A stretch of 64,000 nt of DNA from a virus (lineage: Duplodnaviria; Caudoviricetes), in IMG/VR virus record IMGVR_UViG_3300002835_000001, positions 96,001 through 160,000 of that record. One strand, given 5' to 3'. A program made the position numbers and the translations under genes. Numbering within the stretch: the stretch's first letter is position 1; every line of letters begins with the position of its first letter. Shown one piece after another: positions 1 through 64,000 of the stretch. Below the pieces are notes generated by a model. The model searched no databases and was not told the DNA's origin. It was given only the letters and a program-made list of their open reading frames with translations.

Positions 1-43
1 TGTTGGTGATATTCTTTTTTATAAAATTATCATTTGTTATCAT
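1..43 (-). CDS. 5' start of a gene running off the window (MITNDNFIKKNITN...)
   Basis: ATG at 43-41 overlaps the TGA of the upstream gene (ATGA coupling); frame open to the window edge. Confidence 0.35.
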   Translation of the reverse strand, partial: MITNDNFIKKNITN

Positions 44-765
44 CTCATCCAATTTGGCCACAAATGTCGTGGTGTGTGTCTTCTACTTATACTTATCATC
101 TTACCTTCCAATAATTTGTACAATTTAATGTCTCTTTGTATTTCTATATTTGCAGACTTACAACTTATCTGTATTGATATTCCTTCACCAGCACCGCTTA
201 TTTCTTTTTTCAAAGGTAAGTCTGAATATTCTTTTACTACTTGTAATTTCTCATAATAGTGATAAAATGAATTTACATCAAACCCATCTTTGTTTATTAT
301 CAAGAAATATTCCCACATTGTTTCAAAATTAAAAAATGGTGGATATAATTTAGATGCATAATCAACATATGTTTTCCATTCAGGATTGGTTTCATTTACT
401 AAATCTTTTACAATACCTTTTTTTGCACTATGATTCAATAAGGTATCAATATATGATACACCTTTATTAAAACTATATGTTTTTAATGATTCTAAAAATG
501 AATAATCTGTGACGTGTGTGTCCGCATCAAGTAAAATGCAAATATCATGATTTTTTAAGATGTATTTTGGTAATATCATCTTATCTGAATATGACTTTAA
601 GTGTCTATCATATTGGATTACAGTTACTTCTGTAAATTCTTCAGGTTTATCTGTTAAAACGTATACCGATAAACCCACCTTCAATAATTCTTTGATTTTT
701 TCTTTGGCTCCTTTATAATAATAGTCTTCACCAAAACAAAATATTCCAAATCCTATGTTGTTCAT
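40..765 (-). CDS. Putative GT-A fold glycosyltransferase-like protein
   Basis: 241 aa; N-terminal beta-strand, VYVLTD and a DxD motif (ILLDAD) at the spacing typical of GT-A enzymes. Confidence 0.5.
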   Translation of the reverse strand: MNNIGFGIFCFGEDYYYKGAKEKIKELLKVGLSVYVLTDKPEEFTEVTVIQYDRHLKSYSDKMILPKYILKNHDICILLDADTHVTDYSFLESLKTYSFNKGVSYIDTLLNHSAKKGIVKDLVNETNPEWKTYVDYASKLYPPFFNFETMWEYFLIINKDGFDVNSFYHYYEKLQVVKEYSDLPLKKEISGAGEGISIQISCKSANIEIQRDIKLYKLLEGKMISISRRHTPRHLWPNWMR

Positions 766-773
766 AGGTAAAA

Positions 774-781
774 TATAAATA
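774..781 (-). promoter_or_regulatory. TATTTATA motif (putative phage late promoter)
   Basis: 8 nt upstream of ATG 765; same motif recurs before many genes. Confidence 0.5.
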
Positions 782-800
782 ATTTATATTAGAATGTAAA

Positions 801-1385
801 TTACATAGCACCTAAAAACATTCCCGTAAATAAAAAGTAATCTGAGTAGAATCTACCAACACCCCCACCAAAATATGGTCGAACGCTAACATAATCACCT
901 ATACCTAAATAAATGATACCATGTGTATGAATACCATCTACGTGATTCGCAACGGAACCATGACCATATATGTTTAATGGGGTATATCCTTCATTCCAAG
1001 AGTCTACACCATTTTTACCAAATCCAAAATGGATATATCCGGATGTTGAATTGTTATCATTGTGATAATATGCTTGTGCATAAAAATAATAATGACCAGC
1101 TAATGGTGCGGTGAATCTACCTGTTGAATTGCTAAAACCAGAACCAACTTGTGTTGAGGTATAACCCATTTGACTGCCAACTTCTCTCCACGCTGTTCCA
1201 CCAAAATTTGCGGAGTACATCCACGTAGCTACAGTTCCACGGGCATTAAAAGATGGTTGTCCCGATGCCCGTAGGTTTGTACCAACACTTAAATTACCAT
1301 TCAAGGATACTCCCGTATCAAACGCACCTGAGTTTTGATTTATTGTTGATTCAGAATATGTTGTATCTCCTACGTATATTGCCAT
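801..1385 (-). CDS. C1q-like domain adhesin / receptor-binding protein
   Basis: FNARG...FSNSTGRFTAPLAGHYYF...YLGIGDYVSV...FTG pattern of the C1q/TNF-like jelly roll. Confidence 0.8.
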   Translation of the reverse strand: MAIYVGDTTYSESTINQNSGAFDTGVSLNGNLSVGTNLRASGQPSFNARGTVATWMYSANFGGTAWREVGSQMGYTSTQVGSGFSNSTGRFTAPLAGHYYFYAQAYYHNDNNSTSGYIHFGFGKNGVDSWNEGYTPLNIYGHGSVANHVDGIHTHGIIYLGIGDYVSVRPYFGGGVGRFYSDYFLFTGMFLGAM

Positions 1386-1388
1386 AAT

Positions 1389-1973
1389 TTAACCTATTAA
1401 ATATCCACAAAATAATGTATAACTACCATAAAGTTTACCAATTGTACCACCCCAACAAGGAATCACGCTAGCGTAATCCCCAACGCCTAAATTCATTATT
1501 GCCGATACATTTATACCATCTGAGTGATTAACTAATTCCCCATGACCATAAATATTATATGGTGTTTGACCATTATTCCAACTCACATTACCATTTAATG
1601 CCAATTGATAATGAACATACCCCGATGTACTATTGCTATCAATATAATAGTATGTTGAGGAGTGAAAATAATACTTCCCCGCAACTGGCGCTGTGTATCT
1701 ACCAGTAGATGTGCTGAATCCATATGATCCAGCACCTTGTTGAGATACTCCCCAACCTACGGGACTCCCCAATTCTCTACATCCTGTTCCACCAAACGAC
1801 GACCCATAAATCCAAGCACCACTTCCATTTGCATTAAATGCCGGTTGAACACCAATCGTTGTTGAATAAGCCGAGGGTGATGGTTGAACCAAATTACCGG
1901 TCAACGCTAACGCACCACTGGCTCCAGCTATTGTATTGTTACTATATGTTGCTCCTCCTAAATAAATTGGCAT
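1389..1973 (-). CDS. C1q-like domain adhesin / receptor-binding protein
   Basis: PAFNANG...FSTSTGRYTAPVAGKYYF...LGVGDYASV...FCGYLIG; paralog of 801..1385. Confidence 0.8.
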   Translation of the reverse strand: MPIYLGGATYSNNTIAGASGALALTGNLVQPSPSAYSTTIGVQPAFNANGSGAWIYGSSFGGTGCRELGSPVGWGVSQQGAGSYGFSTSTGRYTAPVAGKYYFHSSTYYYIDSNSTSGYVHYQLALNGNVSWNNGQTPYNIYGHGELVNHSDGINVSAIMNLGVGDYASVIPCWGGTIGKLYGSYTLFCGYLIG

Positions 1974-2263
1974 TATAAAAAGGGATCAGGTGATGGGTTT
2001 ATCATGTCACCATACACATCTGGTTGTACTTGACTTCTTTCTTCAGCTGAAACAATGTTTGATGCCATAACAATTTCTTCTTTTGACCCAGATATTGTTT
2101 CACCCGCAGCTAATTTTCTTGTTATCTCATTACTTACAATTTCATCAATTGCAGATTCACATCTTGCAAATACAAAATTTTCAAACCAATCTTGTGGATC
2201 TACTGCAACCCATCTTAATGCTTTCTCTTGTGCTTCTGTTAATGTTACTGTGTACTGTGCCAT
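1973..2263 (-). CDS. Small acidic companion protein in the C1q cassette (possible assembly chaperone)
   Basis: 96 aa, translationally coupled to 1389..1973; function inferred from context only. Confidence 0.6.
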   Translation of the reverse strand: MAQYTVTLTEAQEKALRWVAVDPQDWFENFVFARCESAIDEIVSNEITRKLAAGETISGSKEEIVMASNIVSAEERSQVQPDVYGDMINPSPDPFL

Positions 2264-2276
2264 ATTTTTTGTTTTT

Positions 2277-2284
2277 TATAAATA
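2277..2284 (-). promoter_or_regulatory. TATTTATA motif
   Basis: 13 nt upstream of ATG 2263. Confidence 0.45.
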
Positions 2285-2294
2285 TAATTAATTT

Positions 2295-2888
2295 TTAACC
2301 AATTTTCCACCCCCAAAATCCTGTGTGTGCTCCATAAAGTCTAGTTGTATTTGCATTAATATAAACTCTAATGTCAACATAGTCACCCGCGGCTAATGAC
2401 ATAACTCCCGATACACAAATACCATCAGGATAATTTCCGGCAGCGCCATGTGTATAAATTGTATATGGTGTTTGACCATTATTCCAACCTAATCCACCAT
2501 TTTTTGCAAATTGTGGGTGAATATAACCGGCACCAGTGTTGTATGGTGAGGAAAGATCGTTCAACATATAAAGATTCATCATAAAATGATAATAACCCGC
2601 AGATGGTGCTGTGAATCTACCTGTTGATGTACTAAAATTACCTGTTCTATCTGTTGTTACCCATGCAATTCTTGAATCTAATATATTCCACTGTGCCGCA
2701 CCGTTCCAACCAGAATCGTTTGGGTACCTCCACGCATTTAATGATCCGTTTGCTCTAAATATTGGGTTGTTAATACCTCTTCTATGCCAACCACTAATTG
2801 CTAATGATGTGCTTGGTAATGACAATGTACCAGATGCTGGCGTAATTGTTTTGTCCCCAAATATTGTACCTTCTACATTTAATGGCAT
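2295..2888 (-). CDS. C1q-like domain adhesin / receptor-binding protein
   Basis: PIFRANG...FSTSTGRFTAPSAGYYHF...LAAGDYVDI...FWGWKIG; third paralog. Confidence 0.8.
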   Translation of the reverse strand: MPLNVEGTIFGDKTITPASGTLSLPSTSLAISGWHRRGINNPIFRANGSLNAWRYPNDSGWNGAAQWNILDSRIAWVTTDRTGNFSTSTGRFTAPSAGYYHFMMNLYMLNDLSSPYNTGAGYIHPQFAKNGGLGWNNGQTPYTIYTHGAAGNYPDGICVSGVMSLAAGDYVDIRVYINANTTRLYGAHTGFWGWKIG

Positions 2889-2889
2889 A

Positions 2890-5800
2890 CTATATTTTTT
2901 CTAAAACAATTTTAAATTTTTCTCCGTTATTATTGTTAATAATATACAGATTTTCTACACCTTCCTGTATAGTCCACGTACCTTTTGTTCCATCAATATC
3001 ATTTCCTTCAGGTTTATTCATGTTACTTAAGTGCAAGTCATTCGTATAAACGTTAGCCCAACCGAGTGATGCTGAACCTAAATTATATGAGTTATTTGAA
3101 CTTGGTAATAGGTTAGTGTGTGACCTAACATTACTGTCACTAGTACCTATAGAAAATAAGACAGTTCCCAAATCTTCTGAATCATAAAATCGGATACCAC
3201 CATATGATGATTGTGCACCCATGCGGATACCTGTATGCCACCTCAAATCTAATTTAGCATGATTACCTCCAAAGTTTTCCTTATTAGTACCTATGTAATA
3301 ATTAGTAATCGCATCAGTATCACCACCACCAAAAAATAATCTTGTGGAATCGACTGAACTATGTGCATTATTTGAATAGTTTCCACCTATAACCAAATAT
3401 CCACTTGTAACGGCATTACTTGATAGGGTTCCAGTACTACCGGCAGTTGTTGCACTTGTTGCGGTTGCGGCATTACCATCAATACTAACACCTGTTAATG
3501 TTTGTGAGGAACTTGCCCTACCTAATGATATTGATGTTGTACCAACGTGGAAAGATGAGTTGGCTAAATTGGCATTTGCAATTGCTGTACCGTTCCAAGT
3601 ACCACTTGTAATTGTACCAACTGTTGTAATAGCTAATGCATTTATTCTTGCTAAGGTTTCATCACCGGTGTTTGTTCCTGAAGATGCTCCACTATAGTTT
3701 GATGATGCAAATGTTCCAGCAATTTGCATATTACCAGATGTTGCGTTTAACGAAGCAATTGGTGCGGTACTTAATCTACCCCAAGTAAATCCTCTACCGG
3801 GGTCCGCATCATTCATTTGTGTTTTAATAGAATAATCTGTAACTGTACCATACTGATACAATGAAGAGTTACCCATACTGATTTTATATGCGTCTGAGTC
3901 CCAAAATTTAATTCCATTTCCATTACCCGCCGTTACGTTATAAAAACTATTTGAATTACTACCGTTTGGTGCGGTTGTTGCTGTAGCGGCATTACCATCA
4001 ATCGATACTCCAGTTAATGTTTGTGATGCACTTGCTCTACCTAAAGATATTGATGTTGTACCAACATGAAACGATGAGTTTGCTAAATTAGCATTTGCAA
4101 TTGCTGTACCATTCCAAGTACCACTTGTAATTGTACCAACTGTGGTGATTGCTAAAGCATTTATTCTTGCTAAGGTTTCATCACCGGTGTTTGTGCCACT
4201 TAGGTTTAGTAAAGAGGATACACTAGCAAGTGAAACAGGTGCGTAAGTACCATTACCAGTTGTACCAAAAAGCCATCCCACACCACTTGATATAGCAGTT
4301 GAACTAAAATTAGCATATCCCGCACCAGTACCCCATTGAGTAGCATAAGCAGCAGTACCATCAATACTAACTCCTGTTAACGTTTGTGATGCACTTGCCC
4401 GACCTAATGATATTGACGTTGTTCCAACGTGGAACGATGAATTTGTTAATTGTGCATTACCGATTCCTGTAACTTGTGCTGATCCGGAAAAAACACCGAC
4501 AGCATTTAATCTTGTTAATATACCTGACGCATAGTTTGTGGTTGCAGTTAAATCAATTTGTGCTGACCCTGATACAACAGATATACCATTAAAGAATGAA
4601 CCTGAATGTATTGTTGTTCCGTTTAATACTTGTGCACTACCTGAAACTGTACCTGAAGGTAAATTAGCTATTGTTTGTGCCGAACTTGAAACAATACCAC
4701 TTGGTATGTTACTTAATCCTGTGTATGATATTTGAGATGAACCAGATATAACCCCTTCGGTATTTAATTCTTTTTTAACCCCATCTAAGAAATGTACGGA
4801 ACCAGTATCTAATGTAAGTGTCCGTGTTGTTGAGATATCACCACCTCCACTTAAACCATTACCCGCACTAATTGATACGGCTGTATGATCAATATGTCTA
4901 TTTGCAACATATCCTGTTGTTGAGTCGTGTGCAATTTGAGATGAACCAGAAACTAGTGTAGGTTTATTTGCGACGTTAGAATATTCAACATACGATGCTG
5001 TTGCTGCGGTGCCTAATAAATTAGTTCCAACACCATTTGCCAATGTTGAAATATCGAGGAAGGCACCTCTTGCATTACCACCTTGTTCAAAAAATCTCAA
5101 TCTATTTTGCCAAACATCTATTGTTACACCATCACCCGCAAGTGTTGTGTTGGTTATTGCTTTACCTAATAATATTTCACCACCCTCGTCTCCACCAGCA
5201 GCATTTACTGTTAATTTATTACCACCAGCAACAATTAATGAACCTGTAATTTCAGTATTATTATTTAGACTAATTTTACTTCCATTATCAAAAATACTTG
5301 AAGTGGTTAAATGGTGTCCGTGTCCATTGTCCTCAACCTTGGTTAAAAAATTCCCAACTAGTGTTTGTGTGTTATCGATACCTGTACCTAACGGCCCATA
5401 TAATAAAATACTTGCGTCATCGGTTCCAACATCTGAATGTTGGAATTTCCAATTGTTTGTTAGTGAGTCATAAAACAAGGACGCAGTGACGTTTGTTGAC
5501 CCAGAATCAAAAACGGAAATACCCGCATATCTAATTGCAGGTGTGTCCGAATTTAGTATAATTTTATTCGTACCAATACTAACGGCTGATGCTGTTATAT
5601 TTTCTAAAGATGATGAACCTTGTACAATTAAGTTTTGAGAGATATAAAGTGAACCTGTTATCGTTTGAGTACCCTGAAATATATTTGAACCGGTTGTTGC
5701 ATAGCTACCAGTTTTAGATTCAATTGAATCTACCCGATTTTTTATTCCAAGAGTTGTGGTTGCAATACTAGAACTTAAACCACTTGTTGTTGTTGCAATA

Positions 5801-7776
5801 GAGGAAGATAAACTTCCAATACTAGAACTTAAACCAGATGTTGTTGTTGCAATAGAACTAGACAAACCCCCAATTGAAGATGTTAACGATGAACTTAAAC
5901 TTGTTATGGTACTTGTTAATCCTGATGTTGTTGTAGCAACACTAGAACTCAACTCCACAATACTTGTTGAAACAGAAGAACTAAAAGTTAAATAACCTGT
6001 TGTTCCTGTTATAATAACTTGAACCGAACCAGATATGATTGATTCGCTATCTAATTTGTTTTTAATAGTAGTATTAATTGAACTACTAAATGTATTTAAA
6101 CTACTTGTTGTTGTTTCAATAGAATCTATCCGATTTTTTGCTCCGATGGTTGTGGTTGCTATTGAACTTGAAAGAAACCCAATAGAAGAACTTAATCCTG
6201 ATGTTGTTGTTGCAATACTTGAAGATAAACCCCCAATACTTGTAGATACCGATGAACTTAACGAACTAATTGTTGAATTAATTGAACTTGATATACTTCC
6301 AATACTACTTGTTAAAGAAGAACTTAAACTTGTAATTGTACTTGTCAGTCCACTTGTTGTGGTTGCAATTGAAGAAGATAAATTTCCTACACTAGAACTT
6401 AAACCAGATGTTGTAGTTGCTACCGATGACGATAAAGAACCAATACTAGAACTTAAACCACTTGTTGTTGTTGCGATAGATGAACTTAATCCTGATGTGG
6501 TGGTTGCAACTGATGATGATAAACTTCCAATAGAAGAACTAAGTCCACTAGTTGTTGTTGCCAATGAACTTGATAAAGAACCAATTGAGGATGTCAATGA
6601 TGAACTCACACTTGTTATGGTACTTGTTAATCCTGATGTTGTTGTTGCAATACTTGAACTTAATGAACCAATACTAGAACTTAATCCTGATGTTGTTGTT
6701 GCAATACTTGAACTTAATGATGTATTTCCACCTAATAATGAACCAATACTTGTAGATACTGAAGAACTAAATGATTGTAAATCAATTCCGTCAACATTAC
6801 CTGTTAAATCTATTGAACCACTAACAATTACTGTATCACCAAAAACTATGTTGGTTCCACCTGATGAAGTTATTTTAAAACCATCTTGTATTTGTGTTGT
6901 TCCCTTTATTGATATAAGACCATTTGTTGGGTCAAATAATATATCCCCACCGCCCGATGATTTTAATTCGATGTCACCATCGGCAGATTGTAATATAATT
7001 GAATCCGAACCAGCTTCTAATATTTTAATTGATTGACCTGTGTCAGTTGTAATTGTAAGTTCCTGTGAGGTACTTCCCAATACTTTGGTACCGTCAATAT
7101 ATAATGACCCTGAAGAAATGTAAACGTCTCTCCATTGATGTGTCGTACTACCTAAATCGTATGTATTATCTACTGATGGTATAATCGAACCAGATATGGT
7201 TTGACTACCTTTAAATAAGTTACTACCAGTCGTTGCGTAATTACTTTCAATCGTTGTTAATCTATTACTTTGTGAAACATCTGTTAAAGCAATTGATGAA
7301 CTTAATAATCCTAATGAACTTGATATTGAACTTGATATTGACGATGTATATGATTGAAATGTTGTTTCATCTAATTTACCTACTCCGACCGCAATACCAT
7401 TCAATGATAAGGTTCCTGCAATTGCTACCGAACCTGTAAATTGATGTACATCGTTGTTATCGTTACCAAACATAGATGAACCACTAGCGAAACTTGTAGT
7501 CATATAAGTTACCGATGAACTTACAATATAGTTGGTTGCAATAATTGACCCTGTAACGGATAAATCACCTTGAATTTGGGTATTTTTATTAACGGTAAAA
7601 CCCGTTGATGAAATTGATGCTGTGGCGTTTCCGCTTGCTATTTGTGATAGGTTTAGACCTGTAACACCTGATGCCGGAAGGTTATATAAACTTCCACCAT
7701 CCCCTTTAAATGAACCTGTAAATAGGGAAGCTGTTATTGAGCCTGAAACCGAGGCGATTGAACCGTAAAATTCCAT
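2890..7776 (-). CDS. Long tail fibre protein (Ser/Thr-rich shaft, shared C-terminal domain)
   Basis: 1628 aa; SSSIATTTSGL repeats, beta-repeat shaft, C-terminus YTNDLHLSN...WTIQEG.ENLYIIN shared with two other fibres. Confidence 0.8.
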   Translation of the reverse strand: MEFYGSIASVSGSITASLFTGSFKGDGGSLYNLPASGVTGLNLSQIASGNATASISSTGFTVNKNTQIQGDLSVTGSIIATNYIVSSSVTYMTTSFASGSSMFGNDNNDVHQFTGSVAIAGTLSLNGIAVGVGKLDETTFQSYTSSISSSISSSLGLLSSSIALTDVSQSNRLTTIESNYATTGSNLFKGSQTISGSIIPSVDNTYDLGSTTHQWRDVYISSGSLYIDGTKVLGSTSQELTITTDTGQSIKILEAGSDSIILQSADGDIELKSSGGGDILFDPTNGLISIKGTTQIQDGFKITSSGGTNIVFGDTVIVSGSIDLTGNVDGIDLQSFSSSVSTSIGSLLGGNTSLSSSIATTTSGLSSSIGSLSSSIATTTSGLTSTITSVSSSLTSSIGSLSSSLATTTSGLSSSIGSLSSSVATTTSGLSSSIATTTSGLSSSIGSLSSSVATTTSGLSSSVGNLSSSIATTTSGLTSTITSLSSSLTSSIGSISSSINSTISSLSSSVSTSIGGLSSSIATTTSGLSSSIGFLSSSIATTTIGAKNRIDSIETTTSSLNTFSSSINTTIKNKLDSESIISGSVQVIITGTTGYLTFSSSVSTSIVELSSSVATTTSGLTSTITSLSSSLTSSIGGLSSSIATTTSGLSSSIGSLSSSIATTTSGLSSSIATTTLGIKNRVDSIESKTGSYATTGSNIFQGTQTITGSLYISQNLIVQGSSSLENITASAVSIGTNKIILNSDTPAIRYAGISVFDSGSTNVTASLFYDSLTNNWKFQHSDVGTDDASILLYGPLGTGIDNTQTLVGNFLTKVEDNGHGHHLTTSSIFDNGSKISLNNNTEITGSLIVAGGNKLTVNAAGGDEGGEILLGKAITNTTLAGDGVTIDVWQNRLRFFEQGGNARGAFLDISTLANGVGTNLLGTAATASYVEYSNVANKPTLVSGSSQIAHDSTTGYVANRHIDHTAVSISAGNGLSGGGDISTTRTLTLDTGSVHFLDGVKKELNTEGVISGSSQISYTGLSNIPSGIVSSSAQTIANLPSGTVSGSAQVLNGTTIHSGSFFNGISVVSGSAQIDLTATTNYASGILTRLNAVGVFSGSAQVTGIGNAQLTNSSFHVGTTSISLGRASASQTLTGVSIDGTAAYATQWGTGAGYANFSSTAISSGVGWLFGTTGNGTYAPVSLASVSSLLNLSGTNTGDETLARINALAITTVGTITSGTWNGTAIANANLANSSFHVGTTSISLGRASASQTLTGVSIDGNAATATTAPNGSNSNSFYNVTAGNGNGIKFWDSDAYKISMGNSSLYQYGTVTDYSIKTQMNDADPGRGFTWGRLSTAPIASLNATSGNMQIAGTFASSNYSGASSGTNTGDETLARINALAITTVGTITSGTWNGTAIANANLANSSFHVGTTSISLGRASSSQTLTGVSIDGNAATATSATTAGSTGTLSSNAVTSGYLVIGGNYSNNAHSSVDSTRLFFGGGDTDAITNYYIGTNKENFGGNHAKLDLRWHTGIRMGAQSSYGGIRFYDSEDLGTVLFSIGTSDSNVRSHTNLLPSSNNSYNLGSASLGWANVYTNDLHLSNMNKPEGNDIDGTKGTWTIQEGVENLYIINNNNGEKFKIVLEKI
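3461..4195. repeat. Internal direct repeat of ~215 nt (3461-3676 and 3980-4195), plus a partial third copy at ~4352-4455
   Basis: Both copies encode GTNTGDETLARINALAITTVGTITSGTWNGTAIANANLANSSFHVGTTSISLGRAS(S/A)SQTLTGVSIDGNAATAT; offset 519 nt. Confidence 0.9.
4838..4955. repeat. 118-nt segment repeated at 12661..12778 in another fibre gene
   Basis: Both encode LVSGSSQIAHDSTTGYVANRHIDHT(A/S)VSISAGNGLSGGGD with few nucleotide differences. Confidence 0.9.
5690..6730. repeat. Degenerate tandem Ser/Thr repeats (SSSIGSL / SSSIATTTSGL)
   Basis: Seen directly in DNA (recurring ccaatactagaacttaa.cc.gatgttgt) and in the protein. Confidence 0.85.
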
Positions 7777-7792
7777 TAATTTATAGTTTAAC

Positions 7793-7800
7793 TATAAATA
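7793..7800 (-). promoter_or_regulatory. TATTTATA motif
   Basis: aagTATTTATAg, 16 nt upstream of fibre ATG 7776. Confidence 0.55.
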
Positions 7801-7834
7801 CTTAGGGAATGGGTTATGTAGAAAAAAAATTCAA

Positions 7835-8224
7835 TTAGGGAACCATTTGGGGTGGAACATTATCAACATCAGGTACTGGTAGAATTTCCGTTCTCCACAA
7901 TTGATTTTCTTCGTCCCAAATATGTACCTTACCCTCTTCTTGTTCAGGAGATTCGATAGGTGCAATCCAAATTTGATTAACCGTATCTAAAGACCATGAA
8001 TTATATGGTTTGGGTGGTAAAAAGATATCTAATTCAGGTAGATACCAATACCCAATTGCTGCATATATTTTTCTTATATTACCATTATACGATGTTTGAA
8101 TCCATGTCCCACCTAATTGTAAATCATTGGATAAATAATCATTTCCTCTATGTTGTTGTTCGTCAGGAACAACTAAAATATCAACAACTACGTTGTTAGA
8201 ATCAATTCGTGCAAAATGTGCCAT
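7835..8224 (-). CDS. Small companion protein downstream of the Gly-rich adhesin (tail-fibre-assembly-like)
   Basis: 129 aa MAHFARIDSNNVVVDILVV...WIQTSYN...FLPPKPYNSW...W.API..P...WDEENQ.W; coupled to 8226..9869. Confidence 0.6.
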   Translation of the reverse strand: MAHFARIDSNNVVVDILVVPDEQQHRGNDYLSNDLQLGGTWIQTSYNGNIRKIYAAIGYWYLPELDIFLPPKPYNSWSLDTVNQIWIAPIESPEQEEGKVHIWDEENQLWRTEILPVPDVDNVPPQMVP

Positions 8225-8225
8225 A

Positions 8226-9869
8226 TTATGTGTATTTGTATCTTATTATTACTATTCCACTTCCGCCGTCTCCACCTTTATTTGTTGCATTATAGTGTGC
8301 ACCACCGCCGCCACCTCCACCACTATTTGTGCCTCCGTTGCCACCTGGAGTATTAGCCCATGTACAACACGCACCTCCACCACCTGCAGCACCTACACCA
8401 ACCGATTGTCCACCACCTAGTGCAGTACCTAAAGCACCACCGCCACCACCGCCAATACCACCATATCCACCTGTTGATAGTGAATAACTACCTCCACCAC
8501 CTCCACCACCAAAGTAAAATGGTTTACCTAAAATTCCTGTAAATTTACCCGCACCACCATTGGGTTGGTTGTTTCCATCAGCTCCCGCCGCTCCCGCTCC
8601 ACCACCTCCACCGGAGTAATATGCGTTACCTTGAAAACCCCCTCTGAATCCTTGACCGGAAGTACCCGCACCTGAACCATATGTTCCTGGAGCCACAAAA
8701 TCGTTATTATAACCTGCGGACCCACCGCCTGAACCTCCTGAGTTACCAAAATGTATACCTAACCCTTGTGTGTTATATGATACACCGCCCCAACCACCAC
8801 CTATAGCAGTTAAACCATTAAATGATGAATTACCTCCATTACCACCTGTTACCGTTGGGTGTCCTCCTGTTGTTCCAGCTGGCGCACCCGCACCACCTCC
8901 ACCAACAGTTATTACATATGAAGTTGGGGTTAAAATTGTTGTTCCTGTTAGAACACCTCCACCACCTCCACCACCACCCATATTTGTTCCACCTCCACCG
9001 CCACCAGCGGCAATTAGATATTCAACTTCTATTGAACCTGAACGAAGTGATGAAAGGGTAAACGTACCACTACTATTAAATCTATGTACTCTATATTCAC
9101 CAACAGTTGTGATAACACCACCTGTTGCAACTATTTTTTGTTGTTTAAGTGCTGCCCCTTCAACGGTTACTGTTGCCGATTCTAACTTTGCCTGTCTATT
9201 GTTTAATAGGTCAGATATTGTTGGTTCCGAACCATCACATAAGTCAACTCTTGGTTCAAAAAATTGTAATCTTGTTGTGTTATCACCACAATAGTAATGA
9301 TAAGTTCTATGATTAAGAGTTGTTGTACTAGGCCCGAATTTCATATCGTTACCTACGTTACATCCATTAATACCCGACACTTTACCACTACCTATAACCC
9401 ATCTACCTGTATCTGCGTGTTGATTTGAGACCGGATAAAAATGCGGAAAAACGTGACCAACAACTAAATACCATACATTTTGAGTAAAGGTACCGGTACC
9501 AACACAATCCCAATATGGGTTACATTCTTCACCACCATCTGATAATCTTATAACACATTGTCCACCACCATTTGTACCTAAGTAAAATGTTCCACCTGCA
9601 GAAGATGATGTTCGTTTAACCCAAACAGACATTCTATATAATTTTGTGTTATCAGCACTAAAAGAACTATGATTCCAACCACCATCGTCAGCAGCACTAC
9701 CATTCGCTCTTGTTTCCCATAAAACAGAACTATTACCAAAAGGGTCTGTGCCCATTACTCTTTCGTTTTCATCCGTACTACCATTTTGACTAAAAGAACC
9801 TATTCCACCTGAACCAGTTGTCCAAGAGTATGGATCTAAAATGTTTGTTTTCCTATAGAATATTGGCAT
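8226..9869 (-). CDS. Adhesin: N-terminal carbohydrate-binding-like beta domain plus C-terminal glycine-rich domain
   Basis: 547 aa; VEYLIAAGGGGGG...GGDGGSGIVIIRY is the typical phage Gly-rich domain. Confidence 0.75.
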   Translation of the reverse strand: MPIFYRKTNILDPYSWTTGSGGIGSFSQNGSTDENERVMGTDPFGNSSVLWETRANGSAADDGGWNHSSFSADNTKLYRMSVWVKRTSSSAGGTFYLGTNGGGQCVIRLSDGGEECNPYWDCVGTGTFTQNVWYLVVGHVFPHFYPVSNQHADTGRWVIGSGKVSGINGCNVGNDMKFGPSTTTLNHRTYHYYCGDNTTRLQFFEPRVDLCDGSEPTISDLLNNRQAKLESATVTVEGAALKQQKIVATGGVITTVGEYRVHRFNSSGTFTLSSLRSGSIEVEYLIAAGGGGGGTNMGGGGGGGGVLTGTTILTPTSYVITVGGGGAGAPAGTTGGHPTVTGGNGGNSSFNGLTAIGGGWGGVSYNTQGLGIHFGNSGGSGGGSAGYNNDFVAPGTYGSGAGTSGQGFRGGFQGNAYYSGGGGGAGAAGADGNNQPNGGAGKFTGILGKPFYFGGGGGGGSYSLSTGGYGGIGGGGGGALGTALGGGQSVGVGAAGGGGACCTWANTPGGNGGTNSGGGGGGGAHYNATNKGGDGGSGIVIIRYKYT

Positions 9870-9883
9870 ATAAATTAAATATT

Positions 9884-10711
9884 TTAAACTCCAAACCTTG
9901 ATCTTCCGTTATTATAATTTTGTAAAATTTCGGTTGCCGTTAACGCTCTATTATAAATTCTCACAATTGAAACACCACCATTAAACCATCTTTCACCACT
10001 TGTACTAAATCCTCTACCAATATTTACATTACCCATAGTTCCCGTCCAATTTGCAAAAGTAAGACTTGACGCATTAGTACCATTATAATAACTTAAAAAA
10101 CTACTTGCACCTGTTTTAGTAATAACAGCACAATGTATTCCCGACGAACTTAATCCTGATGGTACAACATTGACACCATTATAATTACCTGCAGCGTCTC
10201 CAACAACCCATCCTAATGTTCCATTTGAATCTTGTTCTAATCTAGGTCCAATATTACTATAACCACTAGCACCTCCATTAAACACTAACCAATTACAATC
10301 AATTGGGTTTCTATAGTTAGAAACTGAATCTGATTTAAACCAAATTTCCACAGTAAAGGTTGAAAATGAACCCACATTACCAACACTTACAAAATCAGGA
10401 GACCCACTAAAATAAATTGACCCTCCTCCATTATTGTAAGAGACTGCCGTACCACCATTAAATGTTCCGTCATATCCATTACCACTCATATCTTTCCATT
10501 GAGTGTTGCAGTTTGTACAACCGGGATTTGATGAATAATATTGACAACCATATCCACAATCATAATAATTGGATGTATTGATATATGATGCATTATTTCC
10601 AACATCTAACCATAATACCATTCCCCGTGTAATTACTGCAGGACTTGCCGCCTCACCTGTTGGATTAAAATTTGTTGCCGAAAAAGTATTCCCCCCAATT
10701 ATAATTCCCAT
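9884..10711 (-). CDS. LamG/ConA-like lectin domain protein
   Basis: MVLWLDVG...WKDMSGNG...FTVEIW...FNGGVSIVRIYNRALTATEILQNYN...RFG. Confidence 0.85.
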   Translation of the reverse strand: MGIIIGGNTFSATNFNPTGEAASPAVITRGMVLWLDVGNNASYINTSNYYDCGYGCQYYSSNPGCTNCNTQWKDMSGNGYDGTFNGGTAVSYNNGGGSIYFSGSPDFVSVGNVGSFSTFTVEIWFKSDSVSNYRNPIDCNWLVFNGGASGYSNIGPRLEQDSNGTLGWVVGDAAGNYNGVNVVPSGLSSSGIHCAVITKTGASSFLSYYNGTNASSLTFANWTGTMGNVNIGRGFSTSGERWFNGGVSIVRIYNRALTATEILQNYNNGRSRFGV

Positions 10712-10720
10712 AAAAATATT

Positions 10721-11497
10721 TTATCTACCAAACCTACCTCTTGTTGCTTGATAATATTCGTTTATTTCATAAGGATGTAAAACTCTATTATAAAGTGATA
10801 TCATTCCAATGTCACCCCAAGGTTGACTTGATGCATTTGGGTTATTTTGGTCTCCGTTGTTGTATGCACCAACAGAACAGAAACCATGTTTAAATCTTGC
10901 GTTTGAGCTTGAAATTGACCCCCGTATAACTCCCGCAGTTTCATTATAACTAAAAAGATGATAAGGTACCTCAGCGTCATACCATCTCCAAACTAACATA
11001 TCCCAATTTGAAGTATTATATGCTGGTAAACTTTGTTGACTAAATCCATTACTATTAAAACCGGTACCATTTGTATTATCATACATACCGATAGCCCATG
11101 CTCCTGATTGAATAATCACTTGGTGGTCGGGTCCTGAACTTAAACCTCTCAATAGTGTTCTCCATTCAGCAGTACTATTCTTAACTCTTGTCCAACAAAC
11201 ACATGTTACATTACCCGATAATGGTACGTCTGAACTTGTTTTCTTTGCACAACCATATGAACCATTGAAGTCCATATACTTTGGTCCTGATGAATTGTAT
11301 GCGGATGCGTTTATAATAAAATTATATCCATTTCCACTTAAGTCATTCCATGCGGTTCCACTACCAGGATATGATTCTACATCGCCAGCATCTAAGTGTA
11401 AGACCATTCCGTCCCGTGTAATTTTTGTTTTGAATATACCACCACTAGTGATGTCACTTGAACTTATTACCTTATTGTTTTTAACATATAGTGGCAT
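10721..11497 (-). CDS. LamG/ConA-like lectin domain protein
   Basis: MVLHLDAGDVESYPGSGTAWNDLSGNG...ISLYNRVL...YYQATRGRFG. Confidence 0.85.
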   Translation of the reverse strand: MPLYVKNNKVISSSDITSGGIFKTKITRDGMVLHLDAGDVESYPGSGTAWNDLSGNGYNFIINASAYNSSGPKYMDFNGSYGCAKKTSSDVPLSGNVTCVCWTRVKNSTAEWRTLLRGLSSGPDHQVIIQSGAWAIGMYDNTNGTGFNSNGFSQQSLPAYNTSNWDMLVWRWYDAEVPYHLFSYNETAGVIRGSISSSNARFKHGFCSVGAYNNGDQNNPNASSQPWGDIGMISLYNRVLHPYEINEYYQATRGRFGR

Positions 11498-11498
11498 A

Positions 11499-13892
11499 TT
11501 ATATAATCTCTGTTAAATCTATTTTGAACTTCTTACCGTTCTTATGATTTATAATATACAGATTTTCTTGACCTTCCTGTATAGTCCAATCACCTGTTGT
11601 TCCATCTATTTCATTTCCACCTTCTTTACCTTCGTTACTTAGGTGTAAGTCATTGGTATATAAGTTGGCCCATCTAAGTGATGAACTACCTAAATTGTAT
11701 GAATTGTTTGCAAATGGAACCATATGACCATCTGTTTGAATTCTGATTCTTTGTACGGCATTTGACCAAAAATCTATATTTCCATTTTCTGTGTAAATAT
11801 TTAAACCTCCAGCTCCTGCCCACGATGATGCGTTTTGGTTTCCAAGCCAAATGTAAGCATTACGAGTACCCGCCTTAAAGTTCACTTGAACATATTCATT
11901 AGTCCCGGCTGATGTATTTTCAAATCTAACCATTTCACCACTTCCACGAGCATGTAATGTTAATGCCGGACTCACACCTACACCTAAACTACTAAATTGT
12001 ACTGCGTTACCCGTACCAACACTTTGGTTAATTGTATATGCGGTAATATTTGTGGCAGTACCACTAATATTCATAGATTGACCACTAAGTAATGCGGCCG
12101 CCGCTGCTGCTGTATAACTTCTATAATAGTAATCACTTGTATTATGTCCAGCAAAATAACCCATACCCGATGCATTTCTTTCAGATCCACCACCAGATGC
12201 ATTGAAATAGTTGTTAACAATATAACCGTTTGAGTCAGCAACAACTATTCTATTTGCAGTTCCGCTTGTTTGTGATGGTGTAAATCCACCGGCAGTCGTT
12301 GAATTTGTGGCCGATGTTGCATTTCCACTTAATGCTCCAGTAAATGTTGTTGCACTTACTGTTGAGAATGTTGGTGTTGATGTTGTTAATAACGCCTGAT
12401 TTAAATAAGTACCAAATCCCGTTGTTGATGTTAAACTAATTTGTGAAGAACCCGAAACAAGTCCTGATGGTATACTAGATATAGAACCAAAAGTTATTTG
12501 AGATGATCCAGATACGATACCAGACGGAATTCCAGTAAGAGAACCGAATGTTACTTGAGCACTTCCAGATATAACACCGTCCGCATTCATTTTGGTTTTT
12601 ACACCCGTAGTAAATGTTGCGGATGTTGTGTCAAGACTAATTGTCCGCGTAGATGATATGTCACCACCTCCACTTAAACCATTACCGGCACTAATTGATA
12701 CTGATGTGTGGTCAATGTGCCTATTTGCAACATATCCTGTTGTTGAATCGTGTGCAATTTGAGATGAACCAGAAACTAATGTTGTTCCTGTTGAGCTAAA
12801 TGTTCCATTAACAATTGTATTTGAAAGCATCGTAATCGTTGTTCCATCATCACTAATATTGCTATTGGTTAAATGTTCAATTCCTGTACTTTTAACTAAT
12901 CTGTTTGATGTGATATACGATTCATTACCTACATTATTATATGTCTCTGGACCCATTAACAAGACAGATGATGTAACTGAAGCTTGATTTTGGTGAACAA
13001 ATAGCCATTGATTATTAATTGAATCAAATAAAATTGAACCAGATACCTGTGGTGATGACCCACTATCAATAACTGCAAGTCCACCGAATCTAACGCTTGG
13101 ATTCAAAGCGTTAACGGTTATAATGTTATCGGCAATATTAAGAATTGATGAACTAACGTGTTGAATTGACGATGAACCAGCGACAATTAAATCTTGAGAG
13201 ATGAAAAGGGATCCGGTAATTGTTTGTGAACCTTGAAATATATTTGAACCAGTGGTTGCATAACTACCTGTTTTTGCTTCGATAGAATCGACCCGATTCT
13301 TTGTATTAAGAGTGGTAGTCGCAACTGAACTAGATAAACTTCCAATACTTGTAGATATACTTGAACTGAATGTTGAGTATCCCGTTGTTCCTGTTATTTC
13401 AATTTGTGATGAACCTGATGCAATACCTGATGGTTTTGAAGCGATATTATCCCAAGTTGTTTGAGTTATCGAACCACTCAACACATATCTACCATCATAT
13501 GATGATGTTAATTGTGATGAACCTGATACAATACCTGAAGGTATTCCCGTTAATCCTGAATATGTAATTTGTGATGAACCTGATACCAATGGTGTAACCG
13601 TTGATACGATACTACCTGATATTGTTTGATTACCAATAAAAGTATTTGAACCCGTAGTTGCTAAACTTGAACTATATGTGTTAAAAGAAGATGTTAACAA
13701 ATAACTTGGAGCCGAGGATGCTGTTAGAGCGTTTGTAATTGAACCACTCATTGTTAAATCACCCAATGTTAATCCTGTCATTCCTGATAGGTCGAGTGTA
13801 CCTCCTGAAAATGATATATTTGAACCACTTCCTGAAATAAATGATACTACATTACCCGAATTGTCTTTAAATTTAAATGCTCCGTTTGCCAT
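11499..13892 (-). CDS. Tail fibre protein with the shared C-terminal domain
   Basis: 797 aa; shares shaft modules with the other fibres; ends YTNDLHLSN...WTIQEGQENLYIIN. Confidence 0.8.
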   Translation of the reverse strand: MANGAFKFKDNSGNVVSFISGSGSNISFSGGTLDLSGMTGLTLGDLTMSGSITNALTASSAPSYLLTSSFNTYSSSLATTGSNTFIGNQTISGSIVSTVTPLVSGSSQITYSGLTGIPSGIVSGSSQLTSSYDGRYVLSGSITQTTWDNIASKPSGIASGSSQIEITGTTGYSTFSSSISTSIGSLSSSVATTTLNTKNRVDSIEAKTGSYATTGSNIFQGSQTITGSLFISQDLIVAGSSSIQHVSSSILNIADNIITVNALNPSVRFGGLAVIDSGSSPQVSGSILFDSINNQWLFVHQNQASVTSSVLLMGPETYNNVGNESYITSNRLVKSTGIEHLTNSNISDDGTTITMLSNTIVNGTFSSTGTTLVSGSSQIAHDSTTGYVANRHIDHTSVSISAGNGLSGGGDISSTRTISLDTTSATFTTGVKTKMNADGVISGSAQVTFGSLTGIPSGIVSGSSQITFGSISSIPSGLVSGSSQISLTSTTGFGTYLNQALLTTSTPTFSTVSATTFTGALSGNATSATNSTTAGGFTPSQTSGTANRIVVADSNGYIVNNYFNASGGGSERNASGMGYFAGHNTSDYYYRSYTAAAAAALLSGQSMNISGTATNITAYTINQSVGTGNAVQFSSLGVGVSPALTLHARGSGEMVRFENTSAGTNEYVQVNFKAGTRNAYIWLGNQNASSWAGAGGLNIYTENGNIDFWSNAVQRIRIQTDGHMVPFANNSYNLGSSSLRWANLYTNDLHLSNEGKEGGNEIDGTTGDWTIQEGQENLYIINHKNGKKFKIDLTEII

Positions 13893-13895
13893 TTT

Positions 13896-13903
13896 TATAA
13901 ATA
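13896..13903 (-). promoter_or_regulatory. TATTTATA motif
   Basis: 3 nt upstream of fibre ATG 13892. Confidence 0.55.
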
Positions 13904-13922
13904 GTTCATAGATTGAATTAGA

Positions 13923-14651
13923 TTAAAGTCCGAATCTACTTTTTTGAGTATTATAATTTTGTGTGACCATTGAACTTGTAAAACCAATACCTTTATAAAC
14001 TTTAACAGAAGATACCCTCATATTACCGTAGGTTCCACCCGCATTACCAATTAAAAGGGGTTCACTAGAATTGTTAACAGATTTACTAGTGAAATCACTA
14101 GAATCAACTAATGAGCCATTTACATATAGTGTAACTGTATTTGATATTCTTGTTACCACCCCGTGCATCCATCCGTTAACAATACCAGAATTTGAAACAC
14201 CACCTTCATATACACCATCGTTGGTATATAATCTAATGGCATTACTACTAGTTGATGTCATAACAATCCAATTTGATGCTGGCCATTTTGATGGAAAAGT
14301 ACCTATTATACCCTGATATGGTGTGGCTACCGATACAATATAAACCCAAACTTCAATTGTGAATTCTCCAGTGCCAAAACTCCAATTTGAAGAATATGGA
14401 ATTGTAATATAATCATTACTACCGTCAAGATTAATATAACCTTGATTATTACTACTAAATGTAGGTCCGTTTATTAATGTACCATGATTATTTTTTCCAG
14501 ACATATCATACCAATCTACACCAGAACCCGAATAAGATTCTAATGCCGATGCGTCTAAATGTAAAACCAATCCTCTTTCGATTATGTTTTTATAATCACC
14601 CACACTAGCGTGTGTTCCATCATATATGTGACCCCCAATATTAAACGGCAT
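13923..14651 (-). CDS. LamG/ConA-like lectin domain protein
   Basis: LVLHLDAS...WYDMSGKNNHGTLINGPTF...FTIEVWV...WMHGVVTR...QNYNTQKSRFGL. Confidence 0.85.
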   Translation of the reverse strand: MPFNIGGHIYDGTHASVGDYKNIIERGLVLHLDASALESYSGSGVDWYDMSGKNNHGTLINGPTFSSNNQGYINLDGSNDYITIPYSSNWSFGTGEFTIEVWVYIVSVATPYQGIIGTFPSKWPASNWIVMTSTSSNAIRLYTNDGVYEGGVSNSGIVNGWMHGVVTRISNTVTLYVNGSLVDSSDFTSKSVNNSSEPLLIGNAGGTYGNMRVSSVKVYKGIGFTSSMVTQNYNTQKSRFGL

Positions 14652-14661
14652 AATTTATATT

Positions 14662-15984
14662 TTATAATCCAAATCTATTTTTTTGTATATTATAATTTTG
14701 TGAAATTTCGGATAATGTTAAAATTCTTTCATATAATTTATATGAACCTAAAGTCATATTTGTATAACCACCATAACCAGGTGATGTACCATATAAATTA
14801 TATGTCCCTATTGAATGACAAACGATAGATGGTCCACCATTATATGTTGTACCTGTAAAACTACTATCAAGTGAACCATTAATATAAAATTTGTATTCAT
14901 TATTTTGTGTTGTGACAGTAATATGATACCAAGTTCCAACAGTTAAGGTTGCTTGTGAAAATGAATCTATAATATATGCTGAAGTATCATACCAAATAAA
15001 TTTCAATTTATTATTTGATGCGAATTGTAGTCTTAATTCAGGATTACCGCCAGAAGCGTCAGCCAAAGTCCACCAATATGAACCATTTCCTGTTGCATTA
15101 AATTTAACCCAAAACTCTGTTGATATGATTGAAGACGTTGAGCCGGCAAATAATGACGTAGGTAAATTTAACCAATCATTTGTACCGTCAAATATCAACG
15201 ATCCACCATTTGATGAACTATATGTTGGCCCATTAACTAACGTTCCTGTATCATTTCTTTTACTAGAACGTATATATTCTAATGTTAAATCTGTAACTTC
15301 AGTACCAGACGCTTCTCCAGCAATAATACAACATCTATCTGTAGCCGAACATGCAACATCTGCCTTAATTGCTGTCCAAGGACCTGTTTTGGATGTTGAT
15401 GAATATTGAACACTTAAATTAGTCCCACTTCTCACCCATTTAAACCAATATCCTGTTGTTGCACCTCCGCCACCTGAAATTGGTGAGTGATATTGGCCAT
15501 GATGTGATGCACTATACCCATTTGGAAATCCTGATGTACTTAATGATCCACCATAAGGCCCTGTAGGATCTGCCGAATATCCATTAAAGTCAAAATGGGA
15601 TACATTTGTACCATATATTATGGCAATGCCTCTAAAATCACGAGCCCAATATGCAACGACTTCAAAATCTTCATTTGCATTAAATGTCCTATCTAAAACC
15701 ACCGCAGAATAACCTCCTTGTGCCTCCGGCTCAGAACTCCAAACTCTACCACCATTTAATAAAGTTCCTTTTATGTGAAATGTTGATGGTTGTCTCCATC
15801 CTGTTGCGAAATCTGAATTTGTTATTGAACTACTAAGGTCATTAACAACTGTTCCGGTTTCAGGATAAGAATCGGGAGCACCTGCATCCATATGAAATAT
15901 TAAACCTCTATTAATTACATTTTTGTAATTTAAAGTTTTAACTATACTACTATTAACAATATTTCCATTTATATCTAAAGGCAT
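14662..15984 (-). CDS. LamG lectin with an inserted second beta domain
   Basis: LIFHMDAG...NDLS [~165 aa insert] NDTGTLVNGPTY...WYHITVT...QNYNIQKNRFGL. Confidence 0.8.
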   Translation of the reverse strand: MPLDINGNIVNSSIVKTLNYKNVINRGLIFHMDAGAPDSYPETGTVVNDLSSSITNSDFATGWRQPSTFHIKGTLLNGGRVWSSEPEAQGGYSAVVLDRTFNANEDFEVVAYWARDFRGIAIIYGTNVSHFDFNGYSADPTGPYGGSLSTSGFPNGYSASHHGQYHSPISGGGGATTGYWFKWVRSGTNLSVQYSSTSKTGPWTAIKADVACSATDRCCIIAGEASGTEVTDLTLEYIRSSKRNDTGTLVNGPTYSSSNGGSLIFDGTNDWLNLPTSLFAGSTSSIISTEFWVKFNATGNGSYWWTLADASGGNPELRLQFASNNKLKFIWYDTSAYIIDSFSQATLTVGTWYHITVTTQNNEYKFYINGSLDSSFTGTTYNGGPSIVCHSIGTYNLYGTSPGYGGYTNMTLGSYKLYERILTLSEISQNYNIQKNRFGL

Positions 15985-15985
15985 A

Positions 15986-16237
15986 TTAGTGATGTGTTTC
16001 TTCTTTAAGCCATGTTGGCGTGTTTAATATTTCAATAATTTCATTATGTGTATATGGTCCTTGTTTTGTTGTTAAATTAGAAACGCTAAGTGGCATTTCA
16101 TCTGAATCATATTTCACAAAAGTTAATGTTTCGTCAACTGATTTTCTAACGGTACCAGATGACGTTTCTTGAACTTCGTTGAAATCAATTTTATCTAATT
16201 CACTTACATCAAAAATTATATATTTTCTATTTTCCAT
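15986..16237 (-). CDS. Small companion protein of the LamG cassette (MENRKYIIFDVSELDKIDF...)
   Basis: Real ATG most likely 16237, 1 nt after the fibre stop; the ORF-track extension to 16369 overlaps the fibre gene. Confidence 0.7.
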   Translation of the reverse strand: MENRKYIIFDVSELDKIDFNEVQETSSGTVRKSVDETLTFVKYDSDEMPLSVSNLTTKQGPYTHNEIIEILNTPTWLKEETHH

Positions 16238-16238
16238 A

Positions 16239-18905
16239 TTACGATTTTTTTGGTGTTGCAGTTGACGGATCTTCTTCCTGTAAAACAAAAGAGTAAACTT
16301 TATTATTTTTATTATTATATAAATATAATTTTTCTTCACCCTCAACAATTGTGTAATCACCAATACCATTACTTAAACTTAAGTCAGATGTATAGACAGT
16401 ACCCCAACGTAATGATGACGTTCCTAAGTCTTGTGTTCCATTTGCTGCCGGCCGAACCGTTCCGACAGATGTTATTCGTAATCTTTCAGCTGGTGAACCA
16501 CCATTTATTCTTGTACCAAATGATAGATATGATGCATAATCTCCACCGGTTGAGTTTTCTTTACCTCCTTTAATGTAGGAGAATGTGTTAATAATTGAAC
16601 TAGTTCCGCTAAAATATCCAGCAAATGAAATACCTCCACCAGTTCCAGTTGTTGCGGATGTGGTGTCAAATACTCTTATTGTGGTTGTTACGTCTCCTTG
16701 ACTTACATTAGGACCATCAACCGCAAGTCTGAATCCTTGGGTGTCGGTAGTTCCAAGACCTAGGTTAGCAGACTCATTTAAGGTCATTGCAGTTGTAAAG
16801 TTGATGGCATTACCTGTAGTTCCTGATGGGGCTTGTTGCCAAAGAAATGCACCTGTATTTTCTAAATAAAATCTTGAAGCTGCAGCAGTGTTAATATATA
16901 TATTGTTGCTACCATTAAAATAAGTGTTGTTACCAAAAAGTGCATTGTTAAATCCATCATTATAAACAGACATTCTTGCACCTATTTGAATTACCTTTGA
17001 ACTTTCGCCCCATGAACTAGGTGTGACACCTACACCAACGTTACTTGTTGTTACTAATGATCCAGTTACAGTTGTGTTTCCATTAACATCTAATTGTGAG
17101 TTTGGGGTATTTTTATTTATACCAACAAATGTACTATTACCATCAATTACAATATGATTTTTAGTAAAGTCATTTGAAACAATATATGTTTTACCATCTT
17201 GACCTTGGCCAAAATATGAACTCATTGTTGATCCTGAGTTTACGGCATTTCTAACTCTTATAAAGTTTCTTGTTCCTGATGTATAATCTCCATTCCAAAA
17301 TTCACCCATCACATTCTGTGTTGAAACAGAACTTGTATATATATTTAATTGTGTTGAGGAAGGACTATTAATTGATATGTTACCTGTTGTTGATATACTA
17401 CCAGTAAGTATTGTATCACCATTATTCTTTAATTTTAAATTTGTTAAACCAGCACTATTTTTAAAATTAAGGTCAACATTAGAATCAATACTTATTTCAG
17501 GGTTACCAGATGCCCCCGAAGTATCGAATATGATTCCTTTGTCTACACCTACTAATACGCTACCTGTAATTGATAAACTACCACTAATTCCAATTCCACC
17601 TCCAGTTTCGCTTATAATACTATCACCAACATGTTCATTACCCGTACCTTTTAATATCCGATTATTCGTAGGGTAACTTTCGTTACCAACGTTGTTGTAG
17701 GTCTGTGGACCCATTAACGCCACGGATGAGGTTATGTTGGTACCATCACCTCTATGTATAAAAATAAATTCGTCCTGCACCGCATCATATAAAAAAGAAC
17801 CAGAACCACCAATTGATCCGCTATCAAATACGCTCAAACCAGCAAATCTAATTGCAGGATTTGCGGTGTTTAAGTTTACAATGTTTGCACCAATGTTAAC
17901 CGCAGATGCTGTTATATTTTGTAAAGACGAACTACCTTGTACAACTAAATCAGAACTAATATATAAACTACCAGTAATTGTTTGTATACCTACAAAGTTA
18001 TTACTTCCTGTTGTTGCATAGCTACCTGTTTTAAATTCAATTGAATCTACCCGATTTTTTATTCCTAATGTTGTTGTTGTAATTGAACTAGATAATGTAT
18101 TAATTGAATTTGATATCGATGAACTAAATGTTGAATATCCCGTTGTTCCTGTTATATCGATTTGTGATGAACCTGAGGCAATCCCAACTGGTTTATTTGC
18201 AATATTATCCCAAGTTGTTTGGGTAATACTACCACTTAACACATAACGAGAATCGTAACTACTTGTTAATTGTGATGAACCTGAAATAATTCCACTAGGG
18301 ACGTTACTTAATCCAGTATATGATATTTGTGAAGAACCTGATACCAATGGTGTAACCGTTGATACGATACTACCAGTTACTACAATGCCATTACCAAAAT
18401 GAATTGCATTTCCGTCTGATGATAAAATTCTATTTCCGGCATATATTTGTGTGCTACCTTTTAATGCAATAATTCCCGTTGTTGGGTCTAAAATAACGTC
18501 TCCACCACCTGAAGTTGCAAGTGTAATATTACCATCATTACTTTGTAATGTAATTGTATCCGAACCCGCTTCTAATATTTTAAATGATTGTCCAACATCT
18601 GTTGTAATCTGTAATTCTTGTGATGTACTACCTAAAACTTTTGTACCATCAATGTATAGTGAACCTGAGGATATATAAACGTGTCTAAATTGTTGAGTTG
18701 AGCTACCTAAGTCATACGTGTTGTTAACGGCAGGTAATATTGAACCACTTATTGTTTGTGTTCCTTTAAATAAATTACTACCTGTTGTTGCGGTTGAACC
18801 AGTTAAACCATTAAATGATGCTGTTGTTGCAAACACATTTAAATCGGTAATTGTGGTTCCGTTTAAACTTAAACTACTGGTGAGTTGAGGTCCGTCTATT
18901 CTCAT
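16239..18905 (-). CDS. Tail fibre protein with the shared C-terminal domain
   Basis: 888 aa; ~105-aa module shared with 2890..7776; ends VYTSDLSLSN.GDYTIVEGEEKLYLYN. Confidence 0.8.
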   Translation of the reverse strand: MRIDGPQLTSSLSLNGTTITDLNVFATTASFNGLTGSTATTGSNLFKGTQTISGSILPAVNNTYDLGSSTQQFRHVYISSGSLYIDGTKVLGSTSQELQITTDVGQSFKILEAGSDTITLQSNDGNITLATSGGGDVILDPTTGIIALKGSTQIYAGNRILSSDGNAIHFGNGIVVTGSIVSTVTPLVSGSSQISYTGLSNVPSGIISGSSQLTSSYDSRYVLSGSITQTTWDNIANKPVGIASGSSQIDITGTTGYSTFSSSISNSINTLSSSITTTTLGIKNRVDSIEFKTGSYATTGSNNFVGIQTITGSLYISSDLVVQGSSSLQNITASAVNIGANIVNLNTANPAIRFAGLSVFDSGSIGGSGSFLYDAVQDEFIFIHRGDGTNITSSVALMGPQTYNNVGNESYPTNNRILKGTGNEHVGDSIISETGGGIGISGSLSITGSVLVGVDKGIIFDTSGASGNPEISIDSNVDLNFKNSAGLTNLKLKNNGDTILTGSISTTGNISINSPSSTQLNIYTSSVSTQNVMGEFWNGDYTSGTRNFIRVRNAVNSGSTMSSYFGQGQDGKTYIVSNDFTKNHIVIDGNSTFVGINKNTPNSQLDVNGNTTVTGSLVTTSNVGVGVTPSSWGESSKVIQIGARMSVYNDGFNNALFGNNTYFNGSNNIYINTAAASRFYLENTGAFLWQQAPSGTTGNAINFTTAMTLNESANLGLGTTDTQGFRLAVDGPNVSQGDVTTTIRVFDTTSATTGTGGGISFAGYFSGTSSIINTFSYIKGGKENSTGGDYASYLSFGTRINGGSPAERLRITSVGTVRPAANGTQDLGTSSLRWGTVYTSDLSLSNGIGDYTIVEGEEKLYLYNNKNNKVYSFVLQEEDPSTATPKKS

Positions 18906-21900
18906 TTCTTCTTCTTTTTATTTTCTAATTTTGTAACCTTATCGTTCAACTCTTTAATTGCTTCAATTAATATTGCAGTCACTTTAGAGTAGTCTAATAG
19001 TTTTATTTTTTCTTCTTTATTTGATAAAACAATATTTCTATGTGATATCAATTCTGGTTGTACTTCATATACCTCATCGGCAACCATACCGATTTGTCTT
19101 GTTCTATCTTCACTATATTCTTCTAACCAATCAAATGTATAACCATTTAATTTTTCAATTTTATCTAATGCATTTTCAATTCTAACAAGATTTGTTTTTA
19201 ATTTTCTATCGGATGTTGTGTTAAAATTCGCAGCATCTACATCACCTGTTACAACTAATGAACCTGTAATTCCAATGTTAGTTGTTGCGTTATAATACGA
19301 ACCTGTCTCAACAAATAAACCTGTACTTCTTGCTCCACCAGTTGTTAATATTGCTTTACCTGCAGTTGGAGTTGCAAAATCAATTTGCATTGTATTTTCG
19401 GATACTGCAGTAATTGTTTGTGGTATTAATATTTGATTAGACGAATCATATATATCAACATTTGGGTACTGATATCCTAAATAATGACTGATAACCCACG
19501 ACCCTGTTGCGGAAGAATTTGTATATAAGAATCTATTACCATAAAAATCATTTGAACTTGTTGTTGCAAATCCTAAATTAATAATTTGTACCGATCCCGA
19601 AATAATACCAGGTGGTTTTGATGCAATATTATCCCAAGTTGTTTGTGTAATTGAACCGCTAAGAACATAACGTGTGTCATATGAACCTGTTAATTGTGAG
19701 CTACCTGAAACTATATCTGACGGTATTCCTGTTAATCCAGAATAAATAATTTGTGATGAACCCGAAACAACTCCACTTGGGAGTTGAGCAGAGCCTGACC
19801 ACACACCGCTACCATTTAATACTTGTGAACTTCCACTAACAATACCTGAAGGTATTCCTGTTAAACCACTATATGATATTTGACTACTTCCTGAAACTAA
19901 AGGTGTTGTTGTTGATACAATACTACCTGATATAAGAACTGAACCCGTAAATTGGTGTGTATCATCTAAACTATCTCCGAATTTTGTCGAACCTGATGAG
20001 AATGATGTAGTTAAATAAGTTACTGATGATGAGACGATAAATTGTTGTGCAATTAAATTACCTTGAACAGTTAAATCTCCCGTTATATTACCACTACCAC
20101 TTACATTTAATGAACCAGATATTTCAGTTTTAGTATTAATTCTTAAACCATCGGTGCTCGATATTGATGCGGTAGCCGAACCTGTTGCAATTTGTGATAA
20201 ATTTAAACCTGTTATACCACTTGCCGGTATGTCATATAAACCAGCCCCACTACCTGTGAATGAACCTGTTATAAATCCAGCAGCATATATGTTTGTTAAT
20301 CTAAGTTCCCTATAAGAACCAACCATTTCAACACCACCATATCCTGGATTAAGAACGATTGCACCATTAGAGTTAAGATATGTTTGTGAAAATATATTAC
20401 CTTGTATACTAAAGTTTGTTGCGGAATCACTTAAATTAAATGTTCCACTAATAAATTCAGATCCCGTTATATAAACGGAACCACTAATTGTTTGATTACC
20501 AATGAACACATTTGAACCGGTAGTTGCATAACTTCCTGTTTTAGATTCAATTGAATCAACCCTATTTTTTGTACCAAGAGTTGTTGTTGCAATCGATGAA
20601 CTTAAAGAACCAATACTTGTAGATACACTAGAACTAAAAGTTGAAAACCCTGTTGTTCCTGTTAACTCTACTTGAACCGAACCAGATATAACATTTTCAC
20701 TATCTAATTTACTTTTAATTGTTGTGTTAATAGAACCAGTGAAAGAATTTAATGATGAAATAGAACCAGTTATACCTTCAATAGAATCAACCCGATTTTT
20801 TAAATTAAGTGTTGTTGTTGCAACACTAGAACTTAATGAATTAATACTAGAACTTAATCCTGATGTTGTAGTTGCAACTGAAGAAGATAGTAAACCCATA
20901 CTTGAACTTACTGAACTACTAAATGTTGAATATCCTGTTGTTCCTGTAATATCAATTTGTGAACTTCCAGAAATCAATGTTGGTCGATTAACTAAACCAA
21001 AATAATCGAATGCTCCTGTTATCGAATTCGCAACTAAATCTCCGGCAACTGTTATTGTTGTTCCTGTTTCTGAAATAATTGATACATCGATATGATCCCC
21101 ACCTACTGACTTAACAATTCTACCATTAATTAAATTAGGCTCATCACCTAATGAACCTGTATTTCTTGGACCAGCAAGTAACATACCTCCTGAGTAATTA
21201 CTACCACTTACATTTTGATAAACCCAATGGTTATGTAAACTATCCCAAGCTAAAGATGCGGTACCGCTTGCACTACCACTATCATATACTTTTAATCCAC
21301 CGAATCTTTCTGCTGGTTCAAATACGTTAACAGATATAAATGAAGTTGCAACATTAAGTTGTGATGATGTTACGTATGAAATTGATGATGAACCAAGTAC
21401 CGTTAAGTTTTGTGTGATTACAACTGAACCTGTAATTTCAGTATTGGTATTGATTCTCAATCCGTTATTTGGTGATATAGATGCGGTTGCACTTCCACTT
21501 GCGATTCGTGATAAATTTAATCCTGTAATTCCGCTTGATGGAATATTATATAGTTGACTACCATCTCCCGTAAATGAACCTGTAAATGAACCTGTATTAT
21601 AAGATGATGTGAATGTATTAAAATTAGTCCGTATACTTCCACTTTCAGTTTCAAGTGAATCTAATCTACCATTTTGTGTATTATTAATCGACGCAACACT
21701 TGAACTTAAACTTCCGATTGAACTAGATATTGAACTACTTAAATTATTAGTAGTTGTTGCAACACTAGAACTTAAAGAATCAATTGAACTTGATAATGAA
21801 GAACTTAAACTTGTTATTGTACTTGTTAATCCACTTGTTGTTGTTGCAATAGAGGAACTCAATGAACCTATACTTGTAGATATACTTGAACTAAATGTTG

Positions 21901-23824
21901 AATATCCTGTCGTCCCTGTTAATAAAACTTGGATACTTCCAGATATAACACCATCACTATCTAATTTAGATTTTATTGTTGTATTAATAGAACTAGTAAA
22001 ACTATTTAAACTTCCTGTACTATTCTCAATATTATCTAACCTTGTATTTTGATTACTGTCTGTTGTGGCAATTGAGGAAGATAAACTTCCGATTGAACTA
22101 GATATTGAACTACTTAAATTATTAGTAGTTGTTACCACCGAACTTGATAAACTTAAAATACTAGAACTTAGTACTAATGTTGTTGTTGCAACAGATGAAC
22201 TTAAAGAACCTATTGATGAACTTATTGAACCGCTAAATGTTGAATATCCTGTGGTTCCTGTGATTAGTATTTGACTACTACCGCTTACAATATTAGAACC
22301 CACATAATCAATACTACCAGCACTTACCGATCCGCTAATTATATGTCCACCTTTTGCAACATTAACATAACCAGCAACAGGTGTTGAGAAATATATTCTA
22401 ATGTTATTAGTATCTATTGATTCTATTTTTTGTGGAAATATAATACTTCTATTTGTATCCCAAATAGTTACAATTGGATAATCTGAATTTAAATTATGTT
22501 CTAATGACCAAATGTCGCTTGATGAAAAATATTGAGATAGTCCACCCGGTCCTGTACCCAACGATGCAATTACTTTACCTGTTTGATTACTAGGAAATGT
22601 TATTGTTGCATTGTTAATATCTATTGTTGTGATTTGTGATGGTAATATAACACTACCATTAGAATCAAACACTTGAAATATTGGATATCTTTGACCTAAA
22701 TTATGTTTAAATGACCATGTTGTTGCAGGTGTTGTTTGATTTAACACCGCATATGCACCATCTGTAACTGAAGTAGTTCCACCACCCGCACCAGCATTTA
22801 ATGCAAATGCTGCGGTTAACGCATATGATGCACTTAACACATTCATCGAAGATGTTTGTGATGTTAATACAACACTTGATGTAAATGTATTAAGAGAATT
22901 AACCGAACTAGATAATGTTGTAATGGAACCTGTAATAGTATCCATTCTATTATTTAAAGATGATGATAATGTTGTTGTGCTAATGTTTAATTCTTTAACA
23001 TAACCATTACCATTTGTGTCCGTAATTGATGTTGTAATTTCAACACCTCCTGTTGGTATAATTTCAAACGCATCTGAACCTGTTGCACTTAATATTGGTG
23101 AACCCGAAACAAAAATATCTTTAAAATGGGAACCAATTGATACAAACGCAGTGCCTGGTACTGACTCACTAACATTTAAACCAGTACTATCATCAAATTG
23201 TAATTTTGTAAATTGTTTGTTATATGTGTTACCCTCAACATCTGAACCTGAAATTTGAAATGGAACATTTATTAATCCAAGTGCACTACCACTAAATGCA
23301 GATGCACTTACCGAACCTGATGATAGTATATTAAAACTAGTAAATATACCTCCATTTGGTACTACTAAGTTAGAAGATTCAATTCTAACATTAGAACCAC
23401 TTAAAGGTGCAATTCTATTAACACTTAATAAACCATCTATTATAACTGAACCTGTAATTTCAGTCTTAGTGTTAATTCTTAATCCATCTGTTTGTGAAAT
23501 TGATGCAGTTGCACTTCCATCCACAATTTTGTTTAATTCTAATCCAGTAACACCACTTGATGGTATATTATATAATTGACTACCATCACCTTTAAATGAA
23601 CCTGAAAAATTTGATGCTGTTACATTTCCTGTGATGAAAATTGAACCTGTATTAACCGTGTTTGTTGAGATTAATTCCTCAACTGATGGTCCGAGAGAAC
23701 CTGAAACCGCCATGTAAACTTTACCGTCGGTAGTGTTTAATGCCAATTCACCTAATTGTAGGTTTGAGTTTGTTGGTTTTTGACCTGATACACTACTCCT
23801 ACGCAGTTTTACTATTTGTGCCAT
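18902..23824 (-). CDS. Long tail fibre with C-terminal intramolecular chaperone (peptidase S74) domain
   Basis: 1640 aa; N-terminal MAQIVKLRRS...GELALNTTDG anchor; C-terminal TSDRKLKTN...IGMVADEV...LDYSKVTAILIEAIKEL. Confidence 0.85.
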   Translation of the reverse strand: MAQIVKLRRSSVSGQKPTNSNLQLGELALNTTDGKVYMAVSGSLGPSVEELISTNTVNTGSIFITGNVTASNFSGSFKGDGSQLYNIPSSGVTGLELNKIVDGSATASISQTDGLRINTKTEITGSVIIDGLLSVNRIAPLSGSNVRIESSNLVVPNGGIFTSFNILSSGSVSASAFSGSALGLINVPFQISGSDVEGNTYNKQFTKLQFDDSTGLNVSESVPGTAFVSIGSHFKDIFVSGSPILSATGSDAFEIIPTGGVEITTSITDTNGNGYVKELNISTTTLSSSLNNRMDTITGSITTLSSSVNSLNTFTSSVVLTSQTSSMNVLSASYALTAAFALNAGAGGGTTSVTDGAYAVLNQTTPATTWSFKHNLGQRYPIFQVFDSNGSVILPSQITTIDINNATITFPSNQTGKVIASLGTGPGGLSQYFSSSDIWSLEHNLNSDYPIVTIWDTNRSIIFPQKIESIDTNNIRIYFSTPVAGYVNVAKGGHIISGSVSAGSIDYVGSNIVSGSSQILITGTTGYSTFSGSISSSIGSLSSSVATTTLVLSSSILSLSSSVVTTTNNLSSSISSSIGSLSSSIATTDSNQNTRLDNIENSTGSLNSFTSSINTTIKSKLDSDGVISGSIQVLLTGTTGYSTFSSSISTSIGSLSSSIATTTSGLTSTITSLSSSLSSSIDSLSSSVATTTNNLSSSISSSIGSLSSSVASINNTQNGRLDSLETESGSIRTNFNTFTSSYNTGSFTGSFTGDGSQLYNIPSSGITGLNLSRIASGSATASISPNNGLRINTNTEITGSVVITQNLTVLGSSSISYVTSSQLNVATSFISVNVFEPAERFGGLKVYDSGSASGTASLAWDSLHNHWVYQNVSGSNYSGGMLLAGPRNTGSLGDEPNLINGRIVKSVGGDHIDVSIISETGTTITVAGDLVANSITGAFDYFGLVNRPTLISGSSQIDITGTTGYSTFSSSVSSSMGLLSSSVATTTSGLSSSINSLSSSVATTTLNLKNRVDSIEGITGSISSLNSFTGSINTTIKSKLDSENVISGSVQVELTGTTGFSTFSSSVSTSIGSLSSSIATTTLGTKNRVDSIESKTGSYATTGSNVFIGNQTISGSVYITGSEFISGTFNLSDSATNFSIQGNIFSQTYLNSNGAIVLNPGYGGVEMVGSYRELRLTNIYAAGFITGSFTGSGAGLYDIPASGITGLNLSQIATGSATASISSTDGLRINTKTEISGSLNVSGSGNITGDLTVQGNLIAQQFIVSSSVTYLTTSFSSGSTKFGDSLDDTHQFTGSVLISGSIVSTTTPLVSGSSQISYSGLTGIPSGIVSGSSQVLNGSGVWSGSAQLPSGVVSGSSQIIYSGLTGIPSDIVSGSSQLTGSYDTRYVLSGSITQTTWDNIASKPPGIISGSVQIINLGFATTSSNDFYGNRFLYTNSSATGSWVISHYLGYQYPNVDIYDSSNQILIPQTITAVSENTMQIDFATPTAGKAILTTGGARSTGLFVETGSYYNATTNIGITGSLVVTGDVDAANFNTTSDRKLKTNLVRIENALDKIEKLNGYTFDWLEEYSEDRTRQIGMVADEVYEVQPELISHRNIVLSNKEEKIKLLDYSKVTAILIEAIKELNDKVTKLENKKKKK

Positions 23825-23892
23825 ATGTATGGTTCTCTCCTATGTGTTTGTGGTATATACCACGATTAATTATGACCTATATAGGTCTTAAC

Positions 23893-23900
23893 TATAAATA
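23893..23900 (-). promoter_or_regulatory. TATTTATA motif just downstream of a terminator
   Basis: Between the terminator at 23925-23953 and ATG 23824. Confidence 0.6.
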
Positions 23901-23924
23901 CACAAAAATTAGGATTAAATAAAT

Positions 23925-23953
23925 AAAAAAAGGAGGTTTTTTAGACCTCCCTT
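23925..23953 (-). terminator. Intrinsic terminator
   Basis: GGAGGT-loop-ACCTCC followed by T7 on the minus strand. Confidence 0.75.
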
Positions 23954-23973
23954 TATTTTAATGTTTTTAAATT

Positions 23974-26409
23974 CTATGAATATGTACCTCCGTCGATTAC
24001 GGTTGAGAATTTAAGTGCTCCATCTGCATTTTTATATCCTAAAATTCCATCAAGAACATCTGTTGATTCCGTTGCTGAAACATAACCTAATACGTTAGAT
24101 GAGTTTCTAAATACAACCTGAGATGTCTTAGTTCCTGCGTCTGCACCTCCACCAGCACTAACCGTTACGTTACCCGCAATTAAAGTAGCACCATCTGATG
24201 CTGTTACTTGGAATTTATTGGTATTATAACTTAATGTTGTACCATTTTCTGTTAATAAACTATCACCAATTGTATTTGCTGAAGTTGCTTTTGGTATTGT
24301 TCCACTTGTTAAACTAACTTCAGAACCTTGTTCTCCGAATGTTGTACCAACAAATTTACTACCTGAATTATTTTGATTAGTTAATAACCAATAATCGTTT
24401 TGTGAATCCCATAACACCGATGAAGAAATACCTGATGAACCTGAATCCATTACTTCAAAACCAGCATATCTCAAGAAAGGAGAATAGGCGTTCATTCTAA
24501 TAATGTTGTCGTCGATTTCAACCGTTTGTGATTGGATAATAACATTTGTTGATGAACCCAAAACTTCCAAATTACCCGATACATATAAATTTGCTTGCAA
24601 TTGTGTATTTCCTGTTACTGTTAGTACACCGTTTACAGTTAAGTTACCATTGTTTGTTAAACCATTTGTGGTTAATGAACCTGAAGTTCTAACGTCTCCA
24701 TCATTTGTGTCAACTTCGAATTGACCGTTTCCGATTTTGAAAACAGTACCATTATAAGTAAATCCTGAACTATCAATTAATGAACCGCCAGCACCTACGG
24801 TTACAATTCTGTCTTGTGTTAAATCTTCAACGGTTGCGGACGCTAATGTTGCTTCACTATCAACATTAATTGTTGATTTAAATTGTGCAGAACCTGTAAC
24901 ATCTAAAGTTGAATTCATACCTACAGCCCCTCTTAATTCTGATGTAGAGTTTACTTGTAAGGTTGATTTTAAAGTTGCAGAACCTGTAACATCCAAACTT
25001 GAGTTCATACCTACAGCACCTTTAAGTTGTGATGTTGAATCAACCTGTAATGTTGATTTTAAAGTTGCTGAACCTGTTACATCCAAAGTTGAGTTAAGTC
25101 CTGTTGCACCTTTAACTTCTAATGTTGAATTTAGAGTTGATGAACCTGTAACATTTAATGAAGAACTAACAAATACACCGTTTACACCAACAAGTGTTGC
25201 TGTTTGTGCATAATCATCTATTTTTAAATAATTTGTGTCATCACCGAAGAAATTTAAATCTGCATTACCCACAAAGTGAATATCTGTATAACCTGAAGGT
25301 CCTGCACTATTATAAATTTCAAAAAGTCTTGAGTCATCTAAATCGGGTTTCAAATATAATGAACCTGTACCTTGAATATTTGTTACTTCAAGAGCACCAG
25401 ATAAATTTAAATTACCATTATCAAAAGTTAAACCACTATAATTTGTTAATAAACCTTGACTTCCAACAACAACCATTCTCTTTTCGGTCAATTGATCATT
25501 GTAAACTGAACCGCTAATTACTGTGATATCACCACCGTTACCTAAGAAAGTACTACCACTTACCGTTAAATCTTCTAAAACCCCTAAATCTGTAAAGTTT
25601 ACTTGATTTGCTTCTAATGTGTTAATGTATGCTGTACCACTTACGTGTAAATTTCTCCAATTTTGAGAAGAAGATCCTAAATCAAATGCGTTGTCCACAT
25701 CTGGTATGATTGAAGAACTAACATCTGCACCGAATGTAACTAAATCTGTTGTTTGGTCACCAATACTAATATTACCCTTTAAAACTATATTACCATCAAT
25801 CGTGGCATTTCCTGTTAAATTTAAATTAGAACCTGAAATATCTCCCGTCACTACTACTTTTCCACCGACACTCATATCAGTTGTTACTCTAACATTTGAC
25901 CCTGAAATTGTGGATCCTGTGATATTGGTAACATTTGCATTACTACCAGTTAAAGATGTGATATTACCATTTGTACTTGTAAATGTTGTTCCTGTTAAAT
26001 TAGAGAAATTACCGTTACTACCTGTAACACTCGTAATGTTAGCATTAATTCCCGTTAAAGAATTGATGGTTACACCTGAAATTGTATTTCCTTCAATATT
26101 ACCTGTTAGGTTAATACCACTATTACCACTTTTATCTAAAATGTATAAGGTTTTTGTATTTGTAGAATAGAAAGGTAATCCGTCCAATGTTGAACCGTGA
26201 GCTCCAACACTAATTTCCGGTGCCGCCGCTCCTTGATAAATTTTAGATACAGGTTTATATCCACCAGCAACTGCTGTGTCTCCAATGAACAATACAGGAG
26301 CGTTTAGATTTTCTATAGAACCTGTTCCCATTACCAATTCACCGACGTTTGCGGTTACGTCTTTTAGTGATAGTATCGAACCTCTTCTGTGTTTAATTAT
26401 TTGTGCCAT
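23974..26409 (-). CDS. Tail fibre / fibre-proximal structural protein
   Basis: 811 aa; MAQIIKHRRG...GELVMGT N-terminus similar to 18902..23824; beta-repeat shaft; ends IDGGTYS. Confidence 0.7.
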   Translation of the reverse strand: MAQIIKHRRGSILSLKDVTANVGELVMGTGSIENLNAPVLFIGDTAVAGGYKPVSKIYQGAAAPEISVGAHGSTLDGLPFYSTNTKTLYILDKSGNSGINLTGNIEGNTISGVTINSLTGINANITSVTGSNGNFSNLTGTTFTSTNGNITSLTGSNANVTNITGSTISGSNVRVTTDMSVGGKVVVTGDISGSNLNLTGNATIDGNIVLKGNISIGDQTTDLVTFGADVSSSIIPDVDNAFDLGSSSQNWRNLHVSGTAYINTLEANQVNFTDLGVLEDLTVSGSTFLGNGGDITVISGSVYNDQLTEKRMVVVGSQGLLTNYSGLTFDNGNLNLSGALEVTNIQGTGSLYLKPDLDDSRLFEIYNSAGPSGYTDIHFVGNADLNFFGDDTNYLKIDDYAQTATLVGVNGVFVSSSLNVTGSSTLNSTLEVKGATGLNSTLDVTGSATLKSTLQVDSTSQLKGAVGMNSSLDVTGSATLKSTLQVNSTSELRGAVGMNSTLDVTGSAQFKSTINVDSEATLASATVEDLTQDRIVTVGAGGSLIDSSGFTYNGTVFKIGNGQFEVDTNDGDVRTSGSLTTNGLTNNGNLTVNGVLTVTGNTQLQANLYVSGNLEVLGSSTNVIIQSQTVEIDDNIIRMNAYSPFLRYAGFEVMDSGSSGISSSVLWDSQNDYWLLTNQNNSGSKFVGTTFGEQGSEVSLTSGTIPKATSANTIGDSLLTENGTTLSYNTNKFQVTASDGATLIAGNVTVSAGGGADAGTKTSQVVFRNSSNVLGYVSATESTDVLDGILGYKNADGALKFSTVIDGGTYS
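24860..25150. repeat. ~3 tandem 90-nt (30-aa) repeats
   Basis: GA(V/T)G(M/L)NS(T/S)LDVTGSA(T/Q)(L/F)KST(L/I)xV units at a 90-nt period. Confidence 0.8.
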
Positions 26410-26431
26410 GTTTTATCTTTACTTTGTTTTA

Positions 26432-26439
26432 TATAAATA
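26432..26439 (-). promoter_or_regulatory. TATTTATA motif
   Basis: aaagTATTTATA, 22 nt upstream of ATG 26409. Confidence 0.55.
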
Positions 26440-26451
26440 CTTTATTTTTAA

Positions 26452-27255
26452 TTAGAAAAAACCATCCCCACAATCAATTATGGAATTATTTGACCTATCC
26501 GCCCATGTTCCAAGATTTTGTATCGTTAAAGAGGCCGCAACAACTTGTGAATTTATTTGATTTTGGACAATACTCATTGCACCAGAAACTACTAAAGATT
26601 CAATATTTGGGTCTATTTTTTGAACTAAAGTTGTTTTACCCTCAACAATTAAATCACCCTTTATTCTCATCGATCCATACATACTAAGTGAACCAGTAAC
26701 TTGTAAATCATTTGTTGTTGCGTAAAATGAACCTGTTGGTTTCCAAATATTTGAGTCTTGTACGTTTGCAATTGACGCAGAAAATGAAGATGAAAGGGTA
26801 GTAAAATCACTTTGTCTAATTAATTTTTCTTCACTTCCTAATGGTCCACCCTTCCAATAATCTAAATTTGTGTCCCAAAGTAGTGACCCCGATATCGTAT
26901 TGGGTGATGTTGGGTCTTTTATTAATAAACCTCCATTTACCGCTGATGTACCATTTAATTCTATAACATTGTCACCAATAGCAACTGTCGTTGAATTAAT
27001 GGCTGTTGTTGTACCCTTTACTAAAAGGTTACCCTTTACTGTTAAATTTGAACCTGTGGTCTCTAATGCGTCTTTTAGTGATGCCGTATATAAATTTAAT
27101 CCATCGGAAGATGATCCAAGTGAAACACCTGAGATAAATAAATTATCAGCGTAAACCGCGTGTAGTGCGCCTGAAACCGCCCCTAAGTCTATAACCGACC
27201 CTGAGGGAACGTTTGTGGTATCAATTTGGAGCCAATTTATCTGTTGTAATGCCAT
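26452..27255 (-). CDS. Tail-fibre-like structural protein
   Basis: 267 aa; contains the module IGDNVIELN...GGLLIKD...SGSLLWD shared with the fibre genes. Confidence 0.6.
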   Translation of the reverse strand: MALQQINWLQIDTTNVPSGSVIDLGAVSGALHAVYADNLFISGVSLGSSSDGLNLYTASLKDALETTGSNLTVKGNLLVKGTTTAINSTTVAIGDNVIELNGTSAVNGGLLIKDPTSPNTISGSLLWDTNLDYWKGGPLGSEEKLIRQSDFTTLSSSFSASIANVQDSNIWKPTGSFYATTNDLQVTGSLSMYGSMRIKGDLIVEGKTTLVQKIDPNIESLVVSGAMSIVQNQINSQVVAASLTIQNLGTWADRSNNSIIDCGDGFF

Positions 27256-27275
27256 GTAAAACTAAAGTCTTTTAC

Positions 27276-27283
27276 ATAAATAC
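27276..27283 (-). promoter_or_regulatory. TATTTATG motif variant downstream of a terminator
   Basis: aaagTATTTATG, 20 nt upstream of ATG 27255. Confidence 0.5.
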
Positions 27284-27304
27284 TTTTATTCTACTTCTTT
27301 GCAT

Positions 27305-27330
27305 AAAAAAAGGGACTAATGTCCCTTTTT
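27305..27330. terminator. Intrinsic terminator (potentially bidirectional)
   Basis: A7-GGGAC-taat-GTCCC-T5. Confidence 0.8.
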
Positions 27331-27334
27331 ATTT

Positions 27335-27607
27335 TTAAATATATGTTTTGATTATTTTAACTATCTCATCTTTATCTCGGTAATCCCTACCAGGGACAAA
27401 AACAGGACCATCGTCTTCACCATTTAGACTTATAAAAACCGTCGGTAAGGAATTATGTCCAGTTTGTTTAACAACCTTATTCCATATTTCTTCATGTTTA
27501 CTCACTTCAATTTCTGTGTATTCAATACCTTCATTGTTTAATTCTCCTTTTAATACTGAACAATGACCGCACCCGTTTAAAGTGAATATAATAATTCTAT
27601 TTGGCAT
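27335..27607 (-). CDS. Glutaredoxin-like protein (NrdH/Grx fold)
   Basis: IFTLNGCGHC...YTEIEV...LPTVFI. Confidence 0.8.
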   Translation of the reverse strand: MPNRIIIFTLNGCGHCSVLKGELNNEGIEYTEIEVSKHEEIWNKVVKQTGHNSLPTVFISLNGEDDGPVFVPGRDYRDKDEIVKIIKTYI

Positions 27608-27912
27608 TATAAATTATCTAAAATATCTTTATAAAATCCGTTAGGTTGTGCACCTTGTGATCTGTTTATTAATTCCTCTCCTTTGTAAACTATAACTGTT
27701 GGTATTGACCTAATACCCATTTCAATCGCAACATCACTATTTTCATCTACGTTGATTTTAATGAATGAGGTATTTGGGTACTCTTTTTCAATGTCCTCTA
27801 ATCTTGGGATTAATGTTTTACAAGGTCCACACCATGGTGCCCAAAAATCAACTAATACATTTTTTCCTTCTAATTGTAATTCTTTTAATTTATCTGCTGT
27901 TACGTTTTCCAT
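27607..27912 (-). CDS. trxA: Thioredoxin
   Basis: VLVDFWAPWCGPCK...INVDEN...IRSIPTV. Confidence 0.92.
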   Translation of the reverse strand: MENVTADKLKELQLEGKNVLVDFWAPWCGPCKTLIPRLEDIEKEYPNTSFIKINVDENSDVAIEMGIRSIPTVIVYKGEELINRSQGAQPNGFYKDILDNL

Positions 27913-27921
27913 ATTTAATTT

Positions 27922-28989
27922 TTAAAATCCGATTTTACTTTTATTTGTTGTTTTGAATAGTTCAACATCTACATTATATATATCGGCTAAAGTCATTCCC
28001 TCTGTTACTTCATGGTCTTTTTTAAGATGTTTTAAAAGACTATTTGATTCCTCGACTGATAACTTACTAAACTTGTGTTCAGCAATTAAACGACCCTTAC
28101 GAAGTAACGCTTGGTCGATTTTTTCTCGTTTCATATTAAAGGTGGCAACAATTTGAATAGATAAACAATCACCTAAAATACCATCGGTTAAATTAAGGAT
28201 GTTAGACACTCCCGCAGGTGAGCCATTACCTTCTCTATCTGAAATTACTCTTTCAGCGTCTTCAATTACTAAAATTGCATTTTTATGTTCCATTAAGAAT
28301 GGAATAATTGATGGTTCAGATAACATCTCCGCCATTGATGGTGGAATAAACAGAATGTCCTTTTCTTTAATTAACGTACTAAGATATTTGATGTATGAGG
28401 TTTTCCCCGTTCCAGGATCTCCGTGTAATAATATAATTCCCTTTCCGTTATTTTCGTTTAATTTTTTAACAATTACATCGTGAACTTTAATAAACTCAGA
28501 ACCATAATTTAATTCCAATTCCATTGGTGGAACATATAAATCATATTCTTCAGTATCCATGTGTCCGTGTTCACTTTTAACCAATTGGATATTAGATTTT
28601 TTTCTTGTCTTTTCGAATTTTTTTAATTCTTCGGTTTGTAGTTGTTCTGATAGTTTACCATTCTTTATATCGTAAACAATATCAAGTTGGATTAAGGGGT
28701 CTTTGTCTTTACTGGTGTTACCAATAACTCTAATCATGATTTTCTTCTCATGATTAATATACAATGATTGTGACGATAAATCGTATCTTCTATTTGATGA
28801 AAAAATATTTGTCTCTTCTTTAAATCCTAAACTTAAAAAATAATCAATAATTATTGGGTCGTAACTTAAATTATTAACAAATTTTGATGGTAACGTATCA
28901 TTTAAAATAAGGTAATATTGTTCTGTTGGTATTTCACTTCCGTAAACTGTATCGTATAGAGGATAGTTCTCTGGTAAATGTCTTGTCAT
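27922..28989 (-). CDS. AAA+ ATPase
   Basis: Walker A GDPGTGKT, Walker B LVIEDAE, sensor ATFN, arginine finger ALLRKGRL. Confidence 0.9.
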   Translation of the reverse strand: MTRHLPENYPLYDTVYGSEIPTEQYYLILNDTLPSKFVNNLSYDPIIIDYFLSLGFKEETNIFSSNRRYDLSSQSLYINHEKKIMIRVIGNTSKDKDPLIQLDIVYDIKNGKLSEQLQTEELKKFEKTRKKSNIQLVKSEHGHMDTEEYDLYVPPMELELNYGSEFIKVHDVIVKKLNENNGKGIILLHGDPGTGKTSYIKYLSTLIKEKDILFIPPSMAEMLSEPSIIPFLMEHKNAILVIEDAERVISDREGNGSPAGVSNILNLTDGILGDCLSIQIVATFNMKREKIDQALLRKGRLIAEHKFSKLSVEESNSLLKHLKKDHEVTEGMTLADIYNVDVELFKTTNKSKIGF

Positions 28990-29025
28990 GTTACAATAAT
29001 AAAATAAAATAGTTAAAAAATAAAG

Positions 29026-29328
29026 TTAATTAAGACAAATTTTGTAGTAACCTCTCATATCAATAAAGATATTATCTTCGTTAGTCTTTGATAATTCATC
29101 TTTATTAACTTCAACAGTAAACACAACTTGTCTTAATGATTCAAATTGTTCTTTACTTAAAGTAGGATAACCAAATTTTTGAAAATTCTCTTTAGATAAT
29201 TCTGTCATTCGATTATAAAAAGAGTCAACATCAGAATCTCCAATAAAGTATTGTGTGGCTTCTGTGTTGTTTGAAAAATACAATTTAACTTTTTGAATGT
29301 ATATTAAAATTTCTGCGGATAAGTCCAT
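29026..29328 (-). CDS. Hypothetical protein
   Basis: 100-aa ORF coupled to nusG. Confidence 0.7.
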   Translation of the reverse strand: MDLSAEILIYIQKVKLYFSNNTEATQYFIGDSDVDSFYNRMTELSKENFQKFGYPTLSKEQFESLRQVVFTVEVNKDELSKTNEDNIFIDMRGYYKICLN

Positions 29329-29852
29329 TAGATTTTTGATATTTGATTAAGTGTTAATTCGACAGCTGTGTTTCTACCAAAAATTTTCACTTCGATTGAA
29401 ACTTTTTCTCCATTTATTTCGGAAATAATTCCTTCGAATGAACTAAATGGTCCTTCAGTAACTGTAATTTGATCACCTATCGAATATTTTAATTTTTTAG
29501 AATCCACATGTTGTTCTAACACTTTATCTACTAAAATACGTTTGATGTCACTATCTCTTAATTCAATAGGAACTCTATTTCCACCCATACCCATAATATT
29601 AGGTAACAATGAGATAGTTTTTAATTCATCTTCATTTAGTTTTTTAGGTGTTTCAAAATAAAGATATCCACTATAAAGAACTTTTTCTCTAATTGCTTTC
29701 TTATTACGAACAACAACAACATTTTTTTCTGTTGGACATACGAATCGAGTAATACTATTCATCTTACCCAAAGAAATATATTTATTAAATTCTTCCGCTA
29801 ACGATCTTTCCTTACCGGGTAGAACTTTTACCAAGTACCATTTTGTTTCCAT
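29328..29852 (-). CDS. nusG: Transcription elongation/antitermination factor, NusG family
   Basis: NGN domain WYLVKVLPGKE...SGYLYFE; KOW domain GDQITVTEGPFSSFEG...KIFGRNTAVEL. Confidence 0.92.
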   Translation of the reverse strand: METKWYLVKVLPGKERSLAEEFNKYISLGKMNSITRFVCPTEKNVVVVRNKKAIREKVLYSGYLYFETPKKLNEDELKTISLLPNIMGMGGNRVPIELRDSDIKRILVDKVLEQHVDSKKLKYSIGDQITVTEGPFSSFEGIISEINGEKVSIEVKIFGRNTAVELTLNQISKI

Positions 29853-29865
29853 AATATCTTTTTTA

Positions 29866-29873
29866 AATAAATA
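29866..29873 (-). promoter_or_regulatory. TATTTATT motif
   Basis: 13 nt upstream of nusG ATG. Confidence 0.45.
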
Positions 29874-29878
29874 CGAAT

Positions 29879-30721
29879 TTAATAATTCATAATCAAGAGT
29901 TCGGTACCCATATTCTGTTTACCATCTTTCTTAGCAGCCGCAGCTTTTGCAAAATCTTTTTGTTCCCATTTATACTCATCTTTAGGAAACCATTCTGATA
30001 ATTTAGGGAAGTCATAGTAAGATAAACTAAACTTACCTTTAATATTCTTAATACACTCAGCAAGTCTTGTGTGGTCATTCACATCAAAATCGTGATTGGA
30101 GTAGTAATTCTCAGTCTTCCAATATGGTGGGTCCATATAGAAATAGGTCATTGGTGAATCGTATTTTTCAACGACTTGTTGAAAGTCCATATTCTCAACG
30201 AATGTTAATTTATCGAAGTGTTCGCGGAATTTTGGGTTCTTTAACTTATCCATAAAGATAAGAACCTTACAACGATACTTTCCCTTATAATCTGTGTAAG
30301 CTGCAGTTTCTGGTTTAGAACCAGAGAACACTTGACATAGAACGTAGACATATTTACCCGCAATATCTAAGCTGTTTTCATCGGTGATTACCAAATCGTT
30401 ATTAAAAACCTCTTGTTGGTATTGTTTAAACATTTCAGCGTATTCGGGTGGGGTATCGACCACACCTAATTGTTGACATGGGTATTTTGACAATTCTTCC
30501 CACAATACGTCGTATTGTTTAGACCACTTCATTAAATTAGCATTAAGACGATTAAAGTCATTATAGACAACCGTCTTTAAATTAGGGTACTTACTCAGAT
30601 CCATATTAAAAAAGACCCAAAACATACCTGAAAATCCCTCTACATACGTTTCGATGTCTTTGGGGATGAATGGAACAATCCACTTACCAATACGAGCTTT
30701 ACCTCCAATGTAACTAATCAT
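29879..30721 (-). CDS. Dam-like (D12 class) N6-adenine DNA methyltransferase
   Basis: SYIGGKA...YVEGFSG...VVYNDFN...FYMDPPY...LSY...ELLIMNY; target site not determinable from sequence. Confidence 0.9.
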   Translation of the reverse strand: MISYIGGKARIGKWIVPFIPKDIETYVEGFSGMFWVFFNMDLSKYPNLKTVVYNDFNRLNANLMKWSKQYDVLWEELSKYPCQQLGVVDTPPEYAEMFKQYQQEVFNNDLVITDENSLDIAGKYVYVLCQVFSGSKPETAAYTDYKGKYRCKVLIFMDKLKNPKFREHFDKLTFVENMDFQQVVEKYDSPMTYFYMDPPYWKTENYYSNHDFDVNDHTRLAECIKNIKGKFSLSYYDFPKLSEWFPKDEYKWEQKDFAKAAAAKKDGKQNMGTELLIMNY

Positions 30722-30744
30722 CTTTTTCTATTTGTTTATATCAT

Positions 30745-30776
30745 CAAATATACCTTAAATTATTTAAAAAAACAAA
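30745..30776 (-). promoter_or_regulatory. Bacteroidetes-type primary-sigma promoter (TTTG-N20-TATATTTG)
   Basis: Exact match to the -33/-7 consensus TTTG-N19-21-TAnnTTTG upstream of the MTase. Confidence 0.65.
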
Positions 30777-30796
30777 TTAATAGTATATATTTTATT

Positions 30797-30949
30797 ATGG
30801 CATGTAAAAATTGTAAGAATAAGGACGAGTTTAAAAAAGAAATGTACGATTCCACCAAATTGGTCGATAGTTGGGTTATTTGGTTTGCGGTTATTTGGTC
30901 GGGATTGGCAATTTATGGTTTTTATTCATTAATTACCAAGTTTTTATGA
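30797..30949 (+). CDS. Small membrane protein (50 aa, N-terminal CxxC), below the ORF-track cutoff
   Basis: MACKNCKNKDEFKKEMYDSTKLVDSWVIWFAVIWSGLAIYGFYSLITKFL; TGA overlaps the next ATG. Confidence 0.7.
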   Translation: MACKNCKNKDEFKKEMYDSTKLVDSWVIWFAVIWSGLAIYGFYSLITKFL

Positions 30950-31584
30950 AAAATGGAAAATATTTTATAGTACTTTTTTCAAACAAAAAGAAAATTAAAA
31001 TACTTTATAAGTGTATGCAGAAAACCACTGTATATGAGTATTGGAGGGAATTTAAAACCCAAAGAAAACCGCCATTCGTTAAGGTTCAAGGAGGTAAGAG
31101 AAATCAAGATTTAATATTTGAGTTGGCATTAATATTCCCAAACAATAGATGGGTAACTCAGGTATGGGTTAAAGATAGTTTAGGTAGGAATGAACCGGCA
31201 ATTATTGAGGACAATAAGTTTCGTATTAAAGAAATTGTCCCGTATTGGCAGGAAGAGTTGATTTACGATTTTCATACTAAGAAAAGAATAAGATATCATG
31301 AAATGATGGAATACATCACATCAGTTAAAGATATTGCACAAATTTTTACATTAAATAAAAATTTATTTGTACAAATTGAGAATGACGTTAGAATGTTTGG
31401 TAATAAAAATAAATTTGATTCGGATAGATTATTCGACATTGTAAGGGAAGACCTATTGAAAAGAAGACATGGAAATTTTATCTTCGTTAAGGATGTTAAT
31501 ACCCATCAAAGAATTTCATTATACAATTTACTTGAAAGTAAGGGATTTAAAAGAACAGAACTTTTTAGACATTACTCGTATTAA
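30946..31584 (+). CDS. Hypothetical protein
   Basis: Start revised to ATG 30946 (ATGA coupling). Confidence 0.7.
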   Translation: MKNGKYFIVLFSNKKKIKILYKCMQKTTVYEYWREFKTQRKPPFVKVQGGKRNQDLIFELALIFPNNRWVTQVWVKDSLGRNEPAIIEDNKFRIKEIVPYWQEELIYDFHTKKRIRYHEMMEYITSVKDIAQIFTLNKNLFVQIENDVRMFGNKNKFDSDRLFDIVREDLLKRRHGNFIFVKDVNTHQRISLYNLLESKGFKRTELFRHYSY

Positions 31585-31798
31585 AAACAATATCTACTGA
31601 ACCAATCGTTATGTTAAATGAATCTTTTGGTTTCTCCATCTTCATCCCATATTTTTTTTGCATTATATCAAACGCCTTTATAAACTCTTGATTTGATAGT
31701 TCCAATATGATTGTTGTTGATTTCGTTTCGGCATTAATTTTTTCCAATAAGTCACTTATTATTGCCAATTGATTTAATATGTCACCTTTTTTTTCCAT
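31565..31798 (-). CDS. Hypothetical protein
   Basis: 77-aa ORF in an overlapping gene chain. Confidence 0.65.
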   Translation of the reverse strand: MEKKGDILNQLAIISDLLEKINAETKSTTIILELSNQEFIKAFDIMQKKYGMKMEKPKDSFNITIGSVDIVFNTSNV

Positions 31799-31979
31799 AA
31801 CCTAATATCTTTAATATTTTATCTATTATAGATACTTTCTTTTCTGGTTTAAATAAGTCCGTTTTATTTAATTTTTTAATTTCCTCAATCATCTGAATCT
31901 TCTGTATCTCTATCTCCTTCTTGTCCTTCTCCATCTCCTTCTTCAACCAATCCGATGCTTGTTGTAATCTCTTGTCCAT
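31782..31979 (-). CDS. Hypothetical Lys/Glu-rich protein
   Basis: 65-aa ORF overlapping both neighbours. Confidence 0.55.
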   Translation of the reverse strand: MDKRLQQASDWLKKEMEKDKKEIEIQKIQMIEEIKKLNKTDLFKPEKKVSIIDKILKILGYGKKR

Positions 31980-32340
31980 AGTCGTTTAATAGATTTATGT
32001 CTTTAAGTTTTTCTAACGATTCTTTCTTAAATAATTCTTGTAATTCTTTTACTTTTTGTTGGAATAACTTTTGTTTTTCCTCTTCATCTCTATTGATTTG
32101 CAAAATCTCTAAAGCACATGCAAATACAACGTCGTAACCATCTTGGGTTCCGTTAGAAATTAAAGACAATAATGTAAACTTTTCGTTCTTATCTTGTATT
32201 TTAATTTTGATTGAACGATATGGTTTTATGATGTCTTCATATCTCCACGTCAATGGTAATTTTATATCCAAACTAACATTCCCTTCAATCTCTCTTAAAG
32301 AATGAAAATGAGGTCTTAATGATTTTATACTTTGAAACAC
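31885..32340 (-). CDS. Hypothetical protein
   Basis: 151 aa, GTG start. Confidence 0.7.
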   Translation of the reverse strand: MFQSIKSLRPHFHSLREIEGNVSLDIKLPLTWRYEDIIKPYRSIKIKIQDKNEKFTLLSLISNGTQDGYDVVFACALEILQINRDEEEKQKLFQQKVKELQELFKKESLEKLKDINLLNDYGQEITTSIGLVEEGDGEGQEGDRDTEDSDD

Positions 32341-32344
32341 GTTT

Positions 32345-32524
32345 TTAAATTAATATATAGGTTATGATATATGATATCGATAGTAATAGTGAAATGTTTT
32401 CCACCTTACCTAACGTCATAGGTTGCGGATTGTCCTGAGTAAGTTTCATCACAAACTCTAAAATTACTCTTAACGAGTAAAGTATACTCAATACAAATAA
32501 AAATAATTTAATTTGCTCCATCAT
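32345..32524 (-). CDS. Small two-TM membrane protein (59 aa), below the ORF-track cutoff
   Basis: MMEQIKLFLFVLSILYSLRVILEFVMKLTQDNPQPMTLGKVENISLLLSISYIITYILI fills the gap exactly. Confidence 0.65.
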   Translation of the reverse strand: MMEQIKLFLFVLSILYSLRVILEFVMKLTQDNPQPMTLGKVENISLLLSISYIITYILI

Positions 32525-32696
32525 GTTTTTTCATTTCATCTAGTATGTCCTTACGATACACCGCAATAAGGAGTTTTATTTCTTGTGCATATTTTCTTGC
32601 TCTAATTGATGCACTTCGATTTCCTTTATCGTATACTTTTTGAGTATCGACTGACATTTTCTCAACTAGATCTTTAATTTTAGTTAAAGTCTGCAT
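32508..32696 (-). CDS. Histone H1-like (Hc1-family, Bacteroidetes type) small DNA-binding protein
   Basis: KGNRSASIRARKYAQEIKLLIAVYRKD resembles the GNKAAGTRARK..LE..KL.KEFRK motif. Confidence 0.65.
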   Translation of the reverse strand: MQTLTKIKDLVEKMSVDTQKVYDKGNRSASIRARKYAQEIKLLIAVYRKDILDEMKKHDGAN

Positions 32697-32735
32697 AATA
32701 ATTTCAGTTTTTAATATCAATATACGGGAAAAAAT

Positions 32736-33191
32736 CTACTTTTTCAAGTTTTGTTCAAATAATTTATAAATTTCGGTTAACATATCCAATTCAGATCTGG
32801 TCTTCCTATATCTGAAGTTGAATAACTTATCAAAATACTCATAAATTCTAACGGGATGTTCATCTAATTTATTAAAATAGTATGCTTCAAGGAAGAAATT
32901 CCAAAAATATTCATAATAATTACCCCTCTCTTTGAAGTATATTTTCTCTTTATTGAAACTATCTATTGTTCTGTCCCAACACCATGTGAAGTGGTTTCTT
33001 TGGTCTTGCTCTAATTCTGTAACGTCGGCTCCCATGAATGTTTGGTCAACTAACACGTATAAAGACACAAGAAAGTCGTGAAAAAGTTCTGTTTTCTCAC
33101 GACTTATATTGTAGGCTCGGTGCCAAATATCTATTTGATGTTTATAACTCTCAGATGAGACAAACTCTAAATAACCTTCTCTATTCTCCAT
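32736..33191 (-). CDS. Hypothetical protein
   Basis: 151-aa aromatic-rich ORF. Confidence 0.7.
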   Translation of the reverse strand: MENREGYLEFVSSESYKHQIDIWHRAYNISREKTELFHDFLVSLYVLVDQTFMGADVTELEQDQRNHFTWCWDRTIDSFNKEKIYFKERGNYYEYFWNFFLEAYYFNKLDEHPVRIYEYFDKLFNFRYRKTRSELDMLTEIYKLFEQNLKK

Positions 33192-33240
33192 AATCCTAAC
33201 TTATTAAAATATAAGGATAAAAGAAAATAAAACGAAGATA

Positions 33241-34389
33241 TTATTGAGTTTTTTCGTTATAATTTGTAAGTTTTTTCATTTTTCTCATTTCCTCTAAAAG
33301 GATTGGATCAATACTTACTTTAGACTCGTTAACAGATTTAACTGGTTGCGGTTCTTTCTTATACAACGGTTCAGCTTTTTTATCTTCTGATTTTCTTTTA
33401 ACTTCCTTTTCTAATTTTTTTGGTAAATCTGTTTTAACAACATTTGCAACATCATCACTACTATTACCCATTAATCTGTCACCATCTAATGACATTTTCA
33501 ATCTTTTCTTGAATTGTTCAGATGGTTCGTTATCGTATTCTAAATTCTCTAATCCACGTCCTCTTTGGTCTGCAACAAATTCGTCTTCTTTTTCTGTGTT
33601 GTTTACTTTAACACTTTCACCTTCTTTGTTTTGTTCAGGAAATTTGTTGTTATTGTTACCAGGGATTGATAAGTAATCTTTCATTTTCTTATCGACATCT
33701 GATAAATATGAATTATTTTCTACCCCACTTTCTTTACGTGATTTTTTAGCCGCATCTAAACCTGGAACTGATTCATTAACCATTTTAGCGATTAGGTTGA
33801 TTAGTTCAGATTCAGTTAAACGTAATGTTTTCTTTTTAGATTCGTACATTCCTGAACCACATTCACATATCTCTTTACCACATTCTTCACATGTTCCTTC
33901 GTCAACATCTTCCATAGTTGGTCCATCACATCCTTCACATTGTTCTTCTTCTCTCATTTCTTCTTCTTCCATTTGACTCCAACATTCCTCAACATCATGT
34001 TCTTCTCCGTCAACCGTAAATGATTTTTCACCTTTTTCTTTGGCATCTAACATTGCTTTAACGAATGCGTTACCTTCCATTGGTTCTTGATTTTTCATAT
34101 TTGTATTTTCTTTTTCTTCTAATTCTTGTCCCATTTGGTCTAATTTTTCAATCATATCCGCATGAGATTCGTATACTTTTTTATCAATTAACAATTCCTT
34201 TTTAGAATCATTGTTATCTTGTATATATTTTTCAGCTTCTTCCTGTGTGTCAAAAGAATCTATAGGTTCTCCTTCACATGTTACGTGATATACTTCCTTT
34301 TTATCGCCTAATGATTCCCTAATAATGGTTTTTCTTACCTCTTGGGAAACCACACTTTCTATAATTTGTGTTAGTTCGCTTATTCTCAT
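33241..34389 (-). CDS. Glu/Lys-rich protein, possible head scaffolding/internal protein
   Basis: 382 aa; LRLTESELINLIAKMVNES and repeated xxE|S motifs; preceded by TATTTATT. Confidence 0.5.
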   Translation of the reverse strand: MRISELTQIIESVVSQEVRKTIIRESLGDKKEVYHVTCEGEPIDSFDTQEEAEKYIQDNNDSKKELLIDKKVYESHADMIEKLDQMGQELEEKENTNMKNQEPMEGNAFVKAMLDAKEKGEKSFTVDGEEHDVEECWSQMEEEEMREEEQCEGCDGPTMEDVDEGTCEECGKEICECGSGMYESKKKTLRLTESELINLIAKMVNESVPGLDAAKKSRKESGVENNSYLSDVDKKMKDYLSIPGNNNNKFPEQNKEGESVKVNNTEKEDEFVADQRGRGLENLEYDNEPSEQFKKRLKMSLDGDRLMGNSSDDVANVVKTDLPKKLEKEVKRKSEDKKAEPLYKKEPQPVKSVNESKVSIDPILLEEMRKMKKLTNYNEKTQ

Positions 34390-34390
34390 A

Positions 34391-35329
34391 CTAAATAAAT
34401 ATCTTAGTTATCTCATTTAATACAATTTTTTCCATTTCCTTGTATGGAATACCGAATTTTTTTGATGTTTCGGTAATTGCATGTTTTATTTCTTGGTCTT
34501 CTTTAATGAATTCTAATGCTCCTGTGTTCCCTTGGTTACAATATGGGAACTTTTTACACTTATCTTTAACCTTTACAAACACACTATCAGGTCCTCCCCA
34601 CTTTGGAAAATTCTTATCTTTTACCGCCCTACCTTTATAGATACTATCGGGACCATCGATTTTTAATGGGTTTTTACGTCCACCCTTGGTTGTTTTACCA
34701 AAAGCCGGTACATCATATGAACCAGATGAACTAGCGTCGGTAGCCTCTTTAAACTCGATATCCTGCTCTTCAGTTAATTTAGCGTTGTTTATTTTATGTA
34801 TTTCTCTTTTAATCATTGGACTAAACGCATTTCCTTCGTATGAACCAGATGATGACGCTCCTGTTTGTTCTTTCGTTTCCTTTTTTGGTTCGATACCTTT
34901 AATAACTTCCTCAGTTATATCCTCACCAATTTCACCTATAAAAACCTTAGGATTAACACCCATTGCCGCCGCAGTACATAATCTTGTGTTACCAGCAATA
35001 AGAATATATCTTTCACCCATTTTTAGAATTAATGGTCGATTATATTCACCTGATTTTATTGCCCTTATTAACTTCTTTGGGTTTGTCTTTTTATACATTT
35101 TTGCAATATCATTAACTGCCTCAAAGTCACCCTTCTCTATTTCGTTTGATTCTGTATTCTCCAATTTAAGCCAAACATCATCTGTAAGTGTCTGTTCCTT
35201 CAACCCATCGAAAGAGCTCACGAGTTCCTCCACAGAAATATCGATTTTCTCCTTTCTTCTTAAATCTTGTGATGTTCTTTGAAACTCCTCCATTTCACCC
35301 CCAATATCAGGTTTAATTACTTTTTCCAT
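34391..35329 (-). CDS. Protein with an N-terminal ParB/sulfiredoxin-like domain
   Basis: RPLILKMGERYILIAGNTRL resembles the ParB/Srx G.(H/T)R motif. Confidence 0.55.
   Translation of the reverse strand: MEKVIKPDIGGEMEEFQRTSQDLRRKEKIDISVEELVSSFDGLKEQTLTDDVWLKLENTESNEIEKGDFEAVNDIAKMYKKTNPKKLIRAIKSGEYNRPLILKMGERYILIAGNTRLCTAAAMGVNPKVFIGEIGEDITEEVIKGIEPKKETKEQTGASSSGSYEGNAFSPMIKREIHKINNAKLTEEQDIEFKEATDASSSGSYDVPAFGKTTKGGRKNPLKIDGPDSIYKGRAVKDKNFPKWGGPDSVFVKVKDKCKKFPYCNQGNTGALEFIKEDQEIKHAITETSKKFGIPYKEMEKIVLNEITKIFI
34394..34401 (-). promoter_or_regulatory. TATTTATT motif
   Basis: 4 nt upstream of ATG 34389. Confidence 0.5.
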
Positions 35330-35571
35330 TATCTACTAACGTTTTTTAATGCACCTTCCCAAAATGACTTTCTTTGCCATAATGTTTTAAATAACTCAAC
35401 AACGACTTTAGTTGATAAATCGATTATCTTATCATCAATCTTTTTTGTTCCCAACTCATCTTGAATGGTTTTTATAACCATTTTATGGATTTGAGTACTA
35501 TTCATAAAATCTCTAATCTCTTTTTTAGTGATTTTTTCGATTTCTCTTTTATCTTGTTCACTAAGTGCCAT
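35329..35571 (-). CDS. Hypothetical protein
   Basis: 80 aa, coupled. Confidence 0.65.
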   Translation of the reverse strand: MALSEQDKREIEKITKKEIRDFMNSTQIHKMVIKTIQDELGTKKIDDKIIDLSTKVVVELFKTLWQRKSFWEGALKNVSR

Positions 35572-36077
35572 TATATATTATTATCTCTTTGTGTTATCAT
35601 TGGTTCCATGGTGGTTTTGTAAGTTTCTTCAAACTTTACTAATTTCTCCATAACGACCAAAGTCTCAGCTTCAATTTTTAACATTTCAGCATTTACATAA
35701 ACACCACTCTCTTCACCCGCAATGAACACAAAACTAATATCTCCATCAGTTAATTTACCATCCAATCTAATTTGTCTTTCACTTATTGTCATTCCCGGAT
35801 CAAATTCAACAATTTGAGAAACTTGTTGTCTAAAATTATCAATTAAACCAGATATTGCAGTTTTTTGTTCGTCTTGTAGTCCCATATCCGACTCATCAGT
35901 TGATAACATTTTAACGTCAACATCATTGATTACAATAACATCATCGTTAATTTCACGTTCTTGTTCAGGTGTTTGTGGTTCTTCCTGTTCTCTTAGAGTT
36001 CTACTTAATGTCTTAGCCTCACTAATATTTCTAATAGTGTTTAACATCTTCTTGGTAAAATCGTAATCATTTCTCAT
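35571..36077 (-). CDS. Hypothetical protein
   Basis: 168 aa, coupled. Confidence 0.65.
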   Translation of the reverse strand: MRNDYDFTKKMLNTIRNISEAKTLSRTLREQEEPQTPEQEREINDDVIVINDVDVKMLSTDESDMGLQDEQKTAISGLIDNFRQQVSQIVEFDPGMTISERQIRLDGKLTDGDISFVFIAGEESGVYVNAEMLKIEAETLVVMEKLVKFEETYKTTMEPMITQRDNNI

Positions 36078-36681
36078 TTTCGTGTGTATTGTTAAAAAAG
36101 ACCCTAAAATTAAATGAAGGGTTTATATCTGTATAAATACTTGAAAAGTTGGATTTACATATAATTCCCTTGAAATTTGATATATTTTCTAAGTATCCTT
36201 GTGATGGTACGGTTTGTTTGAATATCCCATGTTCGTCACATAATTTTTCACATAATTTTGCAACAGCTTTCATCTGGTCTTCTCCGTATTTGTCCCAAAA
36301 ATAATAATTCCTCCAATTACGAATGTATGGTTCGGACCTATATGGGTCGCCAATCCAATTATTAAGGATGCCAGTGATAGTATTTTTAGAAAGCCAACCC
36401 AAGTTCTCGATTGCAATTTTAATCATCTTATTGTCAATCTTTGGGTTTCCAAAAGTTTCGGATGATTGGTTAGTATCGAATAATTGATAAACATCACCCA
36501 TCTTAGAAACAACAAAATGGGGTATATCTTCATACATCCCATTTTTACGATACTTTATCATATTGATAAAATCGTCAACTCTTCTTTGTGTGTCGTATAG
36601 TAATATTTGTGTTTTCTTAGACTTTCTTCGACTGACGTTTAGATTTTTATTATTAATAGTTTCAATTTCATATATCGACAT
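36067..36681 (-). CDS. N-acetylmuramoyl-L-alanine amidase-like (amidase_2) protein
   Basis: QILLYDT...PHFVVSKMGDVYQL...IKIAIENLG...Q.KAVAKLC; Zn ligands look degenerate. Confidence 0.6.
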   Translation of the reverse strand: MSIYEIETINNKNLNVSRRKSKKTQILLYDTQRRVDDFINMIKYRKNGMYEDIPHFVVSKMGDVYQLFDTNQSSETFGNPKIDNKMIKIAIENLGWLSKNTITGILNNWIGDPYRSEPYIRNWRNYYFWDKYGEDQMKAVAKLCEKLCDEHGIFKQTVPSQGYLENISNFKGIICKSNFSSIYTDINPSFNFRVFFNNTHENEK

Positions 36682-36691
36682 TGTTCCACAT

Positions 36692-36946
36692 TTAATTAGT
36701 GTTATTGTTTACCTCATCGTCTGAATTTGGTATAATAACTTTATTATTTTCCAAATCGTAAATCACTTGATTTGGGTTTATTTCATCCTTTTCCAAATAT
36801 AATTCCTCATCATATTGTTTAATATTCTTTCTTTTATTCGGTCCGTGTCCGTAATAAAAAGGAATATGTGTTCCTATATTTGAAAACCCAAGGTTACTCG
36901 ATGATTGGGTTAAATTTAATTCCTGTGTTTGGGGTTCTGATTCTAC
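36692..36946 (-). other. Startless 84-codon open frame continuing the upstream gene in the -1 frame
   Basis: Open from GTA at 36946 to TAA at 36692-36694 with no in-frame ATG; directly follows an A10 run. Confidence 0.6.
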
Positions 36947-38400
36947 TTTTTTTTTTCATCATCAGAATCAGATGATGTGTTTTGGTCAATTGCGTCGTTA
37001 ACCACTTTTAACATTACATCAATCTCTTTAATTTCTGACTGATAAACAGGTTCGTCGGTTGACTCTTCGGGTGTCACAGATGGGTTGGGTACTTGTTCTT
37101 CCCAATAACGTTTTTCCATTTCTTCATCCCATCCATCTTCTATCGATTCTTGATTAAACTCATTAATTGCCTCGGTTAAATAATTCTCATTTTGGAAAAT
37201 ATTCTCCGTATTTGGTGTTATAGTGGAAAAATTTTCCTGAATTTCTTCTTCTGTTGGTTCTTCTTGTAAAATTTTCTCTACTTCTTCTTCAGTAAAGAAT
37301 GGTTCCTCATCCTCTAATCCGTCCATTAATGTTCCGTCCCAATGAGAGATATCATCGTCCAAATCATACCTCTCTCCAAATGGTGCGACTGACTCCATTT
37401 CTTTTTTAAACGCATATTCAACCTCTTTAATTAATTCGTCATCAAATGGTTCATCATATAATCCCAACTCTTGGTCGTTCTTCATAATTTCAGATAATAA
37501 CTCTCCCCTTCGTTTATATTCCTCAGCTGCCGATTTTAATTTTTCGTTTGGTTCCGTTTTGTTTAGTAACGCATCTTCTAATATTTTTAAATCATTTTCT
37601 GATAAATGCACTCTTGTGGTTTCATCAACAAAGTTTTTTAAATCTTCGGGTGTTGATTCATCATCTTTACCTCTCATAACCAATTGATTAAATGCGATAA
37701 TCAGAGCAATTGCCAATGGGTCAAATACAATTACAATTAAAATGATAAAAAATTTAACGACACTGTTTAATTCAACACCAAACGCCTCAGCAACAAATCT
37801 AAACCCCCCAACTTCCTTTTCAAGTCCTAAGTTTTCAGTTTTAATTTTATTAATCTCATCATTTTCTTTTGCGTTATCTTGTTGTAATAAAGATATGTTG
37901 TCATTAAGTTTTGCAATTTGTTTATCTCTATTATCTATTGAACGGAGTAAACGTGAATTAACTTTACCACCATCAATAATCTTACCTTGATTAGAATTAA
38001 ATTCCGTAATTTGTGTTGATAGTTGTTTTATTTGTGCTTCGTTCTGTTGAATCTTTGTTGTGTGAATTAATAATTCTCTATCGACTTGTTGTAATGCAAG
38101 ATTTTGTTGTTGAAACGCATTTGAAAGATATCCAAAAATCCCCGCCGATGTGATTAACATTAAAATTCCCACAGAAAATGATAGGTACCATTTATTGAAT
38201 CCTTTTATCTCATTCCATTTTTGTTTTAAATAAGTTGCCGAAACAATTTTCGCCAATTCTAAAGAACTTGCCATAACCATAACTGCAACCGCAGCACCAC
38301 TAAATAGTACCCCCAATCCAGTTACTGAAAAATATGCAGCACTACCCGCAATTAAAATTGCCGATAATGCCACTAAGTATTTTAACCAATTTTTTTCCAT
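36943..38400 (-). CDS. Multi-TM membrane protein with coiled coil and acidic tail
   Basis: Three N-terminal hydrophobic helices, a coiled coil, TM FDPLAIALIIAFN, then an acidic disordered tail. Confidence 0.75.
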   Translation of the reverse strand: MEKNWLKYLVALSAILIAGSAAYFSVTGLGVLFSGAAVAVMVMASSLELAKIVSATYLKQKWNEIKGFNKWYLSFSVGILMLITSAGIFGYLSNAFQQQNLALQQVDRELLIHTTKIQQNEAQIKQLSTQITEFNSNQGKIIDGGKVNSRLLRSIDNRDKQIAKLNDNISLLQQDNAKENDEINKIKTENLGLEKEVGGFRFVAEAFGVELNSVVKFFIILIVIVFDPLAIALIIAFNQLVMRGKDDESTPEDLKNFVDETTRVHLSENDLKILEDALLNKTEPNEKLKSAAEEYKRRGELLSEIMKNDQELGLYDEPFDDELIKEVEYAFKKEMESVAPFGERYDLDDDISHWDGTLMDGLEDEEPFFTEEEVEKILQEEPTEEEIQENFSTITPNTENIFQNENYLTEAINEFNQESIEDGWDEEMEKRYWEEQVPNPSVTPEESTDEPVYQSEIKEIDVMLKVVNDAIDQNTSSDSDDEKKK

Positions 38401-38401
38401 A

Positions 38402-39211
38402 TTACAAATAATTTAAGAGACTAAAGCTCTCGTTTCTTAATTTTTTAATTGCCTTATCACGTAGTTGTCTAATACGTTCTTTAGTACAACCAAACTCCTC
38501 ACCTAAATCTTCTAAGTTAGACTCAATTCCTGTTAATCCATAATATCTTTCAATAATTACTTTCTCTCTGTCATCTAACACACTTAACATCGCAGCAACC
38601 TTTTTCTTAATTTCTTCCGGTGTATTCATTAACTCTTCTGGATTCAACGCGTCTTTGTTTGGGATTACGTCAATTAGTTGGTCTCCCTCATCATTAATTT
38701 GTTTATAAAGACCAACACAATATGGTAGGTTAGAAATGGGTTCATCTCCCGTAGAAATAAAAAACTTATCTTCATTTCTAGATCCTTCCTCTTTTCTTGC
38801 CTTTTGAGCTTCTTGGATTAAATTAGATGGAATACGAATTGTTCTTGAATTCTCGTTAAGAGATGCCATGATAGATTGTCTAATCCACCACACAGCATAT
38901 GATATAAATCTCAACCCACTTGTTGGGTCAAATCGTTCAGCTGCTTTAATTAAACCAATATTACCTTCCGAAATTAAATCAAGTAAATCCATACCTTGAT
39001 TTTGAAACATCTTCGCAGATGAAATAACAAACCTTAAATTACTTACAACAAGTTCGTCATATAATTTTGTTTTCTCCTCTTTGGTAATTTTTTTATTCTT
39101 TAATAACTCAAAGATTTCATCTTGTCTTTCGTGTGTCATAACAGGAATCTTACGGATGTCCTTGATGTAACTTTGAATTTCGTCGGGATTTAGAATGATA
39201 GACTTTTTCAT
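38402..39211 (-). CDS. RNA polymerase sigma-70 factor, RpoD/SigA-like (Bacteroidetes type, no region 1.1)
   Basis: NLRFVIS.AK...DLISEGNIGLIKAAERFD...FISYAVWWIRQSI; region 4 LEDLGEEFGCTKERIRQL; start revised to ATG 39211. Confidence 0.92.
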   Translation of the reverse strand: MKKSIILNPDEIQSYIKDIRKIPVMTHERQDEIFELLKNKKITKEEKTKLYDELVVSNLRFVISSAKMFQNQGMDLLDLISEGNIGLIKAAERFDPTSGLRFISYAVWWIRQSIMASLNENSRTIRIPSNLIQEAQKARKEEGSRNEDKFFISTGDEPISNLPYCVGLYKQINDEGDQLIDVIPNKDALNPEELMNTPEEIKKKVAAMLSVLDDREKVIIERYYGLTGIESNLEDLGEEFGCTKERIRQLRDKAIKKLRNESFSLLNYL

Positions 39212-39260
39212 ACTTGTTGGTTTAAATGGTGATTTGTATGTTAAAGATAAGTAAAATATT

Positions 39261-39713
39261 CTATTTCTCAAAATTATCTAAGAAATTTTTTTCTTCGGGG
39301 GTTAAACTATCAATACCCATCTGTTCTATTTTTTCAAGTAAGTCATCCAAATCCATTGATGGTGACTCAATTCTATTACGATCGTAGTTAATTGTCATGA
39401 TTCCACCCTCTTTGTCCATGGGTTTAAAAATAAATTCTTTCACTTCTTTTGGTAGATGTGCGGTAACTAAACTATCTCTATCGAATATAAAATAAAACTT
39501 GACTTGGTCTACGGATAAAATTGAAAATAACTCAGTTGATATAGTTTTATAATCACTATCTGAGTCAAATATAACAATAATATTTTGTGAATTTTCTATA
39601 ACGTATCTAACACTATCGATTATTGGATTATCACCCAAAACGTCTGAACAAAAATATTCAACATCTTCATGATCGTCGAACATACCAAAAACAAAAAGAA
39701 TATATGTTTTCAT
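39261..39713 (-). CDS. Hypothetical protein with a DUF6576-like C-terminal helix pair
   Basis: LDDLLEKIEQMGIDSLTPEEKNFL. Confidence 0.55.
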   Translation of the reverse strand: MKTYILFVFGMFDDHEDVEYFCSDVLGDNPIIDSVRYVIENSQNIIVIFDSDSDYKTISTELFSILSVDQVKFYFIFDRDSLVTAHLPKEVKEFIFKPMDKEGGIMTINYDRNRIESPSMDLDDLLEKIEQMGIDSLTPEEKNFLDNFEK

Positions 39714-39735
39714 ATTGAATAAACTAATATATTGA

Positions 39736-40377
39736 TTATTTTTTTAATTTAAGTTTCCAATAAACCCCTCCATCAACATATGGTGTAAATGTACCACTTG
39801 TTCCATCTAACACTCTATTTGCAACACCCACTCCAACATGAAATATCTTGTCATCTTTTGTTTTAAACAAAATACCTGTACCAATGTGTGATACCACATT
39901 CTCTTTATTAAATCCACCATCTAACCCAAAAAATAGTTGATTCTTCTTAGGTTCTTTAGTGTATATAGTATCTTTCACAATCATACGTTTTACATCGGCA
40001 ATAAATTGTCTATTAACAATACTATTTTTAGATATAGTATCTATAAGTGTAACTGTTCCTTGATTGTTTGGTAATGTTAAAACTTCTTTGTGTTGTACCT
40101 TTGCAAAATGTATTTTTAATATTTCCATGGTGTCTATCTTTTGATAAACAGGAACCTCAACTATTTTTTCAACCTCAACTTCGATAGGTACTTCAACTTC
40201 TACTTCTACTTCAACTAACGAATCAACCGAAATGGTATCATGAACAGCGTAAGGTATTGAATCTACCTTTACTGTTGTTCTGTTAGGCATTATACCCTTT
40301 GGGTTAATAAATTCAATAATCACTATCAATATTAGTAATAGAATTATTGCGTTTGGTATGTTGAATATTTTTTTCAT
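39736..40377 (-). CDS. N-terminally membrane-anchored protein with VE repeats
   Basis: One TM helix, VEVEVEVPIEVEVEKIVEVPV, C-terminal beta-strands. Confidence 0.65.
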   Translation of the reverse strand: MKKIFNIPNAIILLLILIVIIEFINPKGIMPNRTTVKVDSIPYAVHDTISVDSLVEVEVEVEVPIEVEVEKIVEVPVYQKIDTMEILKIHFAKVQHKEVLTLPNNQGTVTLIDTISKNSIVNRQFIADVKRMIVKDTIYTKEPKKNQLFFGLDGGFNKENVVSHIGTGILFKTKDDKIFHVGVGVANRVLDGTSGTFTPYVDGGVYWKLKLKK

Positions 40378-40803
40378 TTATCTTAATAAAAGTATGGATG
40401 TTGCAATAATCCCAACAAAAGAACCAACTTTATAAAAGAACGTTTTAGTTCTTTGTCCTTTCAATTCTTTTAATAGACTTTCCGATTTTTGTCTTTCTAA
40501 ACCAAATTGTTCATCTTTTTTGTTGATTATCAATTCGAGATTAGAAATCTTTTGGTCTTTAAGTGTGTCTTTTTGTTTAAATAAATTAATTTGTTGGTCT
40601 TTTAAACCAATAACGTTTTTTAATTCAACAATCTCTAATTTTAATCCATCATAACGAAATAAATCTTGAGTGATTAATATTGCTGTTTTTTTTGATATGA
40701 TAACTTTATCAGGATCTGATACTGTAATTTTAGTTGTATCTGTTTGTGAGTAACTGCTCAAGCTCAACATTACCAATAGTGGTAATAGAATTAACTTTTT
40801 CAT
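40378..40803 (-). CDS. Signal-peptide + coiled-coil + C-terminal TM protein (spanin-like candidate)
   Basis: MKKLILLPLLVMLSLSSYS|Q signal peptide; C-terminal hydrophobic helix; 74-nt overlap with the upstream gene. Confidence 0.55.
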   Translation of the reverse strand: MKKLILLPLLVMLSLSSYSQTDTTKITVSDPDKVIISKKTAILITQDLFRYDGLKLEIVELKNVIGLKDQQINLFKQKDTLKDQKISNLELIINKKDEQFGLERQKSESLLKELKGQRTKTFFYKVGSFVGIIATSILLLR

Positions 40804-41065
40804 CTGTGTTGTTTTTAATAATAGTTATGTTTTTTGTTACATTGTCGATTTGTTTATCAACATTAACAATGTGATTATCGACCTTTTCGATTTGATTGTC
40901 TATTTCTTTATTTGCGGTATAAACAGAATCTATCTCTTTTTGTAAGGATTCAATTTTAGCATTATATCCAGCAACGTCAGTTTTTATACCTTGATTTTGA
41001 AATATGGTATAAGCGGCTAAACAAGCAATCAAAACTAATAGGACGTTTGTTTTATCAATCTTCAT
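40730..41065 (-). CDS. Membrane-anchored coiled-coil protein (spanin-like candidate)
   Basis: N-terminal hydrophobic segment (LIAC, a possible lipobox) followed by heptads. Confidence 0.55.
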   Translation of the reverse strand: MKIDKTNVLLVLIACLAAYTIFQNQGIKTDVAGYNAKIESLQKEIDSVYTANKEIDNQIEKVDNHIVNVDKQIDNVTKNITIIKNNTDEKVNSITTIGNVELEQLLTNRYN

Positions 41066-41079
41066 ATTATATGTTTTAT

Positions 41080-41087
41080 TATAAATA
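41080..41087 (-). promoter_or_regulatory. TATTTATA motif immediately downstream of a terminator
   Basis: 14 nt upstream of ATG 41065. Confidence 0.6.
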
Positions 41088-41092
41088 TGAAG

Positions 41093-41115
41093 AAAGGGGA
41101 CTTTCGTCCCCTTTT
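41093..41115 (-). terminator. Intrinsic terminator after clpP
   Basis: AAAGGGGAC-GAAA-GTCCCCTTT hairpin. Confidence 0.8.
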
Positions 41116-41119
41116 AATG

Positions 41120-41794
41120 TTATTTCTTCTTCTTCACGATTTCATCGATAATTCCGTAGGATAGTGCTTCGTCCGCCCCTAACCATAAGTCTCGGGACGC
41201 GTCAGATTTAACCTGTTCTGCGGACTTCCCACAATAACCACCCAATAACTCAAATAAGGTGTCGTTAACCTTTTCCCACTCTTGAAATGTGATACGAGCG
41301 TCTTGAATATTTCCACCCGCCCCTCCTGAGGATTGGTGTAACATGGTACGTGAGAACCTCAAGGAACCACGTTTACCTTTAGTACCAGCTCCAAGTAGGA
41401 CTGAACCCATTGAAGCCGCCATGCCCGTATTAATGGTACGAATATCTGAATTGATGTAATCCATAACGTCTACCATAGATAACCCCGACTTAACACTTCC
41501 ACCAGGACTGTCGATGTGCATAGTAATATCCAAGTTATCCAAACTATCCAAAAACATCAATTGTGCCTGTACAATTGTTGACATGTGGTCGTTTACTTCG
41601 CCAGCAACCCAAATAATACGTTCCATCATTAAACGTGAAAATACGTCCATAATTGTCACATTCATTTGTCTTTCTTCCAAAATATATGGAGTTAAGCTGT
41701 TTTCAACTTGTTGATTGTAACGATGTAAGTCTAATGAACTCACTCCATGGTCTTTAGCATATAGACCGAAACCTTGATAATCTTTTGGTGTCAT
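41120..41794 (-). CDS. clpP: ATP-dependent Clp protease proteolytic subunit
   Basis: DVFSRLMMERII...IDSPGGSV...GMAASMGSVLL...MLHQSSGG...RDLWL.ADEALSYGIIDEI. Confidence 0.95.
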   Translation of the reverse strand: MTPKDYQGFGLYAKDHGVSSLDLHRYNQQVENSLTPYILEERQMNVTIMDVFSRLMMERIIWVAGEVNDHMSTIVQAQLMFLDSLDNLDITMHIDSPGGSVKSGLSMVDVMDYINSDIRTINTGMAASMGSVLLGAGTKGKRGSLRFSRTMLHQSSGGAGGNIQDARITFQEWEKVNDTLFELLGGYCGKSAEQVKSDASRDLWLGADEALSYGIIDEIVKKKK

Positions 41795-41817
41795 ATATTA
41801 TATATTTTGTTATAGTA

Positions 41818-41825
41818 CAAATATA
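41818..41825 (-). promoter_or_regulatory. TATATTTG (-7-type element) upstream of clpP
   Basis: TTTTACATATATTTGT, identical to the 16-mer upstream of primase. Confidence 0.55.
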
Positions 41826-41863
41826 TGTAAAAATCTCTGAAATAAAAAACAAATAATCAAAGA

Positions 41864-41871
41864 TATTTATT
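41864..41871 (+). promoter_or_regulatory. TATTTATT motif on the plus strand
   Basis: 3 nt upstream of plus-strand ATG 41875; the motif flips with gene orientation. Confidence 0.55.
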
Positions 41872-41874
41872 AAC

Positions 41875-42678
41875 ATGATTAAAATGACAGATATTATTAA
41901 AGAAGGTAATTTGGAAATACCTAGTACAAATTTACTAAGATGGTTTTTACAACGTAAAAATTCTACGTTTGTTATGTTCGATACCGAAACCACGGGGTTA
42001 AGTAAAGGTAGAACTGATCAAATAACTCAATTAGCAGCAATTGCTGCCAAATTCGATTTAAGACAATTAAAATTTGTTGAGGTTGATAGATTTCACGAAA
42101 AAATTAAACTTAATGATTATATTAAAGATATTGTTGATAAGTCTGAGGATGTTCCTGATGACAAGGATAGTCCAGAGTTTACATCACAACTACATGGTAA
42201 TAACGTCAAGGCGGTTTTGAAATTTAACCATTATGACCTTGCCAACTCTGATGAGTTTGAGGATGAAAGAGAATCCTTAGAGAGATTCGATTCATTTTTA
42301 GACAAACATAGTAACGTAGTTTTAATGGCACATAACGCACCATTTGACTTGAGTATGATTCAGGTTCACGAAATTTTTAAAACTAAAGACAGAGAAGTAT
42401 TTGACACCATCAGTTTCTTCAATAAAGTATTCTTTCCAGCATTAGAATCACTATCAACTGAAAATGAACATTTTAAATCGATAAATGATAAGTTTGCGTC
42501 GAGTGCAAGAACGGGAAAAAAATCAAGTGCGATGGGTAGTCTTATTAGTGGATTTTTTCCAGACCCAATGGAAAAAGCTGTATTATTAGGAAAATCTCAT
42601 GACGCACTTGTTGATTGTGAGAACACATTAAATGTAATTGAACGTGGCCTGAAAATTGTTTCAAGCCACATTCGTTAA
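41875..42678 (+). CDS. DEDDh 3'-5' exonuclease (DnaQ/epsilon-like)
   Basis: ExoI FDTETTG, ExoII AHNAPFD, ExoIII SHDALVD. Confidence 0.9.
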   Translation: MIKMTDIIKEGNLEIPSTNLLRWFLQRKNSTFVMFDTETTGLSKGRTDQITQLAAIAAKFDLRQLKFVEVDRFHEKIKLNDYIKDIVDKSEDVPDDKDSPEFTSQLHGNNVKAVLKFNHYDLANSDEFEDERESLERFDSFLDKHSNVVLMAHNAPFDLSMIQVHEIFKTKDREVFDTISFFNKVFFPALESLSTENEHFKSINDKFASSARTGKKSSAMGSLISGFFPDPMEKAVLLGKSHDALVDCENTLNVIERGLKIVSSHIR

Positions 42679-45008
42679 GATATTTTAGTTGTAATAAAAT
42701 CTATTGAGGACACATTCTCCTCTTTTTTAATCATAATAATATTATCCGACCAGTTACGGATTAAAGAATTATGTGATATTACTAATATATGGTCAAAATA
42801 GCTTTTAATTTTCTTAAAAAATTCACCCACCATTTCAAGGTTTTCATCTGCAATTTTACCAAAGACTTCATCCATTACAACGATGTTAGGCTTTGGTAGT
42901 GATGATATTTTAGTTAAGACACTACGTAACGCTAATGAGGATATCGTTCTTTCGTAACCAGAACCCGAATTAAGGGGTTTAGCAACACGAGTCTCAGTAT
43001 CTATCATAATAAATTCAACCTCATTCTTATCGGTTACATTCAATTCTAATATGAAATGACAACTATCAACAAGTAACCTATATAATTCTTGGTTAATCAA
43101 CGGAATCATATTTTTCATGATTACTTTAGATATACCATTTTTACCATAGATTGTTAAGTAAATTTTAAATACCGCAAGTAATTCCTGTTCTGATTTAATC
43201 TTACCAATCAAATCATTATTAATACCAATTTTATCATTCATGTTACTAATATTGTTTTTGTGTTTTTCAATATTTGTACCAGTAACACGAATATCGGCAT
43301 TTGCTGTTTCAATTTGAGTCCTTAAAGCGGTAACTAATGAATCAATTCTTTGGTTATCCTCTAACTTCTTTTTATTATCGTCATATCTATCCAAACGTAA
43401 TTGTTTGGCGTCAATCTCAAGTTGTTTTTGTTCGACCTCCAATTCATATCTCTCTTTACGAAGTTTGTTTCTTTCGTAAGTGTCAAATTCGGTTCTCAGC
43501 GTATCAAATCGTTCCGATTGTTCTTTTAATAAATCAAATTGAATCTGATTTAGTTCCATCTCTTTAATGATGTCCTCGATTTCTTTTTTAATCTTTTCAA
43601 TTTCTTCAGTATGGTCAACCTCATCTAAAGCTCTATTGCAAGTTGGGCAGACAGTGCCTTCTTCAAATTGTTTAATCAATTTTTCCCTATCTCCCTTTTC
43701 ATATTTGTATGCAACATCGATTCCTTGAAGATTTGCCATCTCGCCTCTTAATTCCTTGTGTTCGTCTTCGTGGTAATATTTTGAAGGTTCAACTACATTG
43801 ACGTTATCGGCATTAGTTTGACTCGCTGTTTTTAATTTATTTAAATCAACAATTTCTTTTTCAAGTAAAGTTGGGTTGGTATTAATTAATTCTCTGTCAA
43901 CATCATTGTTTCTTGAAGATAATGCACCATCTCTTTCACCTTCTAAACGTTTAAGTGTTTTGCTATATTCGGCTAATTGATTATCTAAAGTAATTAGTTG
44001 TTCTTCGGAATTAGTTATACTATCGTTATACGTTCCATTATCAATCTCTAATTGGGTAATGTTATACGTGTTAGAAATTAATTTTTTACTCCAATCGTTA
44101 TAAATCTCCTTAGCAAATTCTTCTTTAAGTTTAAGACTCTCCAATCCCATAAATTTTGTTAGGATTTGTCCACGAGCCGTTGGTTTAGATTCAATTAACT
44201 CTTCGAGATTATAACCAGTTGTTAGAATTGTAGAAAGAAAATCCTCCTCCGTACCGATTGCTGAAGAAATGAACGCCTCTGTTTCTCTACGTTGTTCACC
44301 AGATAAATTTTCAATCGTTCCGTCTTCTTTTTTCTTATAGAATTCTAATTCGTTTTTAATCGTATATTCTCCCGACTTACTCATTTTACGAGAAGTCTTT
44401 CTCTCAATTACATAATCATCTCCATCGATACTAATCTCACCACGAACACTAACATCATTCTTATCTGTAAATCTATTAAAGATTTCAGCATTAGTTTTTG
44501 TCTTTGTTGTTGCATTAAAAAATAAAAACATTAAAAGGTCAACTGATGATGTTGACTTACCTCCAAAGTTTTTAGGTGTAGATTCAATTACTGTAATACC
44601 TTCGAGATCGACAAAGTTAATAATATTGTTATCACCGAAAGATAAAAAATTAGAAAACTCAATTCTTTTAATAAACCATTTGTTGTATCTGACTTTGTTT
44701 TCATTTAACTTATCTATTTGTGAATTTACTCTATTATCTAATCTGTCAACCAATTCCCATTTAATATCAATACTATTATCCTTAATAAAATCCTTCATTA
44801 AGTTTTTTTGGTGCTGGTGGTCAAGTATATTGTCACTAACCTCTAAAGATTCTAAACGTGTTCTATTAACGTTTAATAAATTCTTTGTAATTACTGAAAT
44901 ATTTTTTGATTTATACTTCTCCTGAAAATAAGATTTCACCCTTCTGATTTTCTCAGGGGTGAAATTCTCCGGTACGTCTTCCCACGTTACTTTTATGAAT
45001 GGATTCAT
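42675..45008 (-). CDS. sbcC: SbcC/Rad50/gp46-like ATPase with an N-terminal extension
   Basis: IEFSNFLSFG, Walker A NFGGKST, zinc hook CPTC, signature SGSGYE, Walker B VVMDE. Confidence 0.9.
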   Translation of the reverse strand: MNPFIKVTWEDVPENFTPEKIRRVKSYFQEKYKSKNISVITKNLLNVNRTRLESLEVSDNILDHQHQKNLMKDFIKDNSIDIKWELVDRLDNRVNSQIDKLNENKVRYNKWFIKRIEFSNFLSFGDNNIINFVDLEGITVIESTPKNFGGKSTSSVDLLMFLFFNATTKTKTNAEIFNRFTDKNDVSVRGEISIDGDDYVIERKTSRKMSKSGEYTIKNELEFYKKKEDGTIENLSGEQRRETEAFISSAIGTEEDFLSTILTTGYNLEELIESKPTARGQILTKFMGLESLKLKEEFAKEIYNDWSKKLISNTYNITQLEIDNGTYNDSITNSEEQLITLDNQLAEYSKTLKRLEGERDGALSSRNNDVDRELINTNPTLLEKEIVDLNKLKTASQTNADNVNVVEPSKYYHEDEHKELRGEMANLQGIDVAYKYEKGDREKLIKQFEEGTVCPTCNRALDEVDHTEEIEKIKKEIEDIIKEMELNQIQFDLLKEQSERFDTLRTEFDTYERNKLRKERYELEVEQKQLEIDAKQLRLDRYDDNKKKLEDNQRIDSLVTALRTQIETANADIRVTGTNIEKHKNNISNMNDKIGINNDLIGKIKSEQELLAVFKIYLTIYGKNGISKVIMKNMIPLINQELYRLLVDSCHFILELNVTDKNEVEFIMIDTETRVAKPLNSGSGYERTISSLALRSVLTKISSLPKPNIVVMDEVFGKIADENLEMVGEFFKKIKSYFDHILVISHNSLIRNWSDNIIMIKKEENVSSIDFITTKIS

Positions 45009-45637
45009 TATTTACTAAAAATTTTATTTGCAACTTCTGCAACTCTTTGTCTTTTTTCTTCCTCAGTTAAACCACAATATGGTCCATTTAAAACCCATTT
45101 ACCATCTCGTTGTTTATTATAAGTAAAACAAAACTCTTGTGGTATACATATCCAATCCTCAGCTTTATATGAGTTATTAACTTTACGATCAAATGCAAAT
45201 TTAATTTTAGTAAAATCTCTAATCGTATCGCTATATACAACAATTAATTGGTCCATTTCTGCGTTGAACCTATAATAAATATTTTTTTCAAATCCCACAT
45301 GTGAAATAATATGATATTGAAATGTGTTCTTTTCAGACAATTCACCTAATCCAAAATAAAACCATTTTCTATTTGGCATATTGAGTGTGTTGATGCCCAA
45401 TCCAAATCTATCCCTTTGGTTGCTCACCCATCTATCTCCGCTCCATAATGCATTTTCTCCTTCCGCACCATAAGTACCATCTTCAAATAAATTATCAATA
45501 CCCTTTTCGGTTCCATGTATAAATTTTTTACCTAAAACTTCTTCCGCGAATTTAATCCACGTATCCCTCATTTTTTTGTCATTATAGTTATCTTTTTTTA
45601 CTCCGTCTTCAATTCTTTCGTATATGAAATTTCCCAT
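45008..45637 (-). CDS. Hypothetical protein (possible restriction-like endonuclease fold)
   Basis: 209 aa; GIDNLFEDGTYGAEGE loosely resembles PD-(D/E)xK; weak. Confidence 0.5.
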   Translation of the reverse strand: MGNFIYERIEDGVKKDNYNDKKMRDTWIKFAEEVLGKKFIHGTEKGIDNLFEDGTYGAEGENALWSGDRWVSNQRDRFGLGINTLNMPNRKWFYFGLGELSEKNTFQYHIISHVGFEKNIYYRFNAEMDQLIVVYSDTIRDFTKIKFAFDRKVNNSYKAEDWICIPQEFCFTYNKQRDGKWVLNGPYCGLTEEEKRQRVAEVANKIFSK

Positions 45638-45648
45638 ATTATTTTTTA

Positions 45649-45960
45649 TTATTTAATTCTATTTTCTTCAAAAAACTCGATTATGGCATTAATTGCCCAA
45701 ACTGATCCTGCAGTAAACATTCCATCAAAAAATACATAGAATAACCACGGACTTTCAAAATAATGATTTGTTAATCCACCCAAAACAAGAGACATAAAAA
45801 ATCCAACCCAAGTAGAGGTACAAAGTGTACAACTAATTAAGTCACCGAAAAATTTAGAATGTTTCTTTATCCAATCTCTTTGATTGTCAAAAATTTTACC
45901 CCATACGAGAATCGATGTCATCCCGTATGCCGCTAATACCCAAAAAACTAATAGTGTCAT
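45649..45960 (-). CDS. Membrane protein, DUF1360-like
   Basis: Three hydrophobic segments with LISCTLCTSTW. Confidence 0.6.
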   Translation of the reverse strand: MTLLVFWVLAAYGMTSILVWGKIFDNQRDWIKKHSKFFGDLISCTLCTSTWVGFFMSLVLGGLTNHYFESPWLFYVFFDGMFTAGSVWAINAIIEFFEENRIK

Positions 45961-46010
45961 AATATTTTATTTATTTAAAAAATATAACAAAATAAATTCA
46001 TAAAACAAAA

Positions 46011-46466
46011 TTATTCGTCATATAATGATTTATTCTCGGTATTTTTAATTTGTCTATTTTTATTTAAACTTTCTAATGATGTTGTTATTTTATTGAGTTC
46101 TTCTTTTAGTCTATTGTTTTCAATTGTTAATCTATCGACTTCTTGTGTATCAATTATTTCTTTAACTACTTCATTAACAATAGTCTCACCTTGGAGTGTG
46201 ACTTCTTTAATAATTTCTACAGGAACCTCAACTCTCACTTCCTTAATGACTTCGTATGGTACCCTAATTTCTCGATCAACAATTACTTCTTTCTCAACGA
46301 TCACTTCTTTAATAATTGAACCTCCCATTGGTGTTTCACCATACTTCAATAAAGAAAACCCTCTATTGAAGGTTTCCTGTGCAGTTTTATTAATGTCTTT
46401 TATATTGTTTAATTCACAATATTGAATAAACTCATTATCCAAGATTAACGTGCTCTTCGGTTTCAT
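46011..46466 (-). CDS. Hypothetical protein with V/I-K/E-E-V repeats and a coiled coil
   Basis: IIKEVIVEKEVIVDREIRVPYEVIKEV. Confidence 0.65.
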   Translation of the reverse strand: MKPKSTLILDNEFIQYCELNNIKDINKTAQETFNRGFSLLKYGETPMGGSIIKEVIVEKEVIVDREIRVPYEVIKEVRVEVPVEIIKEVTLQGETIVNEVVKEIIDTQEVDRLTIENNRLKEELNKITTSLESLNKNRQIKNTENKSLYDE

Positions 46467-47259
46467 TTTCAATGTCTTTGATATCGTTTATTCTAAAGTG
46501 TAGGAATGGTTGTTCATTTGGTAAATCGTGAAATGTATATTCATCTGTTTGTACATCATATATTCCATACCCATGATGTTTAACCGTTTCACCAAAGTTC
46601 TGTTGTATAAGACTACCAACCATAATCGCTTTCCCTCCGTTTGGTAATGTGAATTGTTGTCTTTTGTGAATGTCTCCACATAGTAGTAAATCTAAATCAT
46701 TAAAATTTAGTCTATCGTACGCATCTTCAAATTCAAATCCTAAATCAGTTGACAATCCCATGATAGGTCCATGGAACAGTCCAACCGTTAATAAACCTTC
46801 TTGTTTTGTAAATTCAGGTCTTACGTTGTGTTGATATAATGAATAAACAACCCATTGAACGCTACCATCGGTATCAACATAATCACCACTATCTTTTAGG
46901 TATGTGATGTGTTGATTGTCTAATAATTGAACGACTGGTGTTATACTATCCATACGTTGCGTATTATTCTCCAAGAAATCGTGATTACCCGGTATGATTA
47001 CAACCTTACCAAAACGAGTTAACTCTTTTAAAAACCAACTCGTTAATAATAATTGTTCATTTGAGATATTAATTTTTTGATGTGCAATATCACCCGCAAT
47101 AACAATTCTAATTTCGTTATGCGATATATTTTCATCCGCCCATTCTAAGAATTTTACACTTAATTCATTTAATAATGTTTCGAATTGTTCTCTATACAAA
47201 TCGTGCATTTGAATTGTACGAATATGTAAGTCGGCAATATGTATAATTTTTTTTACCAT
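46435..47259 (-). CDS. sbcD: SbcD/Mre11/gp47-like metallophosphoesterase nuclease (short form)
   Basis: IADLH, IAGDIAH, IPGNHD, LFHG, CGDIHKRQ...GSLIQQNFGE. Confidence 0.9.
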   Translation of the reverse strand: MVKKIIHIADLHIRTIQMHDLYREQFETLLNELSVKFLEWADENISHNEIRIVIAGDIAHQKINISNEQLLLTSWFLKELTRFGKVVIIPGNHDFLENNTQRMDSITPVVQLLDNQHITYLKDSGDYVDTDGSVQWVVYSLYQHNVRPEFTKQEGLLTVGLFHGPIMGLSTDLGFEFEDAYDRLNFNDLDLLLCGDIHKRQQFTLPNGGKAIMVGSLIQQNFGETVKHHGYGIYDVQTDEYTFHDLPNEQPFLHFRINDIKDIENETEEHVNLG

Positions 47260-48113
47260 CTTTTAATATAATTTGATAAGTCCATCGTTAAAATTGCATT
47301 ATTGATTTGTGGTGGAACTTTATATTCGTTAAATGTACCATCTTCTTTTAATAAAACAATAACATTTCCCAATATCTTTGTATCTTCAAACTTGGTACCC
47401 TTTAACATTTTTAATAATAACCTACCATATAATGGTAATTGTAAGAAATAATGACCTAATGCATTATCATGGTAATTGTTAAATGGTGGATATAATTTAC
47501 CCGTATAATGTTGAACCTCAAAGTTCTTTGGTTGATTTGTTTTCCAATCTGTGGTAACGAATCCAAAGTTGGTTTTCTCTTTGTTCATCATTAACCACAC
47601 TTTATCTGGTTGACCAGTATATTGTTCTTCAGGGTCCCCCAATACAATCTCAGTATCCAATAATACTCCACCTCGTTCTAACATTAAATCAAGGAATTGT
47701 TTTCCCGCAATAATCATATTATCACTCTTACGTTGTTGTTCCTCATTAATGTTAAAGATTGGTTCTCTAACTGATTTGTAATTCCCGAATCGAGAAATCG
47801 TATCACTTTCTAATTCAAAGTGAACACGACTACCCATATTGGTTGATAGGTCACCTGCTCGTTTCCATTCCGCAAGCAATTCTGCTTGCCCCTCAGGGTC
47901 ACCTTTAGACATTTTTAATGCCATACCTTCAGCATCAAATGCTTTATGAAATTTCTTTATAATCTTAGATACTGACGGGAAATTTTTCTTCACCACACCA
48001 TCCACATCTTTCATAAAATAGATGTGTTCTTCCTCAATAAAAGTCAATTCAATTTCTTTTCTTCTTTGTTCTAATAAATCCTTAATCTCTAATGAGATGT
48101 CGTTTAAATTCAT
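47253..48113 (-). CDS. PD-(D/E)XK exonuclease (RecB/lambda-exo-like)
   Basis: GSRVH...TGQPD...TTDWKTN...YFLQLPLYG. Confidence 0.75.
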   Translation of the reverse strand: MNLNDISLEIKDLLEQRRKEIELTFIEEEHIYFMKDVDGVVKKNFPSVSKIIKKFHKAFDAEGMALKMSKGDPEGQAELLAEWKRAGDLSTNMGSRVHFELESDTISRFGNYKSVREPIFNINEEQQRKSDNMIIAGKQFLDLMLERGGVLLDTEIVLGDPEEQYTGQPDKVWLMMNKEKTNFGFVTTDWKTNQPKNFEVQHYTGKLYPPFNNYHDNALGHYFLQLPLYGRLLLKMLKGTKFEDTKILGNVIVLLKEDGTFNEYKVPPQINNAILTMDLSNYIKRW

Positions 48114-48114
48114 A

Positions 48115-49053
48115 TTAATCAAGTTGTTTTAATTTATAATCGGTAAGGTCTCCCTGTAAATCAGCAATATCCTTATCTCCCTCTAATTTTACAATCCAAA
48201 CCTTTCCCATTAATTTACCACAATTAAGTTTGTGATATAACTTTTCTGCATCTGCCCATGCGTCTGGGTCCAACACTATTACTATTTTTTTTGCTTTCTC
48301 GTATAAAACACTAAACAAATATTCACTCATAAACTTACCTAACATGGGTATTGAGTTTGGTATGAATATACTATCGAACGCACCCTCAACCAAATAAATT
48401 GTTTCATCCCAATTAACTAAGTATTCATTAAAGATGAGTATTTCTTTTTGTGCTTCAGGATTCTTATATTTCATTCTAGGGTTATACAAGTATGAACGTG
48501 CCACAAAATAATTTATGTTATGATTTAAATCATATGATGGTATAATGATTCTATTTTCATACTCACCACTATAACAAAATCCAATACTATACATTTGTAA
48601 CATCATATCGGTGATGTTTCTTTTTTTAATGTATTGAAAAGCTTGTCGATATTGTGGTGTCATTTTAAGACCATTACTGGCGTCCTTAAATGCAACAAAC
48701 TCTTTGGGTAATTTTACAGGTTTATATACTCTTTTATTATCCTCATCATCTTCGGGTTTTAATAAAAGATAATTTTTTAATTGTTTCTTATTACCCCATT
48801 TTTTAATCAACTTATATATTGACCCGTGAGTTTCATGTGTTTCGGCACAAACCCAACACTTATATACACCATATTTGTAGTTAACTTCTAAATTACCTTT
48901 ACCATCCCCATGCTCTAATCCCTTAATATCGTGAGAACAGATTGGGCAGTCAAACGATATTTGACCTTTATAGTCACTATGTGATTTGTAATCCCCCAAA
49001 ATATCTTCGAGGATTTCAACAACAGCGGAATAATCTACTTCATTTTCGGTCAT
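48115..49053 (-). CDS. DNA primase (Zn finger + TOPRIM)
   Basis: CPIC...CWVC; RIIIPSYD; LVEGAFDS; VLDPDA; start revised to ATG 49053. Confidence 0.9.
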   Translation of the reverse strand: MTENEVDYSAVVEILEDILGDYKSHSDYKGQISFDCPICSHDIKGLEHGDGKGNLEVNYKYGVYKCWVCAETHETHGSIYKLIKKWGNKKQLKNYLLLKPEDDEDNKRVYKPVKLPKEFVAFKDASNGLKMTPQYRQAFQYIKKRNITDMMLQMYSIGFCYSGEYENRIIIPSYDLNHNINYFVARSYLYNPRMKYKNPEAQKEILIFNEYLVNWDETIYLVEGAFDSIFIPNSIPMLGKFMSEYLFSVLYEKAKKIVIVLDPDAWADAEKLYHKLNCGKLMGKVWIVKLEGDKDIADLQGDLTDYKLKQLD

Positions 49054-49058
49054 ACTCA

Positions 49059-49066
49059 CAAATATA
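49059..49066 (-). promoter_or_regulatory. TATATTTG (-7-type element) upstream of primase
   Basis: 5 nt upstream of ATG, directly after the terminator. Confidence 0.55.
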
Positions 49067-49081
49067 TGTAAAATAAGTGAT

Positions 49082-49116
49082 AAAAAAAAATCCCCCGGAA
49101 CACCACCTCCGAGGGA
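49082..49116 (-). terminator. Strong intrinsic terminator
   Basis: TCCCTCGGA-ggtggtgt-TCCGGGGGA 9-bp stem (one G.U pair) followed by T9. Confidence 0.85.
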
Positions 49117-49156
49117 AACCAACCAAAAGTGTATTTCTACACTTCCCGTCTATCTT
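49082..49156 (-). ncRNA. Candidate ~70-nt structured RNA or attenuator
   Basis: TATTTATA motif at 49157-49164, then an AAGTGTA-GAAA-TACACTT hairpin, then the terminator; GC-rich island. Confidence 0.35.
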
Positions 49157-49192
49157 TATAAATATAACCTAAACTATCCGTAAATAAAAATT

Positions 49193-49810
49193 TTAGTTGC
49201 CGGATTTTTCTAATTTATTCATATTAACATAACCAATCACACAACATGCGGCATCCGCCATGTCATAATTTTCTTTTTTCAAATTACCATTAGTACCATA
49301 TAACCAATTTATATCTGGACACACATCATTAACGTGTTCCCAAATCACATGTTTCTTATCAATATCTTTTGGGTATCCTCCAAATAAAACATTACGACCT
49401 TTATCATTTGGTCCAACTAAATCGGGGAACGCAAATTTTCTTGAATTATATGTTGAAATAAATGTCGGTAATACTCCCAACACGTCGTAACAATTCTTTA
49501 AAATTAAAGTATTGTATCGTAACAAAGTTCCAATTGTGTAAACGTTATTTGATTGTAATAATGGTTCCTCAATAATAACACGGGTAATACCTATATTTTT
49601 ATATCCCTCCAAATGTTTTTTGAAGGTGTCCGCTTTTTTGATTAATTCCTCAATCTTATCTTCCGGTAGTGGTTTAATTTTTGGTGAAAAGTGTGTTAAC
49701 TCCAATAACTTAGAACCCGATATATCGAACAACGCAAACCCAATGGTTTTAGTTGAGATATCTAAACCAAGAATTTTAGGTTTGTTTTTAAATTTTACGT
49801 CTATACTCAT
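49193..49810 (-). CDS. RuvC-like Holliday junction resolvase
   Basis: ILGLDISTKTIG...VIIEEP...YDMADA. Confidence 0.8.
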   Translation of the reverse strand: MSIDVKFKNKPKILGLDISTKTIGFALFDISGSKLLELTHFSPKIKPLPEDKIEELIKKADTFKKHLEGYKNIGITRVIIEEPLLQSNNVYTIGTLLRYNTLILKNCYDVLGVLPTFISTYNSRKFAFPDLVGPNDKGRNVLFGGYPKDIDKKHVIWEHVNDVCPDINWLYGTNGNLKKENYDMADAACCVIGYVNMNKLEKSGN

Positions 49811-49846
49811 ATTAAAAGTTAATTTAAAAATGACAAAATGTAAAGC

Positions 49847-51445
49847 TTAGAAATCTATTTTTACTTGAATAACTTGTGAACCTAATCTTTCTAGTGGGGT
49901 TACTAATTTACCAAATACCAAAGCTTCTTTATTTGAATTTAATAAAGCAACTTCTGTAATTCTTGGGTTACCCGCCTTAGTTGGGTTTTGTGATGTTACA
50001 AATTTACCTGTTGGTAAATTGGCGTTAAATATCATTTCAGCAATATCAGTTGATCTTACAACACTTACATTGCCTGGAAATGTTCTTTGATTACCAAAAT
50101 ATGGTGTAACACTTGTTGATGTGTAATCTGTACCTGTAACATAATCTGATAATACAAAGGTAGTTGCCGCATTATAAGCCGCTTGGGTAATTGTATATGT
50201 ATAACCTGACGATAAATGACTAGTAAATGATGTTCCATTATCTGTGGTAAAATCCATTAATTTCCAAGATTCAGGATTAGGTTTAGTACCATTATTTACT
50301 ATTTGTGCTAAAATGTGAAATTCATTTGCCGTGTATCCGTTATTTAAATTTGTAAAATCATTACTATTAAATTTAACTGCAATACTATGTGGTATTGTTT
50401 GTCCGGTGACTTTCATAAAGTAATTACATGGTAAACCATTTAAGGTGGAGCCAGTTCCATTTGATAACATATATGTTACATATATTGTTTTACCTGTTGT
50501 CAAATCCATTAACGGACTGTTAGTTACTACCGCATTTACTTTTGGTGCCGTTAATGTATAATTTCTTTTTGAGTTAACATCTAAAGCTGCAACAATTTCT
50601 TCATCGTCGAATACTATTGTTTTGTGATTATAAAATATCTTTCCTACTCTATTTGCAGTTGTTCCTGTACCATCAACTAAGTCTCTGTAATCAATTGTGA
50701 ATCTTGAATGATAGTTAGATACCATCTGTTTAGTTGTTCCGCTCATGTAGAATGTTGCTCCGGCACTTGATGAGTGGTTTCTATGATACATTAATGTTGG
50801 TATTGTTACCTTAAAATAATCTTTATCTGATAATGAATTTGGATTTGGTGAGGTGTTTCCTGTGATTTGTGTACTTATATAATCGTCGTATTTAAAAAAT
50901 CTATATGGATCGGCAGTAATACCACTTTGTGTGTAGTGTAATAGTGCAATACATTTTTGTTCTTCGGGGGTTATTGTTACAATTTCATTCATTGTATTAA
51001 CAATAGTTGTTCCCGTATTTTGTGTTTGACCTAATGAAGAGTTGTAACCTAAGAATTCTTTAGTTCCAGTATGTACATTACTAGTGTAACCAGTTAAGGC
51101 TCTTGAGTTTGTTGGTAAACCAATTGGTTTTTGGTCCCATACAACATTTACCGTCCACCCACTATCTGGGTCCATCACATTTCTACACGGTTGTAAAAAT
51201 GACGATTGTACCGGAACACCATATAATGTTGACCCACTATTTGTATACCACAGTGGATATTTTACATTGACGTCTTTATCAAATGGTGCATATACGCTTT
51301 GAGTCGTTATTCCACTATAATTGTATTCTGAATCACCCACAGCAAAATAACTTATTACAAAATTACCTTTTGAAATAGCATCTCTACCTTTCTGTGTTAA
51401 TCTTGCACCTACTGTTGCTGAAAAATTTGTATTTAAGAAACTCAT
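49847..51445 (-). CDS. Baseplate/tail structural protein
   Basis: N-terminal LTQKGRDAISKG...YFAVGDSE and C-terminal ITEVALLN...FGKL resemble fibre-collar/baseplate proteins. Confidence 0.55.
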   Translation of the reverse strand: MSFLNTNFSATVGARLTQKGRDAISKGNFVISYFAVGDSEYNYSGITTQSVYAPFDKDVNVKYPLWYTNSGSTLYGVPVQSSFLQPCRNVMDPDSGWTVNVVWDQKPIGLPTNSRALTGYTSNVHTGTKEFLGYNSSLGQTQNTGTTIVNTMNEIVTITPEEQKCIALLHYTQSGITADPYRFFKYDDYISTQITGNTSPNPNSLSDKDYFKVTIPTLMYHRNHSSSAGATFYMSGTTKQMVSNYHSRFTIDYRDLVDGTGTTANRVGKIFYNHKTIVFDDEEIVAALDVNSKRNYTLTAPKVNAVVTNSPLMDLTTGKTIYVTYMLSNGTGSTLNGLPCNYFMKVTGQTIPHSIAVKFNSNDFTNLNNGYTANEFHILAQIVNNGTKPNPESWKLMDFTTDNGTSFTSHLSSGYTYTITQAAYNAATTFVLSDYVTGTDYTSTSVTPYFGNQRTFPGNVSVVRSTDIAEMIFNANLPTGKFVTSQNPTKAGNPRITEVALLNSNKEALVFGKLVTPLERLGSQVIQVKIDF

Positions 51446-51449
51446 ATTT

Positions 51450-51457
51450 TATAAATA
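51450..51457 (-). promoter_or_regulatory. TATTTATA motif
   Basis: 4 nt upstream of ATG 51445. Confidence 0.55.
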
Positions 51458-51480
51458 TTTTATTATTTTTTTTATGTTAA

Positions 51481-54480
51481 TTATCCAGCCGTATAACAAT
51501 CGGCATTACCTTGACAAGGTCCGTTTGGTCCTGTTCTTGATATTCCTTGAGCGGTACCAATACTTTGATGTGTTGGCCAAGATGATGTGTCAAGTAATGT
51601 TGGTTCTAATTCAGTACACACAGAATATGCATAAACACCTTCGGAAACTTGTACTGATGGTATTCCATTAAATTGAGAGTATGAATCCTCGAATGTTCCA
51701 ACCGCTCTATATCTTACACCATAATTGGTGTCACTAGCATACGCAAGTTCAAGAGTATATGTATAACATTGACCCAGTCCCGTTGTTGGGGTTGGAGTTG
51801 GTGTAGGTGTACTAGTTGTTGTTGGTGTTGGGGTAGCGGTAGGTGGTACCAGTGTCGATGTTGGCGTTGGGGTAGCGGTAGGTGGTACCACAGTTGCTGT
51901 TGGTGTTGGTGTTGCAGTAGGTGGTACCAGCGTTGCTGTTGGTGTTGGTGTTGCAGTAGGTGGTACCAGCGTTGCTGTTGGTGTTGGTGTACTAGTTGGA
52001 CTAGTTGTAGGTGTTGGCGTTGGGGTTGGTGTTGGTGTACTAGTTGATGTTGGTGTTGGTGTGGGCTCAATCACAAGACAATTATATAAATCACTACTAT
52101 AAGACCCTAATGTAAATACACCATATCTTGGATTCAAATGAGCGTATTTACATCGGTTAAAAATATTGTTACCAACTAAATTACCTCCCAACCATAAAGT
52201 TGTTGCAGGTATAAATTGTTCAATAACCTGTACCCAATATGGACTCATCTTATTGATAAATTCATTAACTGAAGCAAAATTGTATGGTATAAAATTTGTA
52301 TTTGTTATATAATCATTGAAAACTTTTTCTAATGGAAAATATGATTTGTTGTATTTTGAAGTATGAGATTCGGTAATTAATTGATTTAACACGTCATCCA
52401 AATATTCTGCAAATGTTAATTCTATTTGTGGTTGTAGTTGTCCACCAAAAGTCAATGATAAATTTCTTGATTGTCTATAAACATCAAAATTAATACCTTG
52501 TGATGGGGATAGATGAACATTTATATTTTTTCTATTTAATGTTAATTTTGATTCATTCTCATTTAAAACTACACTTCCTTTTAAATTGTCTATTCTTGTT
52601 TCTAAATTGAAACCATAATCCAAACCATCTAACGTTCTAAAACTATCAAAATAATCTTCACCATATGTATAATCTTTTGGTTTGGTTTTAATTATTTTTG
52701 TGTTACCAGTTAAAACTGACAATTCAGTATTAATAATGTTTGAAGACCTGTGGTCCAATGTTAAATCATACCAACCCGCTCCTTTTTGGAAATATATGTC
52801 AGAGTTTAAGTTTATTACTTTTCTTGGTAGTCCATTTGAATCTATTGGATATTCTTCTCGACTTAATCTTGTTGTGCCGGTTGTTATTCCTGTTGCAAAA
52901 GTGTAACCAGTTTTTGTGCCTCCTCCCGCAATATTATATGTAATTCCACTTGTTGTGAAACCTGTGATAATATTATTTATTTTAGTTCCTCTAATTACCT
53001 CATCAATATCATCTTCAAAATCTTGTTGTGGTAATCCTGTTACATCATAAACATATTCATCAATTTTTATTAATGGTTCAGGTGCTCCTAAAAATTTTAA
53101 AAAGAATTGTATTGCCGAACGTGTTCCTTTTGATTTATATAATTGAGCTAAGTTTGTTAATATTCTTCTATAAAATTCATATTCAGCTTCAACCAAAGTT
53201 TTACCCAAAGATAATCCAAGGTATTCCGCTTGTTGTCTTGAATATAACGTATCTTGTAATGATTTTTCATCAAACAGATTAACAGTTGATAAACCTAATG
53301 TTTGTGATAAATTCTTTAACAATAAATCAGGTACGTTGTTTATACTATCATAACTTACATTTCTCATGTAAGCAATGTTATCTATATATTTTTTTACCTT
53401 ATCAAAATTTTGACCATATAATTGAAATATTGATTCGGCTTTTTTATCTTCACTATCAAATTCAAATAATTGTGGTGCAGTTAAAAACCTCACAATTAAA
53501 TTTGATTTGTAACCATCTATTTCTTCACCTAAGCTACTTAATTTTTCAATGTAATCATTAAAGTTTACACCAACTATTTGAATGTTCCAATTATCTTTTG
53601 AGACAGGCCAACTGATGTCCACGTTTACAATATTTGTGGATGTTTGGTCAAAACTATCTCTAGGTACTTTAAATGTTGCGGTATACTTTGGTGTTGTTTC
53701 TCTATTAACTAACGTATCTTCTAACTCATCTAAGTTAGTGTAGAACTCTTCAGTAATTGCATCGTTTGGTCTAATTAGAAAACTTTTTGTGATTCCTGTT
53801 GTACCATTAAAAATATTCCCTTCAACTCTAAGTTTTACATTACCATCTGAATTAGTTTCCGTGTAACCAACAATATTGTATGTGTTACCACTAAAATCAA
53901 TTACATACTTTACATAAGATGAATAAAAACTTCTAATAATATTATCCGTTGAGGGTGTAGTATTACTTTTTGGTTTCGTTATTAATATATCAAATGGATT
54001 AAAAAATATAGAAGATGGTGTGTAAAATTGTGTAGTATTGGTAATTGGATTATATGTCGATTGATATGCGGTATAATCGGTAAGATTATATAATGAATTT
54101 TCATCAACTAGTATTGCTGCGGGAAATTTATTTATAATTTTGGAAACTGATACCGACAATCTTTGTTTTAAAGAACCAAATAATGATTTACTTGAGTCAT
54201 CTAAATTTGCTTTAAATTTTATTTTCTCTTTCTTTGCATTGCCACTTTGTGTTGTTGGTGCGTCTTTTTCCTCTTTTAATGTATCTAAAGTAATATATTC
54301 AGAAAATGGTATGGTTTTAAAATCTCTACTATCTTTTTCGGGAATGACTTTATCAATGGCAAAGTTCGTATTAGTCAATTGACTGCTACCATCGGTAGTT
54401 TGTCTACCAACTAAATTGTCACTAAACGTTTCCGCACCTGACGCAGCTTGACTCGGAACTTTGTATCTTGTTACTGCCAT
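51481..54480 (-). CDS. Baseplate wedge-like protein with a Pro-Thr linker and Cys-rich C-terminal domain
   Basis: RILTNLAQLYKSKGTRSAIQFFL resembles the P2 gpI/baseplate wedge motif. Confidence 0.6.
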   Translation of the reverse strand: MAVTRYKVPSQAASGAETFSDNLVGRQTTDGSSQLTNTNFAIDKVIPEKDSRDFKTIPFSEYITLDTLKEEKDAPTTQSGNAKKEKIKFKANLDDSSKSLFGSLKQRLSVSVSKIINKFPAAILVDENSLYNLTDYTAYQSTYNPITNTTQFYTPSSIFFNPFDILITKPKSNTTPSTDNIIRSFYSSYVKYVIDFSGNTYNIVGYTETNSDGNVKLRVEGNIFNGTTGITKSFLIRPNDAITEEFYTNLDELEDTLVNRETTPKYTATFKVPRDSFDQTSTNIVNVDISWPVSKDNWNIQIVGVNFNDYIEKLSSLGEEIDGYKSNLIVRFLTAPQLFEFDSEDKKAESIFQLYGQNFDKVKKYIDNIAYMRNVSYDSINNVPDLLLKNLSQTLGLSTVNLFDEKSLQDTLYSRQQAEYLGLSLGKTLVEAEYEFYRRILTNLAQLYKSKGTRSAIQFFLKFLGAPEPLIKIDEYVYDVTGLPQQDFEDDIDEVIRGTKINNIITGFTTSGITYNIAGGGTKTGYTFATGITTGTTRLSREEYPIDSNGLPRKVINLNSDIYFQKGAGWYDLTLDHRSSNIINTELSVLTGNTKIIKTKPKDYTYGEDYFDSFRTLDGLDYGFNLETRIDNLKGSVVLNENESKLTLNRKNINVHLSPSQGINFDVYRQSRNLSLTFGGQLQPQIELTFAEYLDDVLNQLITESHTSKYNKSYFPLEKVFNDYITNTNFIPYNFASVNEFINKMSPYWVQVIEQFIPATTLWLGGNLVGNNIFNRCKYAHLNPRYGVFTLGSYSSDLYNCLVIEPTPTPTSTSTPTPTPTPTPTTSPTSTPTPTATLVPPTATPTPTATLVPPTATPTPTATVVPPTATPTPTSTLVPPTATPTPTTTSTPTPTPTPTTGLGQCYTYTLELAYASDTNYGVRYRAVGTFEDSYSQFNGIPSVQVSEGVYAYSVCTELEPTLLDTSSWPTHQSIGTAQGISRTGPNGPCQGNADCYTAG
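51780..52070. repeat. Pro-Thr repeat including four 39-nt tandem units
   Basis: (A/S)T(L/V)[10 protein letters not shown] x4 flanked by TP runs. Confidence 0.9.
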
Positions 54481-55400
54481 TATTCTGTAATATTACCTAA
54501 ATTTAAAGTTTCGTCAATACTTTCTCTTTCCTCACGAACCTCATATAGTGTTTCATTAAATTCGTCCTTAACTTCGTATAGGTTGTATTGTTTATAGATA
54601 TTTTTATTGTTATCGTAGATTGTGTAGATACCTGGAGTAATCGCCTTAGTTTGGTCACCATAAAGTGCGTGTGCCAATGTAGACGCATCATGTTCTACCA
54701 TTTCAACCTCAACGGTTGTTGGATTAAAGAATGTATTTGTTAATATAATCTTTTGTCCTGGGTCACCAATAAACGGAATAACGTTTGGTCTACTTGATGG
54801 TGCGGATGATGGTGTCACTGTTACAAATATAAATGATGTTGCTTGGTCTGTGTATTGGTATCTAACCGCCTTATCAGATGAGTTACTTAAATTCGATGTT
54901 ACAGGTGAACAATAAAACGAAGATGTTACCATTCTATAAAAGTTAGGTATTTTTGTTTTATTATCAGATGCGTTTACGTATTCAACTCTATATCCTACCA
55001 ATCCTTGTGGTGTAAATTTACCTCTATCTGCGGTAGGAACGTTTGAAGTATTAATAACCAATCCTCTTACTGATGGTAATGATGCTAACACACCACAATC
55101 CGCAATAGTTGTTCTAATTTGTTTTGGTCTAATGTGTAGTGTATAAATTCCCAATTTCGAGAAATCACTTGCCTCAAGTTTTAAATTATACAAGCCACCT
55201 AATATTTCATTATTGGGTGCACTTGAATCATTTGTAGTATTTGCATTATGAAAAACCGGTGTTAAAACCTTTTCAGATACTAATTTTTTTAATTCAACCG
55301 GTGCGGTTGCCGCCCTACCCGATGTGAAATGATAGAAAATATCCACATCTGCGGGAGAAACGTCCGCCGGTCTAACTATACCATAACTTCCAACTGCCAT
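54480..55400 (-). CDS. Putative baseplate/tail structural protein
   Basis: 306 aa, coupled to 51481..54480. Confidence 0.55.
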   Translation of the reverse strand: MAVGSYGIVRPADVSPADVDIFYHFTSGRAATAPVELKKLVSEKVLTPVFHNANTTNDSSAPNNEILGGLYNLKLEASDFSKLGIYTLHIRPKQIRTTIADCGVLASLPSVRGLVINTSNVPTADRGKFTPQGLVGYRVEYVNASDNKTKIPNFYRMVTSSFYCSPVTSNLSNSSDKAVRYQYTDQATSFIFVTVTPSSAPSSRPNVIPFIGDPGQKIILTNTFFNPTTVEVEMVEHDASTLAHALYGDQTKAITPGIYTIYDNNKNIYKQYNLYEVKDEFNETLYEVREERESIDETLNLGNITE

Positions 55401-55411
55401 ATTATTTTATT

Positions 55412-55419
55412 AATAAATA
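55412..55419 (-). promoter_or_regulatory. TATTTATT motif
   Basis: 11 nt upstream of ATG 55400. Confidence 0.45.
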
Positions 55420-55425
55420 TAAATC

Positions 55426-56058
55426 TTATTGTTTTTTAACGTTAAAAAATCCATTTCCATAGACACTTAATTCACCCATGTTATCAATTTCACCTAATCT
55501 AAAGTTCATTTCCATTACTCCCTGTTTACCTCTCTCCACAAAAACGTCAGAATAAACCCTTGGTTGTTCAATAAATCCAAGAAAATGTTCGTTTCTTGTC
55601 AACATATTATTAATTATAAACTCCGTAGCAAATTCTGTTGTGTTACCAGTTACGTAATTTGGATTTTGAAATGCGATCGATCCGGAAGAAAAATAATTGG
55701 GTATGCTGCCGGTAATCATGGTATAATTAGTTGGAAAATCCATATAGTATAGACTATTAAGGGTATATCCAGTGAAATACGATCCACTATATAAAGATCC
55801 AGTATCTAAATTTTGTGTATATCCTGTTAATCCATATTTTTTTAATTCAGTCAATCTACTGGTCCCAATAGCCATAAATGTAAATTTTTTATGTGTACCC
55901 ATCTTTTGAGGGAGTACCCCTCCTTTTAAATCTTCAATAGACCCACTAATAAAGTCTAAATTTTCACCATACGACTGTCCTCCACCTGGTAGGGTGTCAG
56001 ACGAAATATTCGTATAAGGTAAAGTGAATCCAGTTAAAGTTCCAAAGTAGGTTGCCAT
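55426..56058 (-). CDS. Putative structural protein
   Basis: 210 aa in the structural cluster. Confidence 0.6.
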   Translation of the reverse strand: MATYFGTLTGFTLPYTNISSDTLPGGGQSYGENLDFISGSIEDLKGGVLPQKMGTHKKFTFMAIGTSRLTELKKYGLTGYTQNLDTGSLYSGSYFTGYTLNSLYYMDFPTNYTMITGSIPNYFSSGSIAFQNPNYVTGNTTEFATEFIINNMLTRNEHFLGFIEQPRVYSDVFVERGKQGVMEMNFRLGEIDNMGELSVYGNGFFNVKKQ

Positions 56059-56142
56059 ACACTAGTAAATATCTTTAGATATTTTTTACTAAAATATAAC
56101 TAATAAAATACCATAAATAAAGGTTAAACAACCCAACTAAAA

Positions 56143-59100
56143 TTAAGCAATTTCTTCCAAATCACTACAATCCATTAAACCTAACGATGCACACGGTGAA
56201 GTGTAATCACTACAAAATCCACCAGGTTCAGCTTTACATGAATAAGTAGTGCCACCACCACCTCCGCCACCAGTTGGTGGTACATAAGGGTCGTTACCTC
56301 CACACCATTGGCTATTATCACATTTTCCACCTATTCCAACTACCATTCCAACATCTTCAACAAATTGGTATCCAGAAACACCATATCTATATGATGGTGA
56401 TATGGTACTACAAATGTTAATTATTATACCTCCACCTGGACCAACAGCTTGTTCGAAATCACCATAAGGTCGAGTAACGTATGTATTATCAGTTTTTCTA
56501 TATTCAATATATAAGTCTTGACCATTATTCGTTAACATACTTGTTGGGATGTAAATACTATAACAATTTCCTATACAAGCAGTAGTACTAACCACACCAC
56601 TAGTTGTAACACAACCATTAGCATCGGTAACTTCAAGACAGTACCCATATTCATCAATAGATGTGACAGATTGTGATGGTGAACCAGAAGTAACATTTGT
56701 ATATGTTGCAACTAATGTACCTCCACAAGTATTATAAGGTGCTGACGTGTCAGCATATAATCTATATGTTTTAGGGAATGCTCCACCAGTTGATGACAAT
56801 GTAATTGCACCGTCCGCACCACCATTACAAGATGCATATGTATCAACTGTAATAGTTGCGGTTTGTTCTGCAGGTTGAGTAATTACTATTGTTGTAATAA
56901 CATTTACACAACCAGCTCCGTCTTTAACGTATATTGAATATGTCCCGATACTTAAATTACTGAACAAACCGCTTGATTGGTAATTTTCTCCGTCTCTTGA
57001 ATAGGTATATCCAGAACCACTTCCGCCTGATGGACTTGATACGGTAATTGAACCGTTAGATCCACCATAACAACTTACATTAGCGGCTAATGTATTTGCG
57101 GTAGGTGCTGATTTAGTAATATTAACGTTTATTGTTGAAGATTCACAACCATTTGTGTCTCTCGCTTGTAGATTGTAGGATGTTGAACCTAAACTACTAA
57201 ATGTTCCGCTTGATTGCCAAGAACCACTGTTTATTCTAAATTGGTAATCTCCATTACCACCTCCAGCTGTTACGGTAATACTACCATTACCACCATTCCA
57301 ACAAGTTGGAGCCGACGATGAAGATAATGAAATAGTAACCACAGCTGGTTGAGTTATTACAATGGAATACGTTCTTTCGCAATTGGCACTATCTTTTACA
57401 TATAATGTATATGTTCCTGCAGATAATGATGAGTAAGATCTAGATGTTGTTAAAACTTGGTATGTACCACCCGCATTTATTTTTGTAGAATATGGACCAC
57501 CTTGACCACCTGAAGGTGAACTAACAACTATATCACCATTACTATCACCATTACATGTAACATTTGTTTGTGTGTATGTTGCGGTTACTTGTGTTCTATC
57601 TAGACCAGTTGTGTTTGTTCTAACGCAACCATCACTGTCTTTAACATATATGGTGTAAGTACCACTGCCTAGATTACTAAATGTTGTTCCGGCTTGATAA
57701 TTTGTACCATCTTTTGAATATGTGTAAGAACCGCTACCACCACTGGCACTAACAACTATACTACCATTAGTATCCCCAAAACAAGTTGGATTAGTTGTAG
57801 ATAATGTTGAACTAACAATTGTAGGTTGTGTTACTGAAACAGATGTACTTCCAACTTCACCGTAAGAATCTTTAGCATAAATTGTGTATGAACCAGCTGT
57901 TAAGCTACCAAACACATTTGATACTTGATAATTTGTACCATCTTTAGAATATGTGTAATTTGCTGTACCTCCGACAACACCAGAAACTGTTATAGCACCA
58001 TTTGTTCCGCCGTTACATGTAACATTTGTAGTTGCAGATGCCGTTACTGATATTGTAACATCGGTAATACTAATTGTTATAGTTTTATCAAATGTTAAAC
58101 CTGTACTATCGGTTACTCGTACTCTAATTGAGTATGATGATTTGGCTTCAAAGTTAAACACAACCGCACTTTTTAATACTCCCGATGCAATTGAGAAACT
58201 ACTGTTATCGGGATAAGTTGCAGTATCATGTAATGCAAATGTCATTGCACCACCTTCTTGGTCTGTAGCGGAGAATGTGCCTATTGTTGTTCCTGTTGGT
58301 ACATTCTCTGATATTGAGGCTGAACTTAATGAGATGTCTGTTGGCGCCTCATTTACGTTTGTTATTGTAATTGTAAACGTTCCTTCATAATATAATCCAC
58401 CAGCATCTGTTGTTCTTACTCTAATTGAATATGAATTTTTAACTTCACGATTAAACACAGATCCATTTCTTAAATTTGCACCACTAATATTAAATGATGC
58501 ATTATCTGTATCACCCGTACCCGCAACTAAACTATATGTAAAAGTATCTCCACTATCAACATCGGATGTTGAGAATGTTCCTATTGTTGTATTTGCTGTT
58601 GTATTTTCATCTTGTGATGCATTACTTAATGATAACGCGTATGGTGTTTCATTTACGTTATTAACATTAATTGTGAAAATTTTCGTAAATGTTTGACCTG
58701 CACCGTCGCTAGTTCTAACTCTAATTGAATATGAAGTTTTCACTTCATAATTAGGTATTGTTGCATTTTTTAATATTCCTCCACTTGTTAAAGTAAAGCT
58801 AGCGTTGTCAGTATCACCAGACCCCGTAACTAAACTAAATGTATGTGTATCACTTTCATCAAGTGTAACAGCACTAAATGTTCCTATTGTTGTACCCGTT
58901 GCGGTATTTTCATTTATTGAATCATTACTTAATAAGATATCTGTTGGTGCAAAATTAGTTGTTGGACTCGGTGTTGGTGTAGGAGTAGGAGTTGCCGTTA
59001 CGATATTTAAATCGATTTCAAAAGTACAATCACCCGTTACAGTTGGTGTAGGAGTAGGAGTTGCCGTTACGATATTTAAATCGATTTCAAATCTACAATC

Positions 59101-59892
59101 ATTTGTTGGTGTAGGAGTTGGTGTTGGTGTACTACTTGGTGTTGGAGTAGGAGTAGGGCTCGGGCTTGGTGTAGGGGTTGGAGTAGGAGTAGGGCTCGGG
59201 CTTGGTGTTGGGGTTGGTGTACTACTCGCTGTTGGTGTAGGTGTTGCAGTTACAATATTAGTATCTATCTCAAAATTACAATCACCGGTAGGTGTTGGAG
59301 TAGGAGTAGGTGTTGCAGTTACTACACTCAAATCAACACCAAAGTTACAATCTGGTGTAGGTGTTGGTGTTGGAGTTGGCGTTGCAGTTACAATTCCTAA
59401 GTCCACTTCAAAGTTACAATCTGGTGTAGGTGTTGGTGTTGGAGTAGGAGTCGCGGTTACAATTCCTAAATCAACATCGAAATTACAATCAGCTGTAGGT
59501 GTTGGTGTTGGAGTTGGAGTTGCGGTAATAAAAATTAATTCAATATCGAAATCACAATCCGGTGTAGGGGTTGGTGTTGCTGTTGCTGTTGGTGTAGGTG
59601 TTGCGGTTGGTACAGGAACTGGTAAGGAGTTAACTCTTATATCGTTTTCAATACCAACAGAACAAAAATTACCAGCAGCGTCGTATAGATAAATTCTTTC
59701 GGTGGTGTTTGGTACCTCAACTAAAACTCCGGTTCCCGTTGTTAATTGAGTGTATGTTAATCCAGTGGCAACTAATGTGCTACCTATTGGGTCAAACAAT
59801 AATGCAAGATTTCCCGCAGGTGGTAACGTAGAGTATATGCTATATATACTATTCGAAAATCCCACATCAATCCTTACATAAAAATATCTCAT
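56143..59892 (-). CDS. Large multidomain adhesin: PT linkers with Cys-strand repeats, 3 cadherin-like domains, 6 SprB repeats, Cys-rich C-terminus
   Basis: [15 protein letters not shown]...FNYE.K.SYSIRVR (cadherin); TC.G..NG.I.V...GG...YTYS.DG (SprB). Confidence 0.85.
58966..59630. repeat. Pro-Thr runs alternating with seven C-x-F-x-(I/V)-D-L-x-(I/V)-V-T units
   Basis: [77 protein letters not shown]. Confidence 0.9.
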
Positions 59893-59904
59893 TTACTATA
59901 CCTA

Positions 59905-60120
59905 TTAGGAATTTTGTTTTATCCAATCATAACACTCGTTTATTGTGTGAAAAACATCACTATTATAACTGTTTTCATCATCAAATATGCAAACCATATA
60001 ATCCTCGGATTCCGCGGCTTTAAATATGTTATATTCTTTATTTTCGATATTTTCAATTTCAATACTATTAGCCACATCGATTGTGTTATATAGTATATTT
60101 GTCATTTCTTTTTGGTTCAT
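59905..60120 (-). CDS. Small acidic hypothetical protein
   Basis: Start revised to ATG 60120, 1 nt after the upstream stop. Confidence 0.55.
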   Translation of the reverse strand: MNQKEMTNILYNTIDVANSIEIENIENKEYNIFKAAESEDYMVCIFDDENSYNSDVFHTINECYDWIKQNS

Positions 60121-60121
60121 A

Positions 60122-63100
60122 TTATACTGAAGGTGTTGTTGTATCACTATTATTAAATGTACCCGTATTTGTTGTTAAGTTGTAGGTTAAAGTTGCAACT
60201 CTTTGTCCCGAAGTGCCCGAATTTGTTGTTTTTAGTGTTACTACTTTAGATACAGAATTAATTTGTTCTTTGGAAGTAAATGTTGTGTTATTAAACACAT
60301 AATTTGAAGGACCCGTCATGGTACCTCCTTTATATAATGTAGCAGCAACATTTACTGGATTAGTTCCCACAGTTACATACCAGAACGCTCTTAAGTCAAT
60401 AACAATAGAAGTTTCGTTTGGATAGTCTTGTCTAAATTTAATTAAATTAACTAAAACCGATTCATAACCTGTTCCCTTATTATCTCCACCCCATCTTAAT
60501 ATTGCCGTTCCTGTTTCTGGCCATTGGAATTTCCTACCAAAACCGATATATGTTGATTGGGTTGTTTGGCCGATATTCGGAGTTACTACTCTGGTTCTCG
60601 TATCTAAATCGTTACCATTTGTAAATTGATACGTTAACGCAATATAATCTGCATCAAATGTAAATGTATTTTGACCTGTTGTAACTGTACCTGTTTTTGT
60701 ACAATTATTAGCGTCGGTTACAGTAACAGTATAAACGGTGGCTGCCGTCAATCCACTTATTGTGTGTGTTGCGGAAGATATACCAGTATATGTTGTACCA
60801 GGTGATGGTGACCAAGCATATGTATATGGTCCAGTACCATTTGCAACAGTAACCGTTGCGGTTCCATTATTACCACTTGTTGGATTGGTTGATGTAAATG
60901 CTAATGTTAAATTACATGTTTGTGTAATCGTACATGTTGATCCAGTACCGATAACATATGTGATTTTATTTTTTGGGTTTTCGGATGTTATAGAATCTAA
61001 AACTAAACTCGTAATAGGTTCATTAAAATTAACTTGACTACCGAAAGGTATAAACGTTTTTGTTTCGGTTGCTGAAGACGTTACATTAAATGTTCCTGTT
61101 AACACATTACTAGTTGTATATGCTTTAACTACCATACTTACAGGGTTATGTAATGCGGTATCGTTACCACTAGACTTACCAATAATATAAAACCCTCTAG
61201 TGGCACTTGAAGTTTGGTAACCACAAAATTCACTAAGATTAATTGTTATTGTTTCTGATCTTTGATAATAAAATGTATCTGTCTCTATCCAATCAATTAA
61301 TGGTCTATACCAACCCGTTGCCGCCTCACTATATGAGGTTGTTGTAAAACCTGTGTATAGTTGGAAATCGTTTAATGTAGTTGGGGTTTTTATAAATCCT
61401 TTTTTAAGTGATGTATTAGTATACAAACTATTTGGGTCAAACCCTTTTGTGTCTTCAATTGTATTGGTATAAATGTCAATAGAATTTTTATCAATTCCAG
61501 TTATATACCAATTACTTGAATAATCTAAATTTGTTGTTACGATTGGTTGACTTGTTGTTGTGGTTGTACTATTTGAATTTTGCATTAAATAAATTCCATC
61601 TATAGTACCATTTGTTGTGTGATAAAAAGTGCGATATGTTGATGTTCCCGATATTGCGTAATAACCATCTAATACTTTTTGACAACCATAATCGTCATAA
61701 TAAAGTTTTTTACCTATTGCGGCTCCTCCAGTTCTTGCATCATATAATACTGAAACATTTGTTGGGTTGGTTTCCACTTTTAATTCATGTGTAAAATTAG
61801 AATCTAATACTCCCACATTATTTTCACTAAATGGTGTACAATATCTACCCGCGTTTTGTGCGTATGTAACCAAAGAACTAAGTTTTTTAGTTGCTTTAGC
61901 GTTTGCGTCGTTTTGACTTATACAACTAAATTCACTTCCAGACTCCACAGTTAGAACCGTAGATTGTCCAGTTTCTAAATCACAACAACTATTATTAACT
62001 GTTTGTGTTAATGTTGTATCATTATAATAAATTGTTCCGTTACCACAATATGGTAATGGTTTACCACTTGTATATGATAGAATTACTAATTTATTGAAAT
62101 TTGTAACTAAAGTTGGGTCGTCCGCTTTTACTGAATATTGAAATTCAAATGTAATTGGGTCATCGTTTACGATTGCATTTGTATATGATAATTCTTTAGA
62201 TGTTATTTTACCTCCACTTTGTTGGTAGTAATAAACTCCATCGCAATAATATCCATTATTAATAGTTGATAAAGTAATATCTCTATAAAGGATGGTATCA
62301 TTTCCTGTTGCACTTATTTCAATGTATGGTTTATTTGTAAAATGATGTAAAAATTTCTTACATGGTTCTCTAAATGTTGTTGTTCTATTTGAAAAGATTA
62401 ATAAAAGAATGGCTGTAATTAAAATTGCGGCCGCTAAGTAAGGTATCGCCACGTTTAAAAATGCAGTTGCTTTACCACCTAATATTAACCACTTTGGTAC
62501 TAAATTTCCAATTAAATAATCAAAATAATGAGCAACAACTTGACCTATAGTAGCGTATGTTGCAGTTGATGAGGGTAATAACATTCCAATACCTAAAACA
62601 CTTGTACCTAACGCCCACTCATTTAATTTCCATTCTGTGTTATAGCCACTCACAATACCATATAATGTTTTTGATAAAGCGTGTGTGGCACCAACAATTG
62701 GGTTTGATGTTTTTGTTGCTTTACTGTATTGTGTAAAAACACTATCATTTGACAATACTTTATTTGTTTGATTAAATCCCAAATAATAACGATATTGTTG
62801 TGGTTGTGATAATGCCGATGTATTAAATATTTCTCTTAGTTTACCAACCCCCTCCATAAATGGAACGGTACACGCGTCAGATGTTTGGTCGTTAGAATAA
62901 AAAAATGATGTGGGACCTATTGTCTCTTCGGTTGCTTTTGCCTTACCAAAAAGTTTCTTTTTTACTGTGACTTGGGTTTGTGTTCCATAAGATCTATCGA
63001 ATGGTCCACCAACTTTATAAACTTTAGTACCATAACCATAATAATATGGTAATGCGGGATTTTCAAAATATGGACCACCCCATATTGGTGTGTCTGTTGT

Positions 63101-63667
63101 CCAATTTTCAATCGATATTATTGAATATAATTTTGTTTTTAATTTCGATGTGGCAGCAATCGCATCATAAGGTGAATAAACGTGTAATCCAGTTTCATAT
63201 TGATATAGTGATGTTGTACAATCATAAGACAATGTGATACTTGACGTACTGGGAGGAGTGTTGTATTTCCCTATCGCCATATTAATATTTAAAACGGACG
63301 ATTTATTTGTTTGGTCTCCATTTACGATTACATAAAATGTTTTTGTTCCACTTGTTTTATCATTTAAAATAATATTTTCAAGTGGTGCATCAAATCTAGA
63401 CATTTTATATAATGAATTTTGATCTGTTGAAACCGAAACATATCCTTTATTTGGGTCGGAAAAATTTATTGAGACATAATCAATAACACCAGTATATGAA
63501 ACTTCAAATTTTAAATAACCATAATTTTTATTACCTAATTGTAACGATTTAGTTATGTTGGCAAATTTCATATTACTAGGAAATGACCCAACATCACTAT
63601 ATGATGGTTTGTTCGAAGTAAAATCTGTCGATACAAAATTTGTTGTTACTGTATTACTATATGGCAT
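60122..63667 (-). CDS. Large tail-tip/baseplate-like protein with an internal hydrophobic segment and one SprB repeat
   Basis: 1181 aa; DUF5977-like ISQNDANAKA; SprB-like NGTATVTVANGTGPYTYAW...VTVTDANNC. Confidence 0.65.
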   Translation of the reverse strand: MPYSNTVTTNFVSTDFTSNKPSYSDVGSFPSNMKFANITKSLQLGNKNYGYLKFEVSYTGVIDYVSINFSDPNKGYVSVSTDQNSLYKMSRFDAPLENIILNDKTSGTKTFYVIVNGDQTNKSSVLNINMAIGKYNTPPSTSSITLSYDCTTSLYQYETGLHVYSPYDAIAATSKLKTKLYSIISIENWTTDTPIWGGPYFENPALPYYYGYGTKVYKVGGPFDRSYGTQTQVTVKKKLFGKAKATEETIGPTSFFYSNDQTSDACTVPFMEGVGKLREIFNTSALSQPQQYRYYLGFNQTNKVLSNDSVFTQYSKATKTSNPIVGATHALSKTLYGIVSGYNTEWKLNEWALGTSVLGIGMLLPSSTATYATIGQVVAHYFDYLIGNLVPKWLILGGKATAFLNVAIPYLAAAILITAILLLIFSNRTTTFREPCKKFLHHFTNKPYIEISATGNDTILYRDITLSTINNGYYCDGVYYYQQSGGKITSKELSYTNAIVNDDPITFEFQYSVKADDPTLVTNFNKLVILSYTSGKPLPYCGNGTIYYNDTTLTQTVNNSCCDLETGQSTVLTVESGSEFSCISQNDANAKATKKLSSLVTYAQNAGRYCTPFSENNVGVLDSNFTHELKVETNPTNVSVLYDARTGGAAIGKKLYYDDYGCQKVLDGYYAISGTSTYRTFYHTTNGTIDGIYLMQNSNSTTTTTSQPIVTTNLDYSSNWYITGIDKNSIDIYTNTIEDTKGFDPNSLYTNTSLKKGFIKTPTTLNDFQLYTGFTTTSYSEAATGWYRPLIDWIETDTFYYQRSETITINLSEFCGYQTSSATRGFYIIGKSSGNDTALHNPVSMVVKAYTTSNVLTGTFNVTSSATETKTFIPFGSQVNFNEPITSLVLDSITSENPKNKITYVIGTGSTCTITQTCNLTLAFTSTNPTSGNNGTATVTVANGTGPYTYAWSPSPGTTYTGISSATHTISGLTAATVYTVTVTDANNCTKTGTVTTGQNTFTFDADYIALTYQFTNGNDLDTRTRVVTPNIGQTTQSTYIGFGRKFQWPETGTAILRWGGDNKGTGYESVLVNLIKFRQDYPNETSIVIDLRAFWYVTVGTNPVNVAATLYKGGTMTGPSNYVFNNTTFTSKEQINSVSKVVTLKTTNSGTSGQRVATLTYNLTTNTGTFNNSDTTTPSV

Positions 63668-63671
63668 CTAT

Positions 63672-63679
63672 TATAAATA
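63672..63679 (-). promoter_or_regulatory. TATTTATA motif
   Basis: 4 nt upstream of ATG 63667. Confidence 0.55.
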
Positions 63680-63699
63680 TTATTTTCATTTTTTTATCA

Positions 63700-64000
63700 T
63701 TAACAATATATAAATCCGGCGGGTCCACATAAACCGTATTTGGTTGCTGCTCCTGACGTTAATTGGTAAATTATTGGTGTTACTACATTACTTTCCGATT
63801 CTTTATAGAATCCGTTATCTGCAGGTATTGTTAGATTTTCATCTTGATACCACGTGATTGATTCAAATCCATCATTTATATAATCTGTCGAATTAAAGTA
63901 TACCTTTCTTGTTGATAAACATGCTAAACAAATATCATTTAAATCACTATTTTCAGGATAATAACAGAAGTCTTTAGTTATCACATTATTTTTCTTAATT
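63700..64000 (-). CDS. 3' end of a gene entering from beyond the window (Cys-containing C-terminal domain)
   Basis: Frame is open upstream of the GTG to the window edge. Confidence 0.6.
   Translation of the reverse strand, partial: IKKNNVITKDFCYYPENSDLNDICLACLSTRKVYFNSTDYINDGFESITWYQDENLTIPADNGFYKESESNVVTPIIYQLTSGAATKYGLCGPAGFIYC

What the first reader, a model, noticed from the sequence alone, without database searches (positions are those of the whole stretch)
801..18905. Repeated cassette: fibre, then several lectin tips, plus a dedicated companion gene (candidate modular plug-in receptor-binding system)
Seen: the same layout occurs three times in transcription order. (a) Fibre 16239..18905, companion 15986..16237, two LamG genes. 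(b) Fibre 11499..13892, two LamG genes, a Gly-rich adhesin, companion 7835..8224. (c) Fibre 2890..7776, C1q, companion 1973..2263, two C1q genes. All three fibres end in the same C-terminal domain and all eight adhesins start with a similar short motif. The fourth long fibre (18902..23824) ends instead in an S74 chaperone and is followed by another fibre, not by an adhesin. Inference: the fibre tip is a universal socket for interchangeable small lectin heads of three unrelated folds, giving one virion many receptor specificities. Known branched RBP systems (G7C, CBA120) use N-terminal docking domains on large tailspikes, which is a different design.
Basis: partly seen in the sequence, partly recalled or inferred. 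Interest (0 to 1): 0.85.

Follow-up and report, generated by a model that had tools for sequence, protein, structure and literature searches.

The report
Phage fibre-end joint with plug-in heads
Three tail fibres of a large marine phage end in the same small domain, which in many ocean phages (cyanophages included) is nearly always followed by genes that share a short N-terminal "plug", so it is probably a common, undescribed joint for attaching exchangeable receptor-binding heads.

Summary
Three minus-strand fibres (888, 797 and 1628 aa) end in one ~70-aa domain. Eight downstream genes (4 LamG-like, 1 Gly-rich, 3 C1q-like) all start M-[P/A/G]-[I/L/F]. Three unrelated small genes sit among them.

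The layout is general. In 80 IMG/VR loci and 3 cyanophages the domain is always the extreme C-terminus. The next gene starts M[APSG][ILVFYM] in 64 of 71 distinct cases, against 92 of 365 control ORFs. The partners fall into about 30 BLAST-unrelated families, some of them 1100-1800-aa fibre segments.

Close relatives carry the same C1q cassette behind the other socket variant, and LamG cassettes behind this one, so heads are swapped in nature.

Each companion family follows its head fold in unrelated phages:
- LamG: 80 of 80 loci.
- C1q: 52 of 80 loci.
- Gly-rich: 26 of 39 loci.

Binding is only weakly supported by a predicted complex (ipSAE 0.58, best control 0.00).

The closest precedents are T2/S16 gp37-gp38 and P-SSP7 genes 36-39. 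In P-SSP7 the downstream proteins are in virions and carry host-range mutations.

Verdict: a real, widespread joint absent from Pfam and NCBIfam; a new variant of a known kind. The first-stage scan also noted the motif, domain and companions on this same stretch.

The parts
18902..23824 (-). 1640-aa fibre ending in a Peptidase_S74 intramolecular chaperone. It is context only and has no socket.
   Evidence: PF13884, 54.5 bits against a cut-off of 22, at residues 1538-1592.
16239..18905 (-). Fibre (a), 888 aa. The short-variant socket is roughly its last 70 aa (16242-16451).
   Evidence: Alignments A1 and A4. The same short variant is followed by the 83-aa companion and a LamG gene in L252 and L254.
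15986..16237 (-). Companion (a), 83 aa. This family is linked to LamG heads.
   Evidence: All 80 IMG/VR loci holding a homologue have a LamG-HMM hit within 3 kb, and 64 have one adjacent. Other locus sets have 3-14 of 80. In S-SKS1 it follows a LamG-ended 960-aa protein.
14662..15984 (-). LamG adhesin, 440 aa, plug MPLDINGNIV.
   Evidence: PF13385, 65.6 bits. The start lies 1 nt after the companion's stop.
13923..14651 (-). LamG adhesin, 242 aa, plug MPFNIGGHIY.
   Evidence: PF13385, 62.2 bits.
11499..13892 (-). Fibre (b), 797 aa. The socket is its last 70 aa (11502-11711).
   Evidence: A1 and A4. The socket is 97% identical to the one that precedes the C1q cassette in relative L005.
10721..11497 (-). 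LamG-like adhesin, 258 aa, plug MPLYVKNNKV.
   Evidence: No Pfam hit. It matches phrog_25721, 24074 and 8510, and clusters by BLAST with the LamG adhesins.
9884..10711 (-). LamG adhesin, 275 aa, plug MGIIIGGNTF.
   Evidence: PF13385, 48.8 bits.
8226..9869 (-). Gly-rich adhesin, 547 aa, plug MPIFYRKTNI.
   Evidence: PF21722 Gly_rich_2, 41.9 bits against 24.3. The same third position in the cassette is seen in L008, L014 and L029.
7835..8224 (-). Companion (b), 129 aa (MAHFA family, phrog_7759). This family is linked to Gly-rich heads.
   Evidence: phrog_7759, E 8.5e-35. It lies directly after Gly_rich_2 proteins in Synechococcus phage Bellamy and Pelagibacter phage HTVC025P, and in 26 of 39 distinct IMG/VR loci.
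2890..7776 (-). Fibre (c), 1628 aa. The socket is its last 70 aa (2893-3102).
   Evidence: A1 and A4. The socket is 84-90% identical to those of L008, L010 and L014, which carry LamG cassettes instead of C1q.
2295..2888 (-). C1q-like adhesin, 197 aa, plug MPLNVEGTIF.
   Evidence: Profile A3 matches solved C1q-family chains at E 2.7e-10. All 13 strong homologues keep the plug. In the predicted complex with the fibre (c) end, the median ipSAE is 0.58 against a best control of 0.00, rated weak support.
1973..2263 (-). Companion (c), 96 aa, predicted helical. This family is linked to C1q heads.
   Evidence: A homologue is present in 52 of 80 C1q-like loci, usually 8-31 nt after a C1q ORF stop, against 2 of 80 socket loci. 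It also occurs in S-SRM01 and Limnohabitans phage DC33. The AF2 model has pLDDT 86 and four helices.
1389..1973 (-). C1q-like adhesin, 194 aa, plug MPIYLGGATY.
   Evidence: Pfam C1q 19.3 bits (sub-threshold). It aligns within A3.
801..1385 (-). C1q-like adhesin, 194 aa, plug MAIYVGDTTY.
   Evidence: Pfam C1q 18.1 bits (sub-threshold), phrog_15750. It aligns within A3.

Best explanation
The last ~70 residues of the three fibres form a conserved domain that must sit at a free C-terminus. It probably acts as an end-to-end joint on the trimeric fibre.

Proteins encoded just downstream are translated separately, starting within 1-3 nt of the preceding stop. I infer that they dock on this domain through their N-terminal segment, M-[A/P]-[I/L/V]-x-[hydrophobic]-x-G. 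The small second residue should allow removal of the Met and so expose the plug. The docked parts are lectin-like heads (LamG, C1q-like, Gly-rich). In other phages they are further fibre segments or tiny caps.

The joint is generic. Head cassettes are exchanged behind it by recombination, which gives this phage three fibres carrying eight candidate receptor-binding heads. I infer that the three small companions are head-fold-specific assembly factors. They would play the roles of T4 gp57A/gp38 or lambda Tfa, but are not homologous to them.

Shown here: the conserved coupling, the swaps and the companion-to-head links.
Inferred: docking, stoichiometry, presence in virions, and the chaperone role.
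For: 1. Position. The domain is always at the extreme C-terminus, in 80 IMG/VR loci, 3 cyanophages, and every full-length match among the top 150 of 12,872 cluster representatives.

2. Next gene. It starts M[APSG][ILVFYM] in 64 of 71 distinct cases, against 92 of 365 control ORFs (Fisher p = 2e-25). The controls are contaminated by the 2nd and 3rd adhesins of the same cassettes, so the contrast is understated. Within the window the figures are 8 of 8 against 2 of 42.

3. Partner diversity. Partners fall into about 30 BLAST-unrelated families that share only the plug.

4. Reverse test. All 9 loci with short C1q genes that carry the plug have a socket-ended fibre directly upstream. C1q genes with other N-termini have none.

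5. Natural swaps. In L005 and L006 the same C1q cassette (adhesin 95-96% identical) follows a fibre whose shaft matches fibre (c) (60-72%) but whose socket is 94-97% identical to that of fibre (b). Sockets of the (c) type in L008, L010 and L014 (84-90%) carry LamG/Gly-rich cassettes.

6. Covariation. Among loci with non-homologous partners, plug similarity rises with socket identity (rho 0.107; 9 of 1000 permutations reach it).

7. Predicted complex. Last 110 aa of fibre (c) x3 plus the 197-aa C1q x3 gave a median ipSAE of 0.58 (runs 0.58, 0.64, 0.35) against a best control of 0.00. The runs share at least 87% of contacts and the partner pLDDT is at least 76. The tool rates this weak support. 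In its calibration the mark was reached by 58 of 80 solved complexes and 2 of 110 mismatched pairs, but scores of 0.60 or under came from only 7 of those 80 and from both mismatches. My own alignments and multi-copy chains also differ from the calibration set-up.

8. A real tail fibre carries it. The domain ends gp28 of P-SCSP1u, whose distal part was unresolved by cryo-EM (PMC10575957).

9. Experimental precedent. In P-SSP7, paralogous genes 37-39 lie directly after the tail-fibre gene. gp37 and gp38 are in virions and carry resistance-breaking mutations (PMC5520035). gp37 starts MPITLNGSGT.

10. Companions follow the head fold.
Against: - No experiment and no interface. The complex prediction is weak and gave no contact list.
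- The plug is only about 3-8 well-defined residues. Small second residues are common in proteins generally.
- P-SSP7 itself lacks this socket (its fibre ends ...GENWTIV), and L152 has plug-bearing C1q genes after an S74-ended fibre. The plug is therefore not specific to this domain, and the P-SSP7 precedent is only an analogy.
- About 10% of sockets are followed by something else (L017, L028, L037).
- In cassette (a) a companion gene separates the fibre from its adhesins.
- The covariation is weak and the loci are not phylogenetically independent.
- The window's companions show no similarity to known tail-fibre chaperones.
Confidence: 0.62

Rival explanations
1. The C-terminal domain is only a folding or trimerisation nucleus, and a conserved linker for homologous recombination. 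The plug-bearing proteins attach elsewhere, on the baseplate, the fibre shaft or another fibre end. Adjacency would then reflect modular gene order.
For: The first half of the domain is a repeat found 10-30 times in giant fibre proteins and also inside these fibres' shafts, so it is partly generic fibre sequence. The recombination breakpoint lies at the domain's edge. Plug-like N-termini also follow other kinds of fibre end.
Against: Protein-level conservation holds down to about 35-40% identity across podo- and myovirus lineages, with strictly terminal placement. The coupling to the very next gene is tight in both directions. There is weak positive covariation and a weak positive complex prediction with zero-scoring controls.
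Confidence: 0.17
2. The downstream proteins are transient chaperone caps that help the fibre end fold and then leave, as proposed for Alteromonas phage A5/V22 chaperones and for T4 gp38. They would not be permanent receptor-binding heads.
For: Genes just after fibre genes are often chaperones. In podovirus-type loci a Phage_tail_APC protein sits in the cassette. Tiny 48-60-aa partners exist. PMC10579305 describes transient caps.
Against: The partners are LamG, C1q-like and Gly-rich binding folds of 190-550 aa, or long fibre segments. Separate small companion genes fit the chaperone role better. The analogous P-SSP7 gp37 and gp38 are virion proteins that carry host-range mutations (PMC5520035).
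Confidence: 0.1
3. Fibre and adhesin are joined covalently by programmed frameshifting or read-through at the stop-start junction, so the 'plug' would be a linker inside a fusion protein.
For: The stop and start codons are 1 nt apart or overlap at almost every junction.
Against: The downstream frame is +1 in this lineage (TAAnATG) but -1 in the podovirus loci (TAATG). A Met is invariant at the start. No natural fusions appear among the top 150 representatives. Close spacing is the usual sign of translational coupling.
Confidence: 0.02

Closest known systems
T2/T6/S16-type long tail fibre: gp37 with the separate gp38 adhesin at its tip
   Same: A separate adhesin gene lies directly after the distal fibre gene. 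The adhesin is held on the trimeric fibre's C-terminal tip by its N-terminal part, and the adhesin part is glycine-rich. (Established knowledge; see PMC12032242 and PMC12892980.)
   Different: There is no sequence relation: the Gly-rich adhesin has no PDB sequence match, and the socket matches no solved tip. Here there are up to three adhesin genes per fibre, about 30 partner families including whole fibre segments, and the plug is a short motif rather than a folded attachment domain.
Prochlorococcus podovirus P-SSP7 genes 36-39 (tail fibre plus three paralogous downstream genes)
   Same: A cassette of small paralogous genes lies right after the tail fibre, followed by a small chaperone-like gene. 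gp37 and gp38 are in virions and carry resistance-breaking mutations (PMC5520035). gp37 starts MPITLNGSGT.
   Different: The P-SSP7 fibre ends ...GENWTIV and lacks this socket domain. Its heads are of a different family, and no docking mechanism was proposed for them.
Tail-fibre assembly proteins and chaperones (lambda Tfa, Mu/P2 U/G, T4 gp57A and gp38, Phage_tail_APC PF16778)
   Same: They are small genes encoded next to the fibre or adhesin genes they serve. In podovirus-type socket loci the companion is a PF16778-family protein. The 96-aa companion is small and predicted to be all-helical; from memory, T4 gp57A is also a small helical protein, which I did not check here.
   Different: The window's three companions match no such family. 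Each follows a head fold (LamG, C1q, Gly-rich), not a fibre type.
Branched receptor-binding systems of G7C, CBA120 and Klebsiella phages
   Same: Several receptor-binding proteins are carried on one virion through dedicated docking modules.
   Different: In those systems, N-terminal anchor domains of large tailspikes dock on each other or on an adaptor. Here a fibre's C-terminal end domain accepts short N-terminal plugs of small lectin-like heads.

Membership tests
T2/S16 gp37-gp38 distal adhesin system | A separate adhesin gene lies immediately downstream of the distal fibre gene. | tested here: met
   Adhesin starts lie 1-3 nt after the preceding stop codons.
T2/S16 gp37-gp38 distal adhesin system | Sequence homology to gp38 or to the gp37 tip. 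| tested here: not met
   The Gly-rich adhesin has no PDB sequence match at E<=1. The socket profile matches only P-SCSP1u gp28, plus weakly T5 pb1.
T2/S16 gp37-gp38 distal adhesin system | The adhesin is bound to the fibre's C-terminal tip through its N-terminal part. | tested here: inconclusive
   Predicted complex: median ipSAE 0.58 against a best control of 0.00. The tool rates this weak support and reports no interface.
C1q/TNF superfamily (genes at 2295-2888, 1389-1973, 801-1385) | Sequence match to the C1q globular domain. | tested here: met
   Pfam C1q is sub-threshold (18-21 bits against 23.7). Profile A3 matches solved C1q, adiponectin and caprin-2 chains at E 2.7e-10 to 1.7e-5. Some homologues carry precomputed PF00386.
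C1q/TNF superfamily | Trimeric jelly-roll assembly. | not tested
   Only the 3+3 complex job was run, and it returned no structure details.
Laminin_G_3 / concanavalin-A-like lectins | Pfam PF13385 scores above the gathering cut-off. | tested here: met
   Scores are 65.6, 62.2 and 48.8 bits against 27.6 for three genes. The fourth (10721-11497) joins them only by BLAST clustering and shared PHROGs.
Peptidase_S74 intramolecular chaperone (as the end of the three cassette fibres) | An S74 domain at the C-terminus. | tested here: not met
   Only the fibre at 18902-23824 has it. The three cassette fibres do not.
Phage_tail_APC (PF16778) tail assembly chaperones, for the three companions | Pfam or profile match to the family. 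| tested here: not met
   The window's companions have no Pfam or NCBIfam hit. hhalign against the 22-member family A2 gives probabilities of 0.06-0.11.
G7C/CBA120-type branched tailspike systems | Tailspikes with N-terminal docking domains. | tested here: not met
   No tailspike or anchor domains were detected by Pfam in any cassette gene.

The most novel reading that the evidence does not exclude
The joint offers three equivalent docking sites per trimeric fibre. The cassette genes, of which there were never more than three per socket in this sample, would assemble as a defined three-headed tip. Examples would be LamG + LamG + Gly-rich, or a C1q A/B/C-like heterotrimer, each folded by its own head-specific chaperone. 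One fibre would then read three receptors at once. This plug-and-socket grammar would be a main host-range device of ocean phages, including cyanophages.
Probability: 0.2. Interest if true: 0.85.

Novelty: new variant of a known kind. Interest (0 to 1): 0.66.

Why it matters
Which proteins decide host range in marine phages is poorly known. The distal fibre of the cyanopodovirus P-SCSP1u could not be resolved by cryo-EM (PMC10575957), and the P-SSP7 host-range genes had no assigned place in the virion (PMC5520035).

A sequence-recognisable joint would let receptor-binding genes be called directly in metagenomes. Here it is a terminal domain with 2,321 cluster representatives at E<=1e-30, followed by a plug motif on the next gene. 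It would also explain the hypervariable island downstream of tail-fibre genes, and give a natural grafting point for studying or exchanging phage receptor-binding heads in laboratory phage-host pairs.

The three companion families are candidate new chaperones specific for the LamG, C1q-like and Gly-rich folds.

Tried and rejected
- Megablast of 20 kb against the phage collection found nothing. The window's own assembly is not held. G001 gave only a marginal match.
- NCBIfam had no hits for the socket, the companions or the adhesins.
- Foldseek against PDB found no match at E<=0.001 for the socket model (only residues 60-110 are confident) or for the 96-aa companion model.
- The ESM Atlas look-up of the 129-aa companion returned only 'hypothetical protein' viral clusters.
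- hhalign of the Phage_tail_APC-type family A2 against each window companion showed no similarity.
- The promoter and terminator scan gave counts no higher than shuffled sequence, so no operon boundaries can be claimed.
- I looked for natural socket-plus-head fusions to fold as a single chain. None appear among the top 150 representatives.
- The frameshift-fusion idea is rejected because the frame offset differs between lineages.
- I considered the phrog_863 'tail fiber assembly' hit of the Gly-rich adhesin as a link to gp38. I dropped it: the profile is 690 positions long, and there is no PDB sequence match to gp38.
- My first regex failed to re-find the 83-aa companion in 67 of 80 loci. I replaced it with phmmer and HMM searches.

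Full report
**Anatomy.** All genes between 40 and 27255 lie on the minus strand. In transcription order they are as follows.
- An 811-aa fibre.
- A 1640-aa fibre ending in a Peptidase_S74 chaperone.
- Fibre (a), 888 aa, then an 83-aa gene and two LamG genes (440 and 242 aa).
- Fibre (b), 797 aa, then a LamG-like gene (258 aa), a LamG gene (275 aa), a Gly_rich_2 protein (547 aa) and a 129-aa gene.
- Fibre (c), 1628 aa, then a C1q-like gene (197 aa), a 96-aa gene and two more C1q-like genes (194 aa each).

Domain calls come from Pfam. C1q is sub-threshold in Pfam, but a family profile matches solved C1q-family chains. Most junctions have the start codon 1-3 nt after the preceding stop, and there are no Shine-Dalgarno-like sequences. 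The rest of the window encodes SprB, cadherin and DUF5977 repeat proteins, and its best protein matches are to large phages. That fits a roughly 250-kb phage of a marine Bacteroidota-like host. The closest IMG/VR relative is a 251-kb contig (L005). The host assignment is an inference.

The three fibres share their last ~70 residues (75%, 53% and 49% pairwise identity), while the shafts are about 30% identical. All eight adhesins start M[APSG][ILVFYM]..., against 2 of 42 other minus-strand ORFs in the window.

**The domain elsewhere.**
- A tblastn search with fibre (b) matched only through its C-terminus, to fibres of cyanopodoviruses (P-RSP2, P-SCSP1, P-GSP1, NATL2A-133) and cyanomyoviruses.
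- It is the end of gp28, the T7-like tail fibre of P-SCSP1u. The distal part of that fibre was not resolved by cryo-EM (PMC10575957).
- A scan of IMG/VR found more than 272 loci, and I kept 80.
- A profile search of 1.84 billion cluster representatives gave 12,872 hits at E<=1e-3 and 2,321 at E<=1e-30.
- The first half of the profile (P..N.YDLGS..RW..vY) is a repeat present 10-30 times in giant fibre proteins. It weakly resembles the stretch before the chaperone of the T5 L-shaped fibre.
- Full-length matches are always at the extreme C-terminus.
- Pfam, NCBIfam and PHROGs do not describe the domain.
- In an AF2 monomer model, residues 60-110 form a confident four-strand beta meander with no PDB match.

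**Coupling to the next gene.**
- In 64 of 71 distinct loci the gene starting within a few nt of the fibre's stop begins M[APSG][ILVFYM]. The figure for other ORFs in the same loci is 92 of 365 (Fisher p = 2e-25). Many of the 'control' matches are the second and third adhesins of the same cassettes.
- The partners fall into about 30 families with no BLAST similarity to each other. They range from 48-aa caps through 100-550-aa heads to 1126-1777-aa fibre segments.
- The reverse test also holds. Among 80 loci found with the C1q adhesin profile, all 9 whose short C1q genes start with the plug have a socket-ended fibre directly upstream. C1q genes with other N-termini have none.
- Exceptions show the plug is broader than this socket. 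L152 has three plug-bearing C1q genes after an S74-ended fibre. P-SSP7 gp37 (MPITLNGSGT) follows a fibre ending ...GENWTIV.
- The number of plug-bearing genes per socket was 1 (20 loci), 2 (11) or 3 (9), never more. This is a regex count and includes some false positives.

**Natural swaps.**
- In relatives L005 and L006, the fibre before the C1q cassette (adhesin 95-96% identical) has a shaft like the window's fibre (c) (60-72% identity). Its last 70 aa, however, are 94-97% identical to the socket of fibre (b).
- Conversely, sockets 84-90% identical to that of fibre (c) in L008, L010 and L014 are followed by LamG/LamG/Gly-rich cassettes.
- Both socket variants therefore serve both cassette types.
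- Across loci with non-homologous partners, plug similarity rises weakly with socket identity (rho 0.107; 9 of 1000 permutations reach it). These loci are not phylogenetically independent.

**Predicted binding.** I folded the last 110 aa of fibre (c) in 3 copies with the 197-aa C1q adhesin in 3 copies, using alignments A4 and A3.
- The median ipSAE was 0.58 (runs 0.58, 0.64, 0.35) against a best control of 0.00.
- The runs share at least 87% of their contacts, and the partner pLDDT is at least 76.
- The tool rates this as weak support. In its calibration the mark was reached by 58 of 80 solved complexes and 2 of 110 mismatched pairs. Scores of 0.60 or under came from only 7 of those 80 solved complexes and from both of the mismatches that passed.
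- My own alignments and multi-copy chains differ from the calibration set-up, and no interface was reported.
- With the strong genomic prior I count this as mild support, not proof.

**Companions.** The three small genes are unrelated to each other and to Phage_tail_APC, but each follows one head fold.
- Homologues of the 83-aa gene have a LamG-HMM hit within 3 kb in 80 of 80 loci, adjacent in 64. The three other locus sets have 14, 3 and 8 of 80. In S-SKS1 the gene follows a LamG-ended 960-aa protein.
- Homologues of the 96-aa gene occur in 52 of 80 C1q-like loci, usually 8-31 nt after a C1q ORF stop, with or without a socket. They occur in only 2 of 80 socket loci, both of which are C1q cassettes. 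They are also present in S-SRM01 and Limnohabitans phage DC33. The AF2 model is helical with pLDDT 86 and has no PDB match.
- The 129-aa gene (phrog_7759) lies directly after Gly_rich_2 proteins in Synechococcus phage Bellamy, in Pelagibacter phage HTVC025P, and in 26 of 39 distinct IMG/VR loci. About ten loci have a different ORF directly upstream instead, which looks like a 2OG-Fe(II) oxygenase to me.
- In podovirus-type socket loci, the gene after the single adhesin belongs to a 22-member family whose members match PF16778, the tail assembly chaperones.
- I infer that the companions are head-specific assembly factors. This is an analogy, not homology.

**Comparison with known systems.**
- Multi-protein fibres with a separately encoded distal adhesin are known from T2/S16 gp37-gp38. 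Fibre chaperones encoded just downstream are common.
- In P-SSP7, three paralogous genes after the fibre gene give virion proteins that carry resistance-breaking mutations (PMC5520035).
- What is new here is a specific, very widespread and unannotated acceptor domain, a shared plug across about 30 partner families, documented cassette swapping behind it, and three head-specific companion families.

I therefore class this as a new variant of a known kind. Confidence is 0.62 for the docking model. The genomic coupling itself is close to certain.

Noticed in passing
window 40-765 (-): A 241-aa ORF (MNNIGFGIFC...) sits just after the last adhesin cassette. Relatives L005, L010, L014 and L029 have a homologue starting MNNIG[FV]GIFC in the same position. 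It has no Pfam hit.
   Followed up: partly
window 2890-7776, 16239-18905 and 23974-26409 (-); proteins P0015-P0038: The first half of the socket (P..N.YDLGS...RW..vY) is a repeat. It recurs near the N-terminal parts of the window's own fibres, and 10-30 times in giant (2000-5000 aa) proteins in the representative library. It weakly resembles the stretch just before the S74 chaperone of the T5 L-shaped fibre.
   Followed up: partly
L152:59-5156 (IMG/VR): A 1075-aa fibre ending in an S74-type chaperone is followed by three plug-bearing C1q-like genes and the C1q companion. This suggests that S74-processed ends can also accept plug-bearing heads.
   Followed up: no
L171:4866-9737 (P-SSP7); L114, L132, L143: A second kind of fibre end (...G..W.I[VL]*) is followed by plug-like N-termini (MPITLNGSGT, MAIIFDGTQG, MTLLLNGTNG). 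In P-SSP7 the cassette also holds a 96-aa protein of the A2 chaperone-like family.
   Followed up: partly
L197, L204, L213, L215, L216, L223, L224, L230, L235, L251: In about ten loci the MAHFA-family gene (homologue of window 7835-8224) follows an ORF of about 205-225 aa ending ...ISLSFNTF..., not a Gly-rich protein. It looks like a 2OG-Fe(II) oxygenase to me, but I did not check.
   Followed up: no
L004:5408-5590 (Synechococcus phage ACG-2014e); L059, L073, L074: Tiny plug-bearing ORFs of 48-60 aa directly follow socket-ended structural proteins in cyanomyovirus-like loci. They may be minimal fibre caps.
   Followed up: no
window 56143-63667 (-): Two very large proteins carry SprB and cadherin repeats (1249 aa) and DUF5977 (1181 aa). 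These domains are typical of Bacteroidota surface proteins and hint at the host group.
   Followed up: no

What the first reader, a model, noticed from the sequence alone, without database searches (positions are those of the whole stretch)
801..15984. Eight adhesins of three unrelated folds share an N-terminal strand motif
Seen N-termini: MAIYVGDTTY (801), MPIYLGGATY (1389), MPLNVEGTIF (2295), MPIFYRKTNI (8226), MGIIIGGNTF (9884), MPLYVKNNKV (10721), MPFNIGGHIY (13923), MPLDINGNIV (14662). Consensus is M-(P/A/G)-hydrophobic-x-hydrophobic-x-G-x-x-hydrophobic, a probable beta-hairpin. The long fibres and companion genes mostly lack it. A shared leader on otherwise non-homologous domains suggests a common docking or assembly tag (inference).
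Basis: partly seen in the sequence, partly recalled or inferred. Interest (0 to 1): 0.75.

Follow-up and report, generated by a model that had tools for sequence, protein, structure and literature searches.

The report
Shared docking leader on fibre-tip lectins
In this large lake phage, and in many marine and freshwater phages, otherwise unrelated sugar-binding "tip" proteins all begin with the same ~20-residue leader and always sit just after a tail-fibre gene that ends in one conserved small domain. This looks like an undescribed plug-and-socket joint for swapping host-recognition heads, but physical binding has not been shown.

Summary
All eight N-termini are as quoted; the genes lie on the minus strand, so the N-termini are at the high coordinates. 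A motif written from them hits 8 of 12 ORFs in the cluster, 0 of 46 elsewhere in the window and 0 of 277 internal Met sites.

The bodies fall into three sequence-unrelated lectin-like families: C1q/TNF-like (3), Laminin_G_3 (4) and CBM-like plus Gly_rich_2 (1). A profile-profile comparison of the C1q and LamG families aligns only residues 1-19.

In 83 viral loci fetched through the fibre C-terminus, a leader HMM found 96 proteins from 11 unrelated families. All of them lie beside a fibre ending in the same ~75-aa module (..W.N.YT.DL.LSN..G.WTIQEG..L..N..GKKYKF.L.E). That module is strictly C-terminal in 73 of 73 full matches.

In the reverse test, C1q heads with the leader follow such a fibre in 10 of 11 contigs. 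C1q heads with other N-termini, or fused to fibres, never do.

Best reading (0.58): a plug (leader) and socket (fibre end) that mount exchangeable receptor-binding heads, often three per fibre. Binding is inferred only.

The closest known parallels are the KP32-type RBP2 docking peptide and gp37-gp38. Earlier scan notes describe analogous three-gene fibre tips in E. coli phages, but not this plug and socket pair.

The parts
2890..7776 (-). Tail fibre 1 (1628 aa). Its last ~75 aa (about 2893-3117) form the conserved C-terminal 'socket' module, long-loop subtype ..LSNMNKPEGND..
   Evidence: ORF. C-terminal module aligned. It matches the C-terminus of cyanophage P-SCSP1u fibre gp28 (E = 1e-30). 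AF2 gives pLDDT 85-95 for the last 50 aa.
2295..2888 (-). Tip protein p1 of the C1q trio (197 aa). The leader MPLNVEGTIF.. is encoded at 2829-2888. The start lies 1 nt after the fibre stop codon.
   Evidence: AF2 body 41-197 has the C1q fold (Foldseek E = 2e-6, TM 0.75 by target). Pfam C1q is below threshold.
1973..2263 (-). 96-aa companion gene without the leader. It travels with C1q trios in other phages, whatever their N-terminal type.
   Evidence: Homologues follow C1q trios in L009, L071, L091 and L152.
1389..1973 (-). Tip protein p2 of the C1q trio (194 aa). Leader MPIYLGGATY.. is encoded at 1914-1973.
801..1385 (-). Tip protein p3 of the C1q trio (194 aa). Leader MAIYVGDTTY.. is encoded at 1326-1385.
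11499..13892 (-). Tail fibre 2 (797 aa). The socket module is at about 11502-11726, subtype ..LSNEGKEGGNE..
10721..11497 (-). LamG-family tip protein (258 aa). Leader MPLYVKNNKV.. is encoded at 11438-11497. The start lies 1 nt after the fibre stop.
   Evidence: It falls in the LamG BLAST cluster and aligns in A4, but has no Pfam hit of its own.
9884..10711 (-). Laminin_G_3 tip protein (275 aa). Leader MGIIIGGNTF.. is encoded at 10652-10711. It carries a 4-Cys insert after the first LamG strand.
   Evidence: Pfam PF13385, E = 1e-12. Alignment.
8226..9869 (-). Tip protein (547 aa). Leader MPIFYRKTNI.. is encoded at 9810-9869. It has a CBM4_9-like N-terminal beta-sandwich and a C-terminal Gly_rich_2 domain.
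   Evidence: Pfam PF21722, E = 1.5e-10. Atlas structure neighbours are CBM_4_9 with TM about 0.5, a lead only. It does not align with the LamG profile.
7835..8224 (-). 129-aa companion gene without the leader (phrog_7759, function unknown).
   Evidence: A homologue occupies the same place in L022.
16239..18905 (-). Tail fibre 3 (888 aa). The socket module is of the short-loop subtype (..LSLSNGIGDYTIVEGEE..) with a short C-terminal tail, at about 16242-16466.
   Evidence: The same subtype occurs in L071, L073, L076, L078 and L109.
15986..16237 (-). 83-aa companion gene without the leader. It starts at an internal ATG 1 nt after the fibre 3 stop codon.
   Evidence: Small genes in the same position occur in L078 and L015.
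14662..15984 (-). Two-domain tip protein (440 aa). Leader MPLDINGNIV.. is encoded at 15925-15984. The C-terminal domain is Laminin_G_3.
   Evidence: Pfam PF13385, E = 7.5e-18, residues 266-428.
13923..14651 (-). Laminin_G_3 tip protein (242 aa). Leader MPFNIGGHIY.. is encoded at 14592-14651.
   Evidence: Pfam PF13385, E = 8e-17. Alignment A4.

Best explanation
The three fibres each end in a small, highly conserved, strictly C-terminal beta domain, which I call the 'socket'. The 2-3 genes that follow each fibre encode lectin-like heads (C1q/TNF-like, LamG, CBM plus glycine-rich). Each head is preceded by the same ~20-residue N-terminal leader, the 'plug': M-[PAGS]-hydrophobic-x-hydrophobic-[GKN]-[GND]-x-[TS]-hydrophobic, then ..T-I-T-P-x-G. 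This is probably a beta-hairpin on a flexible linker. I propose that the plug attaches the head non-covalently to the socket at the distal end of the trimeric fibre. The fibre shaft would then be a constant scaffold, and the receptor-binding heads exchangeable cassettes. The commonest number of leader genes per fibre is three, and the paralogues are orthologous by position. The three sockets of one trimeric fibre probably therefore hold three different heads: a C1q A/B/C-like heterotrimer, or three different LamG/CBM monomers. Shown: the motif, its restriction to these genes, its association with the socket, the folds, and the strictly terminal position of both elements. Inferred: physical binding, stoichiometry, presence in the virion, and receptor binding.
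For: 1. The leader is the only region shared by the C1q and LamG profiles (hhalign, residues 1-19 of both, E = 4e-4).
2. An iterated leader HMM on 615 unique ORFs from 83 viral loci finds 96 proteins. Ninety lie within four genes downstream of a socket fibre, and the other six lie in fibre clusters. None are fibres or unrelated genes. Their bodies form 11 BLAST-unrelated families.
3. Of 63 unique socket fibres with DNA downstream, 38 are followed by 1-3 HMM-positive leader genes, three being the commonest number. Most of the remainder start with a weaker M-small-hydrophobic-x-hydrophobic version. Where the next gene is a leader gene, the gap from fibre stop to its start is 1-2 nt in 28 of 32 cases.
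4. In the reverse test on loci fetched through the C1q body, leader-C1q proteins have a socket fibre upstream in 10 of 11 contigs. Roughly 60 contigs with C1q heads on other N-terminal modules, or fused to fibre shafts, have none.
5. The socket ends within 0-5 residues of the C-terminus in 73 of 73 full-length matches among the best 150 of 12,143 hits, with no internal copy.
6. The socket is far more conserved than the genes behind it. In this window the two socket subtypes are paired with the opposite tip families compared with close relatives, so socket and plug are interchangeable.
7. AF2 places residues 1-40 of the C1q tip outside the fold, with a hairpin at 3-5/8-10 (pLDDT about 50). The socket's last 50 aa are confidently modelled as a four-strand unit.
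8. The same arrangement occurs in cultured cyanophages P-SCSP1u, P-GSP1 and S-CAM4 and in 9 of 10 MAG/SAG contigs from an independent collection.
9. Mizuno et al. 2014 noted that the N-terminal end of pelagiphage C1q genes recruits metagenome reads far better than the C1q domain (PMC3909814).
10. C1q trios keep positional orthology across lineages.
Against: No direct evidence of contact exists. No solved structure covers the socket: it is unresolved in the P-SCSP1u map (PMC10575957). Locus L152 has three leader-like C1q proteins behind a fibre with a Peptidase_S74-type chaperone end instead of the socket, so the coupling is not absolute. The leader is a low-information motif, and its exact residues are no better conserved than the bodies. 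The high conservation of the socket could equally reflect a foldon-like trimerisation role. Two fibres in one virion carry near-identical sockets but different tip sets, so a purely plug-and-socket rule gives no specificity for which fibre receives which heads. Virion presence of the tip proteins is unproven: I found no proteomics for a phage with this system.
Confidence: 0.58

Rival explanations
1. The leader is an assembly element of the tip proteins themselves. It would be a short N-terminal neck that brings three chains (paralogues or copies) together, or a handle recognised by the small companion or chaperone proteins. It would not contact the fibre's C-terminal domain. Attachment to the virion, if any, would use another surface.
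For: Trios of paralogues with position-specific leader variants are the rule. Companion genes sit inside every tip cluster. L152 shows leader-like C1q trios behind a fibre without the socket. N-terminal necks are common in trimeric fibre heads (general knowledge).
Against: LamG and CBM heads are typically monomeric, yet they carry the same leader. The 96-aa companion follows C1q trios whatever their N-terminus (L091, L152), so it tracks the C1q body, not the leader. This reading does not explain why the leader is almost never found without the socket fibre directly upstream, nor why single-tip phages such as P-SCSP1u keep it.
Confidence: 0.15
2. The downstream proteins are tail-fibre assembly chaperones or transient caps, not virion adhesins. 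The leader would be the part that grips the nascent fibre C-terminus during folding, as with Tfa-type or cap-like chaperones.
For: Their position directly after the fibre gene, with translational coupling, is the classical place for Tfa or gp38-type chaperones. Intermolecular chaperones do grip the distal fibre end in Pam3 gp24-gp25 (PMC9608196). An Alteromonas-phage paper whose title describes fibre 'transient chaperone caps' was listed (PMC10579305) but not read.
Against: There is no Pfam or PHROG match to Tfa/Caudo_TAP families. The bodies are lectin-type binding folds (C1q/TNF, LamG, CBM, polyglycine-rich) that serve as receptor-binding heads in other phages. They are hypervariable and exchanged as cassettes while the fibre end is constant, which is the opposite of what a chaperone matched to its client would show. 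Homologues in S-CAM4 are annotated 'tail protein' (annotation only).
Confidence: 0.12
3. The shared leader and fibre end have no binding role. They would be conserved junction sequences that serve translational coupling or act as homology arms for recombinational exchange of tip cassettes.
For: The 1-2 nt stop-start spacing is very regular. Cassette swaps map to this junction.
Against: The motif is kept at the amino-acid level with different codons, even within one genome. It persists across phages whose DNA is unalignable (no megablast match; socket identities of 30-77% at the protein level). The second and third tip genes keep the leader although they do not abut the fibre gene. The stop-start gap varies between 1 and 2 nt, so no single frame relation is conserved.
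Confidence: 0.07
4. The leader docks the heads onto another virion component (baseplate, tail tube or another fibre segment) rather than onto the socket.
For: Nothing specific. It is simply not excluded, because no contact has been shown.
Against: The system occurs unchanged in T7-like podoviruses of 38 kb (P-SCSP1u), T4-like cyanomyoviruses and a ~300-kb phage. These share no baseplate architecture. The only component that always accompanies the leader is the socket module.
Confidence: 0.05

Closest known systems
Branching domain of RBP1 plus conserved N-terminal docking peptide of RBP2 in KP32/K11/KP34-type Klebsiella podophages, and the related G7C, K1-5 and CBA120 systems (Latka 2019, PMC6872550; PMC13352976)
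   Same: A short conserved peptide (29 aa in KP32 gp38) at the extreme N-terminus of an otherwise unrelated receptor-binding protein is necessary and sufficient to mount it on another RBP. Heads can be swapped behind the peptide. That is the same logic as proposed here.
   Different: In that system the partner is an internal T4gp10-like branching domain near the N-terminus of RBP1. Here the candidate partner is a ~75-aa module at the extreme C-terminus of a long fibre, with no Pfam family and no solved fold match. The peptides show no sequence relation. Here up to three heads follow each fibre. Binding is demonstrated there and not here.
gp37-gp38 long-tail-fibre tip of T2/T6/S16-type phages (PDB 6F45; Dunne 2018, summarised in PMC6851490)
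   Same: A separate adhesin gene directly after the distal fibre gene caps the trimeric fibre end. One tip protein here and one relative carry polyglycine-rich domains (Gly_rich_2, ALK_LTK_GRD).
   Different: gp38 attaches through an N-terminal three-helix bundle with three conserved Trp, as one monomer per trimer. Here the N-terminal element is a ~20-aa beta-hairpin-like leader. There is no GP38 or Gp38_N Pfam match, and usually three genes follow each fibre.
C1q-domain putative receptor-binding proteins next to pelagiphage tail fibres (Mizuno et al. 2014, PMC3909814)
   Same: The same kind of gene (C1q-like head encoded next to the fibre) was proposed as a receptor-binding protein. The authors saw that the N-terminal end is much more conserved in metagenomes than the head.
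   Different: That work did not define the leader, its presence on non-C1q heads, or its link to a specific fibre C-terminal module.
Complement C1q A/B/C heterotrimer (gC1q domains; PDB 1PK6 and others)
   Same: The same fold (Foldseek E about 2e-6). Three adjacent paralogous genes are kept orthologous by position, as with the C1QA/C1QC/C1QB genes (general knowledge).
   Different: There is no collagen stalk. The N-terminal part is the short leader. Heterotrimer formation is inferred here, not tested.

Membership tests
gp38 adhesin (Pfam GP38 PF05268 plus Gp38_N PF21721) | Sequence match to the GP38 or Gp38_N profiles | tested here: not met
   hmmscan of all eight tip proteins against Pfam-A at E <= 0.1 lists neither family.
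gp38 adhesin (Pfam GP38 PF05268 plus Gp38_N PF21721) | N-terminal three-helix attachment bundle with conserved Trp (PMC6851490) | tested here: not met
   The AF2 model of the C1q tip has strands at 3-5 and 8-10 and no helix in residues 1-40. The leaders contain no Trp.
gp38 adhesin (Pfam GP38 PF05268 plus Gp38_N PF21721) | Gene directly downstream of the distal fibre gene | tested here: met
   (1-2 nt gaps).
KP32-type RBP2 docking peptide / RBP1 branching domain | Short conserved peptide at the extreme N-terminus of otherwise unrelated RBPs | tested here: met
   hhalign aligns only residues 1-19 between the LamG and C1q families. Eleven body families carry the leader.
KP32-type RBP2 docking peptide / RBP1 branching domain | Partner carries a T4gp10-like branching domain | tested here: not met
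   No Pfam family matches fibres 2 and 3 or the C-terminal 140 aa of fibre 1. The candidate partner is a C-terminal module with no PDB fold match.
KP32-type RBP2 docking peptide / RBP1 branching domain | Peptide required for incorporation into the virion | not testable with these tools
   This needs phage genetics or pull-downs.
C1q/TNF superfamily (Pfam C1q PF00386) | gC1q jelly-roll fold | tested here: met
   Foldseek against PDB gives C1QL1/C1QL3 gC1q at E = 2e-6, probability 1.00, TM 0.75 by target.
C1q/TNF superfamily (Pfam C1q PF00386) | Pfam profile above the gathering score | tested here: not met
   Scores are 18-21 bits against a cut-off of 23.7 for the three window proteins. Some homologues carry a precomputed PF00386 hit.
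C1q/TNF superfamily (Pfam C1q PF00386) | Trimeric assembly | not tested
   Only a monomer was folded. The trio and positional-orthology argument is indirect.
Laminin_G_3 (PF13385) | Pfam profile above the gathering score | tested here: met
   ORFs 9884-10711, 13923-14651 and 14662-15984 score 49-66 bits against a cut-off of 27.6. ORF 10721-11497 joins the family only through the BLAST cluster and alignment.
Tail fibre assembly chaperone (Tfa / Caudo_TAP) | Sequence match to Tfa families | tested here: not met
   No such family appears in the Pfam or PHROGs results.
Peptidase_S74 intramolecular chaperone (as the identity of the fibre 'socket') | S74 profile match at the fibre C-terminus | tested here: not met
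   No Pfam hit for the socket. The neighbouring fibre 18902-23824 ends in a C-terminus that I read by eye as S74-like (no profile search was run on it), and it looks unlike the socket.

The most novel reading that the evidence does not exclude
This is a universal three-socket joint. Every trimeric fibre of this type ends in three identical sockets that accept any leader-tagged head. One fibre therefore carries three different lectins at once: a complement-C1q-like A/B/C heterotrimer, or three different LamG/CBM monomers. This hot-swappable, combinatorial receptor-binding tip would be shared from 38-kb T7-like cyanophages and pelagiphage-like viruses to 300-kb Bacteroidota phages. Other N-terminal modules seen on C1q heads would be parallel 'plugs' for other fibre ends, which would amount to a docking code for phage host-range modules.
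Probability: 0.3. Interest if true: 0.8.

Novelty: new variant of a known kind. Interest (0 to 1): 0.66.

Why it matters
Host range in abundant aquatic phages (cyanophages, SAR11-type phages, lake Bacteroidota phages) is hard to read from sequence. The fibres are long and repetitive, and the real binding heads are unannotated small genes.

If the leader and socket are a docking pair, a simple rule locates the receptor-binding proteins in thousands of uncultured phage genomes: find the socket at a fibre's C-terminus, then read the leader-tagged genes behind it. The profile has 12,143 hits.

The pair would also explain the 'metaviromic islands' next to fibres, as cassette exchange at a constant joint. 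It would offer a compact (~20 aa) tag for mounting foreign binding domains on fibres in laboratory phage-host systems.

It would extend the docking-peptide principle, so far shown experimentally only for Klebsiella and E. coli podophages, to a different structural solution at the distal end of fibres.

Tried and rejected
- **Complex prediction.** I submitted three copies of the fibre C-terminal 110 aa with three copies of C1q-tip residues 1-42, each with its own alignment. The tool returned 'no answer' (ipSAE 0.01-0.02 against a mark of 0.32; controls not run).
- **DNA search.** Megablast of window 1-16000 against the phage collection found no match.
- **Whole genome.** None is held for this window, so the genome-wide frequency of the motif could be measured only on the 64-kb window and on fetched loci.
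- **PDB by sequence.** The search gave nothing for the 547-aa protein and only weak C1q hits for the C1q tip.
- **Socket fold.** Foldseek of the socket model against PDB found nothing at E <= 0.001. The weak SH3/Tudor-like rows are not interpretable.
- **LamG versus the 547-aa protein.** hhalign of the LamG profile against the N-terminal half of the 547-aa protein gave probability 1.4%, so I do not call that domain LamG. Atlas neighbours suggest a CBM4_9-like fold, as a lead only.
- **Natural fusions.** I looked for fibre-socket-leader-head fusions. None appeared among 73 full socket matches or 88 fibres. One 1633-aa fibre (L122) has a leader-like segment (PLQIESTNVSF..) just before its fused C1q head but no socket. 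This is a single case and I have not interpreted it.
- **Frameshift or readthrough.** I considered that fibre and tip might be joined by a programmed frameshift or readthrough. I rejected this because the stop-start gap is 1 nt in some loci and 2 nt in others.
- **Virion proteomics.** I searched for proteomics of P-SCSP1u and found none in the structure paper or in the ISME J paper.

Full report
**1. The observation**

All genes in the region lie on the minus strand. The eight quoted N-termini are exact.

I wrote a pattern from the eight: M, then P/A/G, then hydrophobic at positions 3, 5 and 10. It hits 8 of 12 ORFs between 700 and 16000. It hits none of the 46 other non-overlapping ORFs in the window, none of the other 165 six-frame ORFs and none of 277 internal Met sites.

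The codons that encode the motif differ from gene to gene: CCA/CCG/CCT/GCA/GGA, ATT/ATA/TTA/CTA/TTT and GGA/GGG/GGT. What is conserved is therefore the peptide, not a nucleotide signal. The fibres and three small companion genes (1973-2263, 7835-8224 and 15986-16237) lack it.

**2. The eight proteins**

- **C1q-like (3).** ORFs 801-1385, 1389-1973 and 2295-2888 give sub-threshold Pfam C1q hits. An AlphaFold2 model of 2295-2888 has a confident body at residues 41-197. Foldseek matches it to gC1q domains at E = 2e-6, TM 0.75 by target.
- **Laminin_G_3 (4).** Three proteins score above the Pfam gathering threshold. ORF 10721-11497 belongs to the same BLAST cluster and alignment.
- **The 547-aa protein (1).** It has a C-terminal Gly_rich_2 domain. 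Its N-terminal half does not align with the LamG profile. Its Atlas neighbours are CBM4_9-like, which is a lead only.

So there are three sequence-unrelated families, all of beta-sandwich lectin type. A profile-profile comparison of the LamG and C1q families aligns residues 1-19 of both and nothing else (E = 4e-4). In the C1q model, residues 1-40 lie outside the fold at pLDDT about 50, with a small hairpin at 3-5/8-10.

**3. The fibres**

Three fibres (2890-7776, 11499-13892 and 16239-18905) end in the same module. It reads roughly ..NLGS..RWANVYTNDLHLSN-loop-G.WTIQEG.ENLYIIN..GKKFKI.L.E.

No Pfam family covers it. PHROGs places it at the C-terminal end of a 'tail fiber protein' family.

The only PDB sequence match is the fibre gp28 of cyanophage P-SCSP1u (E = 1e-30). 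The distal part of that fibre was not resolved in the cryo-EM map (PMC10575957).

AF2 models the last 50 residues confidently (pLDDT 85-95) as four strands. The model has no significant fold match in the PDB.

Against 1.84 billion representative proteins, the profile finds 12,143 hits at E <= 0.001. Part of the signal comes from an upstream ..LGS..RW..Y.. unit that recurs many times along fibres. The complete terminal module, however, ends within 0-5 residues of the C-terminus in all 73 full matches among the best 150 hits. No internal copy was seen.

**4. Forward test of the association**

I fetched 80 viral loci through the fibre module and called ORFs in them.

- The window-derived pattern hits 38 of 177 genes lying 1-3 places downstream of such a fibre, against 5 of 330 other ORFs (odds ratio 18, p = 4e-14).
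- An HMM built from the first 18 residues and iterated on N-termini alone converges on 96 unique proteins. Ninety lie within four genes downstream of a socket fibre. The remaining six lie in fibre clusters that my fibre filter had missed. None is a fibre or an unrelated gene.
- With the first 25 residues removed, these proteins fall into 11 BLAST-unrelated families. These include C1q-like, LamG, two kinds of glycine-rich domain, weakly fibrinogen-C-like proteins and several families with no annotation.
- Of 63 unique fibres with DNA downstream, 38 have one to three HMM-positive leader genes (23 have three, 8 have two, 7 have one). Nearly all the rest are followed by a gene starting with a weaker M-small-hydrophobic-x-hydrophobic version.
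- Where the next gene is a leader gene, it starts 1-2 nt after the fibre stop in 28 of 32 cases.
- The pattern repeats in an independent collection: 9 of 10 MAG/SAG contigs, labelled Chitinophagales, Sphingobacteriales, Pelagibacter, Synechococcaceae and others.
- It also repeats in cultured cyanophages. In P-SCSP1u the next gene starts MAINIDSGKTIF, and P-GSP1 and S-CAM4 show the same arrangement.

**5. Reverse test**

I fetched 80 viral loci through the C1q body instead.

- C1q proteins that start with the leader have a socket fibre upstream in 10 of 11 contigs.
- C1q heads in roughly 60 other contigs carry different N-terminal modules (for example MASYSSFKKI.. trios, or MASTLKVNTI.H.GGT..) or are fused to the end of a fibre shaft. 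None of these has a socket fibre nearby.

Split heads with the leader thus go with the socket, while fused heads have neither element. That is what a non-covalent joint predicts.

The exception is L152. There, three leader-like C1q genes follow a fibre with an S74-type chaperone end.

**6. Modularity**

In close relatives, the socket subtype ..EGKEGGNE.. goes with the C1q trio, and ..MNKPEGND.. goes with the LamG trio. In this window the pairing is reversed. Socket subtype and head family are therefore interchangeable, and exchange has happened at this junction. The socket is 30-77% identical across phages whose downstream genes are unrelated.

**7. Why three**

C1q trios are orthologous by position within each lineage: p1 groups with p1, and so on, with strong branch support. 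The trio state recurs in at least four lineages. The LamG / LamG / CBM-plus-glycine-rich trio is likewise kept in order in L012, L014, L019, L021 and L022. A trimeric fibre offers three sockets. Three different leader-tagged chains per fibre is the simplest reading, but it is inference.

**8. Mechanism and rivals**

My best explanation (0.58) is a plug-and-socket joint that mounts exchangeable receptor-binding heads on a constant fibre end. The rivals are:

- **Self-assembly neck or chaperone handle (0.15).** The leader would assemble the tip proteins themselves, or be gripped by a companion protein.
- **Chaperone or cap function of the whole proteins (0.12).** Against this are the lectin folds, the absence of Tfa matches and the cassette-like variability.
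- **Junction sequence for coupling or recombination (0.07).** Against this is the codon variation, and the fact that the second and third tip genes keep the leader.
- **Docking elsewhere on the virion (0.05).** Against this is the presence of the system in podoviruses, myoviruses and a ~300-kb phage that share only the socket.

The socket's conservation could also reflect a foldon-like trimerisation role. That role is compatible with docking.

**9. Comparison with what is known**

- **KP32/K11/KP34-type pair.** The principle matches the RBP1 branching domain and the RBP2 conserved N-terminal peptide, for which deleting 29 residues abolishes incorporation and the peptide can carry a foreign head (PMC13352976). 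The partner domain, its position and the sequences all differ.
- **gp37-gp38.** Gene order and concept match the tip of S16-type phages, but gp38 uses a three-helix bundle with Trp residues (PMC6851490). The Pfam families are not matched.
- **Pelagiphage C1q genes.** Mizuno et al. 2014 already proposed C1q genes next to pelagiphage fibres as receptor-binding proteins, and noticed their conserved N-terminal end (PMC3909814). They did not define the leader or the socket.
- **Literature.** In five full-text searches I found no paper describing this leader, the socket or their pairing. Absence from these searches does not prove that no such paper exists.
- **Earlier scan notes.** These describe three-gene fibre tips in E. 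coli phages and other terminal peptide tags in this same phage group. I treated them as leads only.

**10. Verdict**

- **Classification.** I file it as a new variant of a known kind, namely docking-peptide mounting of receptor-binding proteins. It has wide distribution in aquatic phages.
- **Interest.** 0.66.

Noticed in passing
window 9884-10711 (protein residues about 49-70); L012:7203, L014:7127, L022:7422; C-terminal in L015:7784, L022:1180, L033:696: A 4-Cys mini-module (about YYDCGYGCQYYSSNPGCTNC) occurs as an insert after the first LamG strand in some tip lectins. In others it is a C-terminal extension. It looks like a mobile disulfide or metal knot.
   Followed up: no
L004:1138-2534; L008:1449-4700: In relatives, fibres ending in an S74-type chaperone are followed by three paralogues that share a different N-terminus (MASLQGTTVTTF.. 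or MASLKNLIINDTGYL..). This may be a second fibre/tip docking code.
   Followed up: no
L091-L099 (three ~310-aa genes each); L130, L146, L149, L153 and others: C1q-like heads in other phages carry alternative conserved N-terminal modules. Examples are trios beginning MA.Y.SFKKI.. and many ~170-aa proteins beginning MASTLKVNTI.H.GGT.AMTID. None is near a socket fibre.
   Followed up: partly
window 1973-2263; L009:6893, L071:5301, L091:5471 and 5723, L152:5896: The ~90-aa companion (M..YTV.L.D.E.KAL..) accompanies C1q trios whatever their N-terminal module or fibre type. It is probably specific to C1q heads, perhaps a chaperone.
   Followed up: partly
window 2893-3117 and 11502-11726 compared with L001-L022: The two socket subtypes are paired with the opposite tip families in this phage compared with its relatives. 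This amounts to a natural swap at the fibre/tip junction.
   Followed up: yes
window 23974-26409 (C-terminus ..VIDGGTYS); L010, L011, L079, L009: Several upstream fibre-like proteins end in a shared ..[ILV]DGG[TS][YF] C-terminus. This may be another conserved terminal joint in the fibre chain.
   Followed up: no
window 40-765; L014:10179, L015:8656, L020:9808: A conserved 241-aa gene (MNNIGFGIFCFGE.YY..) marks the downstream border of the tip cluster in many relatives, followed by further conserved genes. Its function was not examined.
   Followed up: no
L122:417-5318: A 1633-aa fibre with a fused C-terminal C1q head has a leader-like segment (PLQIESTNVSF..) directly before the head, but no socket module. 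It may be a fusion of a formerly split tip.
   Followed up: partly
window 18902-23824 and 16239-18905: The 1640-aa fibre ends in what looks by eye like a Peptidase_S74-type chaperone (no profile search run). It overlaps by 4 nt (18902-18905) the start of the 888-aa socket fibre, which suggests a chain of fibre segments.
   Followed up: no
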